This document shows positions 1 through 64,000 of a stretch of 64,000 bases of DNA, one piece after another. Where the stretch lies: IMG/VR virus record IMGVR_UViG_3300043775_001731; one strand, written 5' to 3'. Position numbers and translations under genes: made by a program. The DNA comes from a virus. The notes under the pieces are model-generated. The model made no database searches. It worked only from the letters and a program-made list of their open reading frames with translations, and was not told where the DNA came from. The first letter of the stretch is position 1, and the number at the start of each line of letters is the position of its first letter.

Positions 1-173
1 CTACCCACCCTGCTGACGGGAAGAATTCCGCTAGTAAATAATATAGGGTAGCCACTGGGAGTGTCAAATGTAATAAAGTTATCAGAAGATTTTATCTCTA
101 TGATAATATCATGATCTTTGAGAACATCAAGATTAACTACATTTTCAGTAACTTCTATAGTGTAGTTGCTCAT
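1..173 (-). CDS. partial hypothetical protein (MSNYTIEVTENVVNLDV...), runs off window
   Basis: ATG at 173 directly after the stop of the 174..569 gene; frame open to the window edge. Confidence 0.6.
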   Translation of the reverse strand, partial: MSNYTIEVTENVVNLDVLKDHDIIIEIKSSDNFITFDTPSGYPILFTSGILPVSRVG

Positions 174-569
174 TTAGCACTCCATTTGGGTAGAATTTTT
201 GCTATTTCTTTTTATGATTGTTATAAGGCCAAATAATACTCTTGTAGTATACCGACCGCCGTTAGTATAGAAGATATCATTTGATTCTAACTCAAAATCA
301 TATTTTGCTGTTTTGAATGCAAAGTTATTAGTAGTAGAAGCTGGTAACATAAGAGTTATCTTACCATTGACTCCATCTATAGACATTTGGTAGTCTGAAT
401 TAGAATTTCCAGAAGTGTAAGTTATTGTTTGATTATCACTGGTCGTAATTAAAATCCTAGCGCACCAATCAGTAATATTAATTGCTGTGCCTGCATTATT
501 TTTATAAATGAATGTCAAGTTATAAGAAGAACCCTGTTCAACATCAAAATCATATTTTGCAGCTGCCAT
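174..569 (-). CDS. putative virion structural protein (beta-rich)
   Basis: 131-aa ORF downstream of portal; beta-strand-rich pattern (YDFDVEQGSSY...YDFELES). Confidence 0.5.
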   Translation of the reverse strand: MAAAKYDFDVEQGSSYNLTFIYKNNAGTAINITDWCARILITTSDNQTITYTSGNSNSDYQMSIDGVNGKITLMLPASTTNNFAFKTAKYDFELESNDIFYTNGGRYTTRVLFGLITIIKRNSKNSTQMEC

Positions 570-570
570 T

Positions 571-2664
571 TTATTCTTCCATTTCTGCTAATTGTGATTG
601 GATATATAAACTTATAACGCGCATTCTGTATTTGTCTATATTCATTGACTCTGGATTAATGCTTTCTTCTTGTAGAACGCTGGCAAACGCTGTAGGAGTT
701 TTTCTATTTTCACTAAGTATATCTCTTATTGAAGTAGCATTTACCTCAGACATAATGTCTAGATTAGTAAGAACATCTACTTTAAATTTTTCAAGTTCTT
801 TTACTTCTGACTTTGTTAGCTGCCTTAAGTTCTTCTTAGACTTAGAATTTAAATATGCATTAGTAAGAACGTCTGAAATTTCTTTCCAGCTTTCTTCTGC
901 CCAATATACAAACTCAGCTACTCCCGGTTTCTTTTTTGGAGTTGCCACCCTTTGTTTTCTTGGTCCGGTATCTTGCTTAAAAAGCGGTCGCCCATTTGGA
1001 TTACTAGGTTTAGGGGCATTTGGAAGACCACCACCGGGTGCTGGTGGTTTTGGCATCAATATATCTTTTGGTACACTTGTTTTTAAACCAACGTCTTGTG
1101 GATTTACTTTTCCTGACTGTAAGGCAATCTTTTCCAAATCCATTTTATGATTAGCGTTATGGAATGGTCCAGCTTTATCTGGAGTATCTTCGCCCTGCCT
1201 CTCATCAAATTCTCTTTGTAGTCTAATCTTTTCGATCTGAGGAATCTCCTTAAATCTTTCAAGAACAGTTTCTTGACTTATAATATCTCTATCCACAAGT
1301 TGTAATAGAAGAGCTTTCTCTGCGGCTTCATCAGATAAGGTCATTTGATCAAACTGAATATAGGCTTTGTATCTAAAACCCATAGCCTGTCTAACCATTT
1401 CAATTTCTTTTTCCCAAAATCTAGTTAACTGATCTCTACCATACTGAAGTCTTTCTACTAGAGTTTTGAGCGAAATGAAGTTATTAGTAAAGCCGCCACC
1501 GCCAGTAGCCATACCAGTTAATGTTGGAGGAACACCCAACCCAGCATATATACTATTGAGTACCGAAGTATATTTTTCAGAACCAAGGAATTTGTATACT
1601 TCGCTGCTAGATTCTTTGAAGGATAGTTCTGGCCCCCAAACTAGTTCCATCGTGCCGCCACCAACATTACTGGCTAGAATATCTCGCAACTTGTTAATAG
1701 CTGTTTTGTTTGGTAAAATTTTATGTTCAAGATTGCCAAGTGTCCATAAACGAATATTAGAAATAGCACCATCCAAAGCGGACATATCTGCTAATCTCAT
1801 TTTTTCTAACATAATAATATCATCTAAGATAGCATAGATCATGGGATTTGCCCACATCTGCCAATCATCTTTCTTATAGTGAAAAACGCAAAGTCTTTCT
1901 GAATCAAGTGGGATTCTTTTTTCTTTGTTTAGCAATGCCTTCTTAATATCAGTTGGCAAGCTATCAAGAACATCGTTGGGAAGTGAGCCTGACTGAAAAG
2001 TATCTAAGAATGTTCCAGCACTCAAGGTATAATTTGAGATACCCATGAACAGTGCTAACTTACCATCTTTTAACTCTACACTAAGAGGACTAAAGAAGTT
2101 ATATCTCCAAGGAATCTGATTCTGCTTAATGTTTGGAGTTTCAACCTTAATATCCTTTGCTAGAGACTTCATGTACTTTTCAAGCTCTGGAGTCACATTG
2201 GCATAACTGCGATACATAATCACATTGCCAGTTTTATAAAGATTATTTAAGAATCTTTCTGATCTTTCTTTCCCATTTACACTCTTAAACCATTGCTGGT
2301 AAAATTTTTCAACTGTTTTATTAGGGTGTACAATGCTTATACCCTGACTGCCAAAGTCACCCATCAAGTCAATAATATTTCGTATAATGCCAACTTTATC
2401 GTAAGCGTCCATACACATCTTAATAATGCGTCGTTGTTGAGTGGGTACAGACTCGGTTTGTCTAAATGCGTAATAATCAAGTTTATTAAAACCGGGTCTT
2501 ACTGACCTATTTGGCTCAATGTCTATAAAGGTTCTATAAGCATCGCTACCAGTAGATTTATTTAAGCCAGAATAAGAGTTGATATTGTCGGACAACCTCT
2601 CCATAGCATTAGATTTGCTAGAAAAATTGTCATCTGACCAAGTTATCATGTCTTCTTCACTCAT
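571..2664 (-). CDS. portal protein
   Basis: 697 aa, immediately downstream of TerL; helical with a Pro/Gly-rich C-terminal tail; call based on synteny and size. Confidence 0.75.
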   Translation of the reverse strand: MSEEDMITWSDDNFSSKSNAMERLSDNINSYSGLNKSTGSDAYRTFIDIEPNRSVRPGFNKLDYYAFRQTESVPTQQRRIIKMCMDAYDKVGIIRNIIDLMGDFGSQGISIVHPNKTVEKFYQQWFKSVNGKERSERFLNNLYKTGNVIMYRSYANVTPELEKYMKSLAKDIKVETPNIKQNQIPWRYNFFSPLSVELKDGKLALFMGISNYTLSAGTFLDTFQSGSLPNDVLDSLPTDIKKALLNKEKRIPLDSERLCVFHYKKDDWQMWANPMIYAILDDIIMLEKMRLADMSALDGAISNIRLWTLGNLEHKILPNKTAINKLRDILASNVGGGTMELVWGPELSFKESSSEVYKFLGSEKYTSVLNSIYAGLGVPPTLTGMATGGGGFTNNFISLKTLVERLQYGRDQLTRFWEKEIEMVRQAMGFRYKAYIQFDQMTLSDEAAEKALLLQLVDRDIISQETVLERFKEIPQIEKIRLQREFDERQGEDTPDKAGPFHNANHKMDLEKIALQSGKVNPQDVGLKTSVPKDILMPKPPAPGGGLPNAPKPSNPNGRPLFKQDTGPRKQRVATPKKKPGVAEFVYWAEESWKEISDVLTNAYLNSKSKKNLRQLTKSEVKELEKFKVDVLTNLDIMSEVNATSIRDILSENRKTPTAFASVLQEESINPESMNIDKYRMRVISLYIQSQLAEMEE

Positions 2665-2703
2665 AATTTTTCCTTAATTGGAATGTAATCGGAATGCTAC
2701 TTT

Positions 2704-4692
2704 TTAATACACATCTTTCATGTTATCAGAGAACCAACTGGGGCCAATATATAGCTTTTCGTCTTCTTTTGCTGGAACATGACCACCAGTAGCAAAACCG
2801 CCATAAAACTGATAGGTTTCTGGGGTTGGAGTCCTGTGTATTATTCTACCAGCCATATTAGCCATTAAGAGTGCAGAATATCTATCTTTTCTCATTTTAC
2901 TTTTTCTACCAGTTCCAACTATAACCTCTGGAGTGTCCCACCTGTCTCTACCATTAGATGTTTGGGTCATCTGGATCATAGATAATTCATCCTTAAGTTC
3001 TTCTATATCCATGACGCACTCTTCTAAAGTGTCAAACATTCTGCTTTTTAAACCATCTTCAGAATTTGACAATCCAAGTGTTATAGAGTCAAAGAATGGA
3101 AATAACAGAACCTTATCTTCAAAATCTTTTCTCATACCGTGATTAGCTTCTGCTAACCAATCATATCTGGCAAATTGACACATTTCTAATATGTGCAACC
3201 CTCTTTCTCCGTCTGTATCTTTGGGTTTATCGTCATCAATTGTAGGCCAGATAGGCATTTCATCATCTTTAATTTTATCTTTATCGTGTAGTGATTCCAT
3301 AATTGCAACACCGCCACCTTGAGCATCCATAGCAATATGAACACATGGGAAGAGTCTCATCAAATCTCTAATTTTTCTCGCACAATATGCATAGAAATCT
3401 GACTCTTTAGCATATCCCTTCTTCACTTTTTCTTTGTGTTCTTGCCTCGTTGTGGTCCAGCAATGAACTATTTTTCTATGATCTCCACTAATTTCTAGAA
3501 CTACAATACTAAAATTGTCTACTTCAGATGCGGGGTCAACGCCAAAAACATATCTTTTATTTGTATCGCCAATTAGACAAGCTTCAAACTTTATAATGTC
3601 ACCTCTAGAGTCCATGACAGGGTTATCATTACTACCAACAACACACGACTCTATTAATGATCTTTTGAAGAACCCCTGACTGTCTCTAGTAAAGCAAGCC
3701 CCGTATTCCATCTGATATATACCAGCGTGTACTGTAGCCTTAGACCTTGCTACTTGATCAGCGTCCATGAAACCCACTGGCAATAGTTCGTATGGCATTC
3801 TTATTATAGAATATTGACGCCAATCAAAAGTATCTGGGGGTTGTTCTCCACCAAATACTTCAGTCAGTTTAGCTCTATTACCACGGCTTTTTATAATAGC
3901 CTTCCACTTTTTCCAATATGTAGCAAAATGATTAAAATCATAATAAGCAGTACCAGAAAGAATAATTTGATTATCTTTTATCTCTGTATTCTCTTCTTCA
4001 GTTTCTATTTCTATTCCAAGCTCTGCCGCCTTCTTTTTTGCGGATATTCTCTTAACATTTTGCACAGGATCAGCACTAACAGCAGCAAAGCCCGCGACTA
4101 CATTTTCAAATATATCCCTAGGAATAGAAGCAAACTCGTCTGCAATAATATCATTAGCACGTTGACCTCTAATCTTTTGACCGTCACCTAGTGGTAAACA
4201 TGTTATAACGCTTTCATTAATTCTCATTGTACATCTATCAACATCTCGCGTTGGGCCGCTATTCCCATCGCACATATCTCTTAACATGGGAGCATTACGC
4301 CATATAGTTTCCATGTATTCAAACAAAACCTTGGATTGTCTAAATGCAGCACCAACTATAACAATCTTTCGCTTGGGCATTAACATTGCCCTCAATATAG
4401 AATATAACGACAACTGGAATGATTTACCAAGACCTCGACTGCCAACAAGCATTGGGAACTTTCTATTCCAAAGTTCGTTGATAATAAGAGACTGAGATGG
4501 CAGAAGTTGTATATTCAATATCTGGTGGCATAAGAATGGCAAATACTCGGATCTACTCATTAGCCAAGAAAGCTTGAGATGAAAATCATCATCTGATGGA
4601 TTGAGAATAGACATAGGATTAAAAATGTCAGCTTCAATGACATCTAAACCTAGCCAAGCCTCATCTATTATTTTGAGGTTATCTTTTTTCAT
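2704..4692 (-). CDS. terL: terminase large subunit
   Basis: Walker A-like GSRGLGKS, Walker B IIADEFA, RGQRAN motif, QMEYGACF, RNase H-like nuclease FGVDPAS and C-terminal KDRYSAL. Confidence 0.9.
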   Translation of the reverse strand: MKKDNLKIIDEAWLGLDVIEADIFNPMSILNPSDDDFHLKLSWLMSRSEYLPFLCHQILNIQLLPSQSLIINELWNRKFPMLVGSRGLGKSFQLSLYSILRAMLMPKRKIVIVGAAFRQSKVLFEYMETIWRNAPMLRDMCDGNSGPTRDVDRCTMRINESVITCLPLGDGQKIRGQRANDIIADEFASIPRDIFENVVAGFAAVSADPVQNVKRISAKKKAAELGIEIETEEENTEIKDNQIILSGTAYYDFNHFATYWKKWKAIIKSRGNRAKLTEVFGGEQPPDTFDWRQYSIIRMPYELLPVGFMDADQVARSKATVHAGIYQMEYGACFTRDSQGFFKRSLIESCVVGSNDNPVMDSRGDIIKFEACLIGDTNKRYVFGVDPASEVDNFSIVVLEISGDHRKIVHCWTTTRQEHKEKVKKGYAKESDFYAYCARKIRDLMRLFPCVHIAMDAQGGGVAIMESLHDKDKIKDDEMPIWPTIDDDKPKDTDGERGLHILEMCQFARYDWLAEANHGMRKDFEDKVLLFPFFDSITLGLSNSEDGLKSRMFDTLEECVMDIEELKDELSMIQMTQTSNGRDRWDTPEVIVGTGRKSKMRKDRYSALLMANMAGRIIHRTPTPETYQFYGGFATGGHVPAKEDEKLYIGPSWFSDNMKDVY

Positions 4693-5333
4693 TCTGTGAA
4701 ATGCCAGTTTCGTAATATAGAATCAGCGAAACCGTAATAAACAGCTTCCTCTGCACTAAGATACCAATCTCCAGATTTCAGTTTCCTAATTAGATATTGG
4801 CGAACTTGTTTCACGCTTGGCTTCTTTCCAAATTTTTCATAGAAGAACTTGCCCTCGACACATCTTCCAGCATAAATATTAAACATTGTATCCGCAGTTT
4901 TTCTTTCGTAGTCTGCTTGATTCATAGCACTCAAATAATCTGTACCAATAAGAGTTGAGCCATAATGAGACATAAAGTGGGCATTTGGAGTCATATAGCG
5001 ATAATCTGCCGCTTGCATAAAAATACTACTCATAGACTCAGCCTGACCATAAATGATAATTGTCACATATGATCTACACATCTGTATAGCATCATAAATA
5101 GCCATGCCATCTGTCCACTCACCGCCAATACTGTGGCAATGTATAGTAATGTTAGCATTACTTCTCATATCTAATGCCCTTAAGTTTTTAATAAAGGTAT
5201 TAGACATCCTATATTCAACGCCGGGGTTTTGGTTATCTTCAGCGTGATAATGATTGTGAAGGAATATTTCCCTTGTGGCAATATTAGCTCCATAGTCATG
5301 AAAATCTTTCAATAGTTCTGGTTCAGCCATCAT
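4689..5333 (-). CDS. ClpP-like (S14) serine protease, possible prohead protease
   Basis: IHCHSIGG..GMAIYDAI, GQAESMSS (catalytic Ser), FMSHYG, DWYLSAEEAVYYGFADSI. Confidence 0.85.
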   Translation of the reverse strand: MMAEPELLKDFHDYGANIATREIFLHNHYHAEDNQNPGVEYRMSNTFIKNLRALDMRSNANITIHCHSIGGEWTDGMAIYDAIQMCRSYVTIIIYGQAESMSSIFMQAADYRYMTPNAHFMSHYGSTLIGTDYLSAMNQADYERKTADTMFNIYAGRCVEGKFFYEKFGKKPSVKQVRQYLIRKLKSGDWYLSAEEAVYYGFADSILRNWHFTE

Positions 5334-5830
5334 TTCTTCCTCCCTATTGTGTACATTTCATTTACTCTTTTTAATATACTACTGACCGCAAGAAAAGCAT
5401 TATATTTATTACCACAAAATAATATTTGAACGTTGTTATATAGCTGAAATTCAAACAAACATTTTAACATATATTTACCAGTAATCTTCAAAGCTCCCTT
5501 GTTCTTAACTGGTATTCTTGTTTCGTCAGGGAACTTGATGAGGTCTTCTAAAGAAAATTCTAAGACAATAAATTTATGAGGAAATGGAGTCATTCGCTCT
5601 ACTTCAGCTAAGAATGCGTGTTTCTTTTGTCCTAGATTAACTGCTAGTTCCTCAACGCAACCCTTTCTTTCTATACATATTTTGTCTTCCATTCCAAGTA
5701 TGGAATAATCACCAGTATCCAGCTTTTGATCTATCATTCCAGCGCAAGTATTGAACTCGCTAAAAAAATAGCCGTCCTGCTCTCTGGTATCTTTTATAAC
5801 AGTGAATGGTGGAGCAACTTTATACGTCAT
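5330..5830 (-). CDS. ERCC4/XPF-domain nuclease
   Basis: DTREQ...GDYS...IERK motifs. Confidence 0.8.
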   Translation of the reverse strand: MTYKVAPPFTVIKDTREQDGYFFSEFNTCAGMIDQKLDTGDYSILGMEDKICIERKGCVEELAVNLGQKKHAFLAEVERMTPFPHKFIVLEFSLEDLIKFPDETRIPVKNKGALKITGKYMLKCLFEFQLYNNVQILFCGNKYNAFLAVSSILKRVNEMYTIGRKK

Positions 5831-6080
5831 CGACTATAATCCTAAATAATGATTCGTATTGGTGTTCATAACCCTTTATTGAGTCATGGCACTTTCTACA
5901 TAATGTTATACCATTTGAAACGTCATATCTTAATGCACTAGCTCTAGACCACTTTTTAATATGGTGTACTTGTAAAGACAGTTTTTTTCCGCATCCCGGC
6001 ATCATACACTTTCTCTTATCTCTATTTAATACAGATTTTCTGAAGCTTTCGTAGGCTGGATCGTCATAGTTTCTTTTCAT
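5820..6080 (-). CDS. small HNH endonuclease (possible terminase-associated)
   Basis: RD..CMMPGC...VHHI...NGITLCRKCH. Confidence 0.85.
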   Translation of the reverse strand: MKRNYDDPAYESFRKSVLNRDKRKCMMPGCGKKLSLQVHHIKKWSRASALRYDVSNGITLCRKCHDSIKGYEHQYESLFRIIVDDV

Positions 6081-6325
6081 AATTCGTATATTTTATCTAT
6101 TCTGGATTTTCTTCTAATTTCTATACAAGCTATTCTCATCTCTATTGAGGGATTTTGCTTCATGATAATTTTTATGAGATCGTTTAAAACTACAAAACAC
6201 GCATCGTCTGGGTCATCTGCATTTACGAATATAGTAGGAAATGGACTATTATATGATTTAAGAAATAAATGTCTTATTCTGCTAAACACATTTGATATGT
6301 CGAGCATTATTCTGTAAGTTTTCAT
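6077..6325 (-). CDS. hypothetical protein
   Basis: 82-aa ORF overlapping its neighbours in the operon. Confidence 0.55.
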   Translation of the reverse strand: MKTYRIMLDISNVFSRIRHLFLKSYNSPFPTIFVNADDPDDACFVVLNDLIKIIMKQNPSIEMRIACIEIRRKSRIDKIYEL

Positions 6326-7373
6326 TAATTTTCTCTTCTATCATAAGCTTAATAAGACTATTTAAGTCATATTTTGGTTTCCATCCCAGTTTAGCTCTGG
6401 CCTTAGTTGATCTGCCTCTTAAGTAATCTACCTCTGCCGGTCTGTAGAATTTAGGATCTATTCCAACATAATTACTCCAATCATAAATACCAAAATAGCC
6501 AAAAGCGGCATCTAATAAGTCACGAATAGAATAGGTATTTTCTGTACATATAACGTAATCATCTGGTTCATCTTGCTGTAACATTAGCCACATAGCTTCT
6601 ACGTAATCTCCAGCATATCCCCAATCTCTATAAGCGTCCAAATTACCTAACATCAACTTAGGAAAGGTCACATCATTATATACAATATCATTATCTAAAG
6701 ATTGAAGGTATTGCATATCAGTAATATTAGTATCATGTATCCAATCTATGAAAGAAGCTACCCAGTTCACTACTTTTTTAGTAACGAAGTTATCTCCGCG
6801 CCTTGGACCTTCGTGGTTAAATAGTATGCCACAACTACCGTGTATTCCGTAAGCCTGACGATATAAACCAACGGCGTAATGGGAAGCACACTTTGCTACA
6901 GCGTATGGGGATTGGGGTAAAAATCTAGTATTTTCATCTTGGTATTTTGTACCATCCCTGTCAATATCGTAAGCTTTACCAAACATCTCGCTGGAGGAGG
7001 CTTGATAAAACCTACTGCCCAACATCTCCAAATCTACCATAGTCTGCAATATATTTAAGCACCCTTTGCCAGTTATATCCCAAGTCAGGGAAGGCTGAGT
7101 GAATGAGGTTCCCACATGAGATTGAGCGGCGAGGTTGTAGACTTCATCTACATGTTCGTTATTACGAAGAATATTTAAAACACTACTAGAATCGGTTATG
7201 TCCCCCTCGACTAGACTGAACCTAGAATGATTCAATATATGCTTTATTCTTTGGGTATTATCTACACTAGAGCGTCGAGTAACCCCGATTACATCGTACC
7301 CCTTATCTAATAATAGATCTGCTAGGTGACTACCATCTTGTCCCGTTATTCCAAATATTATTGATTTTTTCAT
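6282..7373 (-). CDS. gmd: GDP-mannose 4,6-dehydratase
   Basis: GITGQDGS, YNLAAQSHV, YQASSSEMFG, SPYAVAK, GILFNHE, LGNLDAYRDWG, RPAEVDYLRG. Confidence 0.95.
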   Translation of the reverse strand: MKKSIIFGITGQDGSHLADLLLDKGYDVIGVTRRSSVDNTQRIKHILNHSRFSLVEGDITDSSSVLNILRNNEHVDEVYNLAAQSHVGTSFTQPSLTWDITGKGCLNILQTMVDLEMLGSRFYQASSSEMFGKAYDIDRDGTKYQDENTRFLPQSPYAVAKCASHYAVGLYRQAYGIHGSCGILFNHEGPRRGDNFVTKKVVNWVASFIDWIHDTNITDMQYLQSLDNDIVYNDVTFPKLMLGNLDAYRDWGYAGDYVEAMWLMLQQDEPDDYVICTENTYSIRDLLDAAFGYFGIYDWSNYVGIDPKFYRPAEVDYLRGRSTKARAKLGWKPKYDLNSLIKLMIEEKINENLQNNARHIKCV

Positions 7374-7382
7374 AAATTTTCC

Positions 7383-8159
7383 TTATAATTTAATCCAGTT
7401 ATTCGGCACTATATCTACATCGCAAAAGTATCCTTCACCAAACCATTTAGATGGAGCTATGACTGTTTTATTTTTGTTCTTGTTAAGCCAAGCTCCCCAC
7501 CAAGAAAAAGATGAATTAGCTATGATATTATGTTCGCATAAAGACATTAACCACATATCTTCTATATTATCATTATTTTCAACAAAAATCATATTTTTAA
7601 ATTTTAAGCTTTGTTTACACCAATCTATATCATCTGAAAATACAAGTATATTTTTATATTTGACTAGGCTTAAAGCTTCTTCATAATAACTTATAGATTG
7701 TACAGGATGAATAGTACTAAGTGCTAAATAATCCGTCCTTCTAATATGTATTGATACTGAATTACTAACTGGATAAGCAGATAATAATTTATTTTTTATA
7801 GACTCTGTTGGTTCTAAATTATCTCTAATTGTATTTTCTATATCTATAAAATATTTTTCAGATTGCCAATACCCTCCTAAATAATAATTATGACTAGGAT
7901 CGTAATAAATTTTATTGTAATAAAAATTATCATAGATAATAATGATGTCTTGAGGTGTGCTGGAAGGATATTCTATTAAATCGTAAGATATATTAGGAAA
8001 TTTATTTAAAGAAAATGATCTAAGAGTCGCACCACATTCTCTATCATAGAATGAGGCATCTAAATAAAATGGTGTATCGTAAATTTTAGAAAGACACTTA
8101 CCATAAGCCCATTGAAATATTTGATTTCCTAAACCTCCCATTACTTGCATGATTATCAT
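7383..8159 (-). CDS. alpha-1,2-fucosyltransferase (GT11)
   Basis: GGLGNQIFQ, GYWQSEKYF, HIRRTDY, ANSSFSWWGAWL; start placed at ATG 8159, overlapping the upstream stop. Confidence 0.9.
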   Translation of the reverse strand: MIIMQVMGGLGNQIFQWAYGKCLSKIYDTPFYLDASFYDRECGATLRSFSLNKFPNISYDLIEYPSSTPQDIIIIYDNFYYNKIYYDPSHNYYLGGYWQSEKYFIDIENTIRDNLEPTESIKNKLLSAYPVSNSVSIHIRRTDYLALSTIHPVQSISYYEEALSLVKYKNILVFSDDIDWCKQSLKFKNMIFVENNDNIEDMWLMSLCEHNIIANSSFSWWGAWLNKNKNKTVIAPSKWFGEGYFCDVDIVPNNWIKL

Positions 8160-8842
8160 TTCATAGCTCCTACGGGAAGTAGTTTCCAATAATCCTCTTT
8201 CCAATTCGGGATTATAGTTTTATGACCCTCTTCTTGTGGAAAATGATTTGATAGATTATTATATAATTCTTGAGTAGGGATTATACCATATCCGCTAATA
8301 TGAAATGTACTCATACCCCACCTGTATATCATTGATATAAAATCATAAGCAAAAATTTTAGCTTCACATTCACCGAATAGATATACATCCTCATCAATGC
8401 TTCTATGGGGATGGGATATATTTAAATAGTGTGTTTTACGAAATATATTTCCATTATTAATACTATCAGATATGAGTTCAAATTTATTGTTTACAAAATG
8501 ATAATGATTTTTGGATCTATATAAATCATAACCCGGATTATTTTTTATTTCTTTTGAGCAACTGACTAAGGCATTAGGGGTTAATAAATCATCATCGTCT
8601 AGTCTATAGATATATTCATTTGAGGCGTGTTTAAAACCTATCATTAATTTTTCTAATATACAACTAGTTCTATTTTCTAGATTAATAATTTTAATATTTG
8701 GATGATTAATTGTGTACGTTAAATTGTGTTTATCATTTACAATTATCATCTCAAAACTAGGATCATCTTGCAGTAAAAAAGAATTAACAGCTTCTTCAAG
8801 CAAATTTGTCCTACTATATGTTAGTGTGACAACGCTAATCAT
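8156..8842 (-). CDS. glycosyltransferase family 2
   Basis: ISVVTLTYSR..LEEAVNSFLLQ, EMIIVND, RLDDDD (DxD). Confidence 0.85.
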   Translation of the reverse strand: MISVVTLTYSRTNLLEEAVNSFLLQDDPSFEMIIVNDKHNLTYTINHPNIKIINLENRTSCILEKLMIGFKHASNEYIYRLDDDDLLTPNALVSCSKEIKNNPGYDLYRSKNHYHFVNNKFELISDSINNGNIFRKTHYLNISHPHRSIDEDVYLFGECEAKIFAYDFISMIYRWGMSTFHISGYGIIPTQELYNNLSNHFPQEEGHKTIIPNWKEDYWKLLPVGAMK

Positions 8843-9627
8843 TCTATCACCGTGTCTGGCGTTAAGAATGGCTGATCAATCTGTCCGTCCTCATATTGAT
8901 GGAACTGACTTAAACGCTCTTTCTCCTTAAGCATAGCAAGCCTCATCTTCTCCATTTCGATCCCATATCGCTTTAGAGTTTCGGGGTCTTGCATAAGGTG
9001 AGCAACCCAAGAAGTAAAGCTTTGTTTACTATCCTCAAGACGTTTGATTCTCTGTTCTCTGGTTCCTTTCATCTCACGCAACATGCTAGCCTTTTTGCTT
9101 TGGAGTTCTCGGTAGTCCCTATTAAGGGCTTCTTGCGAAGCCCGTAAGGAAGCTAGTTGACGTTCTAGATTTAAAACGTAGTCATGGTCACGTTGATCCT
9201 TATCCACGGCCCGCTCATCTGCTAACATTTTTTCTAAAGTGGTCATCTCATTAAGGTTATCTTTATTACTCTTTAAGCAGCGGTTCATAAGTATTTCTAG
9301 CTTAATAACATCTACTACCTGTAGTTCTTCTGTTGGAAAAACGTCATCTTTGAACTGTGAAATTATGCGCGACCAGTGATACTTAAAAAGCTCTAGTTCT
9401 GAAGGAGTAAACTGGTTCTCTAATTCAATCCAATAGGGGCGATCTTCTAGAGAGTATGCGGCGGCTTCTTCGTTTGATAATCCAACCTTGAACTTGCGCT
9501 TAACAAAGTTGTCAATGGATTCAACGTCACGGTCGAGTTGTTTGGCGATATCTTCTATGGTTAAGCTATTAATTAGCCTGCCGATTGTTCGCTCCTCGTC
9601 TTTAGAGATTCTACCCTTCTTCATCAA
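8839..9627 (-). CDS. HTH + coiled-coil protein, candidate terminase small subunit
   Basis: N-terminal TIEDIAKQLDRDVESI (HTH-like) and long coiled coil; lies in the packaging operon. Confidence 0.45.
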   Translation of the reverse strand: MMKKGRISKDEERTIGRLINSLTIEDIAKQLDRDVESIDNFVKRKFKVGLSNEEAAAYSLEDRPYWIELENQFTPSELELFKYHWSRIISQFKDDVFPTEELQVVDVIKLEILMNRCLKSNKDNLNEMTTLEKMLADERAVDKDQRDHDYVLNLERQLASLRASQEALNRDYRELQSKKASMLREMKGTREQRIKRLEDSKQSFTSWVAHLMQDPETLKRYGIEMEKMRLAMLKEKERLSQFHQYEDGQIDQPFLTPDTVIE

Positions 9628-10099
9628 GCAACTCCTTGATTATTTCAATGATTTCTTCTCTTCTTTTTTTCGGTACGTATACGTCATTAATTATTTTTAG
9701 GTAATCAGATCGGTATTCTGCTGGTAATCTCATATCAATAGTCTTTTGTAGGGCTTGGGCGTCTATTTTGTCATCCTCAACTTTATCTTCATGAGGAACA
9801 TAATCTTCATAAGATAAACTACTGGGTTTTAGGATCTTTTTCTTTTCTTCTTCATCTTTGGTGTAAAAATTATCACGAACGAAGTTTTTAAGTCTATTAG
9901 ATAGGTGAACTGATAAGAAATTCTCCAAGGGGCGACTTGGATCATAGCGGTCCATAGCATCCATGCAAATAATAAAAGCTTCTTGTTTTATATCCTCAAC
10001 CTCATATCCATGAAAAGTATATCGTGATGATATCCTATTAACGACAATGTTAATCTGATCTACCACCTGTTGTTCTGTCATATTTTTAGGTATCTTCAT
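9611..10099 (-). CDS. sigma70-family region-2-like factor
   Basis: EDIKQEAFIICMDAMDRYDPSRPLENFLSVHLSNRLKNFVR resembles sigma region 2; start at ATG 10099, overlapping the upstream TGA. Confidence 0.7.
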   Translation of the reverse strand: MKIPKNMTEQQVVDQINIVVNRISSRYTFHGYEVEDIKQEAFIICMDAMDRYDPSRPLENFLSVHLSNRLKNFVRDNFYTKDEEEKKKILKPSSLSYEDYVPHEDKVEDDKIDAQALQKTIDMRLPAEYRSDYLKIINDVYVPKKRREEIIEIIKELLDEEG

Positions 10100-10875
10100 T
10101 CCGACTCGTCTTCTACCCACTTTAATGTTCTCCATTTCGAACCGTTATAGAACTTAACGGTGTCCGTTGTTTCGTCGTAAATAAAAGTACCCTTCTTAAC
10201 GTTAAGATCGCTAGAAGAATCTAATTGTAAATGTTTTACCGATAGCTTGTTAACGCTAAGTTTTGAAGTTTTAAGCGATAGCTGTTTAGTATACTTCGTC
10301 AAAGATTCAGCAATAATATCGCTAAATGTTTTGCTATCAAATGCTAGGTTAGTCAACTCTCCATGCATTGATGTTAAAACACAATTATCTAGAATCTCTA
10401 ACGCGGATGGGGCGAACTGATCTCTAGAAGCCAGTACGCAGTTCTTTGTATGAAATAAGAGAGATAAGTTAGGGGGGATGTCTGAAGATAGTATGCTAGT
10501 ACTATCTGGAGGAAAGTGAAATCTTAAACAGTTATTAGTAATAACTTGTAAGTGTTTTTCGTTCTTTCCGTGAACTAGTGGCAAATCTCGCTTGAAATAA
10601 TGCTTGCCTTCAGACTCATAGGCATAACCAATGCCAGTTTCATGGCCAACTATAACATTATTCTGATAACAAACCAACCTATAAAAGAATTTATTATTGG
10701 GGCCGAGGCCGATTGAATTAGCAACTGTGTTATCTTCAGTAATGTGTTTATAATATACGGCTTCTGAAAATTCTATATTTGCACGTTGTATATCATCTAT
10801 TCCACATAATAATAGATCGTTGCTACTTGGATCATCACAAGGTTTTACAGCTTCAATCGCTTGACTTTGTTTCAT
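10096..10875 (-). CDS. hypothetical virion-associated protein
   Basis: C-terminal KGTFIYDETTDTVKFYNGSKW typical of tail-fibre-type segments. Confidence 0.5.
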   Translation of the reverse strand: MKQSQAIEAVKPCDDPSSNDLLLCGIDDIQRANIEFSEAVYYKHITEDNTVANSIGLGPNNKFFYRLVCYQNNVIVGHETGIGYAYESEGKHYFKRDLPLVHGKNEKHLQVITNNCLRFHFPPDSTSILSSDIPPNLSLLFHTKNCVLASRDQFAPSALEILDNCVLTSMHGELTNLAFDSKTFSDIIAESLTKYTKQLSLKTSKLSVNKLSVKHLQLDSSSDLNVKKGTFIYDETTDTVKFYNGSKWRTLKWVEDESE

Positions 10876-11023
10876 CGTTGTCCTCTTCAGTGTCCTTGTC
10901 CTTGGTGGAGAGTAACGATGCTAGTGATTTATCCGTCTGATTTAAGTCAGATTCTATTTGTTGCTGTAAAGAAGCGGTAGCGCGACAATCCAATTGCGTT
11001 TCAATTGTTTGTTTCTTTTTCAT
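10853..11023 (-). CDS. small hypothetical protein, first gene of the late operon
   Basis: ATG 11023 with a GGAG RBS and a GTGTATAAT motif upstream. Confidence 0.55.
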   Translation of the reverse strand: MKKKQTIETQLDCRATASLQQQIESDLNQTDKSLASLLSTKDKDTEEDNDETKSSD

Positions 11024-11254
11024 AAAAAGTCTCCTATACAACATTATACACCGCATAGCGATAAATTGACAGATTAAATGAATCAAATAGGGGCGATGGG
11101 GGAGGATTGGGTAGTACATTAGTTTATATATTTCCAATTGTGAATGGACCACCCCTCGTTTTTTCGACATATCTTGCCTAGGCTACTTATAAGATAAAAC
11201 CCCCCCATATCCCCCATCTTAACAAAGAGCAGATCGTATCAATGTGGTAGTTGA

Positions 11255-11336
11255 CGTAAGTGCTTGTGGGGTATAGGGTTACGACGAATATCCCCCGCCA
11301 TTTTTGACGTAAACCCTTATGGGATATAGACTTACG
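11255..11336. repeat. paired 29-bp dyad element A
   Basis: CGTAAGTGCTT-gtggggt-ATAGGGTTACG (11255) and CGTAAACCCTT-atgggat-ATAGACTTACG (11308); 53-bp offset. Confidence 0.85.
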
Positions 11337-11384
11337 ACTAATAATATGATCGACACGATGTTCTGTTTAAGAGAATAATATATT

Positions 11385-11400
11385 TGGCACACCGTTTGCT
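11385..11400 (+). promoter_or_regulatory. sigma54-type -24/-12 motif
   Basis: TGGCACACCGTTTGCT (GG-N10-GC). Confidence 0.65.
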
Positions 11401-11459
11401 CTAGAGAATATTTCTTGCTTTGGCACAAGATTATATTCAAAAATATTTTAGATTGCTAC

Positions 11460-11487
11460 TTGACATGGCCGATAAGTATGGTATAAT
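11460..11487 (+). promoter_or_regulatory. sigma70 promoter with GCCGATA spacer box
   Basis: TTGACA-tggccgataagtatgg-TATAAT. Confidence 0.85.
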
Positions 11488-11518
11488 AAGAGCATAAGAA
11501 AGAAAGAGAGAAAGAAAA

Positions 11519-11713
11519 ATGACAATCAACACTGAAATCAAGACAACCTACAATGGCAAGACTTATACGGGCTTCATTGTAGAAAAGAAGATGGTCAAGG
11601 GTCGTGAAATGATCCGAATCATGATTGAAGATAGTTCGCGGAATGAGGGTATTGGATACCGTAGCATGTACGTTGACATGATGACTCAAACTTCCGAAAA
11701 TCTTTTTGCTTAA
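11519..11713 (+). CDS. small early hypothetical protein
   Basis: own promoter and purine-rich leader. Confidence 0.7.
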   Translation: MTINTEIKTTYNGKTYTGFIVEKKMVKGREMIRIMIEDSSRNEGIGYRSMYVDMMTQTSENLFA

Positions 11714-11772
11714 GGCTTGACACGGGAAAAGACGATAGATATAATAGAGAGAAAGAAAGAGAGAGAAAGAAA

Positions 11773-11937
11773 ATGACATACTTCGCACAAATCGTAGACG
11801 CTTGGGATTGTGAACTAGACTTCATCGGCCCTTTCACTAGTGAGGATGCGGCCAATACTGCCGCTTTCGATAAGTGGGATGGTGAGGATGGATGTAGGGT
11901 TTATATCGTTCGTAGACTTCCCGCTTCCAATAACTGA
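11773..11937 (+). CDS. small early hypothetical protein (MTYFAQIVDAWD...)
   Basis: 54 aa; own TTGACA/TATAAT promoter and AAAGAAAGAGAGAAAGAAAATG leader. Confidence 0.65.
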   Translation: MTYFAQIVDAWDCELDFIGPFTSEDAANTAAFDKWDGEDGCRVYIVRRLPASNN

Positions 11938-12013
11938 AAAAATATTTTCTATAGGCTTGACACGGCGAAAGCCGATGAGTATAATAGAGCGAAAGAAAGA
12001 AAAGGAAAAGAAA

Positions 12014-12142
12014 ATGACAACGCTTGTGCTGATCGTAGTAGGAAAGAAATACAAGGTATACAAGGATATGGGCAATGGTAAGCGTAGGCTTCTAGGCTCT
12101 TTCAATAGTTCGACTGAGGCCGAACGATTCATGAACGCTTGA
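12014..12142 (+). CDS. 42-aa early protein, paralog of 13270..13398
   Basis: MTTLVLIVVGKKYKVY...; own promoter. Confidence 0.7.
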   Translation: MTTLVLIVVGKKYKVYKDMGNGKRRLLGSFNSSTEAERFMNA

Positions 12143-12203
12143 CAAATAGATAGACGATAGATATAATATCCACAGTTATCCAACCCTAAGAAAGAAAAAG
12201 AAA

Positions 12204-12419
12204 ATGTTTGGCACTGCATACGCTGTCCGTAAGAATAACCTCAACACTATCTTCGCATCTATGATCGCTGGTAAGTATACCAGTGTGATCGACCCGAAGG
12301 GTAGGGTATATGCTGGCCTTATCAATGCTGTCATGCGTGAGGATGGTAGTGGTCGCAACTGGATCGTAACCATCACGAATCAGACCAAGAGTGAACGGGT
12401 GTTCATTCACGCAGCCTAG
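12204..12419 (+). CDS. small early hypothetical protein
   Basis: own promoter (TTGACA 12139) and purine-rich leader. Confidence 0.7.
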   Translation: MFGTAYAVRKNNLNTIFASMIAGKYTSVIDPKGRVYAGLINAVMREDGSGRNWIVTITNQTKSERVFIHAA

Positions 12420-12544
12420 AGCGTACTATCTAATCTAAACCGGTAAGCACCCCCCACAATAGGGAGACAATAGAATGCCCATTCTAGTATTCGTATGCGT
12501 GTACGTTGGACTACTGTACATCTGTATGACTGTAGAAGATTGAA

Positions 12545-12626
12545 CGTAAAGCCTTATCCTATAAGGACTTAGGGCGAATCCGGCCCCCCAGATTTGACGT
12601 AAACCCTTGTGGCATAAGGACTTAGG
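12545..12626. repeat. paired 29-bp dyad element B
   Basis: CGTAAAGCCTT-atcctat-AAGGACTTAGG (12545) and CGTAAACCCTT-gtggcat-AAGGACTTAGG (12598). Confidence 0.9.
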
Positions 12627-12637
12627 GCGAATATCAA

Positions 12638-12653
12638 CGCAAAATCCGTGCCA
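12638..12653 (-). promoter_or_regulatory. sigma54-type motif (antisense)
   Basis: minus strand TGGCACGGATTTTGCG. Confidence 0.6.
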
Positions 12654-12708
12654 AAAAATAATATATTCCACGCCTAAAAAAGAGGCATGTTAAGATGGGC
12701 AATCCGTT

Positions 12709-12784
12709 GCAAAATGCTACACTACCTCAGTTTCACGGCGGAAATCACTAACGCAAAATGCTACAGGGTGTTGCAAAATGCTAC
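12709..12784 (+). repeat. three direct repeats of GCAAAATGCTAC
   Basis: identical 12-mers at 12709, 12753 and 12773. Confidence 0.85.
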
Positions 12785-12856
12785 GCTCAATATCTAAGCA
12801 CAAAAAATGTCATAGCGTTTTTCCCGAGCGAAACGCAAAAAAAAATAATCTATGTT

Positions 12857-12872
12857 TGGCACGGTAGTTGCT
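12857..12872 (+). promoter_or_regulatory. sigma54-type -24/-12 motif
   Basis: TGGCACGGTAGTTGCT, upstream of the ORF ending at 13052. Confidence 0.7.
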
Positions 12873-13269
12873 CTTATATATAGCATAAGAAAGAGAGAGT
12901 TTAAGATGATGAATAAGACAATGAAAAATGCGATTAAGAGAATCAAGAATGAAAACAATAGGCAAGTTGCATACAATATGCCGATTGTGAATAAGGATAT
13001 GAAAAAGAATGATGAAATGGTTCGTAAGTTTTTTGAAAGTATGAAAGGTTGATAGTATGAGAAAGTCTTATAGATATTCCGATGATGGTTATGATTATTC
13101 CCGTGACAATCGGGACGGATACGTTCAAGAGTTTTTGAAGTCTCTGGAAAGAGATGAGGAAATGAAGCGTATGCAAGAAAAAACGAAAAACGAAAACAAA
13201 AAATCGTAAGTTTTTCCGCTTGCATCTTCAAGATTAGACGCTAGAATGTCGATAGATAAGAAAGAGAAA

Positions 13270-13398
13270 ATGAAAATGACTCAGGTTTTGATCGTAGTCG
13301 GAAACAAGTATAAGGTATATTCCGAAGCCAACGGAAAGCGTAAACTGTTGGGAGTTTTTAAGACTTCCCAAGATGCTATTCGGTTCATGAACTCTTGA
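13270..13398 (+). CDS. 42-aa early protein, paralog of 12014..12142
   Basis: MKMTQVLIVVGNKYKVYSEANGKRKLLGVFKTSQDAIRFMNS. Confidence 0.7.
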   Translation: MKMTQVLIVVGNKYKVYSEANGKRKLLGVFKTSQDAIRFMNS

Positions 13399-13415
13399 AA
13401 CAAGGAAAACAAAAA

Positions 13416-13742
13416 ATGAAAAAGTTTAAGATTATCCGCGATGCCGAACGCCAGATTCGTTCATGCTTTTTGGGAATCGCCGTTCCTCATCAGCCTAGCC
13501 TAGCCGATGGTGAATACGGGCCAATCCGTAGCGAAAAGGTAATCAAGTTTAATAAAACGGCTTTGCGAAATATGGGCAAGATGAAGAAAGAGAAAGTCGA
13601 TCCCCGCCTTGTAGGGGGTAGTGATCTCATGGTTGATAAGGTAGGTAAGCCGGGAAGCAAAGATAGAGTAGAGGCTTTGCGGGCTTTCTATGAACTACAG
13701 AATATGGCAGGACAGGAAATCTCCGCATTTCACGAAGAATAG
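13416..13742 (+). CDS. early hypothetical protein
   Basis: ATG preceded by an AAGGA RBS. Confidence 0.65.
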   Translation: MKKFKIIRDAERQIRSCFLGIAVPHQPSLADGEYGPIRSEKVIKFNKTALRNMGKMKKEKVDPRLVGGSDLMVDKVGKPGSKDRVEALRAFYELQNMAGQEISAFHEE

Positions 13743-13863
13743 GGGGTTTTGGTAAGATAGGCAAGATGGGTAATCTAGGCAAAATGGGGGGTTTGGGGGG
13801 TTTGGGCAAACTGGGAAGTCTCGGCCAAACTGGCCGGATCATTTTGTAGTCAGCGTAGTCAGC
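13742..13863 (+). repeat. 9-bp-period G-rich tract followed by TAGTCAGC x2
   Basis: ggtaagata ggcaagatg ggtaatcta ggcaaaatg gggggtttg gggggtttg ggcaaactg ggaagtctc. Confidence 0.7.
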
Positions 13864-14170
13864 AAAAATCCGCTTGACAACTAAAGTCTAGACGATAGAA
13901 TGTCGATATAAGAACAAAGGAGAAAGAAATGTATCGTGCTAGTTTCATCTTTGTCGTGTTCGTTCTGCCGATTCTGAATATTGTGTTTTGCCTTGGATTT
14001 CTGGCGGGAAAGTATTCACAATGAAAAAGTGGATTTGCTACAATCTGTTTGGTGAACATCCTGATGATGTTGACACGTTTGGTATGGTTAGTGGGCTAGG
14101 CATTTTGGCTTTCTTGGTTTTCTGGACTAGTTATCTTTTTGTTTATCTTCCCTTTTACTTTTGGTGCTAA

Positions 14171-14473
14171 ATGACTCACTCCGAAGCGACTAAGATGGTT
14201 TTGGGCAAGACTAATCGCAGTCAACGTAAGGTGGGAAACAATACCTACGCTTACATTGAACATGATGGAAGTGTGGCGATTGAGTTGCATGGTACTAAGG
14301 TGGTGGTTTTTTATCCTAACGGGCTGATTAAGTTGAGCAGTGGTGGATATCGAACCAGCACTACTAAAAAGCGTATTAATCAGTATAGTCCGGTGAGTGT
14401 GTACCAGAAAAACTTTGAATGGTTTTTGCGTGATGGTACTCCGTTTGAAGATAATGTTTTGGTTCGTAACTAA
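14171..14473 (+). CDS. early hypothetical protein
   Basis: 100-aa ORF (LHGT...LSSGGYRTSTTKKRINQY). Confidence 0.7.
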   Translation: MTHSEATKMVLGKTNRSQRKVGNNTYAYIEHDGSVAIELHGTKVVVFYPNGLIKLSSGGYRTSTTKKRINQYSPVSVYQKNFEWFLRDGTPFEDNVLVRN

Positions 14474-14667
14474 AGAAAGGGATCACGGATGGTCGATATT
14501 AACTGGGTACAAATAGGTGTGGGATTTGTTATTGGCGTTGGTTGCTCTTATCTTGTTTCTGATCTTGTTTTTCCAATAAGGAAGTGAAAATGCGTACAGG
14601 TGATGCGATTGTTCTTTCTATTTCATTCGTGATCGGATGTATAGCGGCTTGGATTGTGAACAGTTGA

Positions 14668-14727
14668 CGTAACTCTATATCTGACAAGGGTTTAGGGCGA
14701 ACGGGGCGGGCCGCGATTTTCGTGCCA
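14668..14727. repeat. dyad element C (single dyad + linker + antisense TGGCACG)
   Basis: CGTAACTCTAT-atctgac-AAGGGTTTAGG, GGGGCGGGCCGCG linker, CGTGCCAAA exactly 53 bp after the dyad start. Confidence 0.8.
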
Positions 14728-15030
14728 AATCACCTTTCATCTTTTTAAGGAAAAAATATTGTTGGAGGGGCTTGACATTGCCGATATACCCTGTATGATG
14801 ATGGTATCACAAGGAGAAATGGAAATGAATACCTTTGAAGATCAAGAAGCGATGGATGCTTTCTTTGCCACACTGATCGCAGAAGAAGTGGTGGAACCAA
14901 TGGTTGAGCCGATTGACGAACCGGATTGTAGTCCGTTTGACTATGCAGAAGTGACGGGCCTGTGGGATGAAATGTATCCCGAGCCGCTTGACATCAACGA
15001 TTTCGTGTGGTAAAGTCTAACTAAGGAGAA

Positions 15031-15252
15031 ATGAAGATGAGTCACCCAGATCCCTGCTACGATCCCGAAAACTCTTATGAGGATGATGACATGGAATACC
15101 ATGATGATACTGCCGATGCTATCTATGATGATTACAATGATTTCTATGATGATAGTATGGATGGCGACCACGATAGTGCTATGAACTCTATCGGTTGGGA
15201 CGTTGATGAAGGTTATGGATGTTTTGGTGACACTTACGGAGATGATTTCTGA
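15031..15252 (+). CDS. extremely Asp-rich small protein
   Basis: AAGGAG RBS; composition dominated by D and Y. Confidence 0.7.
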   Translation: MKMSHPDPCYDPENSYEDDDMEYHDDTADAIYDDYNDFYDDSMDGDHDSAMNSIGWDVDEGYGCFGDTYGDDF

Positions 15253-15656
15253 TGAATGATGCGTTTACTTTGGGCATTTGTTTTGCTTGTGCCGTTGCGG
15301 CGATTGGTATTTTCCTTCTCTATAACATCTATAGGGGTGTAAATGATAGTCTTACTAATGCTGTTACTGGTACTGTATATAACTTTCGATACTTCCAGCC
15401 AGTAACGGGCGACTATGAAAGGTATCTCGCCAAGGTTGTTGGTGTTCGCAAGTTATCTCAGGCTGAAATCTCGCGTTTGAACTGGACAAGTGATTACCGT
15501 CAATATGATAGTGAGTTTAAGCGTAGTCCTACGCTTGTTACATGCGAAATGAGTAACGGTGATTTTCGACAGTTCTATGCTGAACGTAGCGACATGTGCA
15601 GGCGTTCAGCTGTAGGTGAACTTTTGTTCAAGGCTGGTGTGGCACACCTGTTTTAA
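15252..15656 (+). CDS. membrane-anchored hypothetical protein
   Basis: N-terminal TM helix; translationally coupled to the upstream gene. Confidence 0.65.
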   Translation: MNDAFTLGICFACAVAAIGIFLLYNIYRGVNDSLTNAVTGTVYNFRYFQPVTGDYERYLAKVVGVRKLSQAEISRLNWTSDYRQYDSEFKRSPTLVTCEMSNGDFRQFYAERSDMCRRSAVGELLFKAGVAHLF

Positions 15657-15678
15657 TGTACACTGCCTAGACCCTTCT

Positions 15679-15760
15679 CCTAAGTCCTTACGGGCAAAGG
15701 AGTTAGGGCTAGGCGGGCGGGCCGGATTTGTCGTAAAGCGTTGTGGGATATAGACTTAGA
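15679..15760. repeat. paired 29-bp dyad element D
   Basis: CCTAAGTCCTT-acgggca-AAGGAGTTAGG (15679) and CGTAAAGCGTT-gtgggat-ATAGACTTAGA (15732). Confidence 0.85.
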
Positions 15761-16047
15761 AAAAGTTTCAAGTCGGGCTTGACAAACGCCGATAATATGG
15801 TAGGCTACGTAAGTCCGCATAGCATAAGGAGTTATGGTATGTCAAAATGGGATGAATGGGTACACTGCGAGGAATCGGCAGACTTGGTAGTTTGGGAGGA
15901 ATGGGAAGAATACAAAAGGCAGGCAAAATGCGGGGGAGAGTCTTTCCCAAAGAATGAAGATTGATGTTGTGCAGATAGTCAGCGACAGGATGACTTGACA
16001 GACCTTCCATTTTAGAGTAAACTTTGTAGACAAGAAAGGACGATAAT

Positions 16048-16251
16048 ATGATTATCAAACCTAAACAGAACGCTCGCAAGTGGACAAAAGAACGGTTGAA
16101 ACGGCATCCTGGCTTGTGGGAAGTTGAGCAGGAAGCAAAGGAAGCACCGTGCTGGCAGGGAGAAAAGGCTATTCTTTTGAAAAACATTCAAGATGGTTGG
16201 AGTGGCTGGTTTCCTGTAATAGACATTGAGGTAGAAAATGGGAATATTTGA
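16048..16251 (+). CDS. small hypothetical protein
   Basis: AAGGA RBS. Confidence 0.6.
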   Translation: MIIKPKQNARKWTKERLKRHPGLWEVEQEAKEAPCWQGEKAILLKNIQDGWSGWFPVIDIEVENGNI

Positions 16252-16516
16252 TATCTTTACTGCATCTGAGATGAGGGCTATCTGGCGTGATGAGACTAAC
16301 GCATGGCCCGAGAACTTTACTCTATGCGTGAATGATCTACTGGCTAATGATCTTCTGGATTCATGGCTTGACAACCATAGCGATGAGGAGTATCGTGAGC
16401 GTATCCGCGAGATTGTTGAGGATGAGACTTATGGCTATGAAGACGATGATGGTAACGAACTACTGGATTTCAACCCTATCGTAGAAAATGACGGACAGAT
16501 TAAGTTATTTGAATAG
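16238..16516 (+). CDS. acidic small hypothetical protein
   Basis: GAGG RBS; D/E-rich. Confidence 0.65.
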   Translation: MGIFDIFTASEMRAIWRDETNAWPENFTLCVNDLLANDLLDSWLDNHSDEEYRERIREIVEDETYGYEDDDGNELLDFNPIVENDGQIKLFE

Positions 16517-16600
16517 TTGACAAACTGGGGGCTTATGGCATAATGATATCAAAGAAGCCATAAGTAAAAGACAGTCGAGTATGGCAGACACCCCCATTTT

Positions 16601-16674
16601 GGGTCATTAGCTCAGTTGGTTAGAGCATCGGACTTTTAATCCGTTGGTCGTAGGTTCGAATCCTACATGACTCA
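16601..16674 (+). tRNA. tRNA-Lys(UUU)
   Basis: cloverleaf; anticodon loop CTTTTAA; GTTCGAAT T-loop. Confidence 0.95.
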
Positions 16675-16894
16675 TTGACTTTTTGGTGTGTATACAGTAT
16701 AATAGATAAAACCATTCCTTTAACCCCTAAATACTATGTACAACGAAAATGTCATGAAATGGTGCGGCCCTTACGATACTGAAGAGTATGATGATCTTAT
16801 CGTATATGAGGAAGAGATTATCGTAGTAGATGATAGTGAGGAATGGTATAACAATATTTATGCTTCGGAGGCTGACGGTTGAGTTGCGGTGGTG

Positions 16895-16966
16895 GCCGAC
16901 ATAGCTCAATGGTAGAGCCACTGATTTGTAATCAGTAGGTTACAGGTTCAAGTCCTGTTGTCGGCT
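16895..16966 (+). tRNA. tRNA-Thr(UGU)
   Basis: ACTGA-TTTGTAA-TCAGT anticodon arm. Confidence 0.95.
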
Positions 16967-16967
16967 C

Positions 16968-17038
16968 TTCGGGATGGTGAAACGGTATCACGACTGACTT
17001 TGGATCAGTCTTTCTACGTTCGAATCGTAGTCCCGAAA
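16968..17038 (+). tRNA. tRNA-Gln(UUG)
   Basis: ACTGA-CTTTGGA-TCAGT; TTCGGGA/TCCCGAA acceptor stem. Confidence 0.93.
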
Positions 17039-17041
17039 TAT

Positions 17042-17113
17042 TGGCAAATAGCACAACGGTAGTGCAAGCGGCTGTTAACCGCTAGGTTATAGGTTCGAAT
17101 CCTGTTTTGCCAG
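17042..17113 (+). tRNA. tRNA-Asn(GUU)
   Basis: AGCGG-CTGTTAA-CCGCT. Confidence 0.95.
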
Positions 17114-17116
17114 CTT

Positions 17117-17188
17117 GGCCCCATCTTCTAACGGTTAGGAAATCGGATTTTCGCTCCGAGAATCAGGGTTCGATTCCCTGTGGGGTCA
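17117..17188 (+). tRNA. tRNA-Glu(UUC)
   Basis: TCGGA-TTTTCGC-TCCGA. Confidence 0.92.
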
Positions 17189-17192
17189 TTTT

Positions 17193-17266
17193 GGGAATGT
17201 AGATCAATTGGTTAGATCGCTAGCCTGTCACGCTAGAGGTTGCGGGTTCAAGTCCCGTCATTCTCG
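17193..17266 (+). tRNA. tRNA-Asp(GUC)
   Basis: CTAGC-CTGTCAC-GCTAG. Confidence 0.95.
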
Positions 17267-17275
17267 TTTTCTTTT

Positions 17276-17335
17276 CGTAAGTCCTTATCTCTCAAGGATT
17301 TAGCAACAACGGGGCGGGCCGCGTTTTTCGTGCCA
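17276..17335. repeat. dyad element E (single dyad + linker + antisense TGGCACG)
   Basis: CGTAAGTCCTT-atctctc-AAGGATTTAGC; CGTGCCAAA at +53. Confidence 0.85.
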
Positions 17336-17374
17336 AATGCCCTAGGATTCAGTTATTTCATTTTTTGCAACAAG

Positions 17375-17390
17375 TGGCACACGCTTTGCT
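17375..17390 (+). promoter_or_regulatory. sigma54-type -24/-12 motif
   Basis: TGGCACACGCTTTGCT. Confidence 0.65.
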
Positions 17391-17456
17391 CTCTAAAGAT
17401 TTCTCTTGACCATGCCGATATAGAGTGTAGAATGATGGCATACACAGGAGAAAGTT

Positions 17457-18161
17457 ATGAAAGTTGCAGACGGTAACGATAAACTTGGTAAGGGTTGTTT
17501 GGTGGTGTCGCGTCCCGTGGGTGATACTTGCCCACCTACTTGTGCATTTCTTGGTGACGGTTGCTATGCAGAGCAAACCGAGAAAATGTATCCTAACGTG
17601 CGTCCTGCTGGTATGCAGAATCTTATCACAGAGAAGAATCGTATTCGTGCTATGATTCTGGAAGCGATTCGTAAAGAGAAGTCTATTCGTTGGCATGAGC
17701 GTGGTGATTGGTTTCTCAATGGTGAGTTGGATACCAACTATGTTGAGAATGTAATGTGGGCTTGTGAGAGTATTCTGGCCGATGGGGTTGCGTTGCCCGA
17801 TATGTGGTTTTATACTCATATCTACGATAGTCGCCTTGTGGCATTTGAAAAGTATATGAATGTATATGCTAGTATCCACAATGATACCGATATGAATGAG
17901 GCAAAGGCTCAAGGTTTCAAACTGTTCGCGTGGTGCGATAGTGATCAAAAGATTGCTAAGAAGCGTCCCAAGCGTAAAGCCGCTGCTGCTGAGTGGCGTA
18001 ACAGTCTGCCCAAACTCGTCGTGCTAAATGGTACGAAGTTTATCACTTGCCCCGAAATCCGTCGTGGTCGTGGCGTTGTCACTTGCACACCGACTAAGGG
18101 TAGTGTAGACTGTAATCTGTGCGTCAAGGGTTTGGCTAACGTGTTGTTTCCCTCTCACTAA
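17457..18161 (+). CDS. Gp88-like Cys-rich protein
   Basis: GNDKLG...TCP..C...CYA, IRWHERGDW, WFYTH, TCP...CNLC pattern. Confidence 0.7.
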   Translation: MKVADGNDKLGKGCLVVSRPVGDTCPPTCAFLGDGCYAEQTEKMYPNVRPAGMQNLITEKNRIRAMILEAIRKEKSIRWHERGDWFLNGELDTNYVENVMWACESILADGVALPDMWFYTHIYDSRLVAFEKYMNVYASIHNDTDMNEAKAQGFKLFAWCDSDQKIAKKRPKRKAAAAEWRNSLPKLVVLNGTKFITCPEIRRGRGVVTCTPTKGSVDCNLCVKGLANVLFPSH

Positions 18162-18381
18162 GGATAACTATGGATATTTTTACTTATAAGTGCGTTACAC
18201 TCAAAGATTTTTGTGACCATGTTGATTGGGATTATGAAAATACTATGGAATCATTACTAAATAGTCCTATTAGTTTTGGCCCAAATGATGATACGCTAGT
18301 TCGTCCAGATACATTGGCAGATATTTGTGAGCGTGATTTTCCAGATAACTTTGATGCCGACATTCTTATTAGTCTAGGGAG

Positions 18382-18891
18382 TTGATTATGTATACTATTG
18401 TAAAGAAAAAGAGTGGTTCGGGTTGTGCATCCTCATTCTATAAACTCAAGGGAATGAAGAATAGGGGCTTCAAGGTATTCGATTCTAAAGAGAGTGCAGA
18501 CATTGCACACGCTAACCAGACTGAACTCTCTATGTATAATCTTGCCCCATATGTTTATAGTCAAGTCGGGCGTGTTCGTAGGAGTGATAAGAGTCTCAGC
18601 GGATGGGGCTTTATTACTGAAATCGCTGAACTAATCTGCTGTCCCGGTAATGGTTGTGAATGTTGTGATCGTGGAAGTATTATGTATGATTATGAAAATG
18701 AGATTGATAACCTAATCGGAAACATGGAAGATTGTGGATTTCATTTTGGTGACGATCATCCCGGTAATGTAGGATTTGTAATGCGTGGCGGTCTTCCCGT
18801 TATGGTATGTATTGATACTGGCGATGAAAGCGTTACCAGCGATAACTGTTATTGTATCACTTGCAGAAAGGGCGGTTGCTGCTATGAGTAA
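18382..18891 (+). CDS. protein kinase-like (APH/PKL fold) protein
   Basis: GFKVF, LAPYVY, GDDHPGNVG (catalytic loop-like), VCIDTG (DFG-like). Confidence 0.6.
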   Translation: MIMYTIVKKKSGSGCASSFYKLKGMKNRGFKVFDSKESADIAHANQTELSMYNLAPYVYSQVGRVRRSDKSLSGWGFITEIAELICCPGNGCECCDRGSIMYDYENEIDNLIGNMEDCGFHFGDDHPGNVGFVMRGGLPVMVCIDTGDESVTSDNCYCITCRKGGCCYE

Positions 18892-19111
18892 GTTTTATAT
18901 CAAGTCTAACACGTTGGAACTTATCTACTCTACGGATAAAAGTCCACTAGAGGCCGCTGTTGTAGCACTAGGGGAAACTAATAAGTTTGACGTACTAGAT
19001 GAACACTTTTATATAGATGAGCGTGGTATGAAAGATTATGCCACAGCAAAACCGGATACTATTGTTATTCCCACTAAACTAGTCGCCGCAGAAGCCGGTT
19101 GGACAATGTGA

Positions 19112-19193
19112 CGTAAACCCTTGCCGCCATTAGAGTTATGGTGAGCGGGGCCGGGGAGATTTGACGTAAATCCTTACAGAATATAGACTTAGG
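19112..19193. repeat. paired 29-bp dyad element F
   Basis: CGTAAACCCTT-gccgcca-TTAGAGTTATG (19112) and CGTAAATCCTT-acagaat-ATAGACTTAGG (19165). Confidence 0.85.
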
Positions 19194-19482
19194 ATCATTA
19201 AAGATAGAGTCTTGACTTGACCGATAGTTATGGTAGAGTACGTATATAGGAGAAACAGTTATGTATGTATGGAGAGTTTGGAAGAATAACCGGTTTGCGG
19301 GGTATGTAACGTCTGCAAGCCAGTTTGAAGCATATGTTAAGGCGACTGAGGAATATGGGCAAAATGTATGGGTTGAGAAGACTGCGGAATATAAGGTTGT
19401 CTTTGCCTAATCAGACAGATCATTTTCTCAGGGGTAGTCAGCCAGCCTAAAGTTTGTTGAACAGAATGCCGATAATCCTTAT

Positions 19483-19830
19483 ATGAAAAAGGAGAAAGGT
19501 ATCATGATTCAGTGGATTGGCGTGATTATCACGATTTGTGGATTGGTTTATACGGGCTTCAAGGATGTTCAATCTGGAAATATAAAAATCCCTCAAATAT
19601 CTAAAACTGAGGTCTTGACAAAGACGAACTATCCTATACAATACTGTCTGATGGCTTACGATCCTAATACTGACAAAGTTTACTATCAACACGAAAACGG
19701 AATATGGTATGATTACCCTCCACAACAACGACGATACTCGGCCACGCCGAAACGTGATCAAAATCAAGAAAGTTATGCCGTGGGAAATGCGGCAGGGACA
19801 TCAAGAACACAAGTATACGGTGTTCGATAA
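19483..19830 (+). CDS. membrane-anchored hypothetical protein
   Basis: N-terminal TM segment. Confidence 0.55.
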   Translation: MKKEKGIMIQWIGVIITICGLVYTGFKDVQSGNIKIPQISKTEVLTKTNYPIQYCLMAYDPNTDKVYYQHENGIWYDYPPQQRRYSATPKRDQNQESYAVGNAAGTSRTQVYGVR

Positions 19831-20029
19831 TCGTCCCAAGCGTCAACGTACTCGTAAGTCTATTGACAGGAGGTGGCGTGATGAGTATGATATGTGAACA
19901 GTGCGATAGTAATCGTATAGGTTACGACGCATGGGTAGACCAAGATGGTAACGTCATTGGTGGCCCGTATGATAACTGTCAGTGTATGGATTGTGGTTCC
20001 TCTAACGTCATTGAAGAAAGAGACATCTA

Positions 20030-20521
20030 ATGCCTAACTGGTGCATGAATAATCTGTATATTTCCCATAGCGATCCTGCGAAGTTGCAAGAGTTTGTTGA
20101 TGCCTATAACTCTGGCAAAACGTGTGAGCATTACTTGCCAGTTCCCGAAGGATATTATGAAGATGATGGGCCAAATCCGCGTTGGTATAACTGGTGTTGC
20201 AATAACTGGGGAACCAAGTGGGACTTTGGCAAGGATGAATACTACGATCCTGCTAAGATTGAAGATGGTAAGGTTATGGTGTCATTCAATACCGCATGGT
20301 CGCCCCCTATTCAGTTCTATGAAAAACTGGTAGAGTTGGATTATAATGTTCGTGCTACATACTTTGAGCCGGGAATGGCCTACTGTGGCATTTGGGATAA
20401 TGGTATTGACAACTATATTGAATATGGTGATATGGATAATAAGCAGGATATTATTCCTGTAGCACTGTGGAATGAGTATGGTATGGACGAGTTCTTTGAG
20501 ATGATGGAGGAGGATGTATGA
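20030..20521 (+). CDS. DUF1281/YubB ferredoxin-like domain protein
   Basis: MPNWC.N, WCCNNWGTKWD, FNTAWSPP, YFEPGMAYCG. Confidence 0.8.
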   Translation: MPNWCMNNLYISHSDPAKLQEFVDAYNSGKTCEHYLPVPEGYYEDDGPNPRWYNWCCNNWGTKWDFGKDEYYDPAKIEDGKVMVSFNTAWSPPIQFYEKLVELDYNVRATYFEPGMAYCGIWDNGIDNYIEYGDMDNKQDIIPVALWNEYGMDEFFEMMEEDV

Positions 20522-20928
20522 TCAAGGTACGCTATCATCTTCAGAAGGGTCAGTATTATAAGCACTGGCAGTTCAAAGATACTATAACTAAGAGGGTCTG
20601 GTATGTTCATCCAGAAGAGCAAATCATTGAACTCCATAACTGTGTTCTATATAACAACCGTAATGTAGCAAACAAGATTTATATGGGGGCTAATAAGGAT
20701 GTTTGTGCATGGATTAAGTTTAAGGATGGATTTAAATATGATGATTCATATATCCCCTCATATTCTACTCACCTAAAGTATGACCCTAGGAAACTCCCAT
20801 ACTGGCATACTTGGTCAGGAAGAAACATTGACGGTCTTGCATTTGACATCCTTCACCTTACATCAAAGGGTGTGTTCTATAATGAATGTAGGCAAGATAT
20901 TTTGAATCCTCTAAAGATTGCCCCTTGA
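20518..20928 (+). CDS. hypothetical phage protein
   Basis: coupled to the upstream gene. Confidence 0.6.
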   Translation: MIKVRYHLQKGQYYKHWQFKDTITKRVWYVHPEEQIIELHNCVLYNNRNVANKIYMGANKDVCAWIKFKDGFKYDDSYIPSYSTHLKYDPRKLPYWHTWSGRNIDGLAFDILHLTSKGVFYNECRQDILNPLKIAP

Positions 20929-20973
20929 CAAGCCGATAACACAGTGTAGAATGAGGGAGTAAGACAAAACAAA

Positions 20974-21260
20974 CATCCGTGGGTCCATGCGACGGGACTA
21001 GATTAGGATAAGCCATTACGATAAACCTACGGCTGTTACGCAGCGTGGGGTTGACAGCGGGCTTATACGCTGTATAGTAGTGCTAATCTATAAGGGATGG
21101 CATCCTCACCACGAGTCATACAACCAGTAATCGTTCCAAGAGCCAGACGGCATGAGTCATGAACTATGCCTAGGAAGGATTTCCGTGGGCGGTTTCCTCA
21201 GTTCCGTAAAAGGGTAGACTGATGGGTAATAGAATCGGGGCGTAAAAGATTCGCTGGTTT
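20974..21260 (+). ncRNA. candidate structured ncRNA with pseudoknot
   Basis: ORF-free region behind a promoter (20925-20952); nested helices and loop-upstream complementarity. Confidence 0.6.
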
Positions 21261-21999
21261 ATAATACAAAGGAAAAAAATGAGAATATCTAAGAAACAAA
21301 TAGCAGATGCTCTTAGTATTGATATTGATGATTTATCATTTCATGATATTGGTATTGCATTATTAAATATTGAGAATATACTTGATAGCGTTGCTGAAAA
21401 TCTTGATGATGATTTTGAATCTGCGGCTTTGGGTGATGCTTCTAACCTAATCCAAATGATAAGGAATGGATTGAATGACTGATAAAGAAAAAGCAATGCT
21501 GAAGGTGATGAAGGTTTTGAAAAGCCCTATGGTTGCGGCTTGTAAACCAATCAGAGAAGATGCCTTGACATTAGCAGCAGAGCATGGTATAACTGTGGAA
21601 GAGTTGATTGACTTTGCCTACAAAATAGCGATGAGTGTATGATGACTAACGAAATGGTACAATGTATCTGTGGTACAGTAATAGCAGTTGCTTTCCTTTA
21701 CTTTCAGTATAAGAATAGAAATCAATAATGGAATGGATTAGTTTTCATGGCCCTCGTCGCCCTGTTAATGGTCAAAAGATCATCTATTATGGTGAGGCCA
21801 TTGGTGTGTGGCGTGGTACATATAAGATAAACTATGATGATAAGTTTTGTATTCATAATATCTATTGTGGCGAAACTTGGGGAAATGTAGATTATATGGA
21901 TGCCCCGTGGTGGATGCCAGATTTAGGACAAGAGAAACCACAACCACCTAGCGAAGATTACCCTCCCGATTACCCTTGGATTACTAATAAGGAAAACAA

Positions 22000-22356
22000 A
22001 TGATTAACGTTGGCATGACGATTCGTGAGATGGTGAGCATTGCTACTTCAACCAATAGCCCCGATCTTTACGAGAGGATCATCAAGGCTCTGGAACTGGC
22101 TACTGGCAACGAGAAGTTGTTGGTTGGCTGTAACGGTGTCAGGTATGACACTCAGTATTGGGATCATAAGATCGCTGCCATCAAGGTTCTCCGATTTGCT
22201 ACCGGTTGGGGACTCAAGGAAAGTAAGGATTGGGTTGAAAGTTGTCAGCACGACGCTAAAACTAACTACTCTCCTCCTCTTGACCCAGCATCTGCACAAA
22301 AACTGTGCGACGAACTCAAGAAGTGTGGTATGGATTGCTGGACCACTAACTCTTGA
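22000..22356 (+). CDS. protein with ribosomal bL12 C-terminal-domain-like region
   Basis: KIAAIKVLRFATGWGLKESKDWVES. Confidence 0.75.
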   Translation: MINVGMTIREMVSIATSTNSPDLYERIIKALELATGNEKLLVGCNGVRYDTQYWDHKIAAIKVLRFATGWGLKESKDWVESCQHDAKTNYSPPLDPASAQKLCDELKKCGMDCWTTNS

Positions 22357-22363
22357 AGCTCGC

Positions 22364-22445
22364 CTTAAGTCCTTATCCCACAAGGATTTAGGACCAAGGG
22401 GGCGGGCCGCGTTCGTCGTAAGTCCTTACCCACCAAAGACTTATG
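22364..22445. repeat. paired 29-bp dyad element G
   Basis: CTTAAGTCCTT-atcccac-AAGGATTTAGG (22364) and CGTAAGTCCTT-acccacc-AAAGACTTATG (22417). Confidence 0.9.
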
Positions 22446-22550
22446 ACCAATAAAAATTTTTTTCAAGATTCCGCTTGACAGAGCCGATAATACATGTATA
22501 ATGATTAGAGTAACGGGTTGATAACACTAACTTGATAAGAGGAGATTATT

Positions 22551-22820
22551 ATGCAGAAGTTTACGTTTGTTGTTGATATTGTGACCGATTCGCCGGTTGG
22601 TATTGAGCCGCAGGCTGTTCGTGATACGCTTCTGGCGTCTGTCGATGGCATCGGCAATATCGCCGCTGTTCATCCTGTCAAGAGCGAGACTCTCAAGGAA
22701 CAGGGTTTCAAGGTTTGGCGGGCAAGGGTTGCTGGTATCAAGGAACCGGCCAAGGTCAAGGTTCCCAAGGCTCCCAAGGCCAAGAAGGTCGAAGCGGAAG
22801 TTGCTACGGCTACCGCTTGA
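22551..22820 (+). CDS. small protein with Lys/Ala/Pro-rich tail
   Basis: promoter at 22475, GAGGAG RBS, KVKVPKAPKAKK. Confidence 0.7.
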   Translation: MQKFTFVVDIVTDSPVGIEPQAVRDTLLASVDGIGNIAAVHPVKSETLKEQGFKVWRARVAGIKEPAKVKVPKAPKAKKVEAEVATATA

Positions 22821-22911
22821 TTTTCTAAAGACGTTACGCTAGAATGTCGATACTAGGTGAAGTAGTAGTAACCTAGTATCCATTCTGGCAACCACTAACT
22901 AGGAGTTTACA

Positions 22912-23268
22912 ATGGGTTTGGATCAGTGGGCATTTGCTGTTGACAACAATGGAGAGAAGGAAGAACTCGCTTGCTGGCGTAAGCATCCTAATCTTCAAGG
23001 TTGGATGGAGAATCTGTGGGAAAGTAAGGGTCGCCCTAATGCCCACGAAAATGATGACTCTTTCAACTGTGTTGAACTTGAACTTACTAAAGAAGATCTG
23101 GATAGTCTAGAGCAGGATGTTACTAATGCTAGTCTGCCAGACACCGTAGGATTTTTCTTTGGTAGTAATAGTGATGATATCTATGGTCAACAGGACTTGG
23201 AGTTTGTCAAGAAAGCCAGAGAGGCACTTGACAGCGGACTAACGGTAGTGTATGATAGTTGGTGGTGA
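22912..23268 (+). CDS. conserved-looking phage hypothetical protein
   Basis: MGLDQW...WRKHPNLQGWM...YDSWW. Confidence 0.7.
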   Translation: MGLDQWAFAVDNNGEKEELACWRKHPNLQGWMENLWESKGRPNAHENDDSFNCVELELTKEDLDSLEQDVTNASLPDTVGFFFGSNSDDIYGQQDLEFVKKAREALDSGLTVVYDSWW

Positions 23269-23715
23269 CATTACGATAACAATGAGGAACGACATGAAGA
23301 TTCTTGGATTGAATGATGAGACTGATGCGGGCAAGGTTGTGCGTATTAGTCGTGATGGTGTGACGTTTGAGAAGAACGGTGCAAGGGTTGTGTTGACCCT
23401 CACTGAAGTTGAGTCGATGGTTTTTTCTAACTAAGGGAGAGATGATGTCTAATAACTTTGCTAGTCTGCGTAAGGATCGTCATATCAAGTGTAAGTATCC
23501 TCTGCACGGTACTAAGAACGTGCTGAAGTTCCACACTGGTCGTGTTCTGCGTGTTGGTACTGGCCCCAATGGCAAGTATGCTGTTGTTCGTGCTATGGAT
23601 AACACTGTGCGAACCCTGCTTTGCGATAAGATGTTGGAAACGAAATGCTATCGGTGATTCTCCCTTGAGTGTACGGGTGGCGTATGGTACAATGCTATGC
23701 GTCACCCGTATCTAT

Positions 23716-23791
23716 GGGGCGTAAGGTAAGCCGGTTGCATCCGACACTCTTATAAGGTGTTCATAGGTAGGTTCGACTCCTACACGCCCTA
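23716..23791 (+). tRNA. tRNA-Ile(UAU)
   Basis: ACACT-CTTATAA-GGTGT anticodon arm; GTTCGACT T-loop; GGGGCGT/ACGCCCT acceptor; atypical D-arm. Confidence 0.8.
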
Positions 23792-24344
23792 TTGTGTTGT
23801 TATCATCACACTAGGGAGGTTTCTTGATAGAACTAATGATTATGATATTCGTTTGGAGTATGCTGTTTACAGAAGAATAAATAGGACGTTGTTTGAATAC
23901 TAAAAGTCAACACGCCCCCAACCATTTAGGAGATAGTATATTATGAACGAGAAAGTAGCCACTTATGTTATGGATGATGTACAGTATGATATTTATGCGT
24001 GTTATGATTCTTGGGCTGATATGGATACTCGTAATGTATCTTTCTATGACGTTTACAACCAGAAAACGGGAGCGTGTGTAAACGAGGGAGATCCTTTCTA
24101 CGAGTTTCCAACGTGGGATGATATTTTCAACAACTACTACTCAAAGGTGTAATATGTACCATTACGTTACTGTCTGTGTTATTATGCGTGATTGTGAAAA
24201 TGAAAAGGATGCTTTAGAAAAATGCTCTAGACTCCTACCATATGATCCCGATATAAATACTAGGCATATGGAGTCGTGGGAGATAACAGAAGTATACGAA
24301 ACTGCTACTGGTAAAACATACATAGAAACTCAGGAGTGCTAATC

Positions 24345-24806
24345 ATGGGTATGGGTAGTTATGCGGTAAGTAGTTATGTTATTCCATACGATGAACTGAA
24401 AAAGATTTGTCCAGATGAAATAGCGGCTATTGAAAAGGAAAAGTATTTTGATTCTGTGGGTTGGAATAGTATTGGATGTTGGATGTCGTGGAGCGATCCC
24501 GATCAGTTCAAAGAGAATATCTTAGAATCTTTGGATAATCCAGAAAGCGAAGATAGCGAAAAGATTGCAGAGGAAATGGTTAAGGTGTATGACAATCATA
24601 TTATCAATCTTACAAAGGCTTTCAACGAAAAAACTGGATTGACTTTATACTTTGATAATTACGATGAAGATCAAGGCGATAGATATGATGAGCCGGGAGA
24701 TGAAGATGGTTGTATATTCTGCGTAAGTGGTATGGTACAACTTAGTCCTGCTGGCGAGAAATATAAAGATATTATTACTGAGCGTAGATGGACTCAGTTT
24801 GGATAA
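24345..24806 (+). CDS. acidic hypothetical protein
   Basis: AGGAG RBS. Confidence 0.65.
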   Translation: MGMGSYAVSSYVIPYDELKKICPDEIAAIEKEKYFDSVGWNSIGCWMSWSDPDQFKENILESLDNPESEDSEKIAEEMVKVYDNHIINLTKAFNEKTGLTLYFDNYDEDQGDRYDEPGDEDGCIFCVSGMVQLSPAGEKYKDIITERRWTQFG

Positions 24807-24835
24807 TGCTTGGGAAGACTAGCACCGTGATTCGC

Positions 24836-24917
24836 TCTAAGTCCTTTAGCCACAAGGATTTAGGGCGAACGCGGCCCGCCCCGCTTATCGTAAGTCCTTA
24901 TCTATCAACAACTTACG
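24836..24917. repeat. paired 29-bp dyad element H (linker inverted relative to G)
   Basis: TCTAAGTCCTT-tagccac-AAGGATTTAGG (24836) and CGTAAGTCCTT-atctatc-AACAACTTACG (24889). Confidence 0.9.
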
Positions 24918-25270
24918 TCAAAAAGAAAAAACTAATGCTGACCCCTTGACCACGCCGATATCTATGGTATGATGGTTGAAAAGGAGACAGTTATGGTTGC
25001 TGCGGTTTACGATACTTCGTGCGATGCTTTCTGCAAGAACTGCGGGCGTCAGTTTGTGCTGATGTTCAATGAGAGTGATATGTACGATTGGCTGAGTGGT
25101 GCATTTGCTATTCAAGATGCCCTGCACTATCTTTCTATGAATGAACGTGAACTACTGTTGAGCGGAATCTGCGGACAATGTTTCGATGAAATGTTTCCGC
25201 CAGACCTTGACAACGACGAGTGATCCTGTATAATACGAGAAGTTGATAACCCACTACTAGGAGATTGATA

Positions 25271-26467
25271 ATGAGTTACGATAAGTTGACGATTCAGAGC
25301 AAGCCGAGCGAAGGCGATTTTGTTCGTACTCTCACTGGTGCTACTGGCACTGGTTTTGAGAAGGGTACGCATGTTCACAAGGATTGGTGGGCAAAGACCA
25401 AGACCTACGAACAGGTCATGCAGGATGCCAACGTCGCTATTGAGAACCGTGAGGATATTCTGACTGAGCGTAAGAACATTACCTGTGTTGGTAATGATAA
25501 AGGATTCTTTTTGAAGTTGAACGATGGACGAGAGTTTCGCCCTACGGACCACGCCATTGAACAGTTTAGCGTTCGCGTGGGTGTTACCTCGTCCTCGTTC
25601 CTTCGTGAGATGCGTAATATCGAAGATTTCGACCTTGCCGATGCTGACACGATGGCATACGTTGGCAACAATGCTCTGCGTCGAATCGAAGCCGATAAGA
25701 AGTTCCGACTCCGTACATATACGGATGGTACTTGCCGTGCGTTCGTGACTGAGCAATATGCTCCTGTTGATAACCGCTGGTATCTGGAAACCCTGTCGGA
25801 GTTTGTTCCCGGCGGTCGTTTCAGTCACTGGCGTGGCGATGAGGATACTATCTATGGTAATATCCTTATCCCCGATACTATCATGGACTACGGTGCTGAC
25901 GATAGTGATTATGGTGGAATGATTAGTGTGGGCAACTGTGAAATCGGCACTCGCCGCATTAGCCAGACGCCTAGCCTTTTTCGTGCCATCTGTATGAACG
26001 GTTGCATCTGGGGTCAGACTAAGGGTGAGAAGATTCGCCGCGTTCACCGTGGCAATATCGACCTCGCTGTTCTGAAAACGGAAATCGCTCATAATATCCA
26101 AGATCAGATTCCGCTTCTTGCTCCCGGTATCAAGCAGTTTCTGGCTACCCGAGCCTTGGAAACTGGCAAGGCTAGCGTGAAGGGTGTCGTGGCTACGGTA
26201 TCGTCGGATTACAAACTGAGCAAGCGTGAAGCAACTGAGTTTCTTGAGCAGTATATTACTATGGAATCTGGAGAGCGTAATCTCTTTGGTATTATCAATG
26301 GTCTGACCCGTGCGGGACAGAAGTTTGATAATAAGACTTGGGTGAAGTTCGATGAAATCGCTGGCAGTCTGTTGGATACTTCCGCAGACCGCTGGGCAAC
26401 GATCCTGCGTCGTGCTGATACTTTCACCGACAAGGATTACGAAAAGGTTTTCGCTCTTACCGCTTAG
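25271..26467 (+). CDS. DUF932-like protein
   Basis: RAFVTEQYAPVDN, ISVGNCEIG, LFRAICMNGCIWG, RRVHRG, NLFGIINGLT. Confidence 0.75.
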   Translation: MSYDKLTIQSKPSEGDFVRTLTGATGTGFEKGTHVHKDWWAKTKTYEQVMQDANVAIENREDILTERKNITCVGNDKGFFLKLNDGREFRPTDHAIEQFSVRVGVTSSSFLREMRNIEDFDLADADTMAYVGNNALRRIEADKKFRLRTYTDGTCRAFVTEQYAPVDNRWYLETLSEFVPGGRFSHWRGDEDTIYGNILIPDTIMDYGADDSDYGGMISVGNCEIGTRRISQTPSLFRAICMNGCIWGQTKGEKIRRVHRGNIDLAVLKTEIAHNIQDQIPLLAPGIKQFLATRALETGKASVKGVVATVSSDYKLSKREATEFLEQYITMESGERNLFGIINGLTRAGQKFDNKTWVKFDEIAGSLLDTSADRWATILRRADTFTDKDYEKVFALTA

Positions 26468-26469
26468 TT

Positions 26470-26516
26470 AGTGGGAGGGTTGGGGTTGGGGGGAAACCCC
26501 CTTCCCCACTCTCACT
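26470..26516 (+). terminator. long GC-rich hairpin after the DUF932 gene
   Basis: AGTGGGAG...GGGG-GGAA-ACCCCC...CTCTCACT. Confidence 0.55.
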
Positions 26517-26530
26517 GACTCCTGACTCGT

Positions 26531-26662
26531 CGTAAGTCCTTTAGCAGCAAGGGTTTAGGGCGACCGGGGCCGGGGCGATCATTCATAAGTCTTTTATTTC
26601 CAAGTACTTACGTCAAGTCTAATAGTAAGACAACGTAAGTCGTTTGTTCTCAAGTACTTGTG
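26531..26662. repeat. triple 29-bp dyad element I
   Basis: dyads at 26531, 26584 (+53) and 26634 (+50). Confidence 0.85.
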
Positions 26663-27279
26663 TCGAGTGTGTCGATATGGTACAATGGGGTAGTGTGTCT
26701 TTGGTAAGATGCACAGGATAGATAAGATAGGGCAAATATATAAGCTGGGCAAATGGGGGTGTACTTCCCCAAATATTGAGATCAACATATTGCAATACAG
26801 TCAGCGAGATTTAACCAAGGAGATAATATATGGCAAAGATTAAAAAAGAAAACGTTGAAGAGACTACGGTGAAGAAGAGTAATTATGGATATACACCATG
26901 TGACTTTATATTTGAATACGTAGAGAAGCCCACTGATTATATATTCTCAAAGTGCTTTAATGTATTTGATGATAAGTGGCGCGTTAATCTATATAGTAAG
27001 CGTTATGTTGAGGGTATTGAAGGTAAGTATATCAGCAATAGTTATTTTGTCAAGTTCAATTCTGATAATAATAAAATATCTATTGTATCACCTTAATTAA
27101 TAAGATCGCCAGAGTAGCCATAGTCAGTGAGATTTGCTTTTCTACTTATAAATATACTAATAGTATATGCGTAGAAACTTTTTTAAAGTTGACAAACCAT
27201 GGCAGACGATGTATACTGGCGTGTATCACTCAATTCTTTAAGATCGCCAAGGTAGCTATAGTCAGTGAAGGAGACAAAA

Positions 27280-27717
27280 ATGAAAGTCAAGCGTGGACAG
27301 AAATTATGTAAGAGTTGTAATGGTATTAATGGTGCTAGGTCACGTACCTGTAAGCATTGTAATACACCATTCAATATCGTGGCTACTTCTAAAAGTAAGA
27401 AGCCAACTAAGGTTAAGAAGGTAAAGAAGTTTGAGGAAATTGAAGATTGGAAGTCTTTAACTACTGGTGATCGTATTAAGGTCATTGGACGATCTGGTAA
27501 TTATTATATAGGTGAGAATGGTGATAAGCAGTACATGACTGATGCTGGTATATATACTGTTAAGAATAAAGACACTAATGGCTTGATTGTTTACGCTAAT
27601 GATGGTGGCTTTGGGTATATATATATGGGACCAGAGATCAAGTCTGATACTATTCCAAACATGTATCGTAGCCCACATAAGATAGTAAAGACCAATATTC
27701 CTGTTCATGCAAAATAG
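27280..27717 (+). CDS. zinc-ribbon hypothetical protein
   Basis: CKSC...CKHC; AAGGAG RBS. Confidence 0.65.
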   Translation: MKVKRGQKLCKSCNGINGARSRTCKHCNTPFNIVATSKSKKPTKVKKVKKFEEIEDWKSLTTGDRIKVIGRSGNYYIGENGDKQYMTDAGIYTVKNKDTNGLIVYANDGGFGYIYMGPEIKSDTIPNMYRSPHKIVKTNIPVHAK

Positions 27718-28763
27718 GTCAAATTCCTCAAATATTTATGTTTTAGCATCTTTATTTATAGATATAAGGGGCAAAACGCCCCAAATCTCAAGGGGATAAA
27801 ATACTATGATTACAAAGAAAGAATTCTTCTTATACATGAGTGAACTGTATGAGGAACCATATACTGATAGTGACTCTTATAGAGCCTATAAAGAAATAGT
27901 AAATTGCACTGATAAATCAAAATTAAGAGAATTACGCCCACTTCCCAAGATGAAGACTAAGGAAAGGCTAGCATATAGACACGCCCTTGCTGCTAATGGT
28001 AAGGAATTGACCCCTAGACAACTAGATCAGTACCTTAGTATGATAGAACTGGCTCTGTCTAATATAGAGTAGTATATATACCATATACATATACATATAT
28101 ACCAATAGACCCATATAGCCCCCTAAAGGTTACTGTGGGTCTTACTCTTTATATACCTTCTACACTCTACCCTAGTACCCATAGACTCTAGAAAAATAGG
28201 CATATATGAAAATTTATTATTTATGTGAATTATCCACGTTCAAATCAAAATTATGGGTAGCAATATGTAGTGTGTTATTACTCTTATGTATATGGTTTGT
28301 AGTATGTATATTATATATATGTTTTTATGGTGTTAAACGTATCTGTAGGTATATGCTTTAACATCCCAGAATAGCATCCTTTTTGAGTGTATATTACTTA
28401 TGTAATGATGGAAAAGTACCCACAGAAAACCATCGAAAAAAATACTAAAAGGGATTAAAACCCACAATTGGGAGAAAAAAATGAGCGACATCAAACAAGA
28501 AATGGATCAAGTAATACAACAATTAGAGAGCCAAGGCATCAGTCCTAATAGTCATGTAGTTAATAATGTAGTAGGTTTGGGCGATGTTGTTGAAGGAGCA
28601 TTAAAATCAGTAGGAATTACTGAAGAGCGATTTAAGGAATGGTTTAACTTGCAAGAGTGTAATTGTAGTAAAAGAAAAGCTTGGCTAAATAGTTTGTTTA
28701 GTTGGAAGAAGAATCAATCATGACATTTCAAATAAATTAGGAAAGTTAAAAAGGAAAAAACGA

Positions 28764-29312
28764 ATGAAAATTGATCCAATAGATTACTTTTTTGAACAAG
28801 GTAATTACATAACAGAAAGAGCTATAGAAGTACCAATAGGAAGAAAATGGGCAGAAAATAAAATAAATTTAATAGAAATAGGGGCTGTTCTTCCATCATA
28901 CTACAATGACATAAAACATGACGTTGTTGATCCGTTTGATGAGAAAGCTAATATAAAGAAGTATTTACATGAAGTAGATATAAATAACAAAAATGTATTA
29001 TCACTGTCTACAGTGGAGCATATAGGATTGGATGATTATGGCAGTTCATATATAAATGAAAATGGGGCCATTGAATCAATTCAAAGAATTTTATCAGAAT
29101 CTAATTCATGCTTAATAAGCGTTCCAATAGGATATAATCCTAAAATGGATGATTGGATAAGAACAAATCATAGTAATATGAATACATTTGCATATCAAAA
29201 AACTTCACAAAATCCACTAATATGGAACTATGAAAGTCCTGCGGTTAACTTTAATTTTCAGTACAATACTCCGTTCTTGTTTGCAAATATGGTTCTTTTC
29301 ATTTACAAGTAA
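28764..29312 (+). CDS. SAM-methyltransferase-like protein (DUF268-like)
   Basis: ERAIEVP, LIEIGAV, LSLSTVEHIGLDDYG, ISVPIG. Confidence 0.6.
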   Translation: MKIDPIDYFFEQGNYITERAIEVPIGRKWAENKINLIEIGAVLPSYYNDIKHDVVDPFDEKANIKKYLHEVDINNKNVLSLSTVEHIGLDDYGSSYINENGAIESIQRILSESNSCLISVPIGYNPKMDDWIRTNHSNMNTFAYQKTSQNPLIWNYESPAVNFNFQYNTPFLFANMVLFIYK

Positions 29313-29365
29313 GAAAAACTCAAGGTTGACAATGCCTCTGGTCGAAGTATAATAGGGTAGACACA

Positions 29366-29971
29366 CTAGATAATTTTGTCAGACTTACTAATATTATCCT
29401 TGGCCCACAATGGCTGCAAGTTAGAATAATGAAAACATAATTTTTGTTGTTCTAGATTTGTTAGATCAAAACTAGAACATGGTTTTATATGATCTATGTG
29501 CCATTGTCCATAATTATCCCAGTTCATACCATCTATAAATTTAGATTCCATATATTTTAAAAAATCATATGTAGAACATCCTAACAGTTCTAATGTACTA
29601 GAACTTTTGCAGTCTCTAGTTATTGTTTGGTTGACTCTTCTACGTAAATTTTTTTTAATTTTATATTCAATATCATTTTTACGTCTATTACGTTCATTTT
29701 CGTTTATTTTATACTTATTTTTACGACACCAATTTATTTTTTGATTTGTCACTTTTTCAGCATTATTTTTTCTCCAATTTTTCATATACTCTGGATTATT
29801 ATTACGAAATTCTAAAGTTTTATTCTTTAATTTATCTGCATTTTTAATATAATAATTTTTATGGTATTGAGACGCACATACTTTGCATCTATATGTTGGT
29901 TTATGATTTCTTTTTTCAAAATGATCAACAGACTTTTCTACTTGACAAACTGAACAAACTTTATTATACAT
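29366..29971 (-). CDS. HNH endonuclease (homing type)
   Basis: CSVC/CKVC; WDNYGQWHIDHIKP...FHYSNLQPLWAKDNISK. Confidence 0.85.
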   Translation of the reverse strand: MYNKVCSVCQVEKSVDHFEKRNHKPTYRCKVCASQYHKNYYIKNADKLKNKTLEFRNNNPEYMKNWRKNNAEKVTNQKINWCRKNKYKINENERNRRKNDIEYKIKKNLRRRVNQTITRDCKSSSTLELLGCSTYDFLKYMESKFIDGMNWDNYGQWHIDHIKPCSSFDLTNLEQQKLCFHYSNLQPLWAKDNISKSDKII

Positions 29972-30018
29972 GATACTCTCCTAGAACACATTAAATTACA
30001 CTAACCTATACACAAATT

Positions 30019-30930
30019 ATGAATAAAATTGGTCTTTGCTGTATATCTTTAAATGTCAAAAATTTAGGATATTCATTTCAAACTATGACATATAAAAGAT
30101 TTTCATCTTTACCAAAAGACGAAGCTCTTTCTATTCTTGGCGAAAGAATACTCAATAACATGATAACTACAAATAAAACAATAGAATATTGTGCTAATAA
30201 TAATCTTACTTATAGGTTAAGTAGCGACTTATTTCCATTAATTACATATGATAAAGCAGATATATATTTAGAAAATCTACCAAATTATGACGATATTCAA
30301 GATGAGTTTGATTCAATAGCTAATACAATATCGCAAAATCAAGTAAGGATATCTTTACATCCATCTGAGTATAATAGTCTAGCAAGTTTGTCTAAAGATG
30401 TAGCAAACAAAACAATTACAGAACTTAATTTTTATTCATCTTTCATGGATCGTATAGGATGCCCAGCAGACTACCGATCACCCATGAATTTACACGTACA
30501 CAACAAAACGGGCGATTATGAGTCTATTATATCTAGATTTACTAACAGTTTTAATCTTCTTGATCCCAATTGCCGTAGCAGGCTTGTCATCGAAAACGAT
30601 GATAAAGTAAATTGCTGGAGTGTACGTGAACTTACCTCTATATTCCATTCTAAAACCAACATACCCATTACATTCGACTACTTACATCATGCCTGCCATC
30701 CAGACGGTTTATCAGAGGAAGAGGCTATAAACGCTTGCTATGCAACGTGGGGCGACTATAAACCCCTGTTCCACTACAGCGAAAGCCGTCCCGGTAATAA
30801 CCCAAGAGCACACGCTGATTACGCAAATAATTCTTTTAACACTTATGGATTAGATTTTGATCTTGACTTTGAACTCAAGATGAAGGATAATGCAATATCT
30901 CGTTACACTAACAATTTGATAGGTGCATAA
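30019..30930 (+). CDS. uvsE: UV-damage endonuclease
   Basis: YRLSSDLFP, RISLHPSEY, LVIENDD, PITFDYLHH, PLFHYSE, RAHADY, FELKMKD. Confidence 0.9.
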   Translation: MNKIGLCCISLNVKNLGYSFQTMTYKRFSSLPKDEALSILGERILNNMITTNKTIEYCANNNLTYRLSSDLFPLITYDKADIYLENLPNYDDIQDEFDSIANTISQNQVRISLHPSEYNSLASLSKDVANKTITELNFYSSFMDRIGCPADYRSPMNLHVHNKTGDYESIISRFTNSFNLLDPNCRSRLVIENDDKVNCWSVRELTSIFHSKTNIPITFDYLHHACHPDGLSEEEAINACYATWGDYKPLFHYSESRPGNNPRAHADYANNSFNTYGLDFDLDFELKMKDNAISRYTNNLIGA

Positions 30931-31579
30931 TGGAAGACCCACTAGTTAGAATTAAACACTTAAAAAAGACAGCAAAGCATATTGGCAAAGACGTTGCCAG
31001 AAATAGAGAAATACCATTAGATCAACTTACTGGCTTTATAAAGCCAAGTGAGATAGTATCTATTATAAAACAACACGCCATTGAAAGAGATGGAGATTAC
31101 TTATTAAATACTAAGCTTTTACAAAAGATATTTACTGATGTAAATGATTGGGTTTTAGGGGTTCATTTATCTAAAATGGCTTCTAAAGATTTAATTGACA
31201 CTTATTGGGATACTGATTTAAATTGTATGACTTTTGCAGCAAAGGATAATAAAAATGGCAAGAAAACTATTTAAGGCCCGCCAGCATGAATCTGGCACAA
31301 TTGTAACAACCAAAACACCATATGGTAGCGATTCATCTATGATCGTTGATCCATCAAAATACAAAACAATTTCAATTAATGCAGATGAAGTAGTCTGCAA
31401 GGATGATCGTGGATTTTACGTAACAAAAAAGAATCGTATAGACAGTGGAATGGCCGACCCTAACCGTTATAGTAGTTATAAATCTAGGGTTGACCTTGAA
31501 GAACCGGTAGAAGAAACTTCAAGTACTTGACACAAGGAAGACGATACTGTATAATACGTTCAATCGCAAAGGAGTTATG

Positions 31580-31750
31580 ATGACTTGGCGAGAACTGATG
31601 AAATTTATAGCAGATCAAGATACAGAAACACTAGATGAAGAAGTTAAAATATATGATTACGAAGATGGAAAAGAACACGAAGCAGAAATAACGGAATTAC
31701 TGCAAGACGGTTGGACTCCATATTTAGCAATCAACAACATAGAGGAATAA
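31580..31750 (+). CDS. small acidic protein (paralog 1)
   Basis: MTWRELMKFI...; promoter at 31527. Confidence 0.6.
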   Translation: MTWRELMKFIADQDTETLDEEVKIYDYEDGKEHEAEITELLQDGWTPYLAINNIEE

Positions 31751-31754
31751 AACA

Positions 31755-31934
31755 ATGACTTGGGGCGAAATAAAAGAATATATTGACAAACACCCTAACA
31801 TACACGGCGATGTTGCGTATGTTTATGATTTTGCTAATGGATCAGAATATGAGGCGGGTATTGATGAATTCAAGGTTAACGATAAGGAATGGTTTCCTAG
31901 TATAACTATTAATGAGTCAGCTTTGGAGGAATAA
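31755..31934 (+). CDS. small acidic protein (paralog 2)
   Basis: MTWGEIKEYI...; GAGG RBS. Confidence 0.6.
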   Translation: MTWGEIKEYIDKHPNIHGDVAYVYDFANGSEYEAGIDEFKVNDKEWFPSITINESALEE

Positions 31935-32881
31935 TATGAAGATTGCAAATAAGAAAAGAAAGCAAGTATCTGTAGAATTCCTTGAACATATCAAGAATAC
32001 AGTTAATGATATGCTTTCAACCAGAATTCCTCAGTCAACTAAGCAGAAGCTTTGTATATTGGTAGAGAAGATGCTTATGGAAACTAAAAGTTATGAGGGT
32101 TTCAAGTATCTTTATTGGAGTAGATTTGGTTGTCTTGATTGGGAAGAGGCAAAGCAAAAGGGAGTTTACAAGCATGTTCCGCAGGAATATATTCTTGGGC
32201 CAGATGCTACTGACAATCCCGACTTTATTAGTGATATACAGGGTGAATATTCTAGGCGTTATACATGATCAAGTTAGGTTCATTAATAATCATTAGTTCC
32301 ACAATACCGACTGTTGATTACAGTCCACCAGCTAAATATGTGCCTGACAATGATTATTCTGAAACCATTAGAATGTATTACCCACAATTAATTAAAGAAG
32401 ATGATTTGACAGATTTACTTTATGAAACTTTAATACAAGAAATAGAAAGAGGACAACATGGACCGCTTTAAGCTTGAAGACAAGATAACTGCTATGAATG
32501 ATATTGCTGAAGAACTAAACCTTCTAGCAAGATTAGTATTAGAACATGATCTAGACCGTGATGATATTGCTAGCACACTCTTTGGTATCAGAGTATTGCA
32601 TGAGGGGAGACAGGCTGAATTATTTGATACATTTACTCAGACATTTAAGTTAGATCAGTATTCAGATTCATTCTATGCTTATGCTGAAGATACTAATCCT
32701 TCAGTTGATCTAGACTTTAATGGCATTAGAAGTTGTTGTCGTAAAAGTTGTGGTAATGACTGATTCTAACGATTGTGAACAAAGTTTGCCAATATTGGAT
32801 TTGCAGATAAACACTGACTGTCCAATATTTGGCGAACTATATTTAGATCTTTTCCCAGAATGGTATGATGTGGAGTAAAAT

Positions 32882-33322
32882 ATGGATCAAGAACTACAAA
32901 ATCAACTGTTTGAAAAGTATCCAGAACTTTTTTCTAATAAAAACCTTGGAATAAAAAATAGTTGCATGGCATGGGGAATAGAATGTGGAAATGGTTGGTT
33001 TGATATTATTTCTCCTCTTTGTTTTATGATTAAGAATCACGAAAATAATATTGTTTGGCAGACAAAATATAAACAAAAAACTGAACCAGAATACAAAAAC
33101 GATTGTATTCCTGTAAAGTTCGATCAAATCAAAGAAAAATTTGGCGGTCTTAGAATATACTTTAGTGGCGGGGATGATTATGTTGAAGGATTAGTTTCTA
33201 TGGCAGAGGCTATGAGTTATAAGATTTGTGAAGTTTGTGGAGACAGAGGAAGTCCAAATGAAAATGGTTGGATTAGCACTCTTTGTGATTCATGTAGGAG
33301 TAAAAATGAACAAGGACTCTAA
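32882..33322 (+). CDS. conserved-looking phage hypothetical protein
   Basis: GIECGNGW, QIKEKFGGLRIY, CEVCG...LC. Confidence 0.7.
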   Translation: MDQELQNQLFEKYPELFSNKNLGIKNSCMAWGIECGNGWFDIISPLCFMIKNHENNIVWQTKYKQKTEPEYKNDCIPVKFDQIKEKFGGLRIYFSGGDDYVEGLVSMAEAMSYKICEVCGDRGSPNENGWISTLCDSCRSKNEQGL

Positions 33323-33502
33323 CCCTATAGACTATTTGATTGAATGTTGCGAGAATTCTATTAGCACAGGATACTGGACTATAACTAATTTCAATGTCTT
33401 AAATGCCAAAGATGAACTAAAAAGATTAAGATCTAATGAAGAAGAACTAAAGAAGCTACTTGACAAGAGCCGATGATAGTGGTATGATGAAGAAGTGAAC
33501 AC

Positions 33503-33771
33503 GGGAGTATAGCCCAACGGCAGAGGCAAAGGACTTATACAATTTGAGTGCATAAAAGGAAACTTTTAATGTAGAACCTGTCAAATTCGGTGAAGGCTTA
33601 ACTGCTAATACCGAGCCAAGCATAGAAATATGAAGGTGTAGAGACTTAACGGCAGGAACCTAAAACGAAAGTTATGGTTAAGATAAAGTCCAGACTACAA
33701 ACAGAAATGGTAGTGAAAACTATAGTAGTAAGAAAATCCTTAAAGTGTCGGTTCGAATCCGACTACTCCTA
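33503..33771 (+). tRNA. tRNA-Leu(UAA) interrupted by a group I intron
   Basis: exon 1 33503-33536 (...AAGGACTT) + exon 2 33733-33771 (AAAATCCTT...GTTCGAAT...) rebuilds loop CTTAAAA. Confidence 0.9.
33537..33732 (+). ncRNA. group I intron (IC3-like), 196 nt, ORF-less
   Basis: AAATTCGGTGAA/AATACCGAGC (P4), GTGTAGAGACT/AAGATAAAGTCC (P7), CCTGTC/GGCAGG (P3); U-G 5' splice site; terminal G. Confidence 0.9.
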
Positions 33772-34278
33772 TTTATTTTTAGCACGATAGTTATCAGTTA
33801 AAGCATGACAATTAGGACACAATAACTCTAAATTTGACAGTTCATTATTCAAATGATTACCATCTTTATGATGTAACTCAATTGGAATAAGTTGATTAAG
33901 CCAAGTTTTTTGTTTACAATTATTGCATTTATGTTCCAAAATATTTTCTTTTATGAGCCTACGTTTCAGTTTCCAACTTTGTATTCCAGCTTTATTAGAA
34001 AGATAATCTTCTATTGGACGTTTAGGACCAATTATTTTACCTCTATTCCAACCCTGTAGTGTAAAATGAGAGATGTCAATATTATGCAATTCAATATGTT
34101 TTTTAAGACAAGCATAGTTACCCCCTGCTGCAACTATATTCATTTTTTCTAAACATTGTCTATAACTATAAGATTCTGCACAAATTTTTGATAATACTTC
34201 TTTTGTATAATGATGTTTGAGATTCATGATTAACTCCTTGACATTCCATAAGGTAGACGCTATAATACAATACACCAA
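33769..34278 (-). CDS. free-standing HNH endonuclease
   Basis: CNNC...ELHHKDGNHLNNELSNLELLCPNCH. Confidence 0.9.
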   Translation of the reverse strand: MVYCIIASTLWNVKELIMNLKHHYTKEVLSKICAESYSYRQCLEKMNIVAAGGNYACLKKHIELHNIDISHFTLQGWNRGKIIGPKRPIEDYLSNKAGIQSWKLKRRLIKENILEHKCNNCKQKTWLNQLIPIELHHKDGNHLNNELSNLELLCPNCHALTDNYRAKNK

Positions 34279-34298
34279 AACGTTTTAAGTTTTGATTT

Positions 34299-34370
34299 GG
34301 CCCCATAGTTAAACGGATATAACAACTTTCTTCTAAAAAGTGATTAGGGGTTCAATTCCTCTTGGGGCTA
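34299..34370 (+). tRNA. tRNA-Arg(UCU)
   Basis: ACTTT-CTTCTAA-AAAGT. Confidence 0.92.
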
Positions 34371-35949
34371 CTATTGATAACTATTTGGAGAAAAATAATG
34401 ACTAACGAACTCAAGGATAGAATCAAAAACTTTATTGTTAGTTGGGATAATACTATTGATGATGAGACTATGGGATTGGCCGATTATGATTTATTTTTAG
34501 AAACGGCTATTAGTCTGTTAGAAGAAACTATTGGAGAATAACTAATGGAACAAGATGAAATAGGTCGCATGGATATTTGTAGACATTTGCTTCCTCCTCC
34601 TGGTGATGAAGTTGTTGGACAATTAATTGCAGAGATTCGTAGACTAAAAGAACGAGAAGTGTTATGGGAACAATGTGCTGATAAAACAATGCTAGTATAT
34701 GGCGGTTGTTATCGACCAACTGATTTGGAGAATAAGTAATTATGGATTGGACTATAATACATAAAGTAGTAATAGTCTATTTTAGCACTGCTATTTTTAT
34801 ATGTTCTCTTTTAGTTTGGAGCGATCCTTTGATTAATATGCTATCTGTTGGATTTTTGTTAGGATTTGTATGGAACGAAACTTTTTTTGCAGGGAAAAGA
34901 AATGATGATTGAACGAGAGCCTATGGCATGGGCCGTTATGCAACCAGATTCTTATTCTGTTTTTGTATCATATCATCAAGCAGTTGCTCATCGAAATAAC
35001 TGTTCTGATGGACATATTATTCCATTGTGGGCGAATCCTAAAGACAACCCTGTGATTTTAAGACCCACTAAAGAACAGAAAGAAAATTTTATGAAAGTCT
35101 TTGAGGAAAAGAAATGAAACTAACTAAAGAGGATATTATAGTATACTCACTATTGATTTTGGGATTTTTGTTTTTTGTAGTAATTGTGCCAATAGGTTTG
35201 AGTAGTATGATTTGTGAATATTTGGAGAATAACTAATGATAACTATACCTCGTTGGGAATATTATCTTCTTTATTTTATTGCATTTATGCAATGTCTAAA
35301 ATTTATAGATAGGATAGTTGAGTATAACAAATGAATCGTCTACAACAAGCCACCAAAACTTGGATAGAATCTGTGCAGAAATATTATGAGAATACTCCTC
35401 GTAATGAATTGACCCAAATTTATATGAGGGGATATTTTAGTGGTTGGAGTGAGCGGGAGATATTGGGATTGGCCGAAAAACTACTAAAGAATGAACAAGA
35501 CTATCCTTTGTATAGAGAGAATGAAGAATGAACGATAAACTCAGAAAAGATGTTCAAGAGTTCTTGCTTGATTATGAAGAAAGACTTTTTATGTTAGGAC
35601 TTCTTAATGGTGGTAATATAGAACATACTCTTGCTGATGATTTGAAAACAACCAATTCCTTATTGGAAACTGCTGTTAATCTTTTGAGACAGTGTGTTGT
35701 TGATGACAATAAGATTGTTCCTCAAGAATGAACTATTTTCCTAACTTATAAAATAAGAAAATAATCCTACACCTGTAGAAAAAATTAGTGTGTCTGAAAA
35801 AGGTTAGGGGCTATAATAATTTAGATGCGGTGGGAATCTGCCGCTTAAACATCTTTCGATGTTACTACGAAGCCTGAGTTAGCTGTGGTGGAACTACGGA
35901 GAACAAAGGAATCATAGAAAGGTATCTAACTTTTTCTATGAGGTGATTT

Positions 35950-36195
35950 ATGAAGACTAAAGTTTTAACAGAACAGAATAGGACTGAGTTTCAACGTAAG
36001 TATATCGACCATATTTTAGGATCTTTAAACTTTATGGAGATTAAAGATAGACTAAGAGATTATCTAGAGGTCGAGAAAGATCATTCTTCCGTTTCTGCGT
36101 TAGAGGCAGAGATTAGACACGAAGCACCAGATGTGCTAGTGGATAATTGGGAAGACATGAAAGGCCCAGCCACTTTAACAAAGAGTGGGAGGTAA
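35950..36195 (+). CDS. hypothetical protein (paralog of next gene)
   Basis: GAGGTG RBS. Confidence 0.65.
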   Translation: MKTKVLTEQNRTEFQRKYIDHILGSLNFMEIKDRLRDYLEVEKDHSSVSALEAEIRHEAPDVLVDNWEDMKGPATLTKSGR

Positions 36196-36197
36196 TC

Positions 36198-36461
36198 ATG
36201 AAACGTATAATGACAATTACGGAAGATAATAAACCCTATGTTGTTAGAAGGTATACAGACTACATTACAAGTAGAATGGATAACCTAGAGCTACTAGAAG
36301 AATTTAAAGATTACTTCTTCAAGGAGAAAATCAACTATCCAGTTGATACTCTACAAAGTGAAATCAATAAATTCTGTCCAGAAGTTTTAGAAGATCATAT
36401 TGTAGAATCTGTAGTGGGAAAAGGATCAGAATTTTCTCGTAAGGCCCGACAAACTATATAA
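36198..36461 (+). CDS. hypothetical protein (paralog of previous gene)
   Basis: GGAGGT RBS. Confidence 0.65.
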   Translation: MKRIMTITEDNKPYVVRRYTDYITSRMDNLELLEEFKDYFFKEKINYPVDTLQSEINKFCPEVLEDHIVESVVGKGSEFSRKARQTI

Positions 36462-36809
36462 TCATAAATAAAGAGAGGTGTATCATGGCTAAAATATTTG
36501 ACAGAGTTGTAAAATTTCATGTTCAAGGTGAAATCTACGGTGATGATAACGTTGATCCAAATAGCGTAATCAATAACTATACTTGGACACAAAAAGACGT
36601 TGAAGGAGAAATCCATATTATTGGTCGCCACAAAGACAATCGTGGTAGAATCAACAAGATGGTAAAATTGTCAAAGGTTAGTCCTTGGCTTAGACCAAAA
36701 GGCGAACTCTTTGTTCAATTATAATTGTTGAATATGGTAGGGCGGGATAATTTAACCATTGGCCCGCCTTACCTATTCTTTTGTTTTAATTTCTAATTAA
36801 GGAGAATTT

Positions 36810-37019
36810 ATGAAGAATCTAATTTGTGCGGTTGCAATTGTTCTTGGGTCTGCTACACTTGCTAGTGCAGATTGTTGCAGCGGGTCATGTTCGACTAATC
36901 CAGTTAGGAAGGCTGGATCAACGGTTGTGAGCGTAACAAAGCGTGTTCTAACAGCACCATTTCGTATTGTAAAGAAGGCTAGGCAGAGTCGCCAGTGCGG
37001 CAGCAGTTGCTGTAACTGA
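36810..37019 (+). CDS. small secreted Cys-rich peptide
   Basis: signal peptide ending ASA; CC..C and C..CC ends. Confidence 0.65.
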   Translation: MKNLICAVAIVLGSATLASADCCSGSCSTNPVRKAGSTVVSVTKRVLTAPFRIVKKARQSRQCGSSCCN

Positions 37020-39326
37020 ATTTAGTGAGATTGCCTAGCCAATGAAGTTTTTAGTAGTTGGCTAGGTATCTCATTATGACACTATTTCGCACCATAGTCC
37101 TTGAATATGACTTAATAGAAATTCACTATAACAAAAAATTAAAAAACAAACCTTATCTTGTGAGAGTTTTCAGTTATAATAATAGCGATCCACATGAACT
37201 GAGAATAGATATTAGTGAGCTTAAAGATCTATATAAAATATTGAAACAGCACAAAATTTTATGAAAAACCTAGTCTTGACAGAAGACGAGATAGATGTTA
37301 TACTTTGGTTAATTGAAGATAGCTTTGATGATATACACGGTGGCCCGGAAGGTCTTTCCGAATGCATGAAGATCGAATTAGAAGTTATGAATGATCTTAA
37401 GAAAAAACTAGAAAAACTACTATGATAAAACATTTTCCTATTAACGATATAAATAAGATTGTAGAGCATTATTCTCAAAGAGATGGTGTTCCTATTAAAT
37501 ATGTTTGCACTACTGATATAAATAGCGATGACAATCCAGCAGATATATTTTATAGGGAAACTCCACATCCAGATTTTGGTAACAGATATTTTTCATTAAG
37601 ACCGCATTATGGAAAAGCTTACATTAGTAATGCTGATGGCGTAGAATCACTAACTTTTGGCATGATAGAAGACGATGATGGTAATTTACAATATTCTCAA
37701 TTCCATCACGATTATAAAGCATTTGATAATGGTAATATGATTGATGGTGGACGAAAATATGTTAGATCATCCGGCAAGCCTATTTATTATGTTGTTCGTA
37801 ATGGAGAGTTGACAACTGACAATACGGTGGTATAATGACTTTTAATGAATGGCTAGAAGAAGTCGAATCATTTTCTTTACGAATGGAGAGAATATACGAT
37901 GATCTTGTAAAATGCCCCAAAGATCCTGTGGATAATTGGTTACAAATAAAAGATTGGCTAAAAGCAGCATATGACGAAGGATACAATCAAGGTATTAATA
38001 TAAATGAATCAGAAACAAAAAGATAGAATACTTGAGATTATCAAACTGTGTAGTGAAAAAGTTCAAGATCAAAAAGATCACGAATCTTCTGCTGGATATG
38101 GTGAAGATTATACTGATGGTAGAATTGTCGGCGGCGCTGCGTTAGCCCGACGAATATTAGATATATTAAAGGGGTTTCAAATTTAACAAAAAGGAATATT
38201 ATGAACAGTCGAAATTATTTTATTGTTGCCGCATTTGCTAGTTTTGTTTTTAGTGTTACACTATGGTTTGCAGGAGATAGTGACCTTAATAGGCAACAGG
38301 CACTATTCGTAGGATTGTGGGTTCCAAGTATACTTTCTTTAGGAAATTTATTCAAATGAACAATTTTACCATATTTATCGTGGGTATAGTAGTAACTCTC
38401 ATAACTGGTATGGGGGTTATTACTAGCCAAGTATTTATGGGCTATAAAAAGCCAAAGATTCATCAACAGGACGTTAAATATGATGTTGTCAGCAAGTCTG
38501 CTTAAAATATTTGAAGTATGTTGTGGCATATTATTGGCACGATCTATACTTTACATAGTAAGTAAAGTTAAAAGATGAAAACATACAAAGAAGAAATTAG
38601 AAAAGCAATTGATAATGTCATTTGCGATTGCTGTGGTCAATCTTGTGATACCATAAATATGGGGCCATCATGGGCTAGTCTTGGTGCTACTTGGGGTTAT
38701 GGTTGCAAGGATGATGGTATGGAGTATGATATTGATTTGTGTGAAGATTGTTTTACTGAAGTATTACATTTTATCAAAGATAAAAAACGAAAAGTTTTAG
38801 GGGGATTCAATTACCCATATGATCATGATCCTTTAAATGGAAAGAGATATTTCCCATGAATGATTTTTCTTACATAACCGCACTAACAATCTTTGTTACT
38901 TATGTTGCAATTGATATGTTATACGCTTGGTACATTATGAGCGTTAACAAAAAGCGGGCCTTTACAGCAGCAGTTTTGACTAGTATAATCTACAGTCTAC
39001 TGGCATTTGGCGTAGTATCATATAGTAAGAACATTTATTACTTAATCCCGCTAGCGTCTGGAGCGTTTCTTGGTACATATTTAATGGTTAAATTTAAGGA
39101 ATAATATGAAAGCTACATTTGAATTTGATCTTCCAGAAGATCAGCGTGAGTATGACGTAATGAATCAAGCAATCCGTATGCAAAAAGTATTATGGGATTT
39201 AAGCGAAGCATTACGCACATGGGAAAAATATGGTGATCCATTTACAGATGCCCGTGATGCTGTAGTCAAAATAAGAGAAGAGTTTTACAGAATACTTAAC
39301 AATTATGAAGTGAATATTGATCTATA

Positions 39327-40058
39327 ATGTTTAAAATTATAAAACAATCCCGAATTAATTACTGGAGTTGCTCACATTTCGCTGACCTTATTAGGGGAAA
39401 CACTAAGCCATTAGCATTAGGTTTAGATGAATGGGAAACTTGGAGACAAGAATCTAAAACAAAACACCCTTTACGACACTGGATTGCTGAAGAAGTTCTA
39501 AACTTTTTACAGGACATTGTGCATCTTCCTATGGATATTTACTATACCATAGAAGTTTATGTTCGTAACAGATATATTGACAAACTTCATTATTTACGAA
39601 CAGGACTAAAGCCGGGGAAGTATTATGATCTTGACTATCGTATTCTTCATGGTCTTTTTAATGAGTTAGTTCTTTTTGTTGAGAGTGATCAGGCTCATTT
39701 GATGAAAGCATATCCAGAGCGTAACTATAAGTTTGTTAACGGAAGATGCAAACAAGCAGGATTAGACTATTTAAATTGGGCCTGTGACCTTAAACTTAAT
39801 GAAGATAATGGTTTTAATCCAGATGATGAAGATTACAATAAGGCAACAGCACAAGCAATAGCCTCTCAAAAGATTTTGGAACTTTACAATTGGTGGCTAG
39901 ATAGAGACTACAGGGCGAATCCATATGATCTGTTCACTAAAGAAAAAGACGGAAAGTATTACTATCGCAAAATTGATGAGATGGAGCATAAGTATGACGA
40001 AGAAGATACTGAAAAACTAATTGAACTAATTAAGATTAGGAGTTCGCTATGGACTTAA
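39327..40058 (+). CDS. hypothetical phage protein
   Basis: 243-aa ORF within an operon. Confidence 0.65.
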   Translation: MFKIIKQSRINYWSCSHFADLIRGNTKPLALGLDEWETWRQESKTKHPLRHWIAEEVLNFLQDIVHLPMDIYYTIEVYVRNRYIDKLHYLRTGLKPGKYYDLDYRILHGLFNELVLFVESDQAHLMKAYPERNYKFVNGRCKQAGLDYLNWACDLKLNEDNGFNPDDEDYNKATAQAIASQKILELYNWWLDRDYRANPYDLFTKEKDGKYYYRKIDEMEHKYDEEDTEKLIELIKIRSSLWT

Positions 40059-41430
40059 ATGGTACACTAAAAGCAGTTTTTGATAAGCCAGACTTAGAAT
40101 ATGATCTCATTAATAATGAACGTATAGTAGCCAAATGTATTAATAGCCAAGTCTATTGCACAGACCTATATGGGGCTTTGTGCAATAACAGATTCTTTTA
40201 TGGTGATAAAGAGTGGACTTGCTCATGGAGAATGTCTGGCGGCATAGTAGCTGATATAATCAATAGTGGAGAATATATGGATTGGTATTGTTCTGGCAAC
40301 GAAGGGGTTGTTACTGATGAAATTAAATTAGATTTAATGATGATGGGATGGACTGTTAAACCTTATGAGCCAAGATTACAACCGGGAATTTATAGAAATG
40401 AATGGTAATCTCACAAAAGAACAAAAGTTTGCTATCTTTTGGTGTTTCAATAATGCCATGAAATATATGGAAATTGATGAATATGATTCTAACAAAGATA
40501 TAGTTGTAAACGGAATAAATATTAATGAAACTATTGCAGAATTGCTAAAGGACAGGTTATTTGTATGAACATTGATATTTCTAAAAATGAGGCTTGGAAG
40601 ATTATAGATGCTATACAGGCATATAAAAAAGACTATGCATTAACAGCACCGGTTATTAAAACTATAGAGAATATCACAAAAAAGCTAAAGGCAATAACCA
40701 ATGAGTAAAAGAGAACAACAACTAAATGAGTATATGAAAGAAAAGTACGAAAACAGTATAGGTATACAAGATACTAAGAAACGAATAGATTTCATAAACG
40801 AACAAATTCAATACTTAGAAAATGAAAGATTCTATCTAATATCTAAACTATTTAATGAGCAAAGCAAAAAATTTGTTATGGAGAACCATGAAGATTAATA
40901 ACAAGACTCATATAACTATGAGCGATGAAGATGTTAAGGATGCTATTATAAAGTATCTTTATCAAAATCAAGGAATAAGTGGAATTTTTGACGTTAAATT
41001 CAAAATTGTAAATGAACCAATTCCAACCCACAACTATATAGATAGTATAGATCATTGGGTATTTGATGGTGCAGAAATTGAGGTCGATTTAAATGAATGA
41101 ACCAACCGCTTGGACAATATTGGGTATAGTATATATTATATGTGCAATAGTCACAGTAATAATCTGTCAAATTGAGAAAAGATGATTTGCTTTAAAATAA
41201 ATCCAGAACTTACATGCGAAAAGGTATGTAATGCTCTGAAAAAATTACTGGATGGTGGAAATCACCAAGGAGATACATTCTTGGTGATCACCATCAAAAA
41301 GGTAGAACAAACAAATGATGATTTAATACCCAAGTTAACATACGAGGGTGGTGTTGATAATAATGATTGATTAAAAAGTGTATATATATTCAAGGTAGAA
41401 TATATTATTTACCAACTGGAGGGTTATAGC

Positions 41431-41772
41431 ATGAGAAATACACTAGTATCTATCCTTTTGATTTCGTGTTTAATATCTATCGCTTCTGTTTTTGCTTTTG
41501 ATAATACAAACGAAAAGGTTTTAATCATATTTTCCGCCGATTGGTGTAAATACTGCCACATAGCTAAGAATGATATGAAGAATGACCCACAACTATCAGA
41601 GATTGTAAAAAATTATACCATCGTAGACGTAGATTTTGATGTTGACAAAGACATCGTTGAAGGCTACAATATAAAGACGATCCCTGCCTTTGTGGTTTTC
41701 GAAAACGGTAAAGAGAAGGGAAGGAAGATTGGCTATAATGGGCCAAGCGGTTTAATAAACTTCTTAAAATAA
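41431..41772 (+). CDS. thioredoxin-like protein with signal peptide
   Basis: FSADWCKYC, YNIKTIPAF. Confidence 0.85.
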   Translation: MRNTLVSILLISCLISIASVFAFDNTNEKVLIIFSADWCKYCHIAKNDMKNDPQLSEIVKNYTIVDVDFDVDKDIVEGYNIKTIPAFVVFENGKEKGRKIGYNGPSGLINFLK

Positions 41773-42120
41773 GGGGGCGAAAGGTATCGACAGGTAAACG
41801 GATATATAGATGGCATCCACTGGTTAATCGACCGGCCAGTATAAAAGTCGATTAAAATGTTAGTTGGCGAAACTCGTTTCGCTCTCGCTGCCTGACCTAG
41901 TTAGGCAAGAGTGCGGTGGCATGAACCGTATTGCCCAATCATGCTGACTCCGATAATCGGATATGGTATCCTCACCAAACATAAATGGGGGTAATGATTG
42001 TATTCAATCTGACACAGATAATTCTGTTAGCTTTGTTAGCTGTGCGAGAACAACTAACTAAGGATGTAGATGTTTATATTGAAATTATTCTGGACGCGAG
42101 TTCGATTCTCGCCGCCTCCA
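41773..42120 (+). ncRNA. ssrA: tmRNA; tag (A)GETRFALAA
   Basis: 5' GGGGGCG...TCGAC; 3' GACGCGAGTTCGATTCTCGCCGCCTCCA with G3-U pair; tag ORF 41866-41895. Confidence 0.93.
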
Positions 42121-42155
42121 CTTGACAATAGCAACTAATAGAGATACAATTAGTA

Positions 42156-42242
42156 GGAAGAATGGCAGAGTGGACTAATGCATCTGATTACTAATCAGAA
42201 GAAGCGTAAAAACTTCCGTGGGTTCGAATCCTACTTCTTCCG
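42156..42242 (+). tRNA. tRNA-Ser(ACU)
   Basis: TCTGA-TTACTAA-TCAGA; long variable arm; G73. Confidence 0.85.
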
Positions 42243-42532
42243 TTACTTTTTTATGAAAGGTTGAATAATGACTGTCAAAGAATTGCAAGACAATGGATAC
42301 AAAGTAAAAGTTTTTCACAACCGTCTTTATAATGGATATCATGCTTGGCAAAACGGTAAGAGAGTCTATGGTTATACTGATGGAATTATTGGCCCAGATA
42401 CCAAGGGTGGCTCTACCGAAGTTATTATTGATTCTCCTACTGGCGAACGTTTTCATGGACTTGCTATTTGTAGCACAGAAGATAACTATGATAAGAAACT
42501 TGGTGTTAGAATAGCACTTGGGAGGGCTTTAT

Positions 42533-43102
42533 ATGCAAATGAATCAACTAGAGTTTGATTTTTCAGAAGATCAAGTAGACGATGAAGAAGAGTTAACCAC
42601 AGTAATCTTGAATGGAATTCCAATAAAAGAATACAGCGTTTCAAAAAGTGGTAATATATACTCTCATTTTAAAAGAATTAATGAGGAAAAAAGTGGTTAT
42701 CGTATTTGCATTATTGATACTTCATATAAAAAACTTTTAAAACCTCGTATATGTAAGCAAGGATATAATAAGGTGGATATTTCATTTGATTGTGGTACTT
42801 TTGATTATGAATATAGCTCAAAAGGAAGATATGGAGCTAAAAGACAATCATTAAATTGTCGAGTTCATAAATTAGTAATTGATAGCTGGAAGCCATTTGA
42901 TCAAAATCTACCAAAAGAAATTAATGCAAAAGACTATAAAAAGACTCCAGAATCTATCAAAGTATTTCTAAGAGAGTTATTCATCGTCAATCATATAGAT
43001 CACAATAAGTCTAATAATAGCCTTGATAATTTAGAGAGAGTAACCCACAAGCAAAATGCTAGGGCGGCAGTAAAACATTATGGATCAATAGATGAAGATT
43101 AA
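42533..43102 (+). CDS. HNH endonuclease (NUMOD4-like N-terminus)
   Basis: YSVSKSGNIYS, VHKLV, VNHIDHNKSNNSLDNLERVTHKQN. Confidence 0.85.
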   Translation: MQMNQLEFDFSEDQVDDEEELTTVILNGIPIKEYSVSKSGNIYSHFKRINEEKSGYRICIIDTSYKKLLKPRICKQGYNKVDISFDCGTFDYEYSSKGRYGAKRQSLNCRVHKLVIDSWKPFDQNLPKEINAKDYKKTPESIKVFLRELFIVNHIDHNKSNNSLDNLERVTHKQNARAAVKHYGSIDED

Positions 43103-43628
43103 TATAAATGACTTTCCAGTAGATATAGATGACTATATAAATAAACTGTTGAGGGATATAGAATCCCTTAAAAATATAGTAGAATCATTAAAACTGGAAG
43201 TAAAAACCCAAAGAAAAGAAATAGCCCTACTTAGAGAAGAAAGAAAAGCCATTTTAGACAACGATAAACCCCCCGGTTGGTGTATAAAATGGTAGCCTAC
43301 CTAAAATATCCCACCTTAAGGAGTTTATTCATGAAATATACATTTGTAGCATTATTACTTTCAATATTAGTATCATCTTTATCGGTAAATTTACTATATA
43401 TTGACATACTTAATGAAATTAATCAGAGCCACAGTGTAAATGAGCACAAGATGAGTATAATAATGGAAAAGGTAGATGAGCTAACATACAAAGCAGAGTA
43501 GATTTATGTTTTTATGGCTAAATGACAGACTATTTAATAGATATCTAAAAGTTTTGCGAAAGATGGATATGCGTAGTATCTATCCTATAGCATTTAAGTG
43601 TGATTTTTTATACAGAGAGGAATTTTCT

Positions 43629-43922
43629 ATGGCACTAGTTTATAATGTAACCGCTGGCCCAGTTGTTGATAGTGACGTTTCAGAGCGTAGACTTTCAGTG
43701 GCTGTTAATGGTGAAGTTCGTTCAACATCGCCCTTCCCAGCAAATACCACCAGTTTTGGTGAGCTATCATTCTCAGATAATGATAGTGTTGTTTTAACCT
43801 TAGTAGACGTTGACGATGCTGGCAATGTAAGTTCGCCAGCCACCGTGGAGTTTACTGCTGTTGATACTGTACCTCCCGTAGCACCGGGTGAATTTGGCGT
43901 GGCTTTTGTTCGTGAAGAGTGA
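43629..43922 (+). CDS. Ig/FN3-like small protein
   Basis: GAGG RBS; VDDAGNVS...DTVPPVAP. Confidence 0.6.
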   Translation: MALVYNVTAGPVVDSDVSERRLSVAVNGEVRSTSPFPANTTSFGELSFSDNDSVVLTLVDVDDAGNVSSPATVEFTAVDTVPPVAPGEFGVAFVREE

Positions 43923-43950
43923 ACAATAGTTACCTAATAAGTAATGAATC

Positions 43951-43980
43951 AGGGGGTGGCGAAAGCTGCCCCCTTTTTTA
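43951..43980 (+). terminator. intrinsic terminator
   Basis: AGGGGGTGGC-GAAA-GCTGCCCCCT followed by a T tract. Confidence 0.85.
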
Positions 43981-44025
43981 TTTAGTGTATATATATAAGG
44001 GTTTTTTTAATCTTATGGGAAAATT

Positions 44026-44388
44026 ATGTTTAATTGGTTAAGAGATAAAATATCTGACTATTCTAGATCGCCCAAGTGGTCTAACGTCAGGAAGGAACAT
44101 TTAAAACATCAATCAATTTGTCAGGCGTGTAGGAGAAAAAACGATCTACAAGTTCATCACATAATACCATATCATTTAGATCCAAGTAATGAATTAAATC
44201 CAGATAATTTAATCACATTATGCTCTGATTGTCATCTATTATTGGGCCATTTGATGGACTACAAAAGCTGGAATACAAATGTAGTCACTGACTGTGAACA
44301 AATATCACTCAAAATCAAGAATAGGCCATATAATGAACAAACTTATCAACAACCTCGTAGTTGGATTTCTTATTGGTTTAATATCTAA
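44026..44388 (+). CDS. HNH endonuclease
   Basis: CQAC, VHHIIP, NLITLCSDCH. Confidence 0.85.
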   Translation: MFNWLRDKISDYSRSPKWSNVRKEHLKHQSICQACRRKNDLQVHHIIPYHLDPSNELNPDNLITLCSDCHLLLGHLMDYKSWNTNVVTDCEQISLKIKNRPYNEQTYQQPRSWISYWFNI

Positions 44389-45097
44389 TATATATGCTGG
44401 CACAATAGACCCCAATACTCCAGATGAAAAATATATTGAATATGGTAAAAAATTTGATTGCGTATTAGAGATAATGGGTTCTTATAATAATGATGGTTTA
44501 TTCTCAGCCTCTGCTGTTGCTATAGATTCTCGTTGGGTATTAACGGCGGCTCATGTTGTGAAAGACTCTAAGTTTGCTTTCTTACACAGCGAAAAGAAAA
44601 AACAGATCATAGTTATAGATGAAATTATATGCCATGAAAACTTTGAAGAGAAGCAATTTGGATTTGCAGATATAGCATTATGTCATACAACATCAGACAT
44701 AGAGCTTGAATTTTATCCAAAGCTATACGAAGAATCAAATGAAGTTGACAAAATATGCGCTATTGCTGGCTATGGTAAAACTGGTACTTTTATAACTGGA
44801 ATACAGAATGGAGACAAGAAAAAAAGGGGCGGATCAAATAAAATAGATAGAATAGAAAATGATCTTTTAATTTGCAGTCCTTCTATATTAAATAGAACAG
44901 AGCTTGAATTCTTAATAGGTAGCGGGGATAGCGGCGGCGGTTTATTTATAGATGGCAAATTGGCTGGTATAAATTCTTGTGTCACAACCCTTGACAAAAA
45001 GCCAGACTCAACGTATAATGATGATGGTTGTCATACGAGGATTAGTAACTTCTTAGATTGGATCAAGACACATATACAAAAAAAGAGAGCGAACTAA
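44333..45097 (+). CDS. trypsin-like (S1) serine protease
   Basis: VLTAAHV, ADIAL, GDSGGG triad motifs; signal-like N-terminus. Confidence 0.85.
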   Translation: MNKLINNLVVGFLIGLISNIYAGTIDPNTPDEKYIEYGKKFDCVLEIMGSYNNDGLFSASAVAIDSRWVLTAAHVVKDSKFAFLHSEKKKQIIVIDEIICHENFEEKQFGFADIALCHTTSDIELEFYPKLYEESNEVDKICAIAGYGKTGTFITGIQNGDKKKRGGSNKIDRIENDLLICSPSILNRTELEFLIGSGDSGGGLFIDGKLAGINSCVTTLDKKPDSTYNDDGCHTRISNFLDWIKTHIQKKRAN

Positions 45098-45149
45098 AAG
45101 TTCGCCCTCTTAACCAAACATACGTATGTTCTCTATCAAACCCTATCCA

Positions 45150-45519
45150 TCATGCTTCGCTTTGTAGATCATACTTGGCACTTGAAACATTAAGATCAAA
45201 ACTCATTGAGTATGTTTTTGTGGCAGTGTTATCTGAAGTTAACGATGTTTGTCTTGAAGCACTAAACTTACTTGGGAGATCATCTGCAAGCGTAGGAACA
45301 CCAGATAAATTGTTTAAACCAGTTACAAACTTATCTACTATTGAATATACTAATTCTCCGATTTCACCACTATTACCAACATTATAACTTTCTAATGCGG
45401 CAAATGGGATGAATATGCCACTAGTACCAGTGACAGTAGATGGACCAGCTATAATGCCGGGGAAGAATACGTTTCTGCCGGGAAACATGTTACCAGATTG
45501 TGTTGGTGAAAAAGGCATA
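45150..45519 (-). CDS. hypothetical (virion-like) protein
   Basis: ATG 45519 with AGGAG RBS and GTGTATAAT upstream. Confidence 0.6.
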
Positions 45520-45579
45520 AAAATCTCCTTATAAGGTTCTAAAATCGAGTACTCATTACAATTATACACGAAAATCAAT

Positions 45580-46227
45580 ATGGACATTACTTTATTAGTC
45601 GGCACTTGCGATAAATACAATTTCCTATGGAACAAATTTGGTCTATTATTCAACAGATACTGGGACCACAATATAGATATTCCAAGATATTTTTTATCAG
45701 AAACCCTAGAATTTAACGACTATGGTTTTAAATCTATTTTACCGGGCAAAATACCTTATTCAGATTGTCTAAAGTATGCTCTAGATAGAGTCGATACAGA
45801 GTACGTATTATGGTTACAGGATGATTATTTTTTGAGAAAAACTATACCAAAGTCACAATTTGATATGTATATTCAAATATGTCGGCAGGGAATAAATAGA
45901 TTAGGAATTCATGAAGATAGTAGATTATATAATAAGTTTCATATAATAGGAAACATGTATGCATTGCGTCAGCATAGTTTATATACAATATCAATGCAAG
46001 CTTCTATATGGAATAAAGAGTTTTTTAAATCTTGCTTGATCAACCACGGTTCAGAAAACCCTTGGGAATTTGAGGTAAATGGGTCTAAAAGATTAAATAG
46101 CAGTATGCAACACAGAATACTGTTTGACAAACAAGATACGCCTTGGTACAATGAAGCTATGAGAAAAGGCGAATTTACTCCAGAATATTATGAGATAATA
46201 GCAAAAGAAAAATTATATGATATTTAA
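45580..46227 (+). CDS. glycosyltransferase-like (GT-A) protein
   Basis: TCDKY, YVLWLQDDYFL, QASIWNK, NPWEFE. Confidence 0.65.
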   Translation: MDITLLVGTCDKYNFLWNKFGLLFNRYWDHNIDIPRYFLSETLEFNDYGFKSILPGKIPYSDCLKYALDRVDTEYVLWLQDDYFLRKTIPKSQFDMYIQICRQGINRLGIHEDSRLYNKFHIIGNMYALRQHSLYTISMQASIWNKEFFKSCLINHGSENPWEFEVNGSKRLNSSMQHRILFDKQDTPWYNEAMRKGEFTPEYYEIIAKEKLYDI

Positions 46228-46765
46228 AGAAGCCTTGCGTATAAAAATTGGTGATAAAATTTACACCCATTCTGGAGATATTGTGGTAATATCTGGATGG
46301 CATCAGAATTTTGAAAATTCTTGTATAAAAGATGACTTCTACTTTATATGCATAGACAGTATGTTTAATACCATAAAGTATAGGTATAATGAATTATGTG
46401 GGCCAGAACTTTGCGACGAAGATAAAATGTTCATCGATTGGCTACAAAACCAGAACATAATGAAGAGTGATATTCCGCTTTTAAAAGAAGCATTTATGTC
46501 TGGATTTTCTAGTGGGTATTCCCACAAGCAAAAGGTAAGGTCAGAAGACCAATTACAAAAATGACTTGGACAGAAATAAGATCGTGGGCCAAAGGTCTTG
46601 GATATGAGACTATTAAAGATAAAGACGATGCTCAGTATTATTGGGCAAAATCTAGTGATAATTCTATTAGCGGTAGCGGTGCTGCTCCAAGCGTTAGTAA
46701 ACTGGCTAGGGCAATATTTAATCATCATACGAATGGTAAGTGGCTAGATCACCAAAGAGAGTATA

Positions 46766-47266
46766 ATGAAAAATAGTTTATTTATTGATAGAGAATGGGA
46801 AACCAAATGTATAGATAAAATATGCGATGAAATTCGTCATAATAGTCTTATTAACTTGTCTAGTCGCATAGGTATATTACAATTAAGTTATGAATATTCT
46901 GGGCTTGTGGCTCAATTAATATCTCATAAATTATCAAATAAAGATGAGCCTATAGATATAGAACCCGTTAATATTCCATATAAAGATGAGTTTGAAGCAT
47001 TTATTCATCCAAATCAATTAGATCCATACTATATCTTAATTGTAGTAGATAGCGGATGTCTCAGTGGAAATAATTTTAAGAAAATAGAACAAAAACTTTT
47101 AGATTATGGTTATCCAAGATCTCAATTATTTTTTACTTGCATAGCCTGTGATCTTAATAGCGTTTTTCGTCCAGATTTTTGTCCAATATATTTTGATGGC
47201 GATACAACAATGGCGCATTTTTGGTGGGAAACTAGAACAGATAAATTTAATAGAGAAAAAACATGA
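46766..47266 (+). CDS. phosphoribosyltransferase-like protein
   Basis: LIVVDSGCLSGNNF resembles the PRPP-binding loop; C-terminal FWWE. Confidence 0.5.
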   Translation: MKNSLFIDREWETKCIDKICDEIRHNSLINLSSRIGILQLSYEYSGLVAQLISHKLSNKDEPIDIEPVNIPYKDEFEAFIHPNQLDPYYILIVVDSGCLSGNNFKKIEQKLLDYGYPRSQLFFTCIACDLNSVFRPDFCPIYFDGDTTMAHFWWETRTDKFNREKT

Positions 47267-47898
47267 ATGTAAAATTAATTAGCGTTACTCCCGATGCAGA
47301 AAAATTAATGGCATATTGTGCTAGAGTATCAAATCCAAAAGGACAAGATAACGATAACTATGCTAAACTTTTGAAATATTGTATTGAGCATCAGCATTGG
47401 AGTATTTTTGAGCACGGCTTTATGACTGTTGAAATTAATACAACAAGAGGTATTGCTGCTCAGATTCTAAGACACAGAAGCTTTACTTTTCAAGAGTTTA
47501 GCCAACGTTATGCCGATACAGCATTGTTAGCAGAAGACATTCCGTTATTTGAACTTCGCCGTCAAGATACTAAAAATAGACAAAACAGTATAGATGACAT
47601 TAGCGATGAAGTACGAGTTAAATGGAATACAAAAATTCGTGAGCATTTCGCTAAAACAAAATCAATATACGATGACATGATTAAAGACGGGGTGGCTAAA
47701 GAGTGTGCTAGGTTTGTATTACCACTAGCAACTCCTACCAGACTTTATGTTTCTGGAAATGTCAGATCATGGATTACGTATATAGCACTAAGAGAAAAAA
47801 GCGGTACTCAGAAGGAACATATGGATATAGCGAATGGATGCAAAGAAATTTTTGTACAACAATTCCCTACAATTAGTGAGGCTTTGGATTGGAAATGA
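47263..47898 (+). CDS. thyX: FAD-dependent thymidylate synthase
   Basis: HWSIFEH, QILRHRSFTFQEFSQRY, ECARFVLP. Confidence 0.95.
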   Translation: MNVKLISVTPDAEKLMAYCARVSNPKGQDNDNYAKLLKYCIEHQHWSIFEHGFMTVEINTTRGIAAQILRHRSFTFQEFSQRYADTALLAEDIPLFELRRQDTKNRQNSIDDISDEVRVKWNTKIREHFAKTKSIYDDMIKDGVAKECARFVLPLATPTRLYVSGNVRSWITYIALREKSGTQKEHMDIANGCKEIFVQQFPTISEALDWK

Positions 47899-48290
47899 AA
47901 ATCAAGCTTGAAATGAGTGAAAGTGATATTATTCGTGCTATGCGTGATAATAGGTATTCACCACTTGAGTTATTAGCAGCAAAGCACTTCAAAGAAAATA
48001 TAAAGAATGTAGAAGTGACCAATGACTCTATAGTGATTTGGGATGATTCTATAAACGATTATAATTCATATAGATATTGCACAGATGATATAGATACCAT
48101 AGGATCTTTTATTGATGAATGGGCAGAATATATTGATGGTCATTTAGTTGACTTTGCATTAGAACCCATATCTTTCTGTGTAGAAGACAACCGTTGAAAA
48201 AAAATTAAACTGGCCGCTTGACACTGCCGATAACTCTGGTATACTCAAAGTACACACAGCACTTAAGCACTTTTTAGGAGATTAGCAATT

Positions 48291-50423
48291 ATGAAACTTC
48301 ACGCTAGTACGAACGTTATTGAGAAGTCCGGTCAGTTTGAAGAGTCCAAGTTCAGCATCGAAGCATCGTCTAAGGCATTCTTTATCCTTTCTGACGGTCT
48401 TTATTCTAACAAGATTCTCGCAGTTGTTCGTGAACTCTCTACTAATGCCTACGATTCTCACGTTGAGGCTGGCAAGGCAAACGTACCTTTTGACGTTCAT
48501 ATCCCCACCGCCATCTCGCCCGTATTCTCTATTCGTGACTACGGCACTAGCATGGATCATGAAAACTGTATGCAACTCTATACTACGTATTTCCGTAGCA
48601 CCCGAAATAATAGCAATGATGCGGTTGGTTGTCTTGGTCTGGGTAGCAAGGCTCCCTTTGCATACTCCGATAGTTTTACCGTTGAGGCTTATCTTGATGG
48701 TACTCGTAGGCTTTATACTGCCTATAAGGATGAGAGCGGCAGTCCCGTCTTCTCTTTGATGGACGAGTCTGATACCAGCGAACAGAATGGTATCAAGGTT
48801 TCTATCAATGTGAATGAGTATGATATCAACCGATTTCAACATGAATCGCACCATGTTTATGAACATTTCAAGGTAAAGCCAAACTTTGTGGCTTATAAGC
48901 CCTCATTCCGTAGCATTGATAAGGTTCTGGCTGGAACCAACTGGTACTTTGATGACAATGCCAGAGAGAATCTTATTGTGATGGGTCAGATCTCATACCC
49001 AATTGACGTTAACCAGTTTACTGCTAATGGTGACAAGTCTTTCCAACGTCATCGTGAATTTATTGAGTATTCTAACGGACTGAGAATCTTTGTGAATATT
49101 GGAGATGTTGACATTACTCCTAGTCGTGAGTCTCTTTCATATAGTCGAGACACTAAAAAGAATATTCTTAGCATGATTGATAATATCATTAACGAGATTG
49201 CTGTTAAGATTGAAGAACAAATTGCTAGCCAGCCTTCTTTGTTTAAGGCCCGTATGAAGTATGTTCAGATTAGCAATCAGTGTTCGTCTATCAATACTGC
49301 TGTTCAGTCTCTTCAAAAGTCTATCACTTGGAATGATATGAAGCTTTTTGATAGCGTTGCTGGAGAGTATATCAATGCTAAAGATAGTGGTATTAACTTG
49401 ATGGAAAAGTCCCAGTATCGTTCTAAGGTTGATATTAAGTACGGTGTTGAGCGTATTGTCTTTAATACTCACACAAAGTTTTTTATTGATAACCTTACTA
49501 GGGGTGGAGTTAGTCGAATTCGTCAGTACATGAAAGAGAACGGTGGCTCTCAGGCTTGCTATGTCTACAAGCTTAAGGAAAGCGAGACTATTGACAACTG
49601 CCGTTTGTATGGTATCCTTGGTGATGCTGATCGGACAGATGTTGTCTTGACTTCAACTCTTGATAAAGTTAATTACAATCGTTCTAGTTATGGGTTTACA
49701 AACTCTGGTCCAGTTGTACAGGCACGGGTTTTCAATGAAGAAACTGGTCGCTTTGAGGATTGCAACATGAGCGTAAAGTATGAGAATGCTCACTATTTCA
49801 CAGAGTCTAAGGGTTCTGTTGAAATTGATTCTCACGAAGTTGATGTCAGTTTTCTTGAAAATGTACTTGAATATGTTTGCAAGAATCACTCTGACATGGT
49901 TGAAGATGCTACGTTTTATATTGTCAAGCCATCCGTTGTAAAGAATAGGAAGCTTGATGAGCGTGGTAACTGGACCCGTGGTGTTAACGTACTTGAAAAA
50001 GTTTTTGATCATGCCACAAAGACCAACAAGCAAAATATTATTAATGTTAATCGTAGGGTTCCACTTTCAAATGAGCGATATGATCGATGGAAGGATATCA
50101 TTACGATGACTTCTAATAGCGAAGTCAAGAACATCATTAATGAATACAACGAATATTGCTCCAACATTAATAACATTGCAACAGAAATGAATATGATTTA
50201 CAGCATGTCAAAGATGTTGCCCAATGTTGAGAAGGTTAGTTTTAGCGATGTGAAACTCGATGATAATAAGTTCGCTAGCAAGTTTGACAAGGAAATGAAG
50301 AAGTATCCTATGCTCAGACTGCTTTCGATTCCTTGGAATGATGCTGATAGGAAGCTTGTTGCTGACTATATCGATACTATTGAATCGGGCCTGAAGGCCC
50401 AAACTGTTCTTAACTCACTGTGA
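48291..50423 (+). CDS. rIIA: rIIA-like protein (GHKL ATPase N-terminus)
   Basis: LSDGLYSNK..VRELSTNAYDSH, IRDYGTSM, GCLGLGSKAPF, DITPSRESLSY. Confidence 0.85.
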   Translation: MKLHASTNVIEKSGQFEESKFSIEASSKAFFILSDGLYSNKILAVVRELSTNAYDSHVEAGKANVPFDVHIPTAISPVFSIRDYGTSMDHENCMQLYTTYFRSTRNNSNDAVGCLGLGSKAPFAYSDSFTVEAYLDGTRRLYTAYKDESGSPVFSLMDESDTSEQNGIKVSINVNEYDINRFQHESHHVYEHFKVKPNFVAYKPSFRSIDKVLAGTNWYFDDNARENLIVMGQISYPIDVNQFTANGDKSFQRHREFIEYSNGLRIFVNIGDVDITPSRESLSYSRDTKKNILSMIDNIINEIAVKIEEQIASQPSLFKARMKYVQISNQCSSINTAVQSLQKSITWNDMKLFDSVAGEYINAKDSGINLMEKSQYRSKVDIKYGVERIVFNTHTKFFIDNLTRGGVSRIRQYMKENGGSQACYVYKLKESETIDNCRLYGILGDADRTDVVLTSTLDKVNYNRSSYGFTNSGPVVQARVFNEETGRFEDCNMSVKYENAHYFTESKGSVEIDSHEVDVSFLENVLEYVCKNHSDMVEDATFYIVKPSVVKNRKLDERGNWTRGVNVLEKVFDHATKTNKQNIINVNRRVPLSNERYDRWKDIITMTSNSEVKNIINEYNEYCSNINNIATEMNMIYSMSKMLPNVEKVSFSDVKLDDNKFASKFDKEMKKYPMLRLLSIPWNDADRKLVADYIDTIESGLKAQTVLNSL

Positions 50424-50451
50424 CGCTATAATAAGTTTAAGGAGACATAAC

Positions 50452-51321
50452 ATGAAATACATTATTGCAAATGACGGTACTGTTACTGCGGTTGTTAGTG
50501 GTCAGGCATACTGCTTCGGCAAGTCCCACCCTAACTATAATAAGTTAATTAATCATCTTAAGAATAACAATGTCGAACACTTTGAGGCTTCTTACGATAT
50601 CATTTCGCATGTTAATGCTTACTGCGATGGATATGTAAATTGCCAAGATGGTGGCTTGAGTTGGGATGGAATTAAGATGCCCGATATGTTTACTGGAACA
50701 ATCCTTGATATGATTAAGCAAGGTTTTCCTTTTGAGCCTATGTTGAATTTCCTTGATAATCTTAGTCAGAATCCATCTGACCATGCTGTTATTGAGTTGT
50801 TCGACTTTATGGAAAACAAGAACATGCCTATCACATATGATGGTTGTTTCTTGTCCTATAAGGCTGTACGCGAAGACTACAAGGATATTTATTCCGGCAC
50901 TTTTGACAATCGCGTTGGTTCTATTTGCGAAGTCCAGCGTAGTAAGGTAGACAGCAATCGTGACAACGGTTGTGGTAAGGGTCTACACGTTGGTGCTATT
51001 GATTATGCTAAGAGTTATGGCGGCATTGATATTGATAACGATAATGATGGCGGTGGCAATCGTCTAATGATTTGCAAGGTTAATCCACGCGATGTTGTTA
51101 GCGTACCAAATGACTCTAAGTTTCAAAAGCTTCGCACTTGTCGATATGAAGTTGTATCTGAATTTGATAGCATTTTCGATAAGGTTGTTCATATGACCGG
51201 TGATGATATTGAACATGTTAATCGTAAGAAGCGTAACCGGGATTGGGTTGTTGAGGTTACGGCAAAGATGGATAGACTTAATAGAGTTCTTTCCAAGCGT
51301 AGGCAGGCTGTTAGTGTTTGA
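50452..51321 (+). CDS. rIIB: rIIB-like protein
   Basis: follows rIIA; NPS, DGCFLSYKAV, CGKGLHVG, KVNPRDVVSVP..KLRTCRYEV. Confidence 0.88.
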   Translation: MKYIIANDGTVTAVVSGQAYCFGKSHPNYNKLINHLKNNNVEHFEASYDIISHVNAYCDGYVNCQDGGLSWDGIKMPDMFTGTILDMIKQGFPFEPMLNFLDNLSQNPSDHAVIELFDFMENKNMPITYDGCFLSYKAVREDYKDIYSGTFDNRVGSICEVQRSKVDSNRDNGCGKGLHVGAIDYAKSYGGIDIDNDNDGGGNRLMICKVNPRDVVSVPNDSKFQKLRTCRYEVVSEFDSIFDKVVHMTGDDIEHVNRKKRNRDWVVEVTAKMDRLNRVLSKRRQAVSV

Positions 51322-51381
51322 TTGTGTGTTAAATCCGATGGGGGAAGAAATTCCCCTGTCGGTTTTTTCTTGGAGTAAATA

Positions 51382-52425
51382 ATGAATATTAATAACGATA
51401 CAAAACTTGATTTCGATGATGTATTACTCGTTCCACAGAGATCCCGAGCCGCCTCACGGTCCTTGGTCGATGTAAAAAGAACGTTTAAATTTTTTCACTC
51501 ATCTTTGGAGTGGAGTGGTGTTCCTATAATGGCCGCGAATATGGATACCACTGGCACATTCGAAATGGCAGAATCTCTATCAAAGAAAAATTGTATCACA
51601 TGCCTACACAAACATTATAATATAGAAGATTATATAGAAAATCTCCAAGATCTAAATACATTTTGGTATAGCATGGGAATTAATGATGAAGAAGTCAGCA
51701 AACTTAGGAAGATAGTTGATAGAATAGAAGATATACCAAATATCTGTATTGATGTTGCTAATGGATATACAGATAAGTTTGTAGACCACTGTGCAAAAAT
51801 AAGGGAGAAGTTTGGAACTAGGCCCGTTATAATGGCTGGCAATGTATGTACTCCCGAAATGGTTCATGAATTAATTCTTCACGGTGGCGTTGATATTGTT
51901 AAGGTTGGAATTGGGCCGGGATCAGCATGTACAACAAGACTAAAAGCTGGAGTAGGATATCCTCAATTATCAGCAATTAATGAATGCTCTCACGCTGCCC
52001 ATGGATTAAAAGCACAACACAAGCACTTGGGTCTAATTTGTGCAGATGGTGGCTGTAGGACTCCAGCAGACGTTGTAAAAGCATTTGCTGCTGGTGCAGA
52101 CTTTGTTATGCTTGGAGGCATGATTGCTGGTACAGAGGAATGCAGTGGAGAATGGAGTCATATAAACGGTAGTAGGGTTTTAACATTCTATGGGATGAGT
52201 TCCCATGCAGCACAGGAAAAATATGGTGGAATTAAAAATTATAGGGCCAGTGAAGGTCGCGTTAAGACGGTAGAATATAAGGGTGAGGTATCAGATGTCA
52301 TTGATGATATATTGGGTGGTATCAGAAGTGCTTGTGCATATGTTGGGGCAGATAGTATAAAAGACCTTCCAAAATGTGCAGAATTTGTTAAAGTTAATAG
52401 GGTACACTTTGATAGGAGCATTTAA
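51382..52425 (+). CDS. guaC: GMP reductase
   Basis: LDFDDVLLVP, AANMDTTGTFEMA, IDVANGY, KVGIGPGSACTTR, FYGMSS, YRASEG. Confidence 0.92.
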   Translation: MNINNDTKLDFDDVLLVPQRSRAASRSLVDVKRTFKFFHSSLEWSGVPIMAANMDTTGTFEMAESLSKKNCITCLHKHYNIEDYIENLQDLNTFWYSMGINDEEVSKLRKIVDRIEDIPNICIDVANGYTDKFVDHCAKIREKFGTRPVIMAGNVCTPEMVHELILHGGVDIVKVGIGPGSACTTRLKAGVGYPQLSAINECSHAAHGLKAQHKHLGLICADGGCRTPADVVKAFAAGADFVMLGGMIAGTEECSGEWSHINGSRVLTFYGMSSHAAQEKYGGIKNYRASEGRVKTVEYKGEVSDVIDDILGGIRSACAYVGADSIKDLPKCAEFVKVNRVHFDRSI

Positions 52426-52991
52426 TGGAACTGGAATTACAAGAAATAATAAACAATAATGGATTACGCAAAGAATCTTTTCAATTGATGATTGACAAAT
52501 TATCAAAAAAAGATAGTCCGTTGATTATAGAAACTGGCTGTGTAAGACAAGTAAATGATTACGGTGCTGGAATGTCAACTGTAATATTTGATAAGTTTAT
52601 TCAAGACAATAAAGGTCAATGTTATTCAATAGATATAAATCCATATAATATAGAATTAGCAAAAAGTATAACTAAAAATATAAGTCTTATATGTTCTGAT
52701 TCAGTTTCTTATTTATTTCATATGAATAAACAGTTGAGAGAAATAAACAAAACAGTAGATCTTTTGTATCTAGATTCTTACGATTTTGATCATAACAATC
52801 CTCACCCATCATCTATGCACCATATTATGGAATTGTTATGTATTTGGCCTTCATGTTCTGCCGGAACTATAATTGCTGTAGATGACAATTTTGAAAATGG
52901 ACACGGTAAAGGTAAATACGTTAAACAATTTATGAAGAACATAGGTATAGATCCTATTTTTGATGGCTATCAAATAGTTTGGGAATTATAA
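52425..52991 (+). CDS. class I SAM-dependent methyltransferase-like protein
   Basis: IIETGC, SIDIN, SDSV, DLLYLDSYD, IAVDD. Confidence 0.7.
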   Translation: MELELQEIINNNGLRKESFQLMIDKLSKKDSPLIIETGCVRQVNDYGAGMSTVIFDKFIQDNKGQCYSIDINPYNIELAKSITKNISLICSDSVSYLFHMNKQLREINKTVDLLYLDSYDFDHNNPHPSSMHHIMELLCIWPSCSAGTIIAVDDNFENGHGKGKYVKQFMKNIGIDPIFDGYQIVWEL

Positions 52992-53416
52992 TGTCTAAAT
53001 GGGATTATAGGTTTCTTGATTTAGCTAAATTTATTTCTGGATGGTCTAAAGATCCATCGACTAAAGTTGGTGCTGTCATAGTTGATAAAAATAATAGAAT
53101 AGTCTCTGTTGGATATAATGGTTTTCCTAAACATATAGAAGATAATGATAGACTGAAAGAGAGAGATACAAAGTATAATATTATTGTACACGGCGAGATA
53201 AATGCAATCTTATTTGCTAATAAATCTGTAGAAGGATGTACTTTATATACTTACCCATTTATGCCATGTCCAAGATGTGCTGGTTTAATAATACAGTCAG
53301 GAATAAGCAGAATAGTTTCATTCGTAAACAAAATAGATAGATGGGAAAAAGACTTTGAATTATCAAGGGAATTATTTCATGAATCTGATGTCGAATGTGT
53401 GGAGTATCAAACATGA
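52991..53416 (+). CDS. dCMP deaminase
   Basis: WSKDPSTKVGAVIV, GYNGFP, HGEINAI, PCPRC. Confidence 0.92.
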   Translation: MSKWDYRFLDLAKFISGWSKDPSTKVGAVIVDKNNRIVSVGYNGFPKHIEDNDRLKERDTKYNIIVHGEINAILFANKSVEGCTLYTYPFMPCPRCAGLIIQSGISRIVSFVNKIDRWEKDFELSRELFHESDVECVEYQT

Positions 53417-54184
53417 GTACTAATAATAAACGCACAGTAAAAGAGACTCTAGATATGATAGAGGAATGTGTTTACTCAAACAAGCTAGAATTTCTTGCAG
53501 AACTAGTAGTCAGGCTAGAAAGTGAATATATAGATATTGCTAGACTTGGAACAGATGACAATTATCAACCTAATTGGACTCATCTTCAAGTTTTAGATTA
53601 TATGACATATGAACAAAAACCATGATTGTTTTTGACAGTACTAATGGGTATAACAAGGTGAAAGAACAAGGAGAAAAAGATATGACGGTTGTAGAAATGG
53701 CAAAAGCACATTTGCAAAATGTTGCTCAAAGGATTGAAGAATTGACAAAGCAGCAGGCTTTAATTCAAAATGAGATTGAGCAACTAAAGGCTTATGTGCA
53801 AAATGGCGTTAAAGATGTTCAAGTTTTCGAAGAATTAAATAGCAATGAAGAAGGAGATTGATATGAATTATACTGAATTTTTTGACAGACTATCAAACCT
53901 AGCTGATGCATATCATTGGGATATTAATCATAATCGTGTTGTTGCCACCATTCAAAGTGGTCACTACAAGGGTGTAACATTAAATCCAATTACTGCTTTA
54001 GCACACAAGTCTGGGTTTGGATTTTTTCGTAATAATCGTGAAGATACAGAGTTCGCTGCTCGACTTCTGGGTATTCCGCGATCAATTGCTAGAAACGTAT
54101 ACAGTGCTACACTAGGCACTTATAATCGTGGCAATACACAGGTAGTAAGAGGTAGAATTCGTTCAGCATTGGAGGTATGATAGC

Positions 54185-54517
54185 ATGAATATTAATACAT
54201 GGTTAGGTTGTGGCAGATTAACAAAGGATGCGGAATTAAGCACAACCCAAAAGGGTACTGCTATGGCAAAGTTTCGTATGGCCGTGAATGATCGTCGCAA
54301 TGAAGATACTCTATTCTTAAATATCCTATGTTTTGGAAAAATGGCTGAAGCATTAAAGGATCATCTAAAGAAGGGCAGATTGGTTGGCGTTCAAGGGAAG
54401 CTAAAAATTGATGATTATCAAGATAAGGATGGGAATCAAAAGAACTCTATCTGCGTAATGGCAGATGAAATTTCTTTAGGCCCGTCTGGAATTGTAGGGC
54501 AAGACTCTAAAGAGTGA
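54185..54517 (+). CDS. ssb: single-stranded DNA-binding protein
   Basis: GRLTKDAEL, FRMAVN, FGKMAE..LKKGRLVGVQGKL. Confidence 0.9.
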   Translation: MNINTWLGCGRLTKDAELSTTQKGTAMAKFRMAVNDRRNEDTLFLNILCFGKMAEALKDHLKKGRLVGVQGKLKIDDYQDKDGNQKNSICVMADEISLGPSGIVGQDSKE

Positions 54518-54541
54518 AATGGATAGTCAATCTGTCTAAGG

Positions 54542-54578
54542 AATGGCCCGTCGCCTTGTGCTTCGGGCCATTTTTTTT
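54542..54578 (+). terminator. intrinsic terminator
   Basis: AATGGCCCG...CGGGCCATT followed by a T tract. Confidence 0.8.
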
Positions 54579-54634
54579 AAGTTTGCGTCTTGACTGTGAC
54601 GATAGTTATGGTATGATCACAGTAGGAAAAAATT

Positions 54635-55135
54635 ATGAACCCACAGCCACATCCTAGCGTTGGAAATTTTTGGGCATTTGTTATCATTTGCTTAACAATT
54701 TTTTATACATATAAGGCATACATTGAGGGCAAATCAATTAGCTTCAACAAGCTAGATAAGTTTGTTATTGGATATGTAGAAGACTACACGTATATTGAAA
54801 AACCAAAACAAGTAAAGGTTGTACCAACACAAAGCTGTGCTGTCAAGAGTGTACCAAAACGCACCGTTGCAGATAAGCCCAAACCTAAGAAAAATAACCC
54901 CGTCATTAATCAACCGGCAACCATACCTACTATTACACCAACAACAACAACCCCTAAACCAAAACCAGTACGAGATGAGCAACTTTACAATGATTGTATT
55001 AGTTCGCTTGTAGCACTTGGATACAAAAAGACAGAAGCAAAACAGAAAACCAAACAAGCTTTTGATAATCATAAAGTAACTAGTATTCAAGAATTTATCA
55101 AGCTTATTACTATCAATACTATAGATTTCTCATGA
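54635..55135 (+). CDS. membrane protein with RuvA C-terminal-like helical domain
   Basis: N-terminal TM, Pro/Thr linker, ISSLVALGYKKTEAK. Confidence 0.55.
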   Translation: MNPQPHPSVGNFWAFVIICLTIFYTYKAYIEGKSISFNKLDKFVIGYVEDYTYIEKPKQVKVVPTQSCAVKSVPKRTVADKPKPKKNNPVINQPATIPTITPTTTTPKPKPVRDEQLYNDCISSLVALGYKKTEAKQKTKQAFDNHKVTSIQEFIKLITINTIDFS

Positions 55136-55539
55136 ATATAATAGATCAATCACTTGAAATAGCACTGAGCCTTTTACCTAAAGCCAAAGAGGAAAGACAA
55201 ACTAAGAATAAATTTTTTCACTTTGCTTTTGGATACAAGAAAAATAAACTTCTTGCAATAGGGCAAAACAATCCAGAGAAAACCCATACTCAAGCACTAG
55301 TATTAGCTAAAAGGTTCAATACAGATAGTGAATACCCTTACTTTCACGCAGAAACTGATCTAATATCTCGTTTATGGGGTAAATATTATATAGATAATAG
55401 CCTCAAAATGGTTATTATAAGACTAAATAAGCGTGGCGAATTAAGATGTAGTCAGCCGTGCGATAAGTGTGATAGAATAATGAGATCTCTAGGTATTAAC
55501 AAAGTATGGTGGAGCATAGACAATGGATTCAATAAATAA
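55132..55539 (+). CDS. cytidine/deoxycytidylate deaminase-like protein
   Basis: HAE...PCDKC zinc motif. Confidence 0.75.
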   Translation: MNIIDQSLEIALSLLPKAKEERQTKNKFFHFAFGYKKNKLLAIGQNNPEKTHTQALVLAKRFNTDSEYPYFHAETDLISRLWGKYYIDNSLKMVIIRLNKRGELRCSQPCDKCDRIMRSLGINKVWWSIDNGFNK

Positions 55540-56083
55540 CTTAGTTGGCATGAGAGTTTATTTAGTTGGTGCTATGGATAGAGTTCCAGACGGTGGAACT
55601 ACTTGGCGTAAGCGAATAACTCCATATCTAAACGAACTAGGGGTAACTGTCATTGACCCGTGCGACAAACCAATCAATGGGGTTATTGAAGATGAAGAGA
55701 CTAGGCACTGGATAGAATACTACAAAGAGACAGAAAAGTATGAAAAGATCAAAGAGAAATTTGGTATAATACGCAGTGCAGATTTGCGATGTGTAGATAT
55801 ATCTGACTTCATTATTGCTCATATTGATCTTAATATTCATGCTTGTGGAACATACGAAGAGATAGTAACAGCTAATAGGGAGAAAAAGCCAGTTTTAATA
55901 TGGTGCGAACAGGGTAAAAGCCAAGCACCCAATTGGTTATTCTTTATGTTGCCACACGAACATATATTTAATTCTCTGAGCGAGGTATTAAACTATCTTA
56001 GCTATATAAATCAAGAAGAAGACGTAACAAAACTAAAACGATGGTTCTTTTTTAGGAATAACAAAATAAACTATGAATACTAA
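55523..56083 (+). CDS. nucleoside 2-deoxyribosyltransferase-like protein
   Basis: VYLVGAM, WR, DLRCVDISD, GTYEE. Confidence 0.75.
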   Translation: MDSINNLVGMRVYLVGAMDRVPDGGTTWRKRITPYLNELGVTVIDPCDKPINGVIEDEETRHWIEYYKETEKYEKIKEKFGIIRSADLRCVDISDFIIAHIDLNIHACGTYEEIVTANREKKPVLIWCEQGKSQAPNWLFFMLPHEHIFNSLSEVLNYLSYINQEEDVTKLKRWFFFRNNKINYEY

Positions 56084-57146
56084 AATTAATGTAATGGCCC
56101 CAATTAATCAGCTTGGTTACGGCGTATCATCCTTAAACATTATCAAAGAACTATCTAAATCCATAGAAGTTTCTTTATTCATGATAGGACAACCTCAAGT
56201 AACAAATCAAGAAGATGCCGACATAATCTCTAAATGTATAAAAAATTCTCAGTTTTATGATTATAATGCCCCATGTATTAAAATATGGCATCAACATGAT
56301 ATGGCACAATTTGCTGGCAAAGGAACCAGAATAGGGTTTCCGATATTTGAGTTGGATAAGTTTAATGATTTTGAAAAGCATCAACTTCAATCTTTAGATA
56401 GAGTGTTTGTATGTTCAGAATGGGCTAAGAAAATAGTATTAAATAATACAACTATTGAAGAATCTAACGTTATAGTAGTCCCGCTGGGTGTTGATTCATC
56501 TATTTTTCAGCCGTCTGAAATGCCACAAAATAGTCCAACAAGATTTTTTAATTGTGGTAAATGGGAAATAAGAAAGGGGCATGATGTATTAGTTGATATA
56601 TTTAACTCAGCGTTTAACGAAGATGATAATGTAGAACTATTCATGATGTGCGAAAATCCTTTCTGCACAGAGCAGGAACAAAATGAATGGATAAATCTAT
56701 ATAAAAAGTCTAAACTGGGATCTAAAATACATATTATTCCACGACAGAACACTCAGCAAGAAGTGTATAATATAATGTCCCAAACTCATTGTGGAATATT
56801 TCCAGCAAGAGCAGAGGGGTGGAATTTAGAGCTATTAGAAATGATGGCTTGTGGAAAACGTGTAATAGCCACAGATTATTCTGCCCATACAGAATTTTGT
56901 AACTCTAATAATGCATTGTTAATACCTATAGAAGAAACCGAAACTGCATATGACGGTAAATGGTTTCACGGTCAAGGTAATTGGGCTAGGATAGATAATA
57001 GGGCCAAAAATATTGCTATAAAATATATGCAAAATATCCATGAACTAAATATAACTAATAGTTTAACTGTTAACGAATATGGAATTACAACTGCTAAAAA
57101 TTTTAGCTGGAAAAACACCGGGAGAAAAATATTAAATGTTATTTAA
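56073..57146 (+). CDS. glycosyltransferase family 4 (GT-B)
   Basis: VPLGVD, GKWEIRKGHD, PARAEGWNLELLEMMACG. Confidence 0.88.
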   Translation: MNTKINVMAPINQLGYGVSSLNIIKELSKSIEVSLFMIGQPQVTNQEDADIISKCIKNSQFYDYNAPCIKIWHQHDMAQFAGKGTRIGFPIFELDKFNDFEKHQLQSLDRVFVCSEWAKKIVLNNTTIEESNVIVVPLGVDSSIFQPSEMPQNSPTRFFNCGKWEIRKGHDVLVDIFNSAFNEDDNVELFMMCENPFCTEQEQNEWINLYKKSKLGSKIHIIPRQNTQQEVYNIMSQTHCGIFPARAEGWNLELLEMMACGKRVIATDYSAHTEFCNSNNALLIPIEETETAYDGKWFHGQGNWARIDNRAKNIAIKYMQNIHELNITNSLTVNEYGITTAKNFSWKNTGRKILNVI

Positions 57147-57516
57147 TTTCTTCAAGAAAAAACCAGATAATGAACAAGTTTCAGAACCTAATGAAGTTTT
57201 AGCAAAAATAAGTTATATAGTTTCTAAAGGTTCAGATTCTACGATAGTGGATGTAGAACTGGAGGATTATAGTGATGAATCTATTGAATCACTGTGTTAT
57301 ATAATCGACACTTTAGCAGAAGATAGGGCGATACTAGAAACTATGAATATAGTAAAAAATGCCCTTGTAGAAGAAGGTAGAGAAGATTGTCTAATTAAAA
57401 TTTTCAATCTTATTAGTAAAGATACTAAAGCAAAAATCATAAATGGGCATAAAGATAGTAAGGCGGATGAACCTTGTATAAAACCGTCTGAAGTTTTCAC
57501 AAAATAGGAGTCATAT

Positions 57517-57972
57517 ATGTCTAAAAAAATAGGATGGCAAAAATATGAAGATTATATTGAAAAACAATTATCATGCCCCATATTACAGAATATAATACAG
57601 AATATGATGCCAGAAGCAGAAGAAGATATTTTGGGTGAAGAAGACGATGACGATGATGAAGACGAATCATATGAAGATGAAGACAATAAAAAAGATATGA
57701 TGTCAGCAGCTTTGCATAAGATGTTGCCACTCACTCCGCAGGTAATAGATGATATATCTATGTTAGCTAATTTTGACTGCTGGATTGGTCACACAAACTT
57801 CGATATTACACCAGCCATAAAAAATAAACTCAATAAAATGCCCGGTATTGAGATACTAAAAATCTTTAGTCGTTATAGATTTTTTGTTGGTATAGGACAG
57901 ATGTTTGATTTTCAGAATATAAGATTTGATATTGAACAAGAACTTATAAAAGGAGAATTTGATGATGAGTAA
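57517..57972 (+). CDS. hypothetical protein with acidic tract
   Basis: AGGAG RBS; WIGHTNFDIT...GIEILKIFSRYRF. Confidence 0.65.
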   Translation: MSKKIGWQKYEDYIEKQLSCPILQNIIQNMMPEAEEDILGEEDDDDDEDESYEDEDNKKDMMSAALHKMLPLTPQVIDDISMLANFDCWIGHTNFDITPAIKNKLNKMPGIEILKIFSRYRFFVGIGQMFDFQNIRFDIEQELIKGEFDDE

Positions 57973-58438
57973 TTGCATAGATGATAAGATACAGGTTGCC
58001 CTTAAGGATGAAAATATTGTTAAAATTATGAATAAGGCTTCTAAGAGATTTAGAAATCAATTAGATGCTGATTCTATAAAGACTTGCCAACTTAATGCGT
58101 TATGGAAAACATTCGTTAACTACAATGCAGAAAAGGGAGCTAAATTTACAACTTATCTATATAAGGGCGTGTTTATTGAGTGCATGAAGGAGATTAAGTT
58201 TGCCAATAAAAATAAGTCTTTTGGAATGTTGCACCAAAATATAGCATCCAATACAGATCCATTTTTTAGTATTGATCTAATGGACGAGTTTAAGAATTCA
58301 GAAGATAGGGATTTGATTGAAGATAGACTTAGCAATATGACTATAGCAGAAATATCTGAAAAACGTGGTAAAAATAGGGAAAGTATTAGACGTAAAATCC
58401 ACAAACTTGCAGACAACATAAAAGATAAATTCTGTTAA
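57959..58438 (+). CDS. sigma70/ECF-like factor
   Basis: ALWKTFVNYNAEKGAKFTTYLY (region 2) and MTIAEISEKRGKNRESIRRKI (region 4 HTH). Confidence 0.75.
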   Translation: MMMSNCIDDKIQVALKDENIVKIMNKASKRFRNQLDADSIKTCQLNALWKTFVNYNAEKGAKFTTYLYKGVFIECMKEIKFANKNKSFGMLHQNIASNTDPFFSIDLMDEFKNSEDRDLIEDRLSNMTIAEISEKRGKNRESIRRKIHKLADNIKDKFC

Positions 58439-58522
58439 ATGTGTATATAATTTTAGGAACTGGACTATAAAAGGATGCGGAATTATTACTTTGCAAATTT
58501 TATTTAATAAAAGGAGAATAAT

Positions 58523-59140
58523 ATGGCATCCCAAAAAGCAGTTTCTGCAAATGCATACAATAATGACGGTGGCGTTGTTCTAAATGGCGGTGCTGTTAGT
58601 GAAAATCTAACAGATCTATCACTTATCAACAATTTAGCTGACGTTCCGGGCTATGGTACAGTTGTAACTGAAGATACACCTACAGCCCCAAATAATTTTC
58701 GTGATCCACACGGTGTAACAAGGGCAAAAGAGGGTGGCACTTTTGCATATACTCCACCCGCTGGTAGCGAATTTCTATTAATGGCCGCTGGTGATACCAA
58801 TGCTGGTAAAATCAATGGATCATCTTCAACTATTTTAACTATCCCCGGTGGTGCTACAGAAGCCGTAGTTAATAAGAATCTAAAGACTACTCAGTTTGGT
58901 TCATATGCTACAAGAACATTTAATGTTCTTGCAACTCCATCTAGTGGCAATTTCCCCGGTCTTACCAGAGGTACTGGTGCTGGTACTGCTGTAACTTATA
59001 GAGCTACCAGCGGTAACTTCCCAGCCGTTGATGATGCTGCAAGTACTAGTAGAGCAGTTCCCGGTGAACTTACCTATAGATTTGGAGCAGCTTTACCAAC
59101 TCGTAATGTTGCCTACAAGGCTAAAGATAGTAACGAATAA
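58523..59140 (+). CDS. putative virion structural protein
   Basis: G/A/T-rich; AAGGAG RBS; GTGTATA upstream; terminator downstream. Confidence 0.6.
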   Translation: MASQKAVSANAYNNDGGVVLNGGAVSENLTDLSLINNLADVPGYGTVVTEDTPTAPNNFRDPHGVTRAKEGGTFAYTPPAGSEFLLMAAGDTNAGKINGSSSTILTIPGGATEAVVNKNLKTTQFGSYATRTFNVLATPSSGNFPGLTRGTGAGTAVTYRATSGNFPAVDDAASTSRAVPGELTYRFGAALPTRNVAYKAKDSNE

Positions 59141-59214
59141 GTCGTTATTTTTGGATAAGTGCCTTTTGAGAAATCTTAAGGCACTTTATCCTTCTTTTTC
59201 CTACGGAGGCAATT

Positions 59215-59808
59215 ATGCTAGACATAAAAAGTCCAGAACATATCACCTTTATATTTACTATCATTGGTGGTCTAGGAACATTTTTTAGCTTAATGTGGGT
59301 CAAGGTAATAAAACCAACAGTTAAATTTGTTAAAGGGCAGGAAGAAGTTGGTAGATCATTAGAAACAATCAAAAAAGAACTAACAACTAATGGTGGAAAT
59401 AGCCTAAAAGACGCTATTGTAGACTTAAGATCTACCGTTAATAGGATGGAAAAAAGACAAAAAGTTATAGAACAAAGAACAAAAGCCGCACTTCACTATA
59501 ATGATGCGGCATTATTTGAAACAGATGATCATGGTAGACTAACTTGGACCAATAATAATTTTTATGAATTAACACAAGAAGTTATTAACAGTGTAGAAGG
59601 TTATGATTGGCTCAATTATATAAAAGAAGAAGATAGAGAAGATCTTTTTGATGAATTGAAATCTTGCTTAAAAATGAATAGAAAATTAGTCAAAACAGTA
59701 CAAACAGTAGATGATAAGATAGTAAAAATGATGGGATTTCCATATAGGATAAATGACAAGGAGCATGGTGGATTTTTAATAAGCATTTCTCAACTCAAGG
59801 AGATATAA
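59215..59808 (+). CDS. TM + coiled coil + PAS-domain protein
   Basis: N-terminal TM, ELTTNGGNSLKD, ALFETDDHGRLTWTN...GYDWLNYIKEEDR. Confidence 0.7.
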   Translation: MLDIKSPEHITFIFTIIGGLGTFFSLMWVKVIKPTVKFVKGQEEVGRSLETIKKELTTNGGNSLKDAIVDLRSTVNRMEKRQKVIEQRTKAALHYNDAALFETDDHGRLTWTNNNFYELTQEVINSVEGYDWLNYIKEEDREDLFDELKSCLKMNRKLVKTVQTVDDKIVKMMGFPYRINDKEHGGFLISISQLKEI

Positions 59809-59809
59809 G

Positions 59810-60031
59810 ATGTTAGATCTAAAAGTAGGTTCAAAAGCATTCTCATTAAATACAACTGATCTTATTTCAGTTGGTAAGAACGCAGCATTAGTTGGTTTAG
59901 CCGCACTATTAACATATATTGGCGAAAATCTAACTAAGCTTGATCTTGGTAGCATGACAGCACTAATTGTGCCTGTTACAGTAGTATTAATTAACACAGT
60001 AGTTAAATGGGCAAAGGATAACTCAAAGTGA
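59810..60031 (+). CDS. putative holin
   Basis: 73 aa, two TM helices, basic C-terminus; upstream of a peptidase. Confidence 0.55.
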   Translation: MLDLKVGSKAFSLNTTDLISVGKNAALVGLAALLTYIGENLTKLDLGSMTALIVPVTVVLINTVVKWAKDNSK

Positions 60032-60948
60032 TGTTCAAGACACCGAAAGATTTATTAAAAGCCTATAAAGATGGCTTTGTAGGATCATACTGTGACCCAA
60101 AAGAGTTGGACAAGCTCTTAGGAGAACTGCCACATCCACTATTTGGTGTGGCAGCACATGATTTATATGGTACTGGAAAAGGAAAACTATCCCTACCGTT
60201 TAAGTCTCTCTTGAAGTTTGATCCCTCTTTTGGTCCATCAGAAAGGCAAGTCCAAGGAGATTGTGTTTCACATGCAACGCGAAATAGCGTAGATATTACA
60301 CGCAGTTGTGAAATTATAAATGGACAACGAGAAGAGTTTGTGGCCCGTGGTGCTACTGAAGGTATTTATGGTTCACGCGGACACGGCGGTGAAGGTATGA
60401 CTTGTGGTGGTGCTGCTAAATTCGTCCACCAAAATGGAGGAATATTACTTCGTCAAAAGTACGGAGATTATGATCTTTCAACATATAGTGCTATTGGTGG
60501 CAGATGGGGTCGTACTGGTGTTCCAGAAGAATTAGTAAAAGCAGCAAAGAAACATCAAGTTAAGACTATCAGTTTAATTAACACAATAGATCAAGCCAGA
60601 GATGCAATAGCCAACGGTTATTCTATTAGTGTATGCAGTAATTCTGGATTTAGTTCTAGAAGAGATAAGAATGGTATTGCCGCCCGATCTGGATCATGGG
60701 GTCACGCGATGGCTTGGATTGGGATGGATGATACTCATGAAATTTATAATGAAACACTATTCTTAGTCCAAAACTCTTGGGGGGTTTGGAATAATGGTGA
60801 GAAGCGTTTAGATCAACCAGATGGAAGTTTCTGGATAAGAGAACGAGATGCAGCAGAAATGTTAGCACAGAATGGCTCTTGGGTATTTAGTGATGTAGAC
60901 GGCTTTCCTCCAAGAAAAGTAATTTGGACATTAAAAGATCAATTCTAA
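60028..60948 (+). CDS. papain-like (C1) cysteine peptidase
   Basis: QVQGDCVSHA, GHAMAWIG, QNSWG. Confidence 0.85.
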   Translation: MMFKTPKDLLKAYKDGFVGSYCDPKELDKLLGELPHPLFGVAAHDLYGTGKGKLSLPFKSLLKFDPSFGPSERQVQGDCVSHATRNSVDITRSCEIINGQREEFVARGATEGIYGSRGHGGEGMTCGGAAKFVHQNGGILLRQKYGDYDLSTYSAIGGRWGRTGVPEELVKAAKKHQVKTISLINTIDQARDAIANGYSISVCSNSGFSSRRDKNGIAARSGSWGHAMAWIGMDDTHEIYNETLFLVQNSWGVWNNGEKRLDQPDGSFWIRERDAAEMLAQNGSWVFSDVDGFPPRKVIWTLKDQF

Positions 60949-61211
60949 AAAGGGGTAAAATATGCCAATTTCAACAACAGATGTAATCACTAATGTAGTT
61001 TCTGGTAGAGAAACAATTCAAAACGGTTCAGCCGTTGTATATTGCTGGTTCGGAAAGCCAGTTAGTGGGAGTGGCAATTATCAAGCTCTTATAAGTCCAT
61101 TTGAATATGAGAAATCTTATTCATATACAGCTATAGAAAACAGACTAAAAGATAGATTTGATGACGTTACTTATTATACTACCGGATCTTCTGGCATATT
61201 AGGAGTTTAAG

Positions 61212-62717
61212 ATGGTTGTCACAAGAATACACCAATTACCATCTAGTTCCTCTATAACTCCAGACGATGTTTTGGTAATGGTAGATAATCCAGATGGAAC
61301 ACCTGTAACTAAAAAAATATTATGGAAGGATGTTGATGCACCATCTGGCACTATTACATATGGTCGCCGCAATAATCAGTGGGTTGATATTACATCTCCA
61401 GCTAATTTACAAATTCGTAGAGGAACATTAGCAGAAGTTAATGCAATAACTCCATTAGAAGGTGAGCCTTTATGGGCTACCGACTCCAAAGTATTACGAA
61501 TGGGTGATGGTATTACACAAGGAGGTGTGCCAATAAGTTTTTCTGAAAGCATACCTGCACTAACGACGACTATCACAGGGTCTACTCCAATATATTCAAG
61601 GAATGCAGCCCTTATTACTTTTCCTAAAAACATAATGACAATAAATGGAAATGTGTTAACAGGAACAGGACCGTGGGTTGAAGGTTCGTGGCCCCTCTAT
61701 AATAATCAAGATTTTGTTGATGGTAGAATAGCTACTATTTCATCCAACATAGAAGGTCTTACCGGTAATTTATTTTCTACTATGGGTACTGTCACTAATC
61801 TTACAAGCATATTACTAAATAATTTTAAATATATAAATGGAAATTTGTTTGATTCTACTACGATGAATAGTTTAACAACTCTGTCATTACCAGAAATTGT
61901 ACATATTACTGGGAATTTTGGATTAACAGCAAATGCTCTAACGTCTTTTCAAATGCCAAAGCTCACTTATGCAAAATATTTATTATTTACTGGCTCAAAC
62001 TTGACATCAATAAGCTTACCATTATTAAATACTATTGATTATTTTAATTTAACAGCAAACAGCTTAAGCTCTTTATCTCTACCATCATTACAGTATGTTG
62101 TTACTAGCAACGGTGGAAATTTTAATATCTCTTCGTCTTCTATGACATCAATATCTATTCCATCGATAGTAGCGGTAGGGAGTTCTTTTTCTAGTACCAT
62201 AACATTCACAACCCCCGTTTTACAAACACTAACTCTTCCTTCTCTTGGAACATGGAAAAGTTGTGGTTTGAATGTGTCTATAACTAATGCTTCGCTAAAT
62301 CAAAGTAGTGTTGATAATTTATTAGCAACATTCGCATACATGGATGGAACTAATGGAACAACATCTTATGGATCTCCTAATGCAAGAAGTATCAATATTA
62401 GTGGAGGGTCTAGCGCATCTCCTTCAAATTTAGGCAGTATTACTACCAATGGTTCAAATTTCGTTTGTTCTGGTACAACTTGTACTGTAAATTTAACTAA
62501 TCATGGATATCTCAGTGGAGATGTATTAAGAGTCAGTGGAATTACAACAGCTACAAATGCAAACAGGTATGCTGTTATTACGGTAACTAATAGTAATCAA
62601 TTTACTTATACTATATCATCTCAAACAGCAACTGGTGCTGGCACAGCCACTATCATTAAAGCTGGCTCTAGTGCAAAAGCATTAGTAACCAGAGGAGTAA
62701 CACTAACTACTAACTAA
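61212..62717 (+). CDS. tail fibre / receptor-binding-like protein with LRR-like repeats
   Basis: LQIRRGT..PLEGE...RMGDG; repeated LTSISLP motifs. Confidence 0.65.
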   Translation: MVVTRIHQLPSSSSITPDDVLVMVDNPDGTPVTKKILWKDVDAPSGTITYGRRNNQWVDITSPANLQIRRGTLAEVNAITPLEGEPLWATDSKVLRMGDGITQGGVPISFSESIPALTTTITGSTPIYSRNAALITFPKNIMTINGNVLTGTGPWVEGSWPLYNNQDFVDGRIATISSNIEGLTGNLFSTMGTVTNLTSILLNNFKYINGNLFDSTTMNSLTTLSLPEIVHITGNFGLTANALTSFQMPKLTYAKYLLFTGSNLTSISLPLLNTIDYFNLTANSLSSLSLPSLQYVVTSNGGNFNISSSSMTSISIPSIVAVGSSFSSTITFTTPVLQTLTLPSLGTWKSCGLNVSITNASLNQSSVDNLLATFAYMDGTNGTTSYGSPNARSINISGGSSASPSNLGSITTNGSNFVCSGTTCTVNLTNHGYLSGDVLRVSGITTATNANRYAVITVTNSNQFTYTISSQTATGAGTATIIKAGSSAKALVTRGVTLTTN

Positions 62718-62718
62718 T

Positions 62719-63930
62719 ATGTATCCATCTGTAAATCATCCAATTAACTGCGGTTTAGCATCAACCGTAAACTTCAATAATTATGCTAAAAAAAGGATTA
62801 GCGATAGATCTTTTGACATTGTAGGTAATGTCATAAATAGAATTACAGTGTCTGGCTCTAATTCTATAGCTTATGATAAAGATAAAATGCTCAATAGGCA
62901 AACTAGTGCTGAATATGTTACAGATTTTACTATACAAAATATATTCAATCAATCTACATTCAATAGCCTTGTTAAATTTTCATCATCCAATCCATCTGTA
63001 TTAACTATAAATAATAATGGTGGAATAGCTACGTATCAGAATGATGGATATTGTACTATTACAGCAATATCTAATGATGGTGAAACATCAGCAATAGGAC
63101 TGTATGCTCAAAAAACATATTCTGGAAATATAGACTCTTTTAACAGTTGGGCTAATAATTCATTAGCAAAAAATACTACTGATGCCATCGACAGTCGTAT
63201 AAGCAACAAAGTTCCCGGTTACTCAAAACCTATTTTTTCTAATATAAACAACTCATCTAATATTTATATTAGAAATACAGGATGTTGGGTTTCAGACATA
63301 GATTTAACGTGCATAAGTCCATGGAACTCATATGGTGGCAATAATATGGCGGGAGTACTTATTTCTCCTCGTCATGTTTTATTTGCCGCCCACTATCAAC
63401 CACCAGTAGGAACAACAATAAGATATGTCACATCAGACAATATTGTTATTAATAGAACTATTGAAACATTGCAAACAGATCCTTCATACACTCCATATTA
63501 TCCAGATATAACTATTGGTGTATTAAATTCTGATGTTCCTAATAGTATATCATTTGCTAAAATTTTGCCAGAAAACTGGACATCGTATTTACCTTCTATT
63601 TCTCATCCAATAAAACTTCCAGTTTTAATAACGGATCAAGAAAAAAAAGCTATGGTTGCTGATTTATATGCAATATCTAATCAAGTTGTACTGATGCGCC
63701 CGACAAATTCTTTTAGATTATCATTTTATGAAGATATTATTGGCGGAGATTCTGGTAGTCCATCATTTCTAATAATTAACAATCAATTAGTAGTTCTTAC
63801 AGTTTGGACTAGTTCTAGTTTGGGTACATTTATAACTCAAAGAAAAAATGCTATCAACACAATGATGTCTCAGCTTGGCGGTGGGTATCAACTAACTGAA
63901 ATAGATCTTTCATCTTTTTTATCTTATTAG
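62719..63930 (+). CDS. Ig-like + trypsin-like serine protease protein (virion-associated)
   Basis: FSSSNPSVLTI (Big_2-like); ISPRHVLFAAHY, DITIG, GDSGSP. Confidence 0.7.
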   Translation: MYPSVNHPINCGLASTVNFNNYAKKRISDRSFDIVGNVINRITVSGSNSIAYDKDKMLNRQTSAEYVTDFTIQNIFNQSTFNSLVKFSSSNPSVLTINNNGGIATYQNDGYCTITAISNDGETSAIGLYAQKTYSGNIDSFNSWANNSLAKNTTDAIDSRISNKVPGYSKPIFSNINNSSNIYIRNTGCWVSDIDLTCISPWNSYGGNNMAGVLISPRHVLFAAHYQPPVGTTIRYVTSDNIVINRTIETLQTDPSYTPYYPDITIGVLNSDVPNSISFAKILPENWTSYLPSISHPIKLPVLITDQEKKAMVADLYAISNQVVLMRPTNSFRLSFYEDIIGGDSGSPSFLIINNQLVVLTVWTSSSLGTFITQRKNAINTMMSQLGGGYQLTEIDLSSFLSY

Positions 63931-63939
63931 GAGTTTAAT

Positions 63940-64000
63940 ATGGGTGTTGTAAAAATAACGCAGTTACCATCAGTATCATCTGTAACAGATGATGATCTTT
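63940..64000 (+). CDS. partial tail-associated protein, N-terminus paralogous to 61212
   Basis: MGVVKITQLPSVSSVTDDDL vs MVVTRIHQLPSSSSITPDDVL; AGGAG RBS. Confidence 0.6.
   Translation, partial: MGVVKITQLPSVSSVTDDDL

Follow-up and report, generated by a model that had tools for sequence, protein, structure and literature searches.

Paired 29-bp dyads upstream of early promoters as putative docking sites for a DNA-binding protein in a group of uncultured phages

In large lytic phages, no part of the genome evolves faster or is less well understood than the early region. In the 64,000-nucleotide stretch of viral DNA analysed here (the window; IMG/VR record IMGVR_UViG_3300043775_001731, from a contig of 95,491 bp), an imperfect palindrome recurs between early genes, which raises the question of whether it is read as double-stranded DNA, as folded RNA, or as a site of recombination, and what it does for its neighbours.

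Layout and conservation of the element

All 17 dyads listed in an earlier sequence-only reading were present at their coordinates, whereas an eighteenth, degenerate dyad (15808-15836, assigned to neither strand) had been missed. The 18 dyads, 29 bp each, form nine elements (A to I), every one at 11.2-26.7 kb of the window. A consensus scan with up to 3 mismatches gave 16 strand-matches against 0.00 expected from shuffles, and a looser arm pattern applied to the whole 95,491-bp contig found no sites beyond window positions 11.3-26.6 kb. The earlier claim that no dyads lie beyond 11.2-26.7 kb therefore holds across the 95-kb contig, for a chance expectation of none.

The full element is an 82-bp palindrome pair (29 + 24 + 29 bp), and the 53-bp offset between its dyads was exact in all seven pairs of the window. 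Element D occupies 15679-15760 (+ strand; dyads at 15679 and 15732) and element G 22364-22445 (+; 22364 and 22417; 78.2 bits), whereas element I (26531-26662, +) consists of a full pair (26531 and 26584) and a third dyad at 26634-26662, offset by 50 bp. The sequence-only reading had described C and E as bare single dyads; they are actually half elements, in which a dyad and the GC core are followed by a TGGCAC-type box where the second dyad would be. In C (14668-14727, +) this TGGCAC-like box lies at 14713-14727(-), and in E (17276-17335, +) it reads CGTGCCAAAT.

The strand of the GC box does not give the orientation of the element, which is read from the asymmetry of the dyads. Accordingly, H (24836-24917, +; dyads at 24836 and 24889; 78.2 bits on +) runs in the same direction as C, D, E, G, and I despite its GC core being flipped to C-rich. 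By the asymmetry of their two dyads, A (11255-11336, -; 11255 and 11308; nhmmer 45.9 bits on - and 31.9 on +) and B (12545-12626, -; 12545 and 12598; 62.0 bits on - and 47.2 on +) are inverted, and F, the weakest copy (19112-19193; 19112 and 19165; 34.0 vs 25.7 bits), is ambiguous. Element A, inverted relative to the rightward early genes, is located at the point of divergence from a leftward sigma-factor operon.

At least 117 IMG/VR loci carried the element, with 343 family sites, of which 255 were full and 245 were distinct full copies. Apart from phage contigs, the element was seen only in short, scattered contigs belonging to metagenome-assembled genomes (MAGs). Four genomes contained 9, 10, 17, and 24 copies, each set within one domain of 15-22 kb, and in three complete relatives the element was restricted to one early-gene domain of 17-22 kb. 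The columns TAA, TT, AA, and TTA (TAA-N4-TT-N7-AA-N4-TTA) were invariant across the family, and the 11-7-11 layout was constant across the 245 copies, the 7-bp centre being fixed in length and free in sequence (columns near random). The spacer between the dyads, approximately 82% GC and essentially fixed in length, was 24 nt in 179 of the 245 copies, whereas 31 had 23 nt and rarer linkers ranged from 10 to 33 nt; the 53-bp phasing thus dominates in the relatives but is not absolute. In the four genomes, 42 of 60 copies were co-oriented with the early genes and 18 were inverted. No published description of this element was found. We also considered a CRISPR mini-array, which would have identical repeats and unique spacers of about 30-36 bp, and rejected it: the 24-nt "spacers" are GC-rich variants of each other, and the repeats differ.

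Promoters, helical phasing, and sigma54-type boxes

The elements had been described as lying just upstream of the next promoter, which was confirmed for C, D, E, F, G, and H. The last arm base of D is followed by 18 bp and then TTGACA. Element F directly abuts the TGA of the ORF at 18785-19111 and is separated by 18 bp from the -35 sequence TTGACT at 19212. A gap of 29 bp separates G from a perfect TTGACA-16-TATAAT promoter (22475-22502), and one of 28 bp separates H from its promoter (24946-24973). The next -35 after C is at 14772, and E, which starts 9 nt past the end of a tRNA-Asp gene, is followed by a sigma54-like box and a -35 at 17406.

In the family, promoters of the TTGACA-N16-18-TATAAT type followed 109 of 230 copies on the same strand, with A-rich tracts between the element and the -35. 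Promoters near the element are directed outward: 109 lie downstream and 39 diverge on the upstream side, whereas 5 and 5 face it. The gap to the -35 was periodic at 10.5-10.75 bp (Rayleigh R 0.57-0.58; p ~1e-18 on 125 sequence clusters, which overstates independence owing to shared ancestry), and its phase was equal for both element orientations. When 1038 promoter contexts were aligned, dyad centres peaked at -66 to -70, -76 to -80, -86 to -90, and -96 to -100, and these peaks were repeated 53 bp further upstream, while no centre fell between -60 and +5. The centres are thus at integral helical turns beyond the core promoter, as in class-I-like arrangements. The integral-turn positions, the empty zone from -60 to +5, and the orientation-independent phase suggest docking on one face of double-stranded DNA.

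Among the roles proposed earlier, that of an early operator or enhancer is the best match, provided that it acts from upstream; no dyad overlaps a core promoter in the 1038 contexts. A need for activation is not obvious, since the early promoters match the consensus closely in any case, and many of the same strength carry no element. Approximately 70% of the copies are co-oriented with transcription, which would be superfluous for a purely symmetric operator; this bias may reflect only joint descent with the promoter. A CGATA motif is conserved inside the promoter spacers.

The early region is also rich in sigma54-type boxes. With at most 1 mismatch, TGGCAC-N5-TTGC had 8 matches against 2.0 expected, and the 4 exact ones were all in the early region. 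One box adjoins element A at 11385-11399(+), and sister boxes are found at 12639-12653(-), 12857-12871(+), and 17375-17389(+); that at 12639-12653(-) lies 13 nt outside B. Paired dyads on the same face of the helix are typical of the sites of enhancer-binding proteins (NtrC-type activators), and the pairs could accordingly be upstream activating sequences from which a sigma54 activator drives TGGCAC-N5-TTGC promoters. Indeed, boxes of the -24/-12 consensus are enriched 10-60 times (5 vs 0.15 expected in G000 and 9 vs 0.15 in G002) and lie at fixed offsets from the elements. However, the majority of the elements have no box, the boxes of G002 are confined to the first 3 kb of its domain, and the domains of G003 and G004 hold only 2-3. 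The commonest box positions (-22 on + and +100/101 on -) point into the element, and boxes pointing away at the 70-200 bp expected of a UAS (+105 to +139; -44/-57) belong to a minority of copies. Neither sigma54 nor an AAA+ enhancer-binding activator is encoded in the contig itself or in the four relatives G001-G004, three of which are complete. The phasing, moreover, is to sigma70-type promoters. We regard this explanation as highly improbable.

Duplex DNA, folded RNA, or recombination sites

The sequence-only reading had taken the mismatches between arms as non-compensatory, and the family-wide covariation and double-change counts not only bore this out but also strengthened it. Both within the dyads and across the symmetry of the whole element, the Watson-Crick fraction equalled the expectation under independence and mutual information was at most ~0.1 bit. 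Compensated double changes were depleted (4 A-T and 4 C-G, against ~21 and ~17 expected). The linker folded at -5.8 kcal/mol, compared with -5.6 for shuffles; six element strands folded as RNA gave z values of -0.4 to -2.9 with differing shapes; and no Rfam family matched the element.

Hairpins of RNA or single-stranded DNA at the ends of early transcripts, acting as terminators, REP-like 3' stabilisers, or RNase III-type sites, would account for the elements following gene or tRNA ends so directly that no space is left for another terminator. The region shows no enrichment of canonical terminators (16 vs 10.8 expected), certain copies fold well (z -2.9 and -2.7), and G.T exceeds A.C on the top strand (82 vs 53 and 89 vs 41). 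Nevertheless, a structured RNA should keep its base pairs by compensatory change and hold one orientation relative to transcription, whereas covariation is absent, compensated changes are depleted, and about 30% of the copies (18 of 60) are inverted. The dyads have an A-rich tract where a trailing U-run would be expected, three of the six strands fold no better than shuffles, the predicted shapes vary, the Rfam search gave no match, and helical phasing to a promoter is a property of duplex DNA. Hairpins are therefore very unlikely. The absence of covariation, the depletion of compensation, the occurrence of both orientations, and the 10.5-bp promoter spacing together favour a protein over a hairpin, and the preference for phased dimer sites over RNA hairpins held in all tests run.

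The third possibility, cores for a tyrosine-type site-specific recombinase that shuffles gene cassettes, was suggested by the layout. Two 11-bp arms flanking a 7-bp centre are the textbook arrangement of dif, lox, and att cores, within the usual 11-13 and 6-8 bp, and modules are indeed shuffled between relatives. Partner sites should, however, share one centre sequence, and all 18 centres in the window differ, even inside one pair, a divergence that would block strand exchange from copy to copy. Searches of the contig itself, a 94%-complete relative, and the three complete relatives revealed neither a tyrosine or serine recombinase nor a Y1 transposase; PF00589 and PF00239 were absent from G000-G004, while control genomes were positive. 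Promoter phasing would also be left unexplained. The recombinase-site proposal is thus unsupported, and we consider it extremely unlikely, although a recombinase might conceivably be supplied by the host.

As for the protein itself, the earlier statement that no cognate protein is evident in the window was sustained by family scans of ~50 ORFs, which revealed no classical DNA-binding domain. Six-frame scans of the contig and four relatives likewise detected no HTH_3, MarR, or HU/IHF domain.

Module boundaries, related systems, and proposed role

Homology blocks shared with relatives begin exactly at elements G, H, and I (starts at 22366, 24838, and 26523 with L089, L093, L101, L102, and L094), and the DNA directly upstream of elements is non-homologous or inserted. 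Comparing G000/G002 with G003/G004 shows a different order of the 17 core early genes, and in G003 and G004 elements bound the blocks that have moved. Several breakpoints in G000/G002 are nevertheless free of elements. Junctions were broken in 7 of 11 cases with an element and in 1 of 4 without, in an adjacency test that is underpowered.

These boundaries recall the promoter-early stem-loops (PeSLs) of T4-like phages, in which a short polyG/polyC hairpin is a demonstrated transcription terminator (Arbiol et al. 2010, PMC2839356; Comeau et al. 2014, PMC4122927). Like the present element, PeSLs are intergenic cassettes repeated within a plastic early-gene region; both place a structure-prone conserved motif before an AT-rich tract and a near-consensus sigma70 early promoter just past the repeat, and both border indels and swapped genes. 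The present element differs in having two sequence-conserved 29-bp dyads 53 bp apart, without U-run or covariation, and in occurring in both orientations in helical phase with the promoter. Furthermore, the GC-rich terminator stem-loop of PeSLs appears to be lacking, as judged from a linker that folds like shuffles, the missing U-run and covariation, and unenriched terminators, and the phage is not T4-like, its terminase having its nearest relatives in Bacillus and Microcystis phages.

The element could still be mainly a recombination seam of the PeSL kind, whose conserved 82 bp and promoter mediate module exchange, with protein binding secondary. PeSLs are a documented precedent (PMC2839356, PMC4122927), and the block starts at G, H, and I and the element-flanked rearrangements in G003/G004 agree with it. 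Recombination alone, however, explains neither the invariant TAA/TT/AA/TTA, the fixed 7-bp centre, and the 24-nt spacer nor the 10.5-bp phasing and the empty -60 to +5 zone, and the element-free breakpoints and the underpowered test (7/11 vs 1/4) weaken it further. We consider this unlikely.

Upstream sites whose effect depends on the face of the helix include the class I positions of CRP, the Fis sites of rrnB P1, and IHF upstream of lambda pL. The present element shares with them dyad sites centred at integral turns upstream of -60, an A/T tract like an UP element separating the site from the -35, and multiple sites per face, whereas it matches no such consensus (the one similarity is AA-N4-TTR, which resembles part of the IHF core) and its 29 + 24 + 29 bp geometry is new. 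Phage phi29 p4 binds inverted-repeat site pairs as two dimers upstream of early promoters, and the KorB OB sites of IncP plasmids and the stoperators of cluster A mycobacteriophages (asymmetric sites of 13-17 bp that follow the direction of transcription) are global operator sets. As here, many dispersed copies of a conserved site lie between transcription units under one regulator, putative in the present case; there, the known proteins are encoded by the same genome, whereas no homologous protein or site sequence was found here. REP/BIME elements are likewise pairs of imperfect palindromes with a short linker, at gene 3' ends and in both orientations. REPs, however, are host-chromosomal in enterobacteria and linked to RAYT transposases, while the present element occurs in phage contigs and short MAG contigs, with no Y1 transposase.

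Most likely, on these sequence features, the paired dyads upstream of strong sigma70-type early promoters are docking sites for a putative DNA-binding protein. To the observed geometry, conservation, phasing, restriction to the early domain, absence of an RNA signal, and breakpoints at elements, this explanation adds protein binding and its transcriptional effect, which we infer. That a dimeric protein reads the dyads as double-stranded DNA and acts from upstream on early promoters is, in our estimate, somewhat probable. Each 29-bp dyad would be recognised by a dimeric sequence-specific protein, and two dyads five helical turns apart on the same face would form one platform for two dimers, upstream of promoters that always point away from it. 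The proximal dyad, centred at about -68, -78, -89, -100, or -111, would place the protein at integral turns from the promoter. The bound protein, which may come from the phage, the virion, or the host, would most likely act from upstream; it could set the output of selected early transcription units through contact with RNA polymerase (the alpha C-terminal domain or UP-element zone) or through a phased bend, and it may also form a boundary between transcription units. The 82-bp element and its promoter probably also provide a seam at which gene modules undergo homologous exchange, since they are the best-conserved DNA of a fast-evolving region.

A bolder and distinctly unlikely reading joins the dyads, the TGGCAC-N5-TTGC boxes, and CGATA into a new system of early-transcription control, in which protein-docked platforms would couple sigma70 and sigma54, insulate units, and exchange cassettes. 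Such a system would belong to a large clade of uncultured freshwater phages, with a new co-injected protein or a host nucleoid protein as the binder. If the link to the sigma54-type boxes is functional, it would represent a rare phage early programme using sigma54 holoenzyme.

On well over 100 uncultured phage contigs, selected early promoters have the 82-bp element on their upstream side, strictly in helical register. This register and the conservation imply an unnamed regulator or architectural protein, for which the element provides a defined DNA bait. The idea derived from PeSLs, that regulatory cassettes are the seams of modular exchange, would thereby extend beyond T4-like phages to a different construction.

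Anatomy and distribution of the element

The sequence-only reading had described 17 dyads (29-bp palindromes, 11-7-11) in nine elements, A to I, which begin at 11255, 12545, 14668, 15679, 17276, 19112, 22364, 24836, and 26531, respectively. Inspection of each position confirmed all 17 dyads and the exact 53-bp offset in all seven pairs, and an 18th, degenerate dyad was found at 15808. When up to three mismatches were allowed, the consensus dyad gave 16 strand-matches in the window, whereas shuffles predicted 0.00. A looser arm pattern, scanned over the whole 95,491-bp contig, matched only at window positions 11.3-26.6 kb, in agreement with the earlier statement that no dyads occur outside the array.

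The contig is a phage fragment (CheckV completeness estimate, 63%) encoding a terminase, RIIA, a sigma70-family factor, and ten tRNA/tmRNA genes. The phage-borne tmRNA (tag GETRFALAA) and a tRNA-Ser with an ACU anticodon lie at 41773-42121 and 42156-42242; the tag ending RFALAA, which we take to recall betaproteobacterial tags, may serve as a weak hint to the host. The early domain is a compositional island coinciding with the element array, with a GC content of 40-45% at 12000-28000 versus about 30-40%, mostly 33-37%, in the rest of the window. Three bases at window positions 1-15 differ from the genome record, which leaves the finding unaffected.

The exact 18-base skeleton of dyad 1 matched at least 117 stretches in IMG/VR, and the composite of dyad, linker, and dyad was seen in most of them. 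A profile search of the matches listed gave 343 sites, 255 full (82 bp) and 245 distinct; the statistics for 245 copies are drawn from these listed matches (at least 117 loci). When the elements were oriented alike, dyad 1 was typically CCTAAGTCCTT-N7-AAGGRYTTAGG and dyad 2 was typically CGTAAGTCCTT-N7-AACGACTTACG, separated in the full element by 24 nt of linker, the middle 16 of which had a GC content of 82%. Over the 245 copies, the TAA, TT, AA, and TTA columns of each dyad were invariant, and the 7-bp centre was fixed in length and free in sequence. An AAACCC-type arm occurred at most once per dyad, next to an AAGTCC-type arm. Because TGA and TAA occur inside the arms on both strands, analysis of the distance to stop codons was uninformative.

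With the nhmmer profile, one strand outscored the other by a median of 12 bits, indicating that the element is asymmetric. On this criterion, C, D, E, G, H, and I share one orientation, H despite its flipped GC box, whereas A and B have the opposite one and that of F is ambiguous. The strand of the GC box had been taken as the orientation of the element; the profile orientation of H shows that this was wrong. In C and E, a TGGCAC-type box stands in place of the second dyad, making these two half elements.

One element cluster was found per whole genome: 9 copies within 15 kb in our contig (G000), 10 at 142.1-159.2 kb in the complete 166.6-kb relative G002, 17 at 20.0-39.5 kb in G003 (232.7 kb), and 24 in one 22-kb domain across the record ends of G004 (229 kb). 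Among 185,579 species genomes there were just 17 matches, all on MAG contigs, mostly short and from unrelated phyla, and none in an isolate. These are most likely mis-binned phage DNA, and a host repeat was rejected. Since the species-genome matches are MAG contigs only, the element is, on present evidence, specific to phages. Cultured phages lack it, and none of their genomes could serve as a model, as no DNA match was present among 50,697 phage records and Phaeobacter phage MD18, which has the nearest RIIA (34%), contains no copy of the dyad skeleton. No Rfam family matched the element, and in the literature searched the motif strings turned up in unrelated primers alone.

Covariation and folding of the copies

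The mismatches had been described as non-compensatory, and this held over the 245 copies. The first variable stem position was G-T in 82 copies, G-C in 69, A-C in 53, and A-T in 4 (about 21 expected), and the second was T-A in 95, T-G in 89, C-A in 41, and C-G in 4 (about 17 expected). The A-T and C-G states being far below expectation, double changes that restore pairing are avoided. The Watson-Crick fraction equalled the independent-column expectation for every candidate pair, whether it lay within a dyad or joined positions related by the whole-element symmetry, and mutual information was at most about 0.1 bit. One long hairpin formed by inner-inner and outer-outer flank pairing was rejected; its consensus is symmetric, but within-copy covariation is absent. 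A GC hairpin with covariation in the linker was promising by eye in some contigs and was no more stable than shuffles over the 245 copies (linker fold, -5.8 versus -5.6 kcal/mol).

The fold z-scores of six element strands of the window were -2.9, -1.8, -2.7, -0.4, -0.8, and -0.4, and their shapes differed. No U-run followed the dyads, and 42 of the 60 copies in the four genomes were co-oriented with the early genes, whereas 18 were not. A selected RNA or single-stranded DNA fold fits none of the covariation, folding, U-run, and orientation results. A CRISPR-like mini-array was dismissed because the spacers are not unique. MITE and REP readings were rejected as well, copies in host chromosomes and a transposase being absent and no target duplications having been noticed in the flanks read.

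Position relative to early promoters

We located sigma70-type promoters with the pattern TTGAC-N16-18-TAnnnT. A same-strand promoter lay downstream of 109 of the 230 distinct copies and an opposite-strand promoter upstream of 39; promoters facing the element accompanied only 5 plus 5 copies, the rest pointing away. The gap between the last arm base and the -35 box clustered at 18, 28-29, 38-40, 49-51, and 59-63 bp; in the window it is 18 bp for D and F, 29 bp for G, and 28 bp for H. Over 125 sequence clusters, the Rayleigh peak was at 10.5-10.75 bp (R 0.57-0.58, p about 1e-18), the p-values being nominal because copies are related by descent. The phase, 7.6 bp modulo 10.5, was identical in both element orientations. 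In 1038 distinct promoter contexts, dyad centres peaked at -66 to -70 (20), -76 to -80 (51), -86 to -90 (22), and -96 to -100 (16), and again at -131 to -135 (41), -141 to -145 (21), and -151 to -155 (14), with troughs between the peaks and no centre between -60 and +5. Dependence on the helix face regardless of element orientation is a property of duplex DNA and is the strongest mechanistic clue. Many early promoters of equal strength have no element, indicating that promoter activity in itself does not require one.

Other features were observed around these promoters. In the 16-17-bp spacers of the early sigma70-type promoters (e.g., 22475-22502 and 24946-24973, and at many loci), a conserved G(C/A)CGATA directly follows the -35 box, which is unusual for a promoter spacer. 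At 11460-12167(+), each of four tiny ORFs is preceded by a perfect TTGACA-N16/17-TATAAT promoter; the four promoters fall within 710 bp and have no dyad elements between them. A recurring GTACA-containing motif (e.g., ATGTACATTTGTACA) occurs 20-40 bp outside some elements (B in the window; loci L090, L097, L100, and L001), where the phage sigma factor may use it as a promoter.

TGGCAC-N5-TTGC boxes matching the sigma54 -24/-12 consensus are present at 11385-11399(+), 12639-12653(-), 12857-12871(+), and 17375-17389(+), and a further sigma54-type box matching it lies at 14713-14727(-). Such boxes numbered 5 in our contig and 9 in G002, each versus 0.15 expected, with weaker enrichment in G003 and G004; they were also seen in L087, L090, L100, L001, and other loci. 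They stand at fixed offsets, either 13 nt outside either end of the element with the TTGC side toward the dyad, or facing away from it, at +105 to +139 or -44/-57. Often they are paired, convergent or divergent, and often they lie between the element and a sigma70 -35 box. The good consensus match would suit dyad elements acting as sigma54 enhancers, but most elements have no box and the commonest boxes point into the element, making this role improbable; hence, we treated the boxes as a lineage-variable accessory. The literature on sigma54 and phages yielded nothing useful.

Exchange seams, candidate binders, and proposed action

Homology blocks shared with close and intermediate relatives begin with the opening bases of G, H, and I, at 22366, 24838, and 26523, respectively, and the DNA just upstream of these elements is replaced or missing in the relatives; for instance, the 156-aa ORF at 24336-24806 is missing in L093. 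Seventeen early gene families are common to all four genomes. The order of these core genes (one letter each) is c/n h/d e l//p o i/a j b m f k/g//q in G000 and G002, and c/h/n/d/e/l/a/f/m k/g/p o i/j b in G003 and G004. The expectation that synteny breakpoints coincide with dyads was thus borne out in part: homology starts at G, H, and I, and elements bound the moved blocks in G003 and G004, whereas several junctions in G000 and G002 have no element, and the adjacency counts (17 core early genes, four genomes) are too small for significance. The movement of element-bounded blocks parallels the shuffling mediated by the promoter-early stem-loop (PeSL) of T4-like phages (PMC2839356, PMC4122927).

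We then considered which protein might bind the element. Neither our contig nor the relatives G001-G004 encode sigma54, an enhancer-binding ATPase, a tyrosine or serine recombinase, a Y1 transposase, or HU/IHF, HTH_3, or MarR domains, all of which were detected in control genomes. Pfam and PHROG scans of the early ORFs gave mostly ORFans, and the core early families scanned were ORFans or domains of unknown function (Kyano_Gp96, DUF7227/GP88, and an L7/L12 C-domain-like protein); two basic core proteins had no match in the Atlas. The match to the L7/L12 C-terminal domain lies in the early ORF at 22000-22356(+) (Pfam, 31.9 bits), conserved in all four genomes. The commonest element neighbour (28 of 118 sources) is a small CxxC...CxxC protein, encoded at 24969-25223(+) by the first gene after H, with its real start probably at the ATG at 24993; it is missing from the G004 core set and is annotated only by an unnamed PHROG.

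The sole HTH protein nearby is the 262-aa product of the ORF at 8839-9627(-), adjoining the phage sigma factor. A PHROG "D5-like regulator" matched its residues 2-47, and its model (pLDDT 82) predicts an HTH and a long coiled coil, with weak fold resemblance to the HK97 small terminase. The coiled-coil model and this likeness made it unconvincing as the binder. It may simply be the small terminase, as none is encoded next to the large terminase. The sigma70-family factor (Sigma70_r2, 9611-10135(-)) overlaps the start of this ORF by 17 nt, and each of the two is conserved across the four genomes compared.

We propose that one dimer would bind each dyad. The inner CCTT/AAGG blocks are about one turn apart, a spacing at which recognition helices could enter neighbouring major grooves, and wings or arms might contact the minor groove at the outer A/T-only TAA/TTA triplets, 6-7 bp further out. 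Two dyads on the same face, five turns apart across a fixed-length GC-rich spacer, could form a platform for two dimers directly upstream of the UP-element zone at selected early promoters. The positions from -68 to -111 and the exclusion from the core promoter argue against repression by occlusion and for action from upstream, be it through polymerase contact, through phased bending, or as a boundary that separates units. The protein may be encoded by the host, co-injected, or made early by the phage; since early promoters must fire before phage proteins exist, activation would point to one of the first two sources. The geometry appears similar to that of class-I-type upstream sites and of multi-site regulators such as phi29 p4.

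Of the systems described so far, PeSL comes closest. The element shows no sign of the stem-loop terminator that defines PeSL, and the common ground is functional: a regulatory cassette, its early promoters, and seams for recombination. We file the element as a dispersed regulatory repeat of phage early regions, a new variant within that kind.

Follow-up and report, generated by a model that had tools for sequence, protein, structure and literature searches.

The locus described here raises the question of whether part of a phage's early programme is read by the sigma-54 RNA polymerase of its host. Textbook phage gene control relies on sigma-70, phage sigma factors and phage polymerases, and sigma-54 is rarely described as a host transcription route in phages. 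Transcription by sigma-54 depends on an ATP-driven activator and normally responds to host signals, among them nitrogen status, envelope stress, RNA damage and quorum state. The window, the whole 64,000-nt stretch analysed, is part of the 95,491-bp phage record IMGVR_UViG_3300043775_001731. It contains four exact matches to TGGCAC-N5-TTGC (11385, 12857 and 17375 on the plus strand and 12639 on the minus strand) against 0.07 expected, and the background of 100 shuffles never gave more than one; with up to one mismatch, there were 8 matches against 2.0 expected. The remainder of the record holds no further exact match. All four sites carry 10 of the 10 specified bases of the sigma-54 consensus at the exact spacing. 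Two weaker antisense boxes, at 14713 and 17321, retain GG-N10-GC, with TCGC and ACGC, respectively, as the -12 element. A first-pass annotation had listed these motifs at 11385 (TGGCACACCGTTTGCTCT), 12857 (TGGCACGGTAGTTGCTCT) and 17375 (TGGCACACGCTTTGCTCT) on the plus strand and at 12638–12653 (TGGCACGGATTTTGCG), 14712–14727 (TGGCACGAAAATCGCG) and 17320–17335 (TGGCACGAAAAACGCG) on the minus strand; rechecking both strands returned the same coordinates and sequences throughout, and the RpoN-motif scan against shuffled background that it had proposed gave the enrichment reported above. Judged by their sequence, the boxes bear the sigma-54 signature: invariant TGGCAC and TTGC, an exact N5 and a free spacer.

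The same motif is confined to the early region across the phage family. In 80 family loci (896 kb), 29 exact sites were found, all located 5.8–9.8 kb upstream of the terminase start, while permuted-motif controls gave 0–1. N5 was the only enriched spacing; N2–N9 otherwise gave 0–3 matches, except for N7, whose 12 matches derive from one conserved coding sequence. In the complete relative G001 (166.6 kb), the exact sites number 7 and are confined to 2.9 kb of the homologous region; among relatives, modules have been gained, lost and duplicated at the cassette seams. The base 3' of TGGCAC is A or G in 29 of 29 family sites and the base 5' is mostly T; these flanking bases fit the sigma-54 consensus YTGGCACG-N4-TTGCW, as quoted in PMC3352281, and count in favour of a sigma-54 reading. 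The antisense orientation of 12 of the 29 counts against it.

A very improbable alternative is that the plus-strand boxes are weak sigma-70 promoters with TTGGCA as the -35 element (5/6 to TTGACA), the remaining similarity reflecting shared ancestry of duplicated promoter modules. A consensus scan does flag TTGGCA-N17-AATATT at 11384 and TTGGCA-N16-AATATT at 11420, each with 9/12 matches. The second of these coincides with a -24-like half box at 11421–11435 on the plus strand (TGGCACAAGATTATA), which has TGGCAC, lacks the GC of the -12 element and is kept in relatives; from its sequence it is not a full sigma-54 site and is possibly a weak sigma-70 -35 (TTGGCA-N16-AATATT). For the boxes themselves, however, TTGC is invariant within what would be an unconstrained spacer, and neither 12857 nor its eight homologues have a -10 hexamer (A at position 2, T at 6) at 16–18 bp. 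Moreover, the register of TATATA moves relative to TTGGCA and not relative to the GC, and a -10 partner is missing altogether from the antisense and the paired sites.

The strongest case for transcription is box 12857, which is correctly oriented and is the only promoter found for its gene; the consensus scan flagged no sigma-70-like site on the plus strand between 12237 and 12948. The box heads a conserved cassette of ~330 bp comprising three palindromes, an A-tract, the -24/-12 box, an AT-rich stretch spanning -10 to -1 and a purine at the predicted start. Within 12857–12905 on the plus strand, the core promoter TGGCACGGTAGTTGC is followed by TCTTATATATA, by a G where +1 is predicted (12883) and by CATAAGAAAGAGAGAG, a leader also found behind the phage's sigma-70 promoters. 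Downstream, at 12906–13209 on the plus strand, lie two tiny genes (48 and 50 aa) of no assigned family. The cassette is duplicated, and in relatives other genes sit behind its homologues. In an alignment of 9 copies from 6 genomes, TTGGCAC and TTGCT are invariant around 6 different 5-nt spacers, and the predicted +1 is a purine in all nine. Between the palindromes and the core box, an inverted repeat GCGTTT..AAACGC (12815–12836) precedes an A9 tract (12837–12845). No IHF consensus was found between the candidate upstream activating sequence (UAS) and box 12857, and the A9 tract may possibly provide an intrinsic bend in place of an IHF site. From its sequence, then, at least this box appears to have the full layout of an enhancer-dependent promoter.

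The three 13-bp near-palindromes lie within 12707–12783: TTGCAAAATGCTA at 12707, ACGCAAAATGCTA at 12751 and TTGCAAAATGCTA again at 12771, which places them at -170, -126 and -106 relative to the start predicted for box 12857. Eight of the 9 cassette copies have them at the same positions to within 1 bp, a constancy that is due in part to the cassette's recent duplication. Beyond this cluster and two isolated looser matches at 15921 and 43049, the motif is absent from the 95-kb record. The 13-mers resemble TTGCAWWWTGCAA, the LuxO enhancer consensus, a site for a sigma-54 activator (PMC10162802, PMC3352281, PMC10328515): two copies match 12/13 positions and one 10/13. TTGCAAAATGCTA is one base off the Vibrio cholerae qrr1 site ttgcaaaatgcaa (PMC10328515, PMC10162802, PMC3352281). 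Genome-wide, the LuxO consensus count is 2 against 0.72 expected, which is not significant alone. The three palindromes are candidate UAS elements and, for the stand-alone promoter 12857, a better enhancer candidate than the dyads.

A second exact box, at 12639–12653 on the minus strand, is antisense to the early genes and points leftward into the double dyad 12547–12624. It and box 12857 diverge, with the three palindromes between them; relative to the predicted start of the leftward box (~12627), the palindromes lie at -86, -130 and -150. Three of the nine cassette copies have this box in exact form, and a fourth has it with one mismatch. The rightward product of the 12857 cassette is protein-coding, in contrast to the small RNA of the LuxO/Qrr type; that a small RNA runs leftward across the dyads is conjectural.

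Our preferred reading, to which we assign a probability of about one half, is that the boxes are binding sites for host sigma-54 RNA polymerase, with 12857 and 12639 as activator-dependent promoters and the rest as extra promoters or parked complexes. On this view the conserved, duplicable cassette of ~330 bp would carry a complete enhancer-dependent promoter, with box 12857 as its core. A host AAA+ activator of the NtrC family (LuxO-like) would occupy the three palindromes (-170, -126 and -106), with the A-tract bending the intervening DNA; once the activator had opened the closed complex, transcription would begin 12 nt past the GC, at the purine. The transcript would comprise the usual phage leader and the two tiny genes. 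The same palindromes would serve box 12639 in the opposite direction, its transcript running across the double dyad. At 11385 and 17375, tandem boxes upstream of sigma-70 promoters would be accessory, as would the antisense boxes at 14713 and 17321 that stand in place of a second dyad. Accessory boxes could be second promoters, or could hold closed complexes at cassette boundaries that damp or insulate neighbouring sigma-70 units.

The phage itself supplies neither partner. No Sigma54_DBD or Sigma54_CBD domain was found in the phage family, and neither the AAA+ domain of bacterial enhancer-binding proteins (PF00158) nor a Fis-type HTH_8 was detected at E <= 1 in the phage (G000), the complete relative G001, G003 or G004, so that the search for rpoN or a GAFTGA-type activator recommended in the first-pass annotation came up empty. 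An activator would have to come from the host. Hints of a cyanophage gene pool count against the preferred reading: a Kyano_Gp96 homologue, a group I intron in the window and a distant terminase match to a Microcystis phage. To our knowledge, cyanobacteria lack sigma-54.

As the host may lack sigma-54, we also considered another reader, phage-encoded or a host protein other than sigma-54, that would recognize a pair of similar hexamers, TGGCAC and TTGCTC, spaced by one helical turn, such as a tandem winged-helix binder, the likeness to sigma-54 sites being coincidental. The two boxes are indeed alike (TKGCWC, 11-bp period), many small early proteins of the phage are unassigned, and the window was picked for its sigma-54 resemblance, which inflates coincidences. 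In the family and in IMG/VR, paired boxes occur head-to-head with 3–7 bp gaps and back-to-back with peaks at 10 and 20 bp, and an oligomeric binder could account for palindromic pairs whose gaps are fixed. Against this, the boxes occur singly, in tandem, divergently and convergently, which is unlike one fixed oligomer; a monomer that reads asymmetrically, as sigma-54 does, suits these layouts better than a dimeric repressor would. It is also very unlikely that ten consensus positions, the exact spacing and the preferred flanking bases would all match by chance, and the phage encodes no domain related to the sigma-54 DNA-binding domain. Furthermore, 185 of 221 paired boxes in IMG/VR are located in loci without detectable similarity to this phage family, so any such reader must be conserved across those phages or their hosts, and a conserved host factor is the simplest candidate. 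We regard a different reader as unlikely.

Box 11385–11399 on the plus strand (TGGCACACCGTTTGC, then TCT) is co-directional with the early genes and lies 61 bp upstream of a consensus sigma-70 promoter (11460–11487). Its predicted start is 11411, and its boxes are invariant in relatives while the spacer differs (AGCAT in G001, AGCGT in G002, ACGAT in L013). The exact box at 17375–17389 on the plus strand (TGGCACACGCTTTGC, then TCT) lies 17 bp upstream of the sigma-70 -35 hexamer TTGACC (17406), which its predicted start (17401) abuts. Both are correctly oriented but share their gene with the sigma-70 promoter, and box 17375 is missing from the close relative G001 (97% identical terminase), where a shorter, unrelated sequence replaces the segment that carries it, a point against the sigma-54 reading. 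Boxes 12639, 14713 and 17321 are antisense, the wrong orientation for promoters of the early genes. The box at 14713–14727 on the minus strand (TGGCACGAAAATCGC) occupies the second-dyad place after the single dyad 14670–14694 and is back-to-back with a sigma-70 promoter at 14772, 45 bp apart; that at 17321–17335 on the minus strand (TGGCACGAAAAACGC) follows the single dyad 17278–17302 and is directly downstream of the tRNA cluster. Both are identical in G001. Their non-consensus -12 elements, with the GC supplied by the conserved GC-rich linker of the dyad element, also count against sigma-54.

It had been proposed earlier that the phage may co-opt host sigma-54, with the dyads acting as UAS. 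The boxes are real, conserved and restricted to the early region, and at least one, 12857, shows the complete enhancer-dependent layout, which favours co-option; the want of rpoN and activator genes in the phage weighs on the other side. The 29-bp dyads, by contrast, are not specific to sigma-54. No box accompanies five of the nine dyad elements (those near 15681, 19167, 22366/22419, 24838/24891 and 26533/26586), and dyad elements, including these five, normally lie 35–45 bp upstream of a sigma-70 -35 hexamer. Dyads do stand at enhancer-like distances from box 11385 (paired, centred at -142 and -89 from 11411) and box 17375 (-111), where they may have an enhancer role. The spacing noted earlier holds: at loci C and E, CGTGCCA follows the CGTAA of the single dyad by 53 bp (14668 to 14721 and 17276 to 17329). 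The same 53-bp step separates the paired dyads 12547/12600 and 11257/11310.

These arrangements bear on the possibility that sigma-54 polymerase binds without transcribing, its closed complexes acting as roadblocks or insulators between early cassettes or as repressors of adjacent sigma-70 promoters, or the sites forming a sigma-54 sink. Three of the six boxes are antisense, at the 3' ends of transcription units without an intrinsic terminator, and a closed complex at 11385 or 17375 would sit over the DNA upstream of a sigma-70 promoter. The paired geometries described above suggest selection for binding geometry, and the phage has no detectable activator gene. Two boxes placed head-to-head 3–7 bp apart cannot both be productive promoters, which counts against the promoter reading. 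Purely silent binding nevertheless leaves the 12857 cassette unexplained, with its palindromes at classical distances, AT-rich melting region, +1 purine, standard leader and lack of any other promoter, and a few sites per genome would make a weak sink before phage replication. As an account of all the boxes, we give it a low probability; for the antisense boxes, the roadblock or sink role raised in the first-pass annotation may apply.

If host sigma-54 does read the boxes, an abundant group of lake and ocean phages ties some early genes to a host signalling pathway, and silent sigma-54 complexes may serve as DNA-bound switches. A tentative and rather doubtful extension is that widespread aquatic virulent phages have their early programme partly wired to host sigma-54. 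They would do so through a portable cassette with a LuxO-like three-site enhancer between divergent promoters, one of them serving small early genes while the other directs synthesis of a structured RNA that spans the double dyad, and further boxes at cassette boundaries, in fixed geometries common to many phages, would hold closed complexes as insulators or switches beside strong sigma-70 promoters. The 12857 cassette is a compact, directly testable object of ~330 bp with a predicted start and activator sites. Its enhancer sequence also offers a handle on the host: a genome with rpoN whose own promoters bear TTGCA-N3-TGCAA.

Parts of this organization have counterparts elsewhere. The promoter-early stem-loop (PeSL) cassette boundaries of T4-like phages likewise involve small early genes with their own strong promoter, separated by repeated dyad elements; sigma-54 boxes do not feature in any description of PeSLs known to us. 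The present phage is not T4-like, and its boundary element is a phased double dyad whose linker is GC-rich. In E. coli, a gSELEX study (PMC8743547) describes binding of the consensus TGGCACnnTTnTTGC by sigma-54 holoenzyme alone and supports the view that bound RpoN holoenzyme acts, with NtrC, as a repressor opposing sigma-70 holoenzyme. By analogy, boxes 11385, 14713, 17321 and 17375, beside strong sigma-70 promoters, could act in repression. The E. coli sites are chromosomal and in a known sigma-54 host, whereas here they form a dense phage early cluster in fixed relation to dyads.

Use of sigma-54 was previously called unusual for a lytic phage, which is fair but has a precedent: in the virulent Pseudomonas phage YuA, promoter P015 has a sigma-54-like region and a start mapped by ONT-cappable-seq, according to PMC10914365, which cites Ceyssens et al. 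2008. Both phages lack their own RNA polymerase and combine sigma-70-type with sigma-54-type promoters. PMC10914365 gives one such promoter for YuA, in contrast to six boxes in 6 kb here, half of them antisense and tied to dyads; paired layouts occur in relatives, and the present phage belongs to an unrelated, uncultured family.

A close parallel is with the Vibrio qrr promoters, which join LuxO sites (TTGCAWWWTGCAA) to a -24/-12 core: the TGGCAC-N5-TTGC core and several candidate activator palindromes ~100–170 bp upstream are alike, with one enhancer cluster between two divergent boxes. Here, however, the arrangement is found in a virulent-looking phage that has no activator or sigma-54 and whose host, for a lake phage, is unlikely to be a Vibrio. 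An A9 tract lies where an IHF site would be, no IHF consensus being found there. The cassette is duplicated and placed before different genes in relatives.

The six sigma-54-type (-24/-12) boxes reported by the first-pass annotation (plus strand at 11385, 12857 and 17375; minus strand at 12639, 14713 and 17321) were all found at their positions when the sequence was re-checked, and the motif proved enriched: the window contains four exact copies of TGGCAC-N5-TTGC, where 0.07 would be expected. The exact motif is absent from the remainder of the 95,491-bp IMG/VR virus record, in which the window corresponds to positions 23300–87299, reverse-complemented. The complete 166.6-kb genome of a relative (G001), which has terminal repeats and a terminase 97% identical to that of the window phage, contains seven exact sites, all within the homologous region or at most 2.9 kb from it. 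Across 80 loci of the phage family (896 kb), 29 exact sites were detected, all in the early region, 5.8–9.8 kb upstream of the terminase start; 17 run along the early genes and 12 are opposed to them, and the base after TGGCAC is a purine in all 29. The site statistics rest on consensus, spacing and permutation controls: in these 80 loci, reversed or permuted boxes gave 0–1 sites and other spacings 0–3, except for N7, whose excess was traced to one conserved coding sequence. Two sequences were discarded as not sigma-54-like: TGGCACGAAAAAGGC at 25974, inside an ORF, and TGGCAAAGACGTTGCCA at 30983–30999, a one-mismatch box on both strands but without TGGCAC. The latter is a perfect 17-bp palindrome with a near-identical counterpart (TGGCAAAGATGTTGCCA) at 162411–162427 of G001; it is probably unrelated, a hairpin or an operator. 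A 27-nt stretch shared with Xanthomonas phage XbC2 was put down to chance: the XbC2 genome has no exact site.

The record, with an estimated completeness of 63%, is that of a tailed phage; window positions 6, 9 and 12 differ from it, probably a data-handling detail, and the two are identical elsewhere. Near-identical DNA is present in 24 metagenome runs (lake or freshwater, 2016–2024), none of them an RNA run. More than 590 terminase relatives (75–100% identity) from lakes and oceans are present in IMG/VR; cultured phages include no close relative: none matched at the DNA level, and their terminase matches are all distant (<28% identity). The packaging and structural genes, on the left, run leftward, with the large terminase at 2704–4692 (minus strand), and the small early genes run rightward from about 11.4 kb, mostly behind perfect TTGACA-N16/17-TATAAT promoters with purine-rich leaders. 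The leftward block is headed by a small sigma-70 region-2 protein of 174 aa (9611–10135, minus strand; Sigma70_r2, E 1.8e-7), probably a phage sigma factor for late genes. Other genes encode a DNA polymerase III alpha-like protein, DnaB, primase, RecA, a class I ribonucleotide reductase, ThyX and SSB, and RNA features comprise ten tRNAs, a tmRNA and a group I intron. The spacers of the early sigma-70 promoters have a common GCCGAT/GACGAT box (e.g. at 11717, 11957, 12139, 14772 and 17406; window 11460–17433 and beyond), which may be a regulator site or reflect common ancestry of duplicated promoter modules. Two paralogous early genes of ~42 aa, each with its own promoter, at 12014–12142 (MTTLVLIVVGKKYKVY..) and 13270–13398 (M..TQVLIVVGNKYKVY..), indicate cassette duplication inside the early region. 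A G-rich tract with a period of ~9 bp (GGGGTTTGG-like units) lies between two early transcription units at 13742–13830.

From its arrangement, the 12857 locus looks like a complete enhancer-type promoter, with three 13-bp near-palindromes (12707–12783) as the candidate enhancer. A conserved cassette of ~330 bp around this box is common to nine aligned copies from six genomes (one each in this phage, G002 and G004; two each in G001, L007 and L010). It consists, in order, of the dyad element(s) and a short inverted repeat; the three 13-mers, of the TTGCAAAATGCTA type; a second inverted repeat (GCGTTT..AAACGC) and an A7-9 tract; TTGGCAC-N5-TTGCTCT and an AT-rich stretch with a terminal purine; and the leader ATAAGAAAGAGAG with the start codon. 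All nine copies keep TTGGCAC and TTGCT unchanged around six different spacers, and the base 12 nt past the C of the GC, the predicted start, is G or A in every copy. In eight of the nine copies the 13-mer centres are at -170, -126 and -106 (±1 bp); in the diverged G004 copy they are at -129 and -97. The trio clusters only at this cassette, with isolated looser matches at 15921 and 43049 and none in the rest of the 95-kb record; no IHF consensus was found between these putative upstream activator sites (UAS) and the core box. Different genes stand behind the cassette in different relatives, and its behaviour is that of a portable control module. Against weak sigma-70 promoters, a highly improbable account of the boxes, a promoter scan flagged no sigma-70-like site in 12237–12948 on the plus strand, and across the cassette copies there is no usable -10 hexamer at a constant 16–18 bp from TTGGCA. 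For the antisense box at 12639, the same 13-mers fall at -86, -130 and -150 relative to its predicted start, which gives the locus the look of two divergent sigma-54 promoters with a common enhancer; the predicted leftward promoter would transcribe the double dyad.

The 29-bp dyads near the boxes had been proposed as the UAS. Of the nine dyad elements in 11257–26610, five are without a sigma-54 box, and dyads usually stand 35–45 bp upstream of the -35 hexamer of a sigma-70 promoter, which argues for boundary or sigma-70-associated elements rather than a dedicated sigma-54 enhancer. The proposal keeps some ground at 11385 and 17375, where the dyad distance is enhancer-like. No convincing fold as an intrinsic terminator was obtained for dyad plus linker. 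The 53-bp relation described between dyad and antisense box at two single-dyad loci is exact: these boxes, at 14713 (-12 TCGC) and 17321 (-12 ACGC), stand where a second dyad is missing, and both are identical in G001. The sigma-54 interpretation of the first-pass annotation is supported in part, for the boxes but not for the dyads as a dedicated enhancer.

Two boxes are each followed by a strong sigma-70 promoter, with the -35 hexamer 61 bp (11385) or 17 bp (17375) downstream, a tandem layout that recurs in two distant relatives (L041 and L078). In G001, the segment bearing box 17375 is replaced by shorter, unrelated sequence, and this box is therefore dispensable and was recently gained or lost. 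G001 also has back-to-back box pairs with 8-bp gaps, as well as convergent boxes on either side of a double dyad; in L032, L033 and L035, head-to-head pairs form 35-bp palindromes. Scans of IMG/VR for paired exact boxes gave at least 120 loci each, and related contigs inflate the counts. Among the matches listed (221 loci), the -12 boxes of head-to-head pairs are 3–7 bp apart in 167 of about 200 cases, the gaps of back-to-back pairs peak at 10 and 20 bp, and only 36 of the 221 loci have translated similarity to the sampled family sequences. Despite the inflation, such fixed geometries recur in many phage lineages, which suggests that the reader is conserved in different hosts and that binding, and not only transcription, is under selection. 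Five IMG/VR loci (L114, L176, L184, L203 and L211) carry arrays of 3–4 head-to-head pairs at ~45–55-bp intervals, some at contig ends. Sigma-54 polymerase might bind the boxes without transcribing, a reading that can be compared with the repressor role proposed for bound RpoN holoenzyme in PMC8743547; in view of the leader and start-site purine of the 12857 cassette, we consider it unlikely.

A genome search for a sigma-54 activator or rpoN, suggested earlier, turned up neither: no sigma-54 DNA-binding or core-binding domain, bEBP AAA+ domain or Fis-type HTH was detected in the phage family, complete genome included, so any sigma-54 and activator must be the host's. Terminase relatives occur in MAG bins named Silvanigrellaceae, SAR202, Rickettsiales and Flavobacteriales and in one unclassified bin, best read as mis-binning. 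The phage tmRNA, compared by BLAST with 201 and 301 genomes of two phyla, matched only at the conserved 3' end, bar one full-length match in a MAG that also has a standard tmRNA of its own. A GDP-mannose dehydratase atlas look-up gave no host clue, and a search for WhiB found none. Shine-Dalgarno cores precede 55% of phage genes against a background of 8%, which, with the perfect TTGACA/TATAAT early promoters, we take to argue against a Bacteroidota host. In contrast, the tag of the one-piece tmRNA (41773–42123; Rfam 108.8 bits), GETRFALAA, is Bacteroidota-like, resembling the GENNYALAA tag of a Flavobacteriales MAG; a related phage-like contig has the tag ADTSVLALAA. A 100-aa early protein (14171–14473) matches Pfam Kyano_Gp96 (Kyanoviridae Gp96, E 8e-10) and phrog_554, a weak hint, from homology, at gene sharing with T4-like cyanophages or their gene pool, and the group I intron (33527–33713; Rfam 58.7 bits) hints as weakly at that pool and possibly at the host. 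Since cyanobacteria, to our knowledge, have no sigma-54, these hints are the main risk to the sigma-54 interpretation, and the host evidence overall is mixed. It is also here that a different protein, not sigma-54, has to be weighed as reader of the boxes; given the motif's exact spacing, we find this doubtful.

We give a probability of about 0.5 to the reading in which host sigma-54 polymerase binds the boxes, where 12857 and 12639 would be activator-dependent promoters with one common three-site enhancer and the remaining boxes either additional promoters or sites where complexes are parked next to sigma-70 promoters. At 12 of 13 positions the 13-mers agree with the enhancer published for LuxO, a sigma-54 activator (TTGCAWWWTGCAA; V. 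cholerae qrr1 site, ttgcaaaatgcaa). The number of sites alone shows no significant enrichment for the LuxO consensus, and Vibrio is an unlikely host for a lake phage; this likeness is therefore a lead rather than membership. A sigma-54-type promoter in a virulent phage has a published precedent in YuA (PMC10914365); the present analysis adds a candidate enhancer, the divergent arrangement, grounds for separating the dyads from sigma-54, and distributions of the spacing within box pairs.
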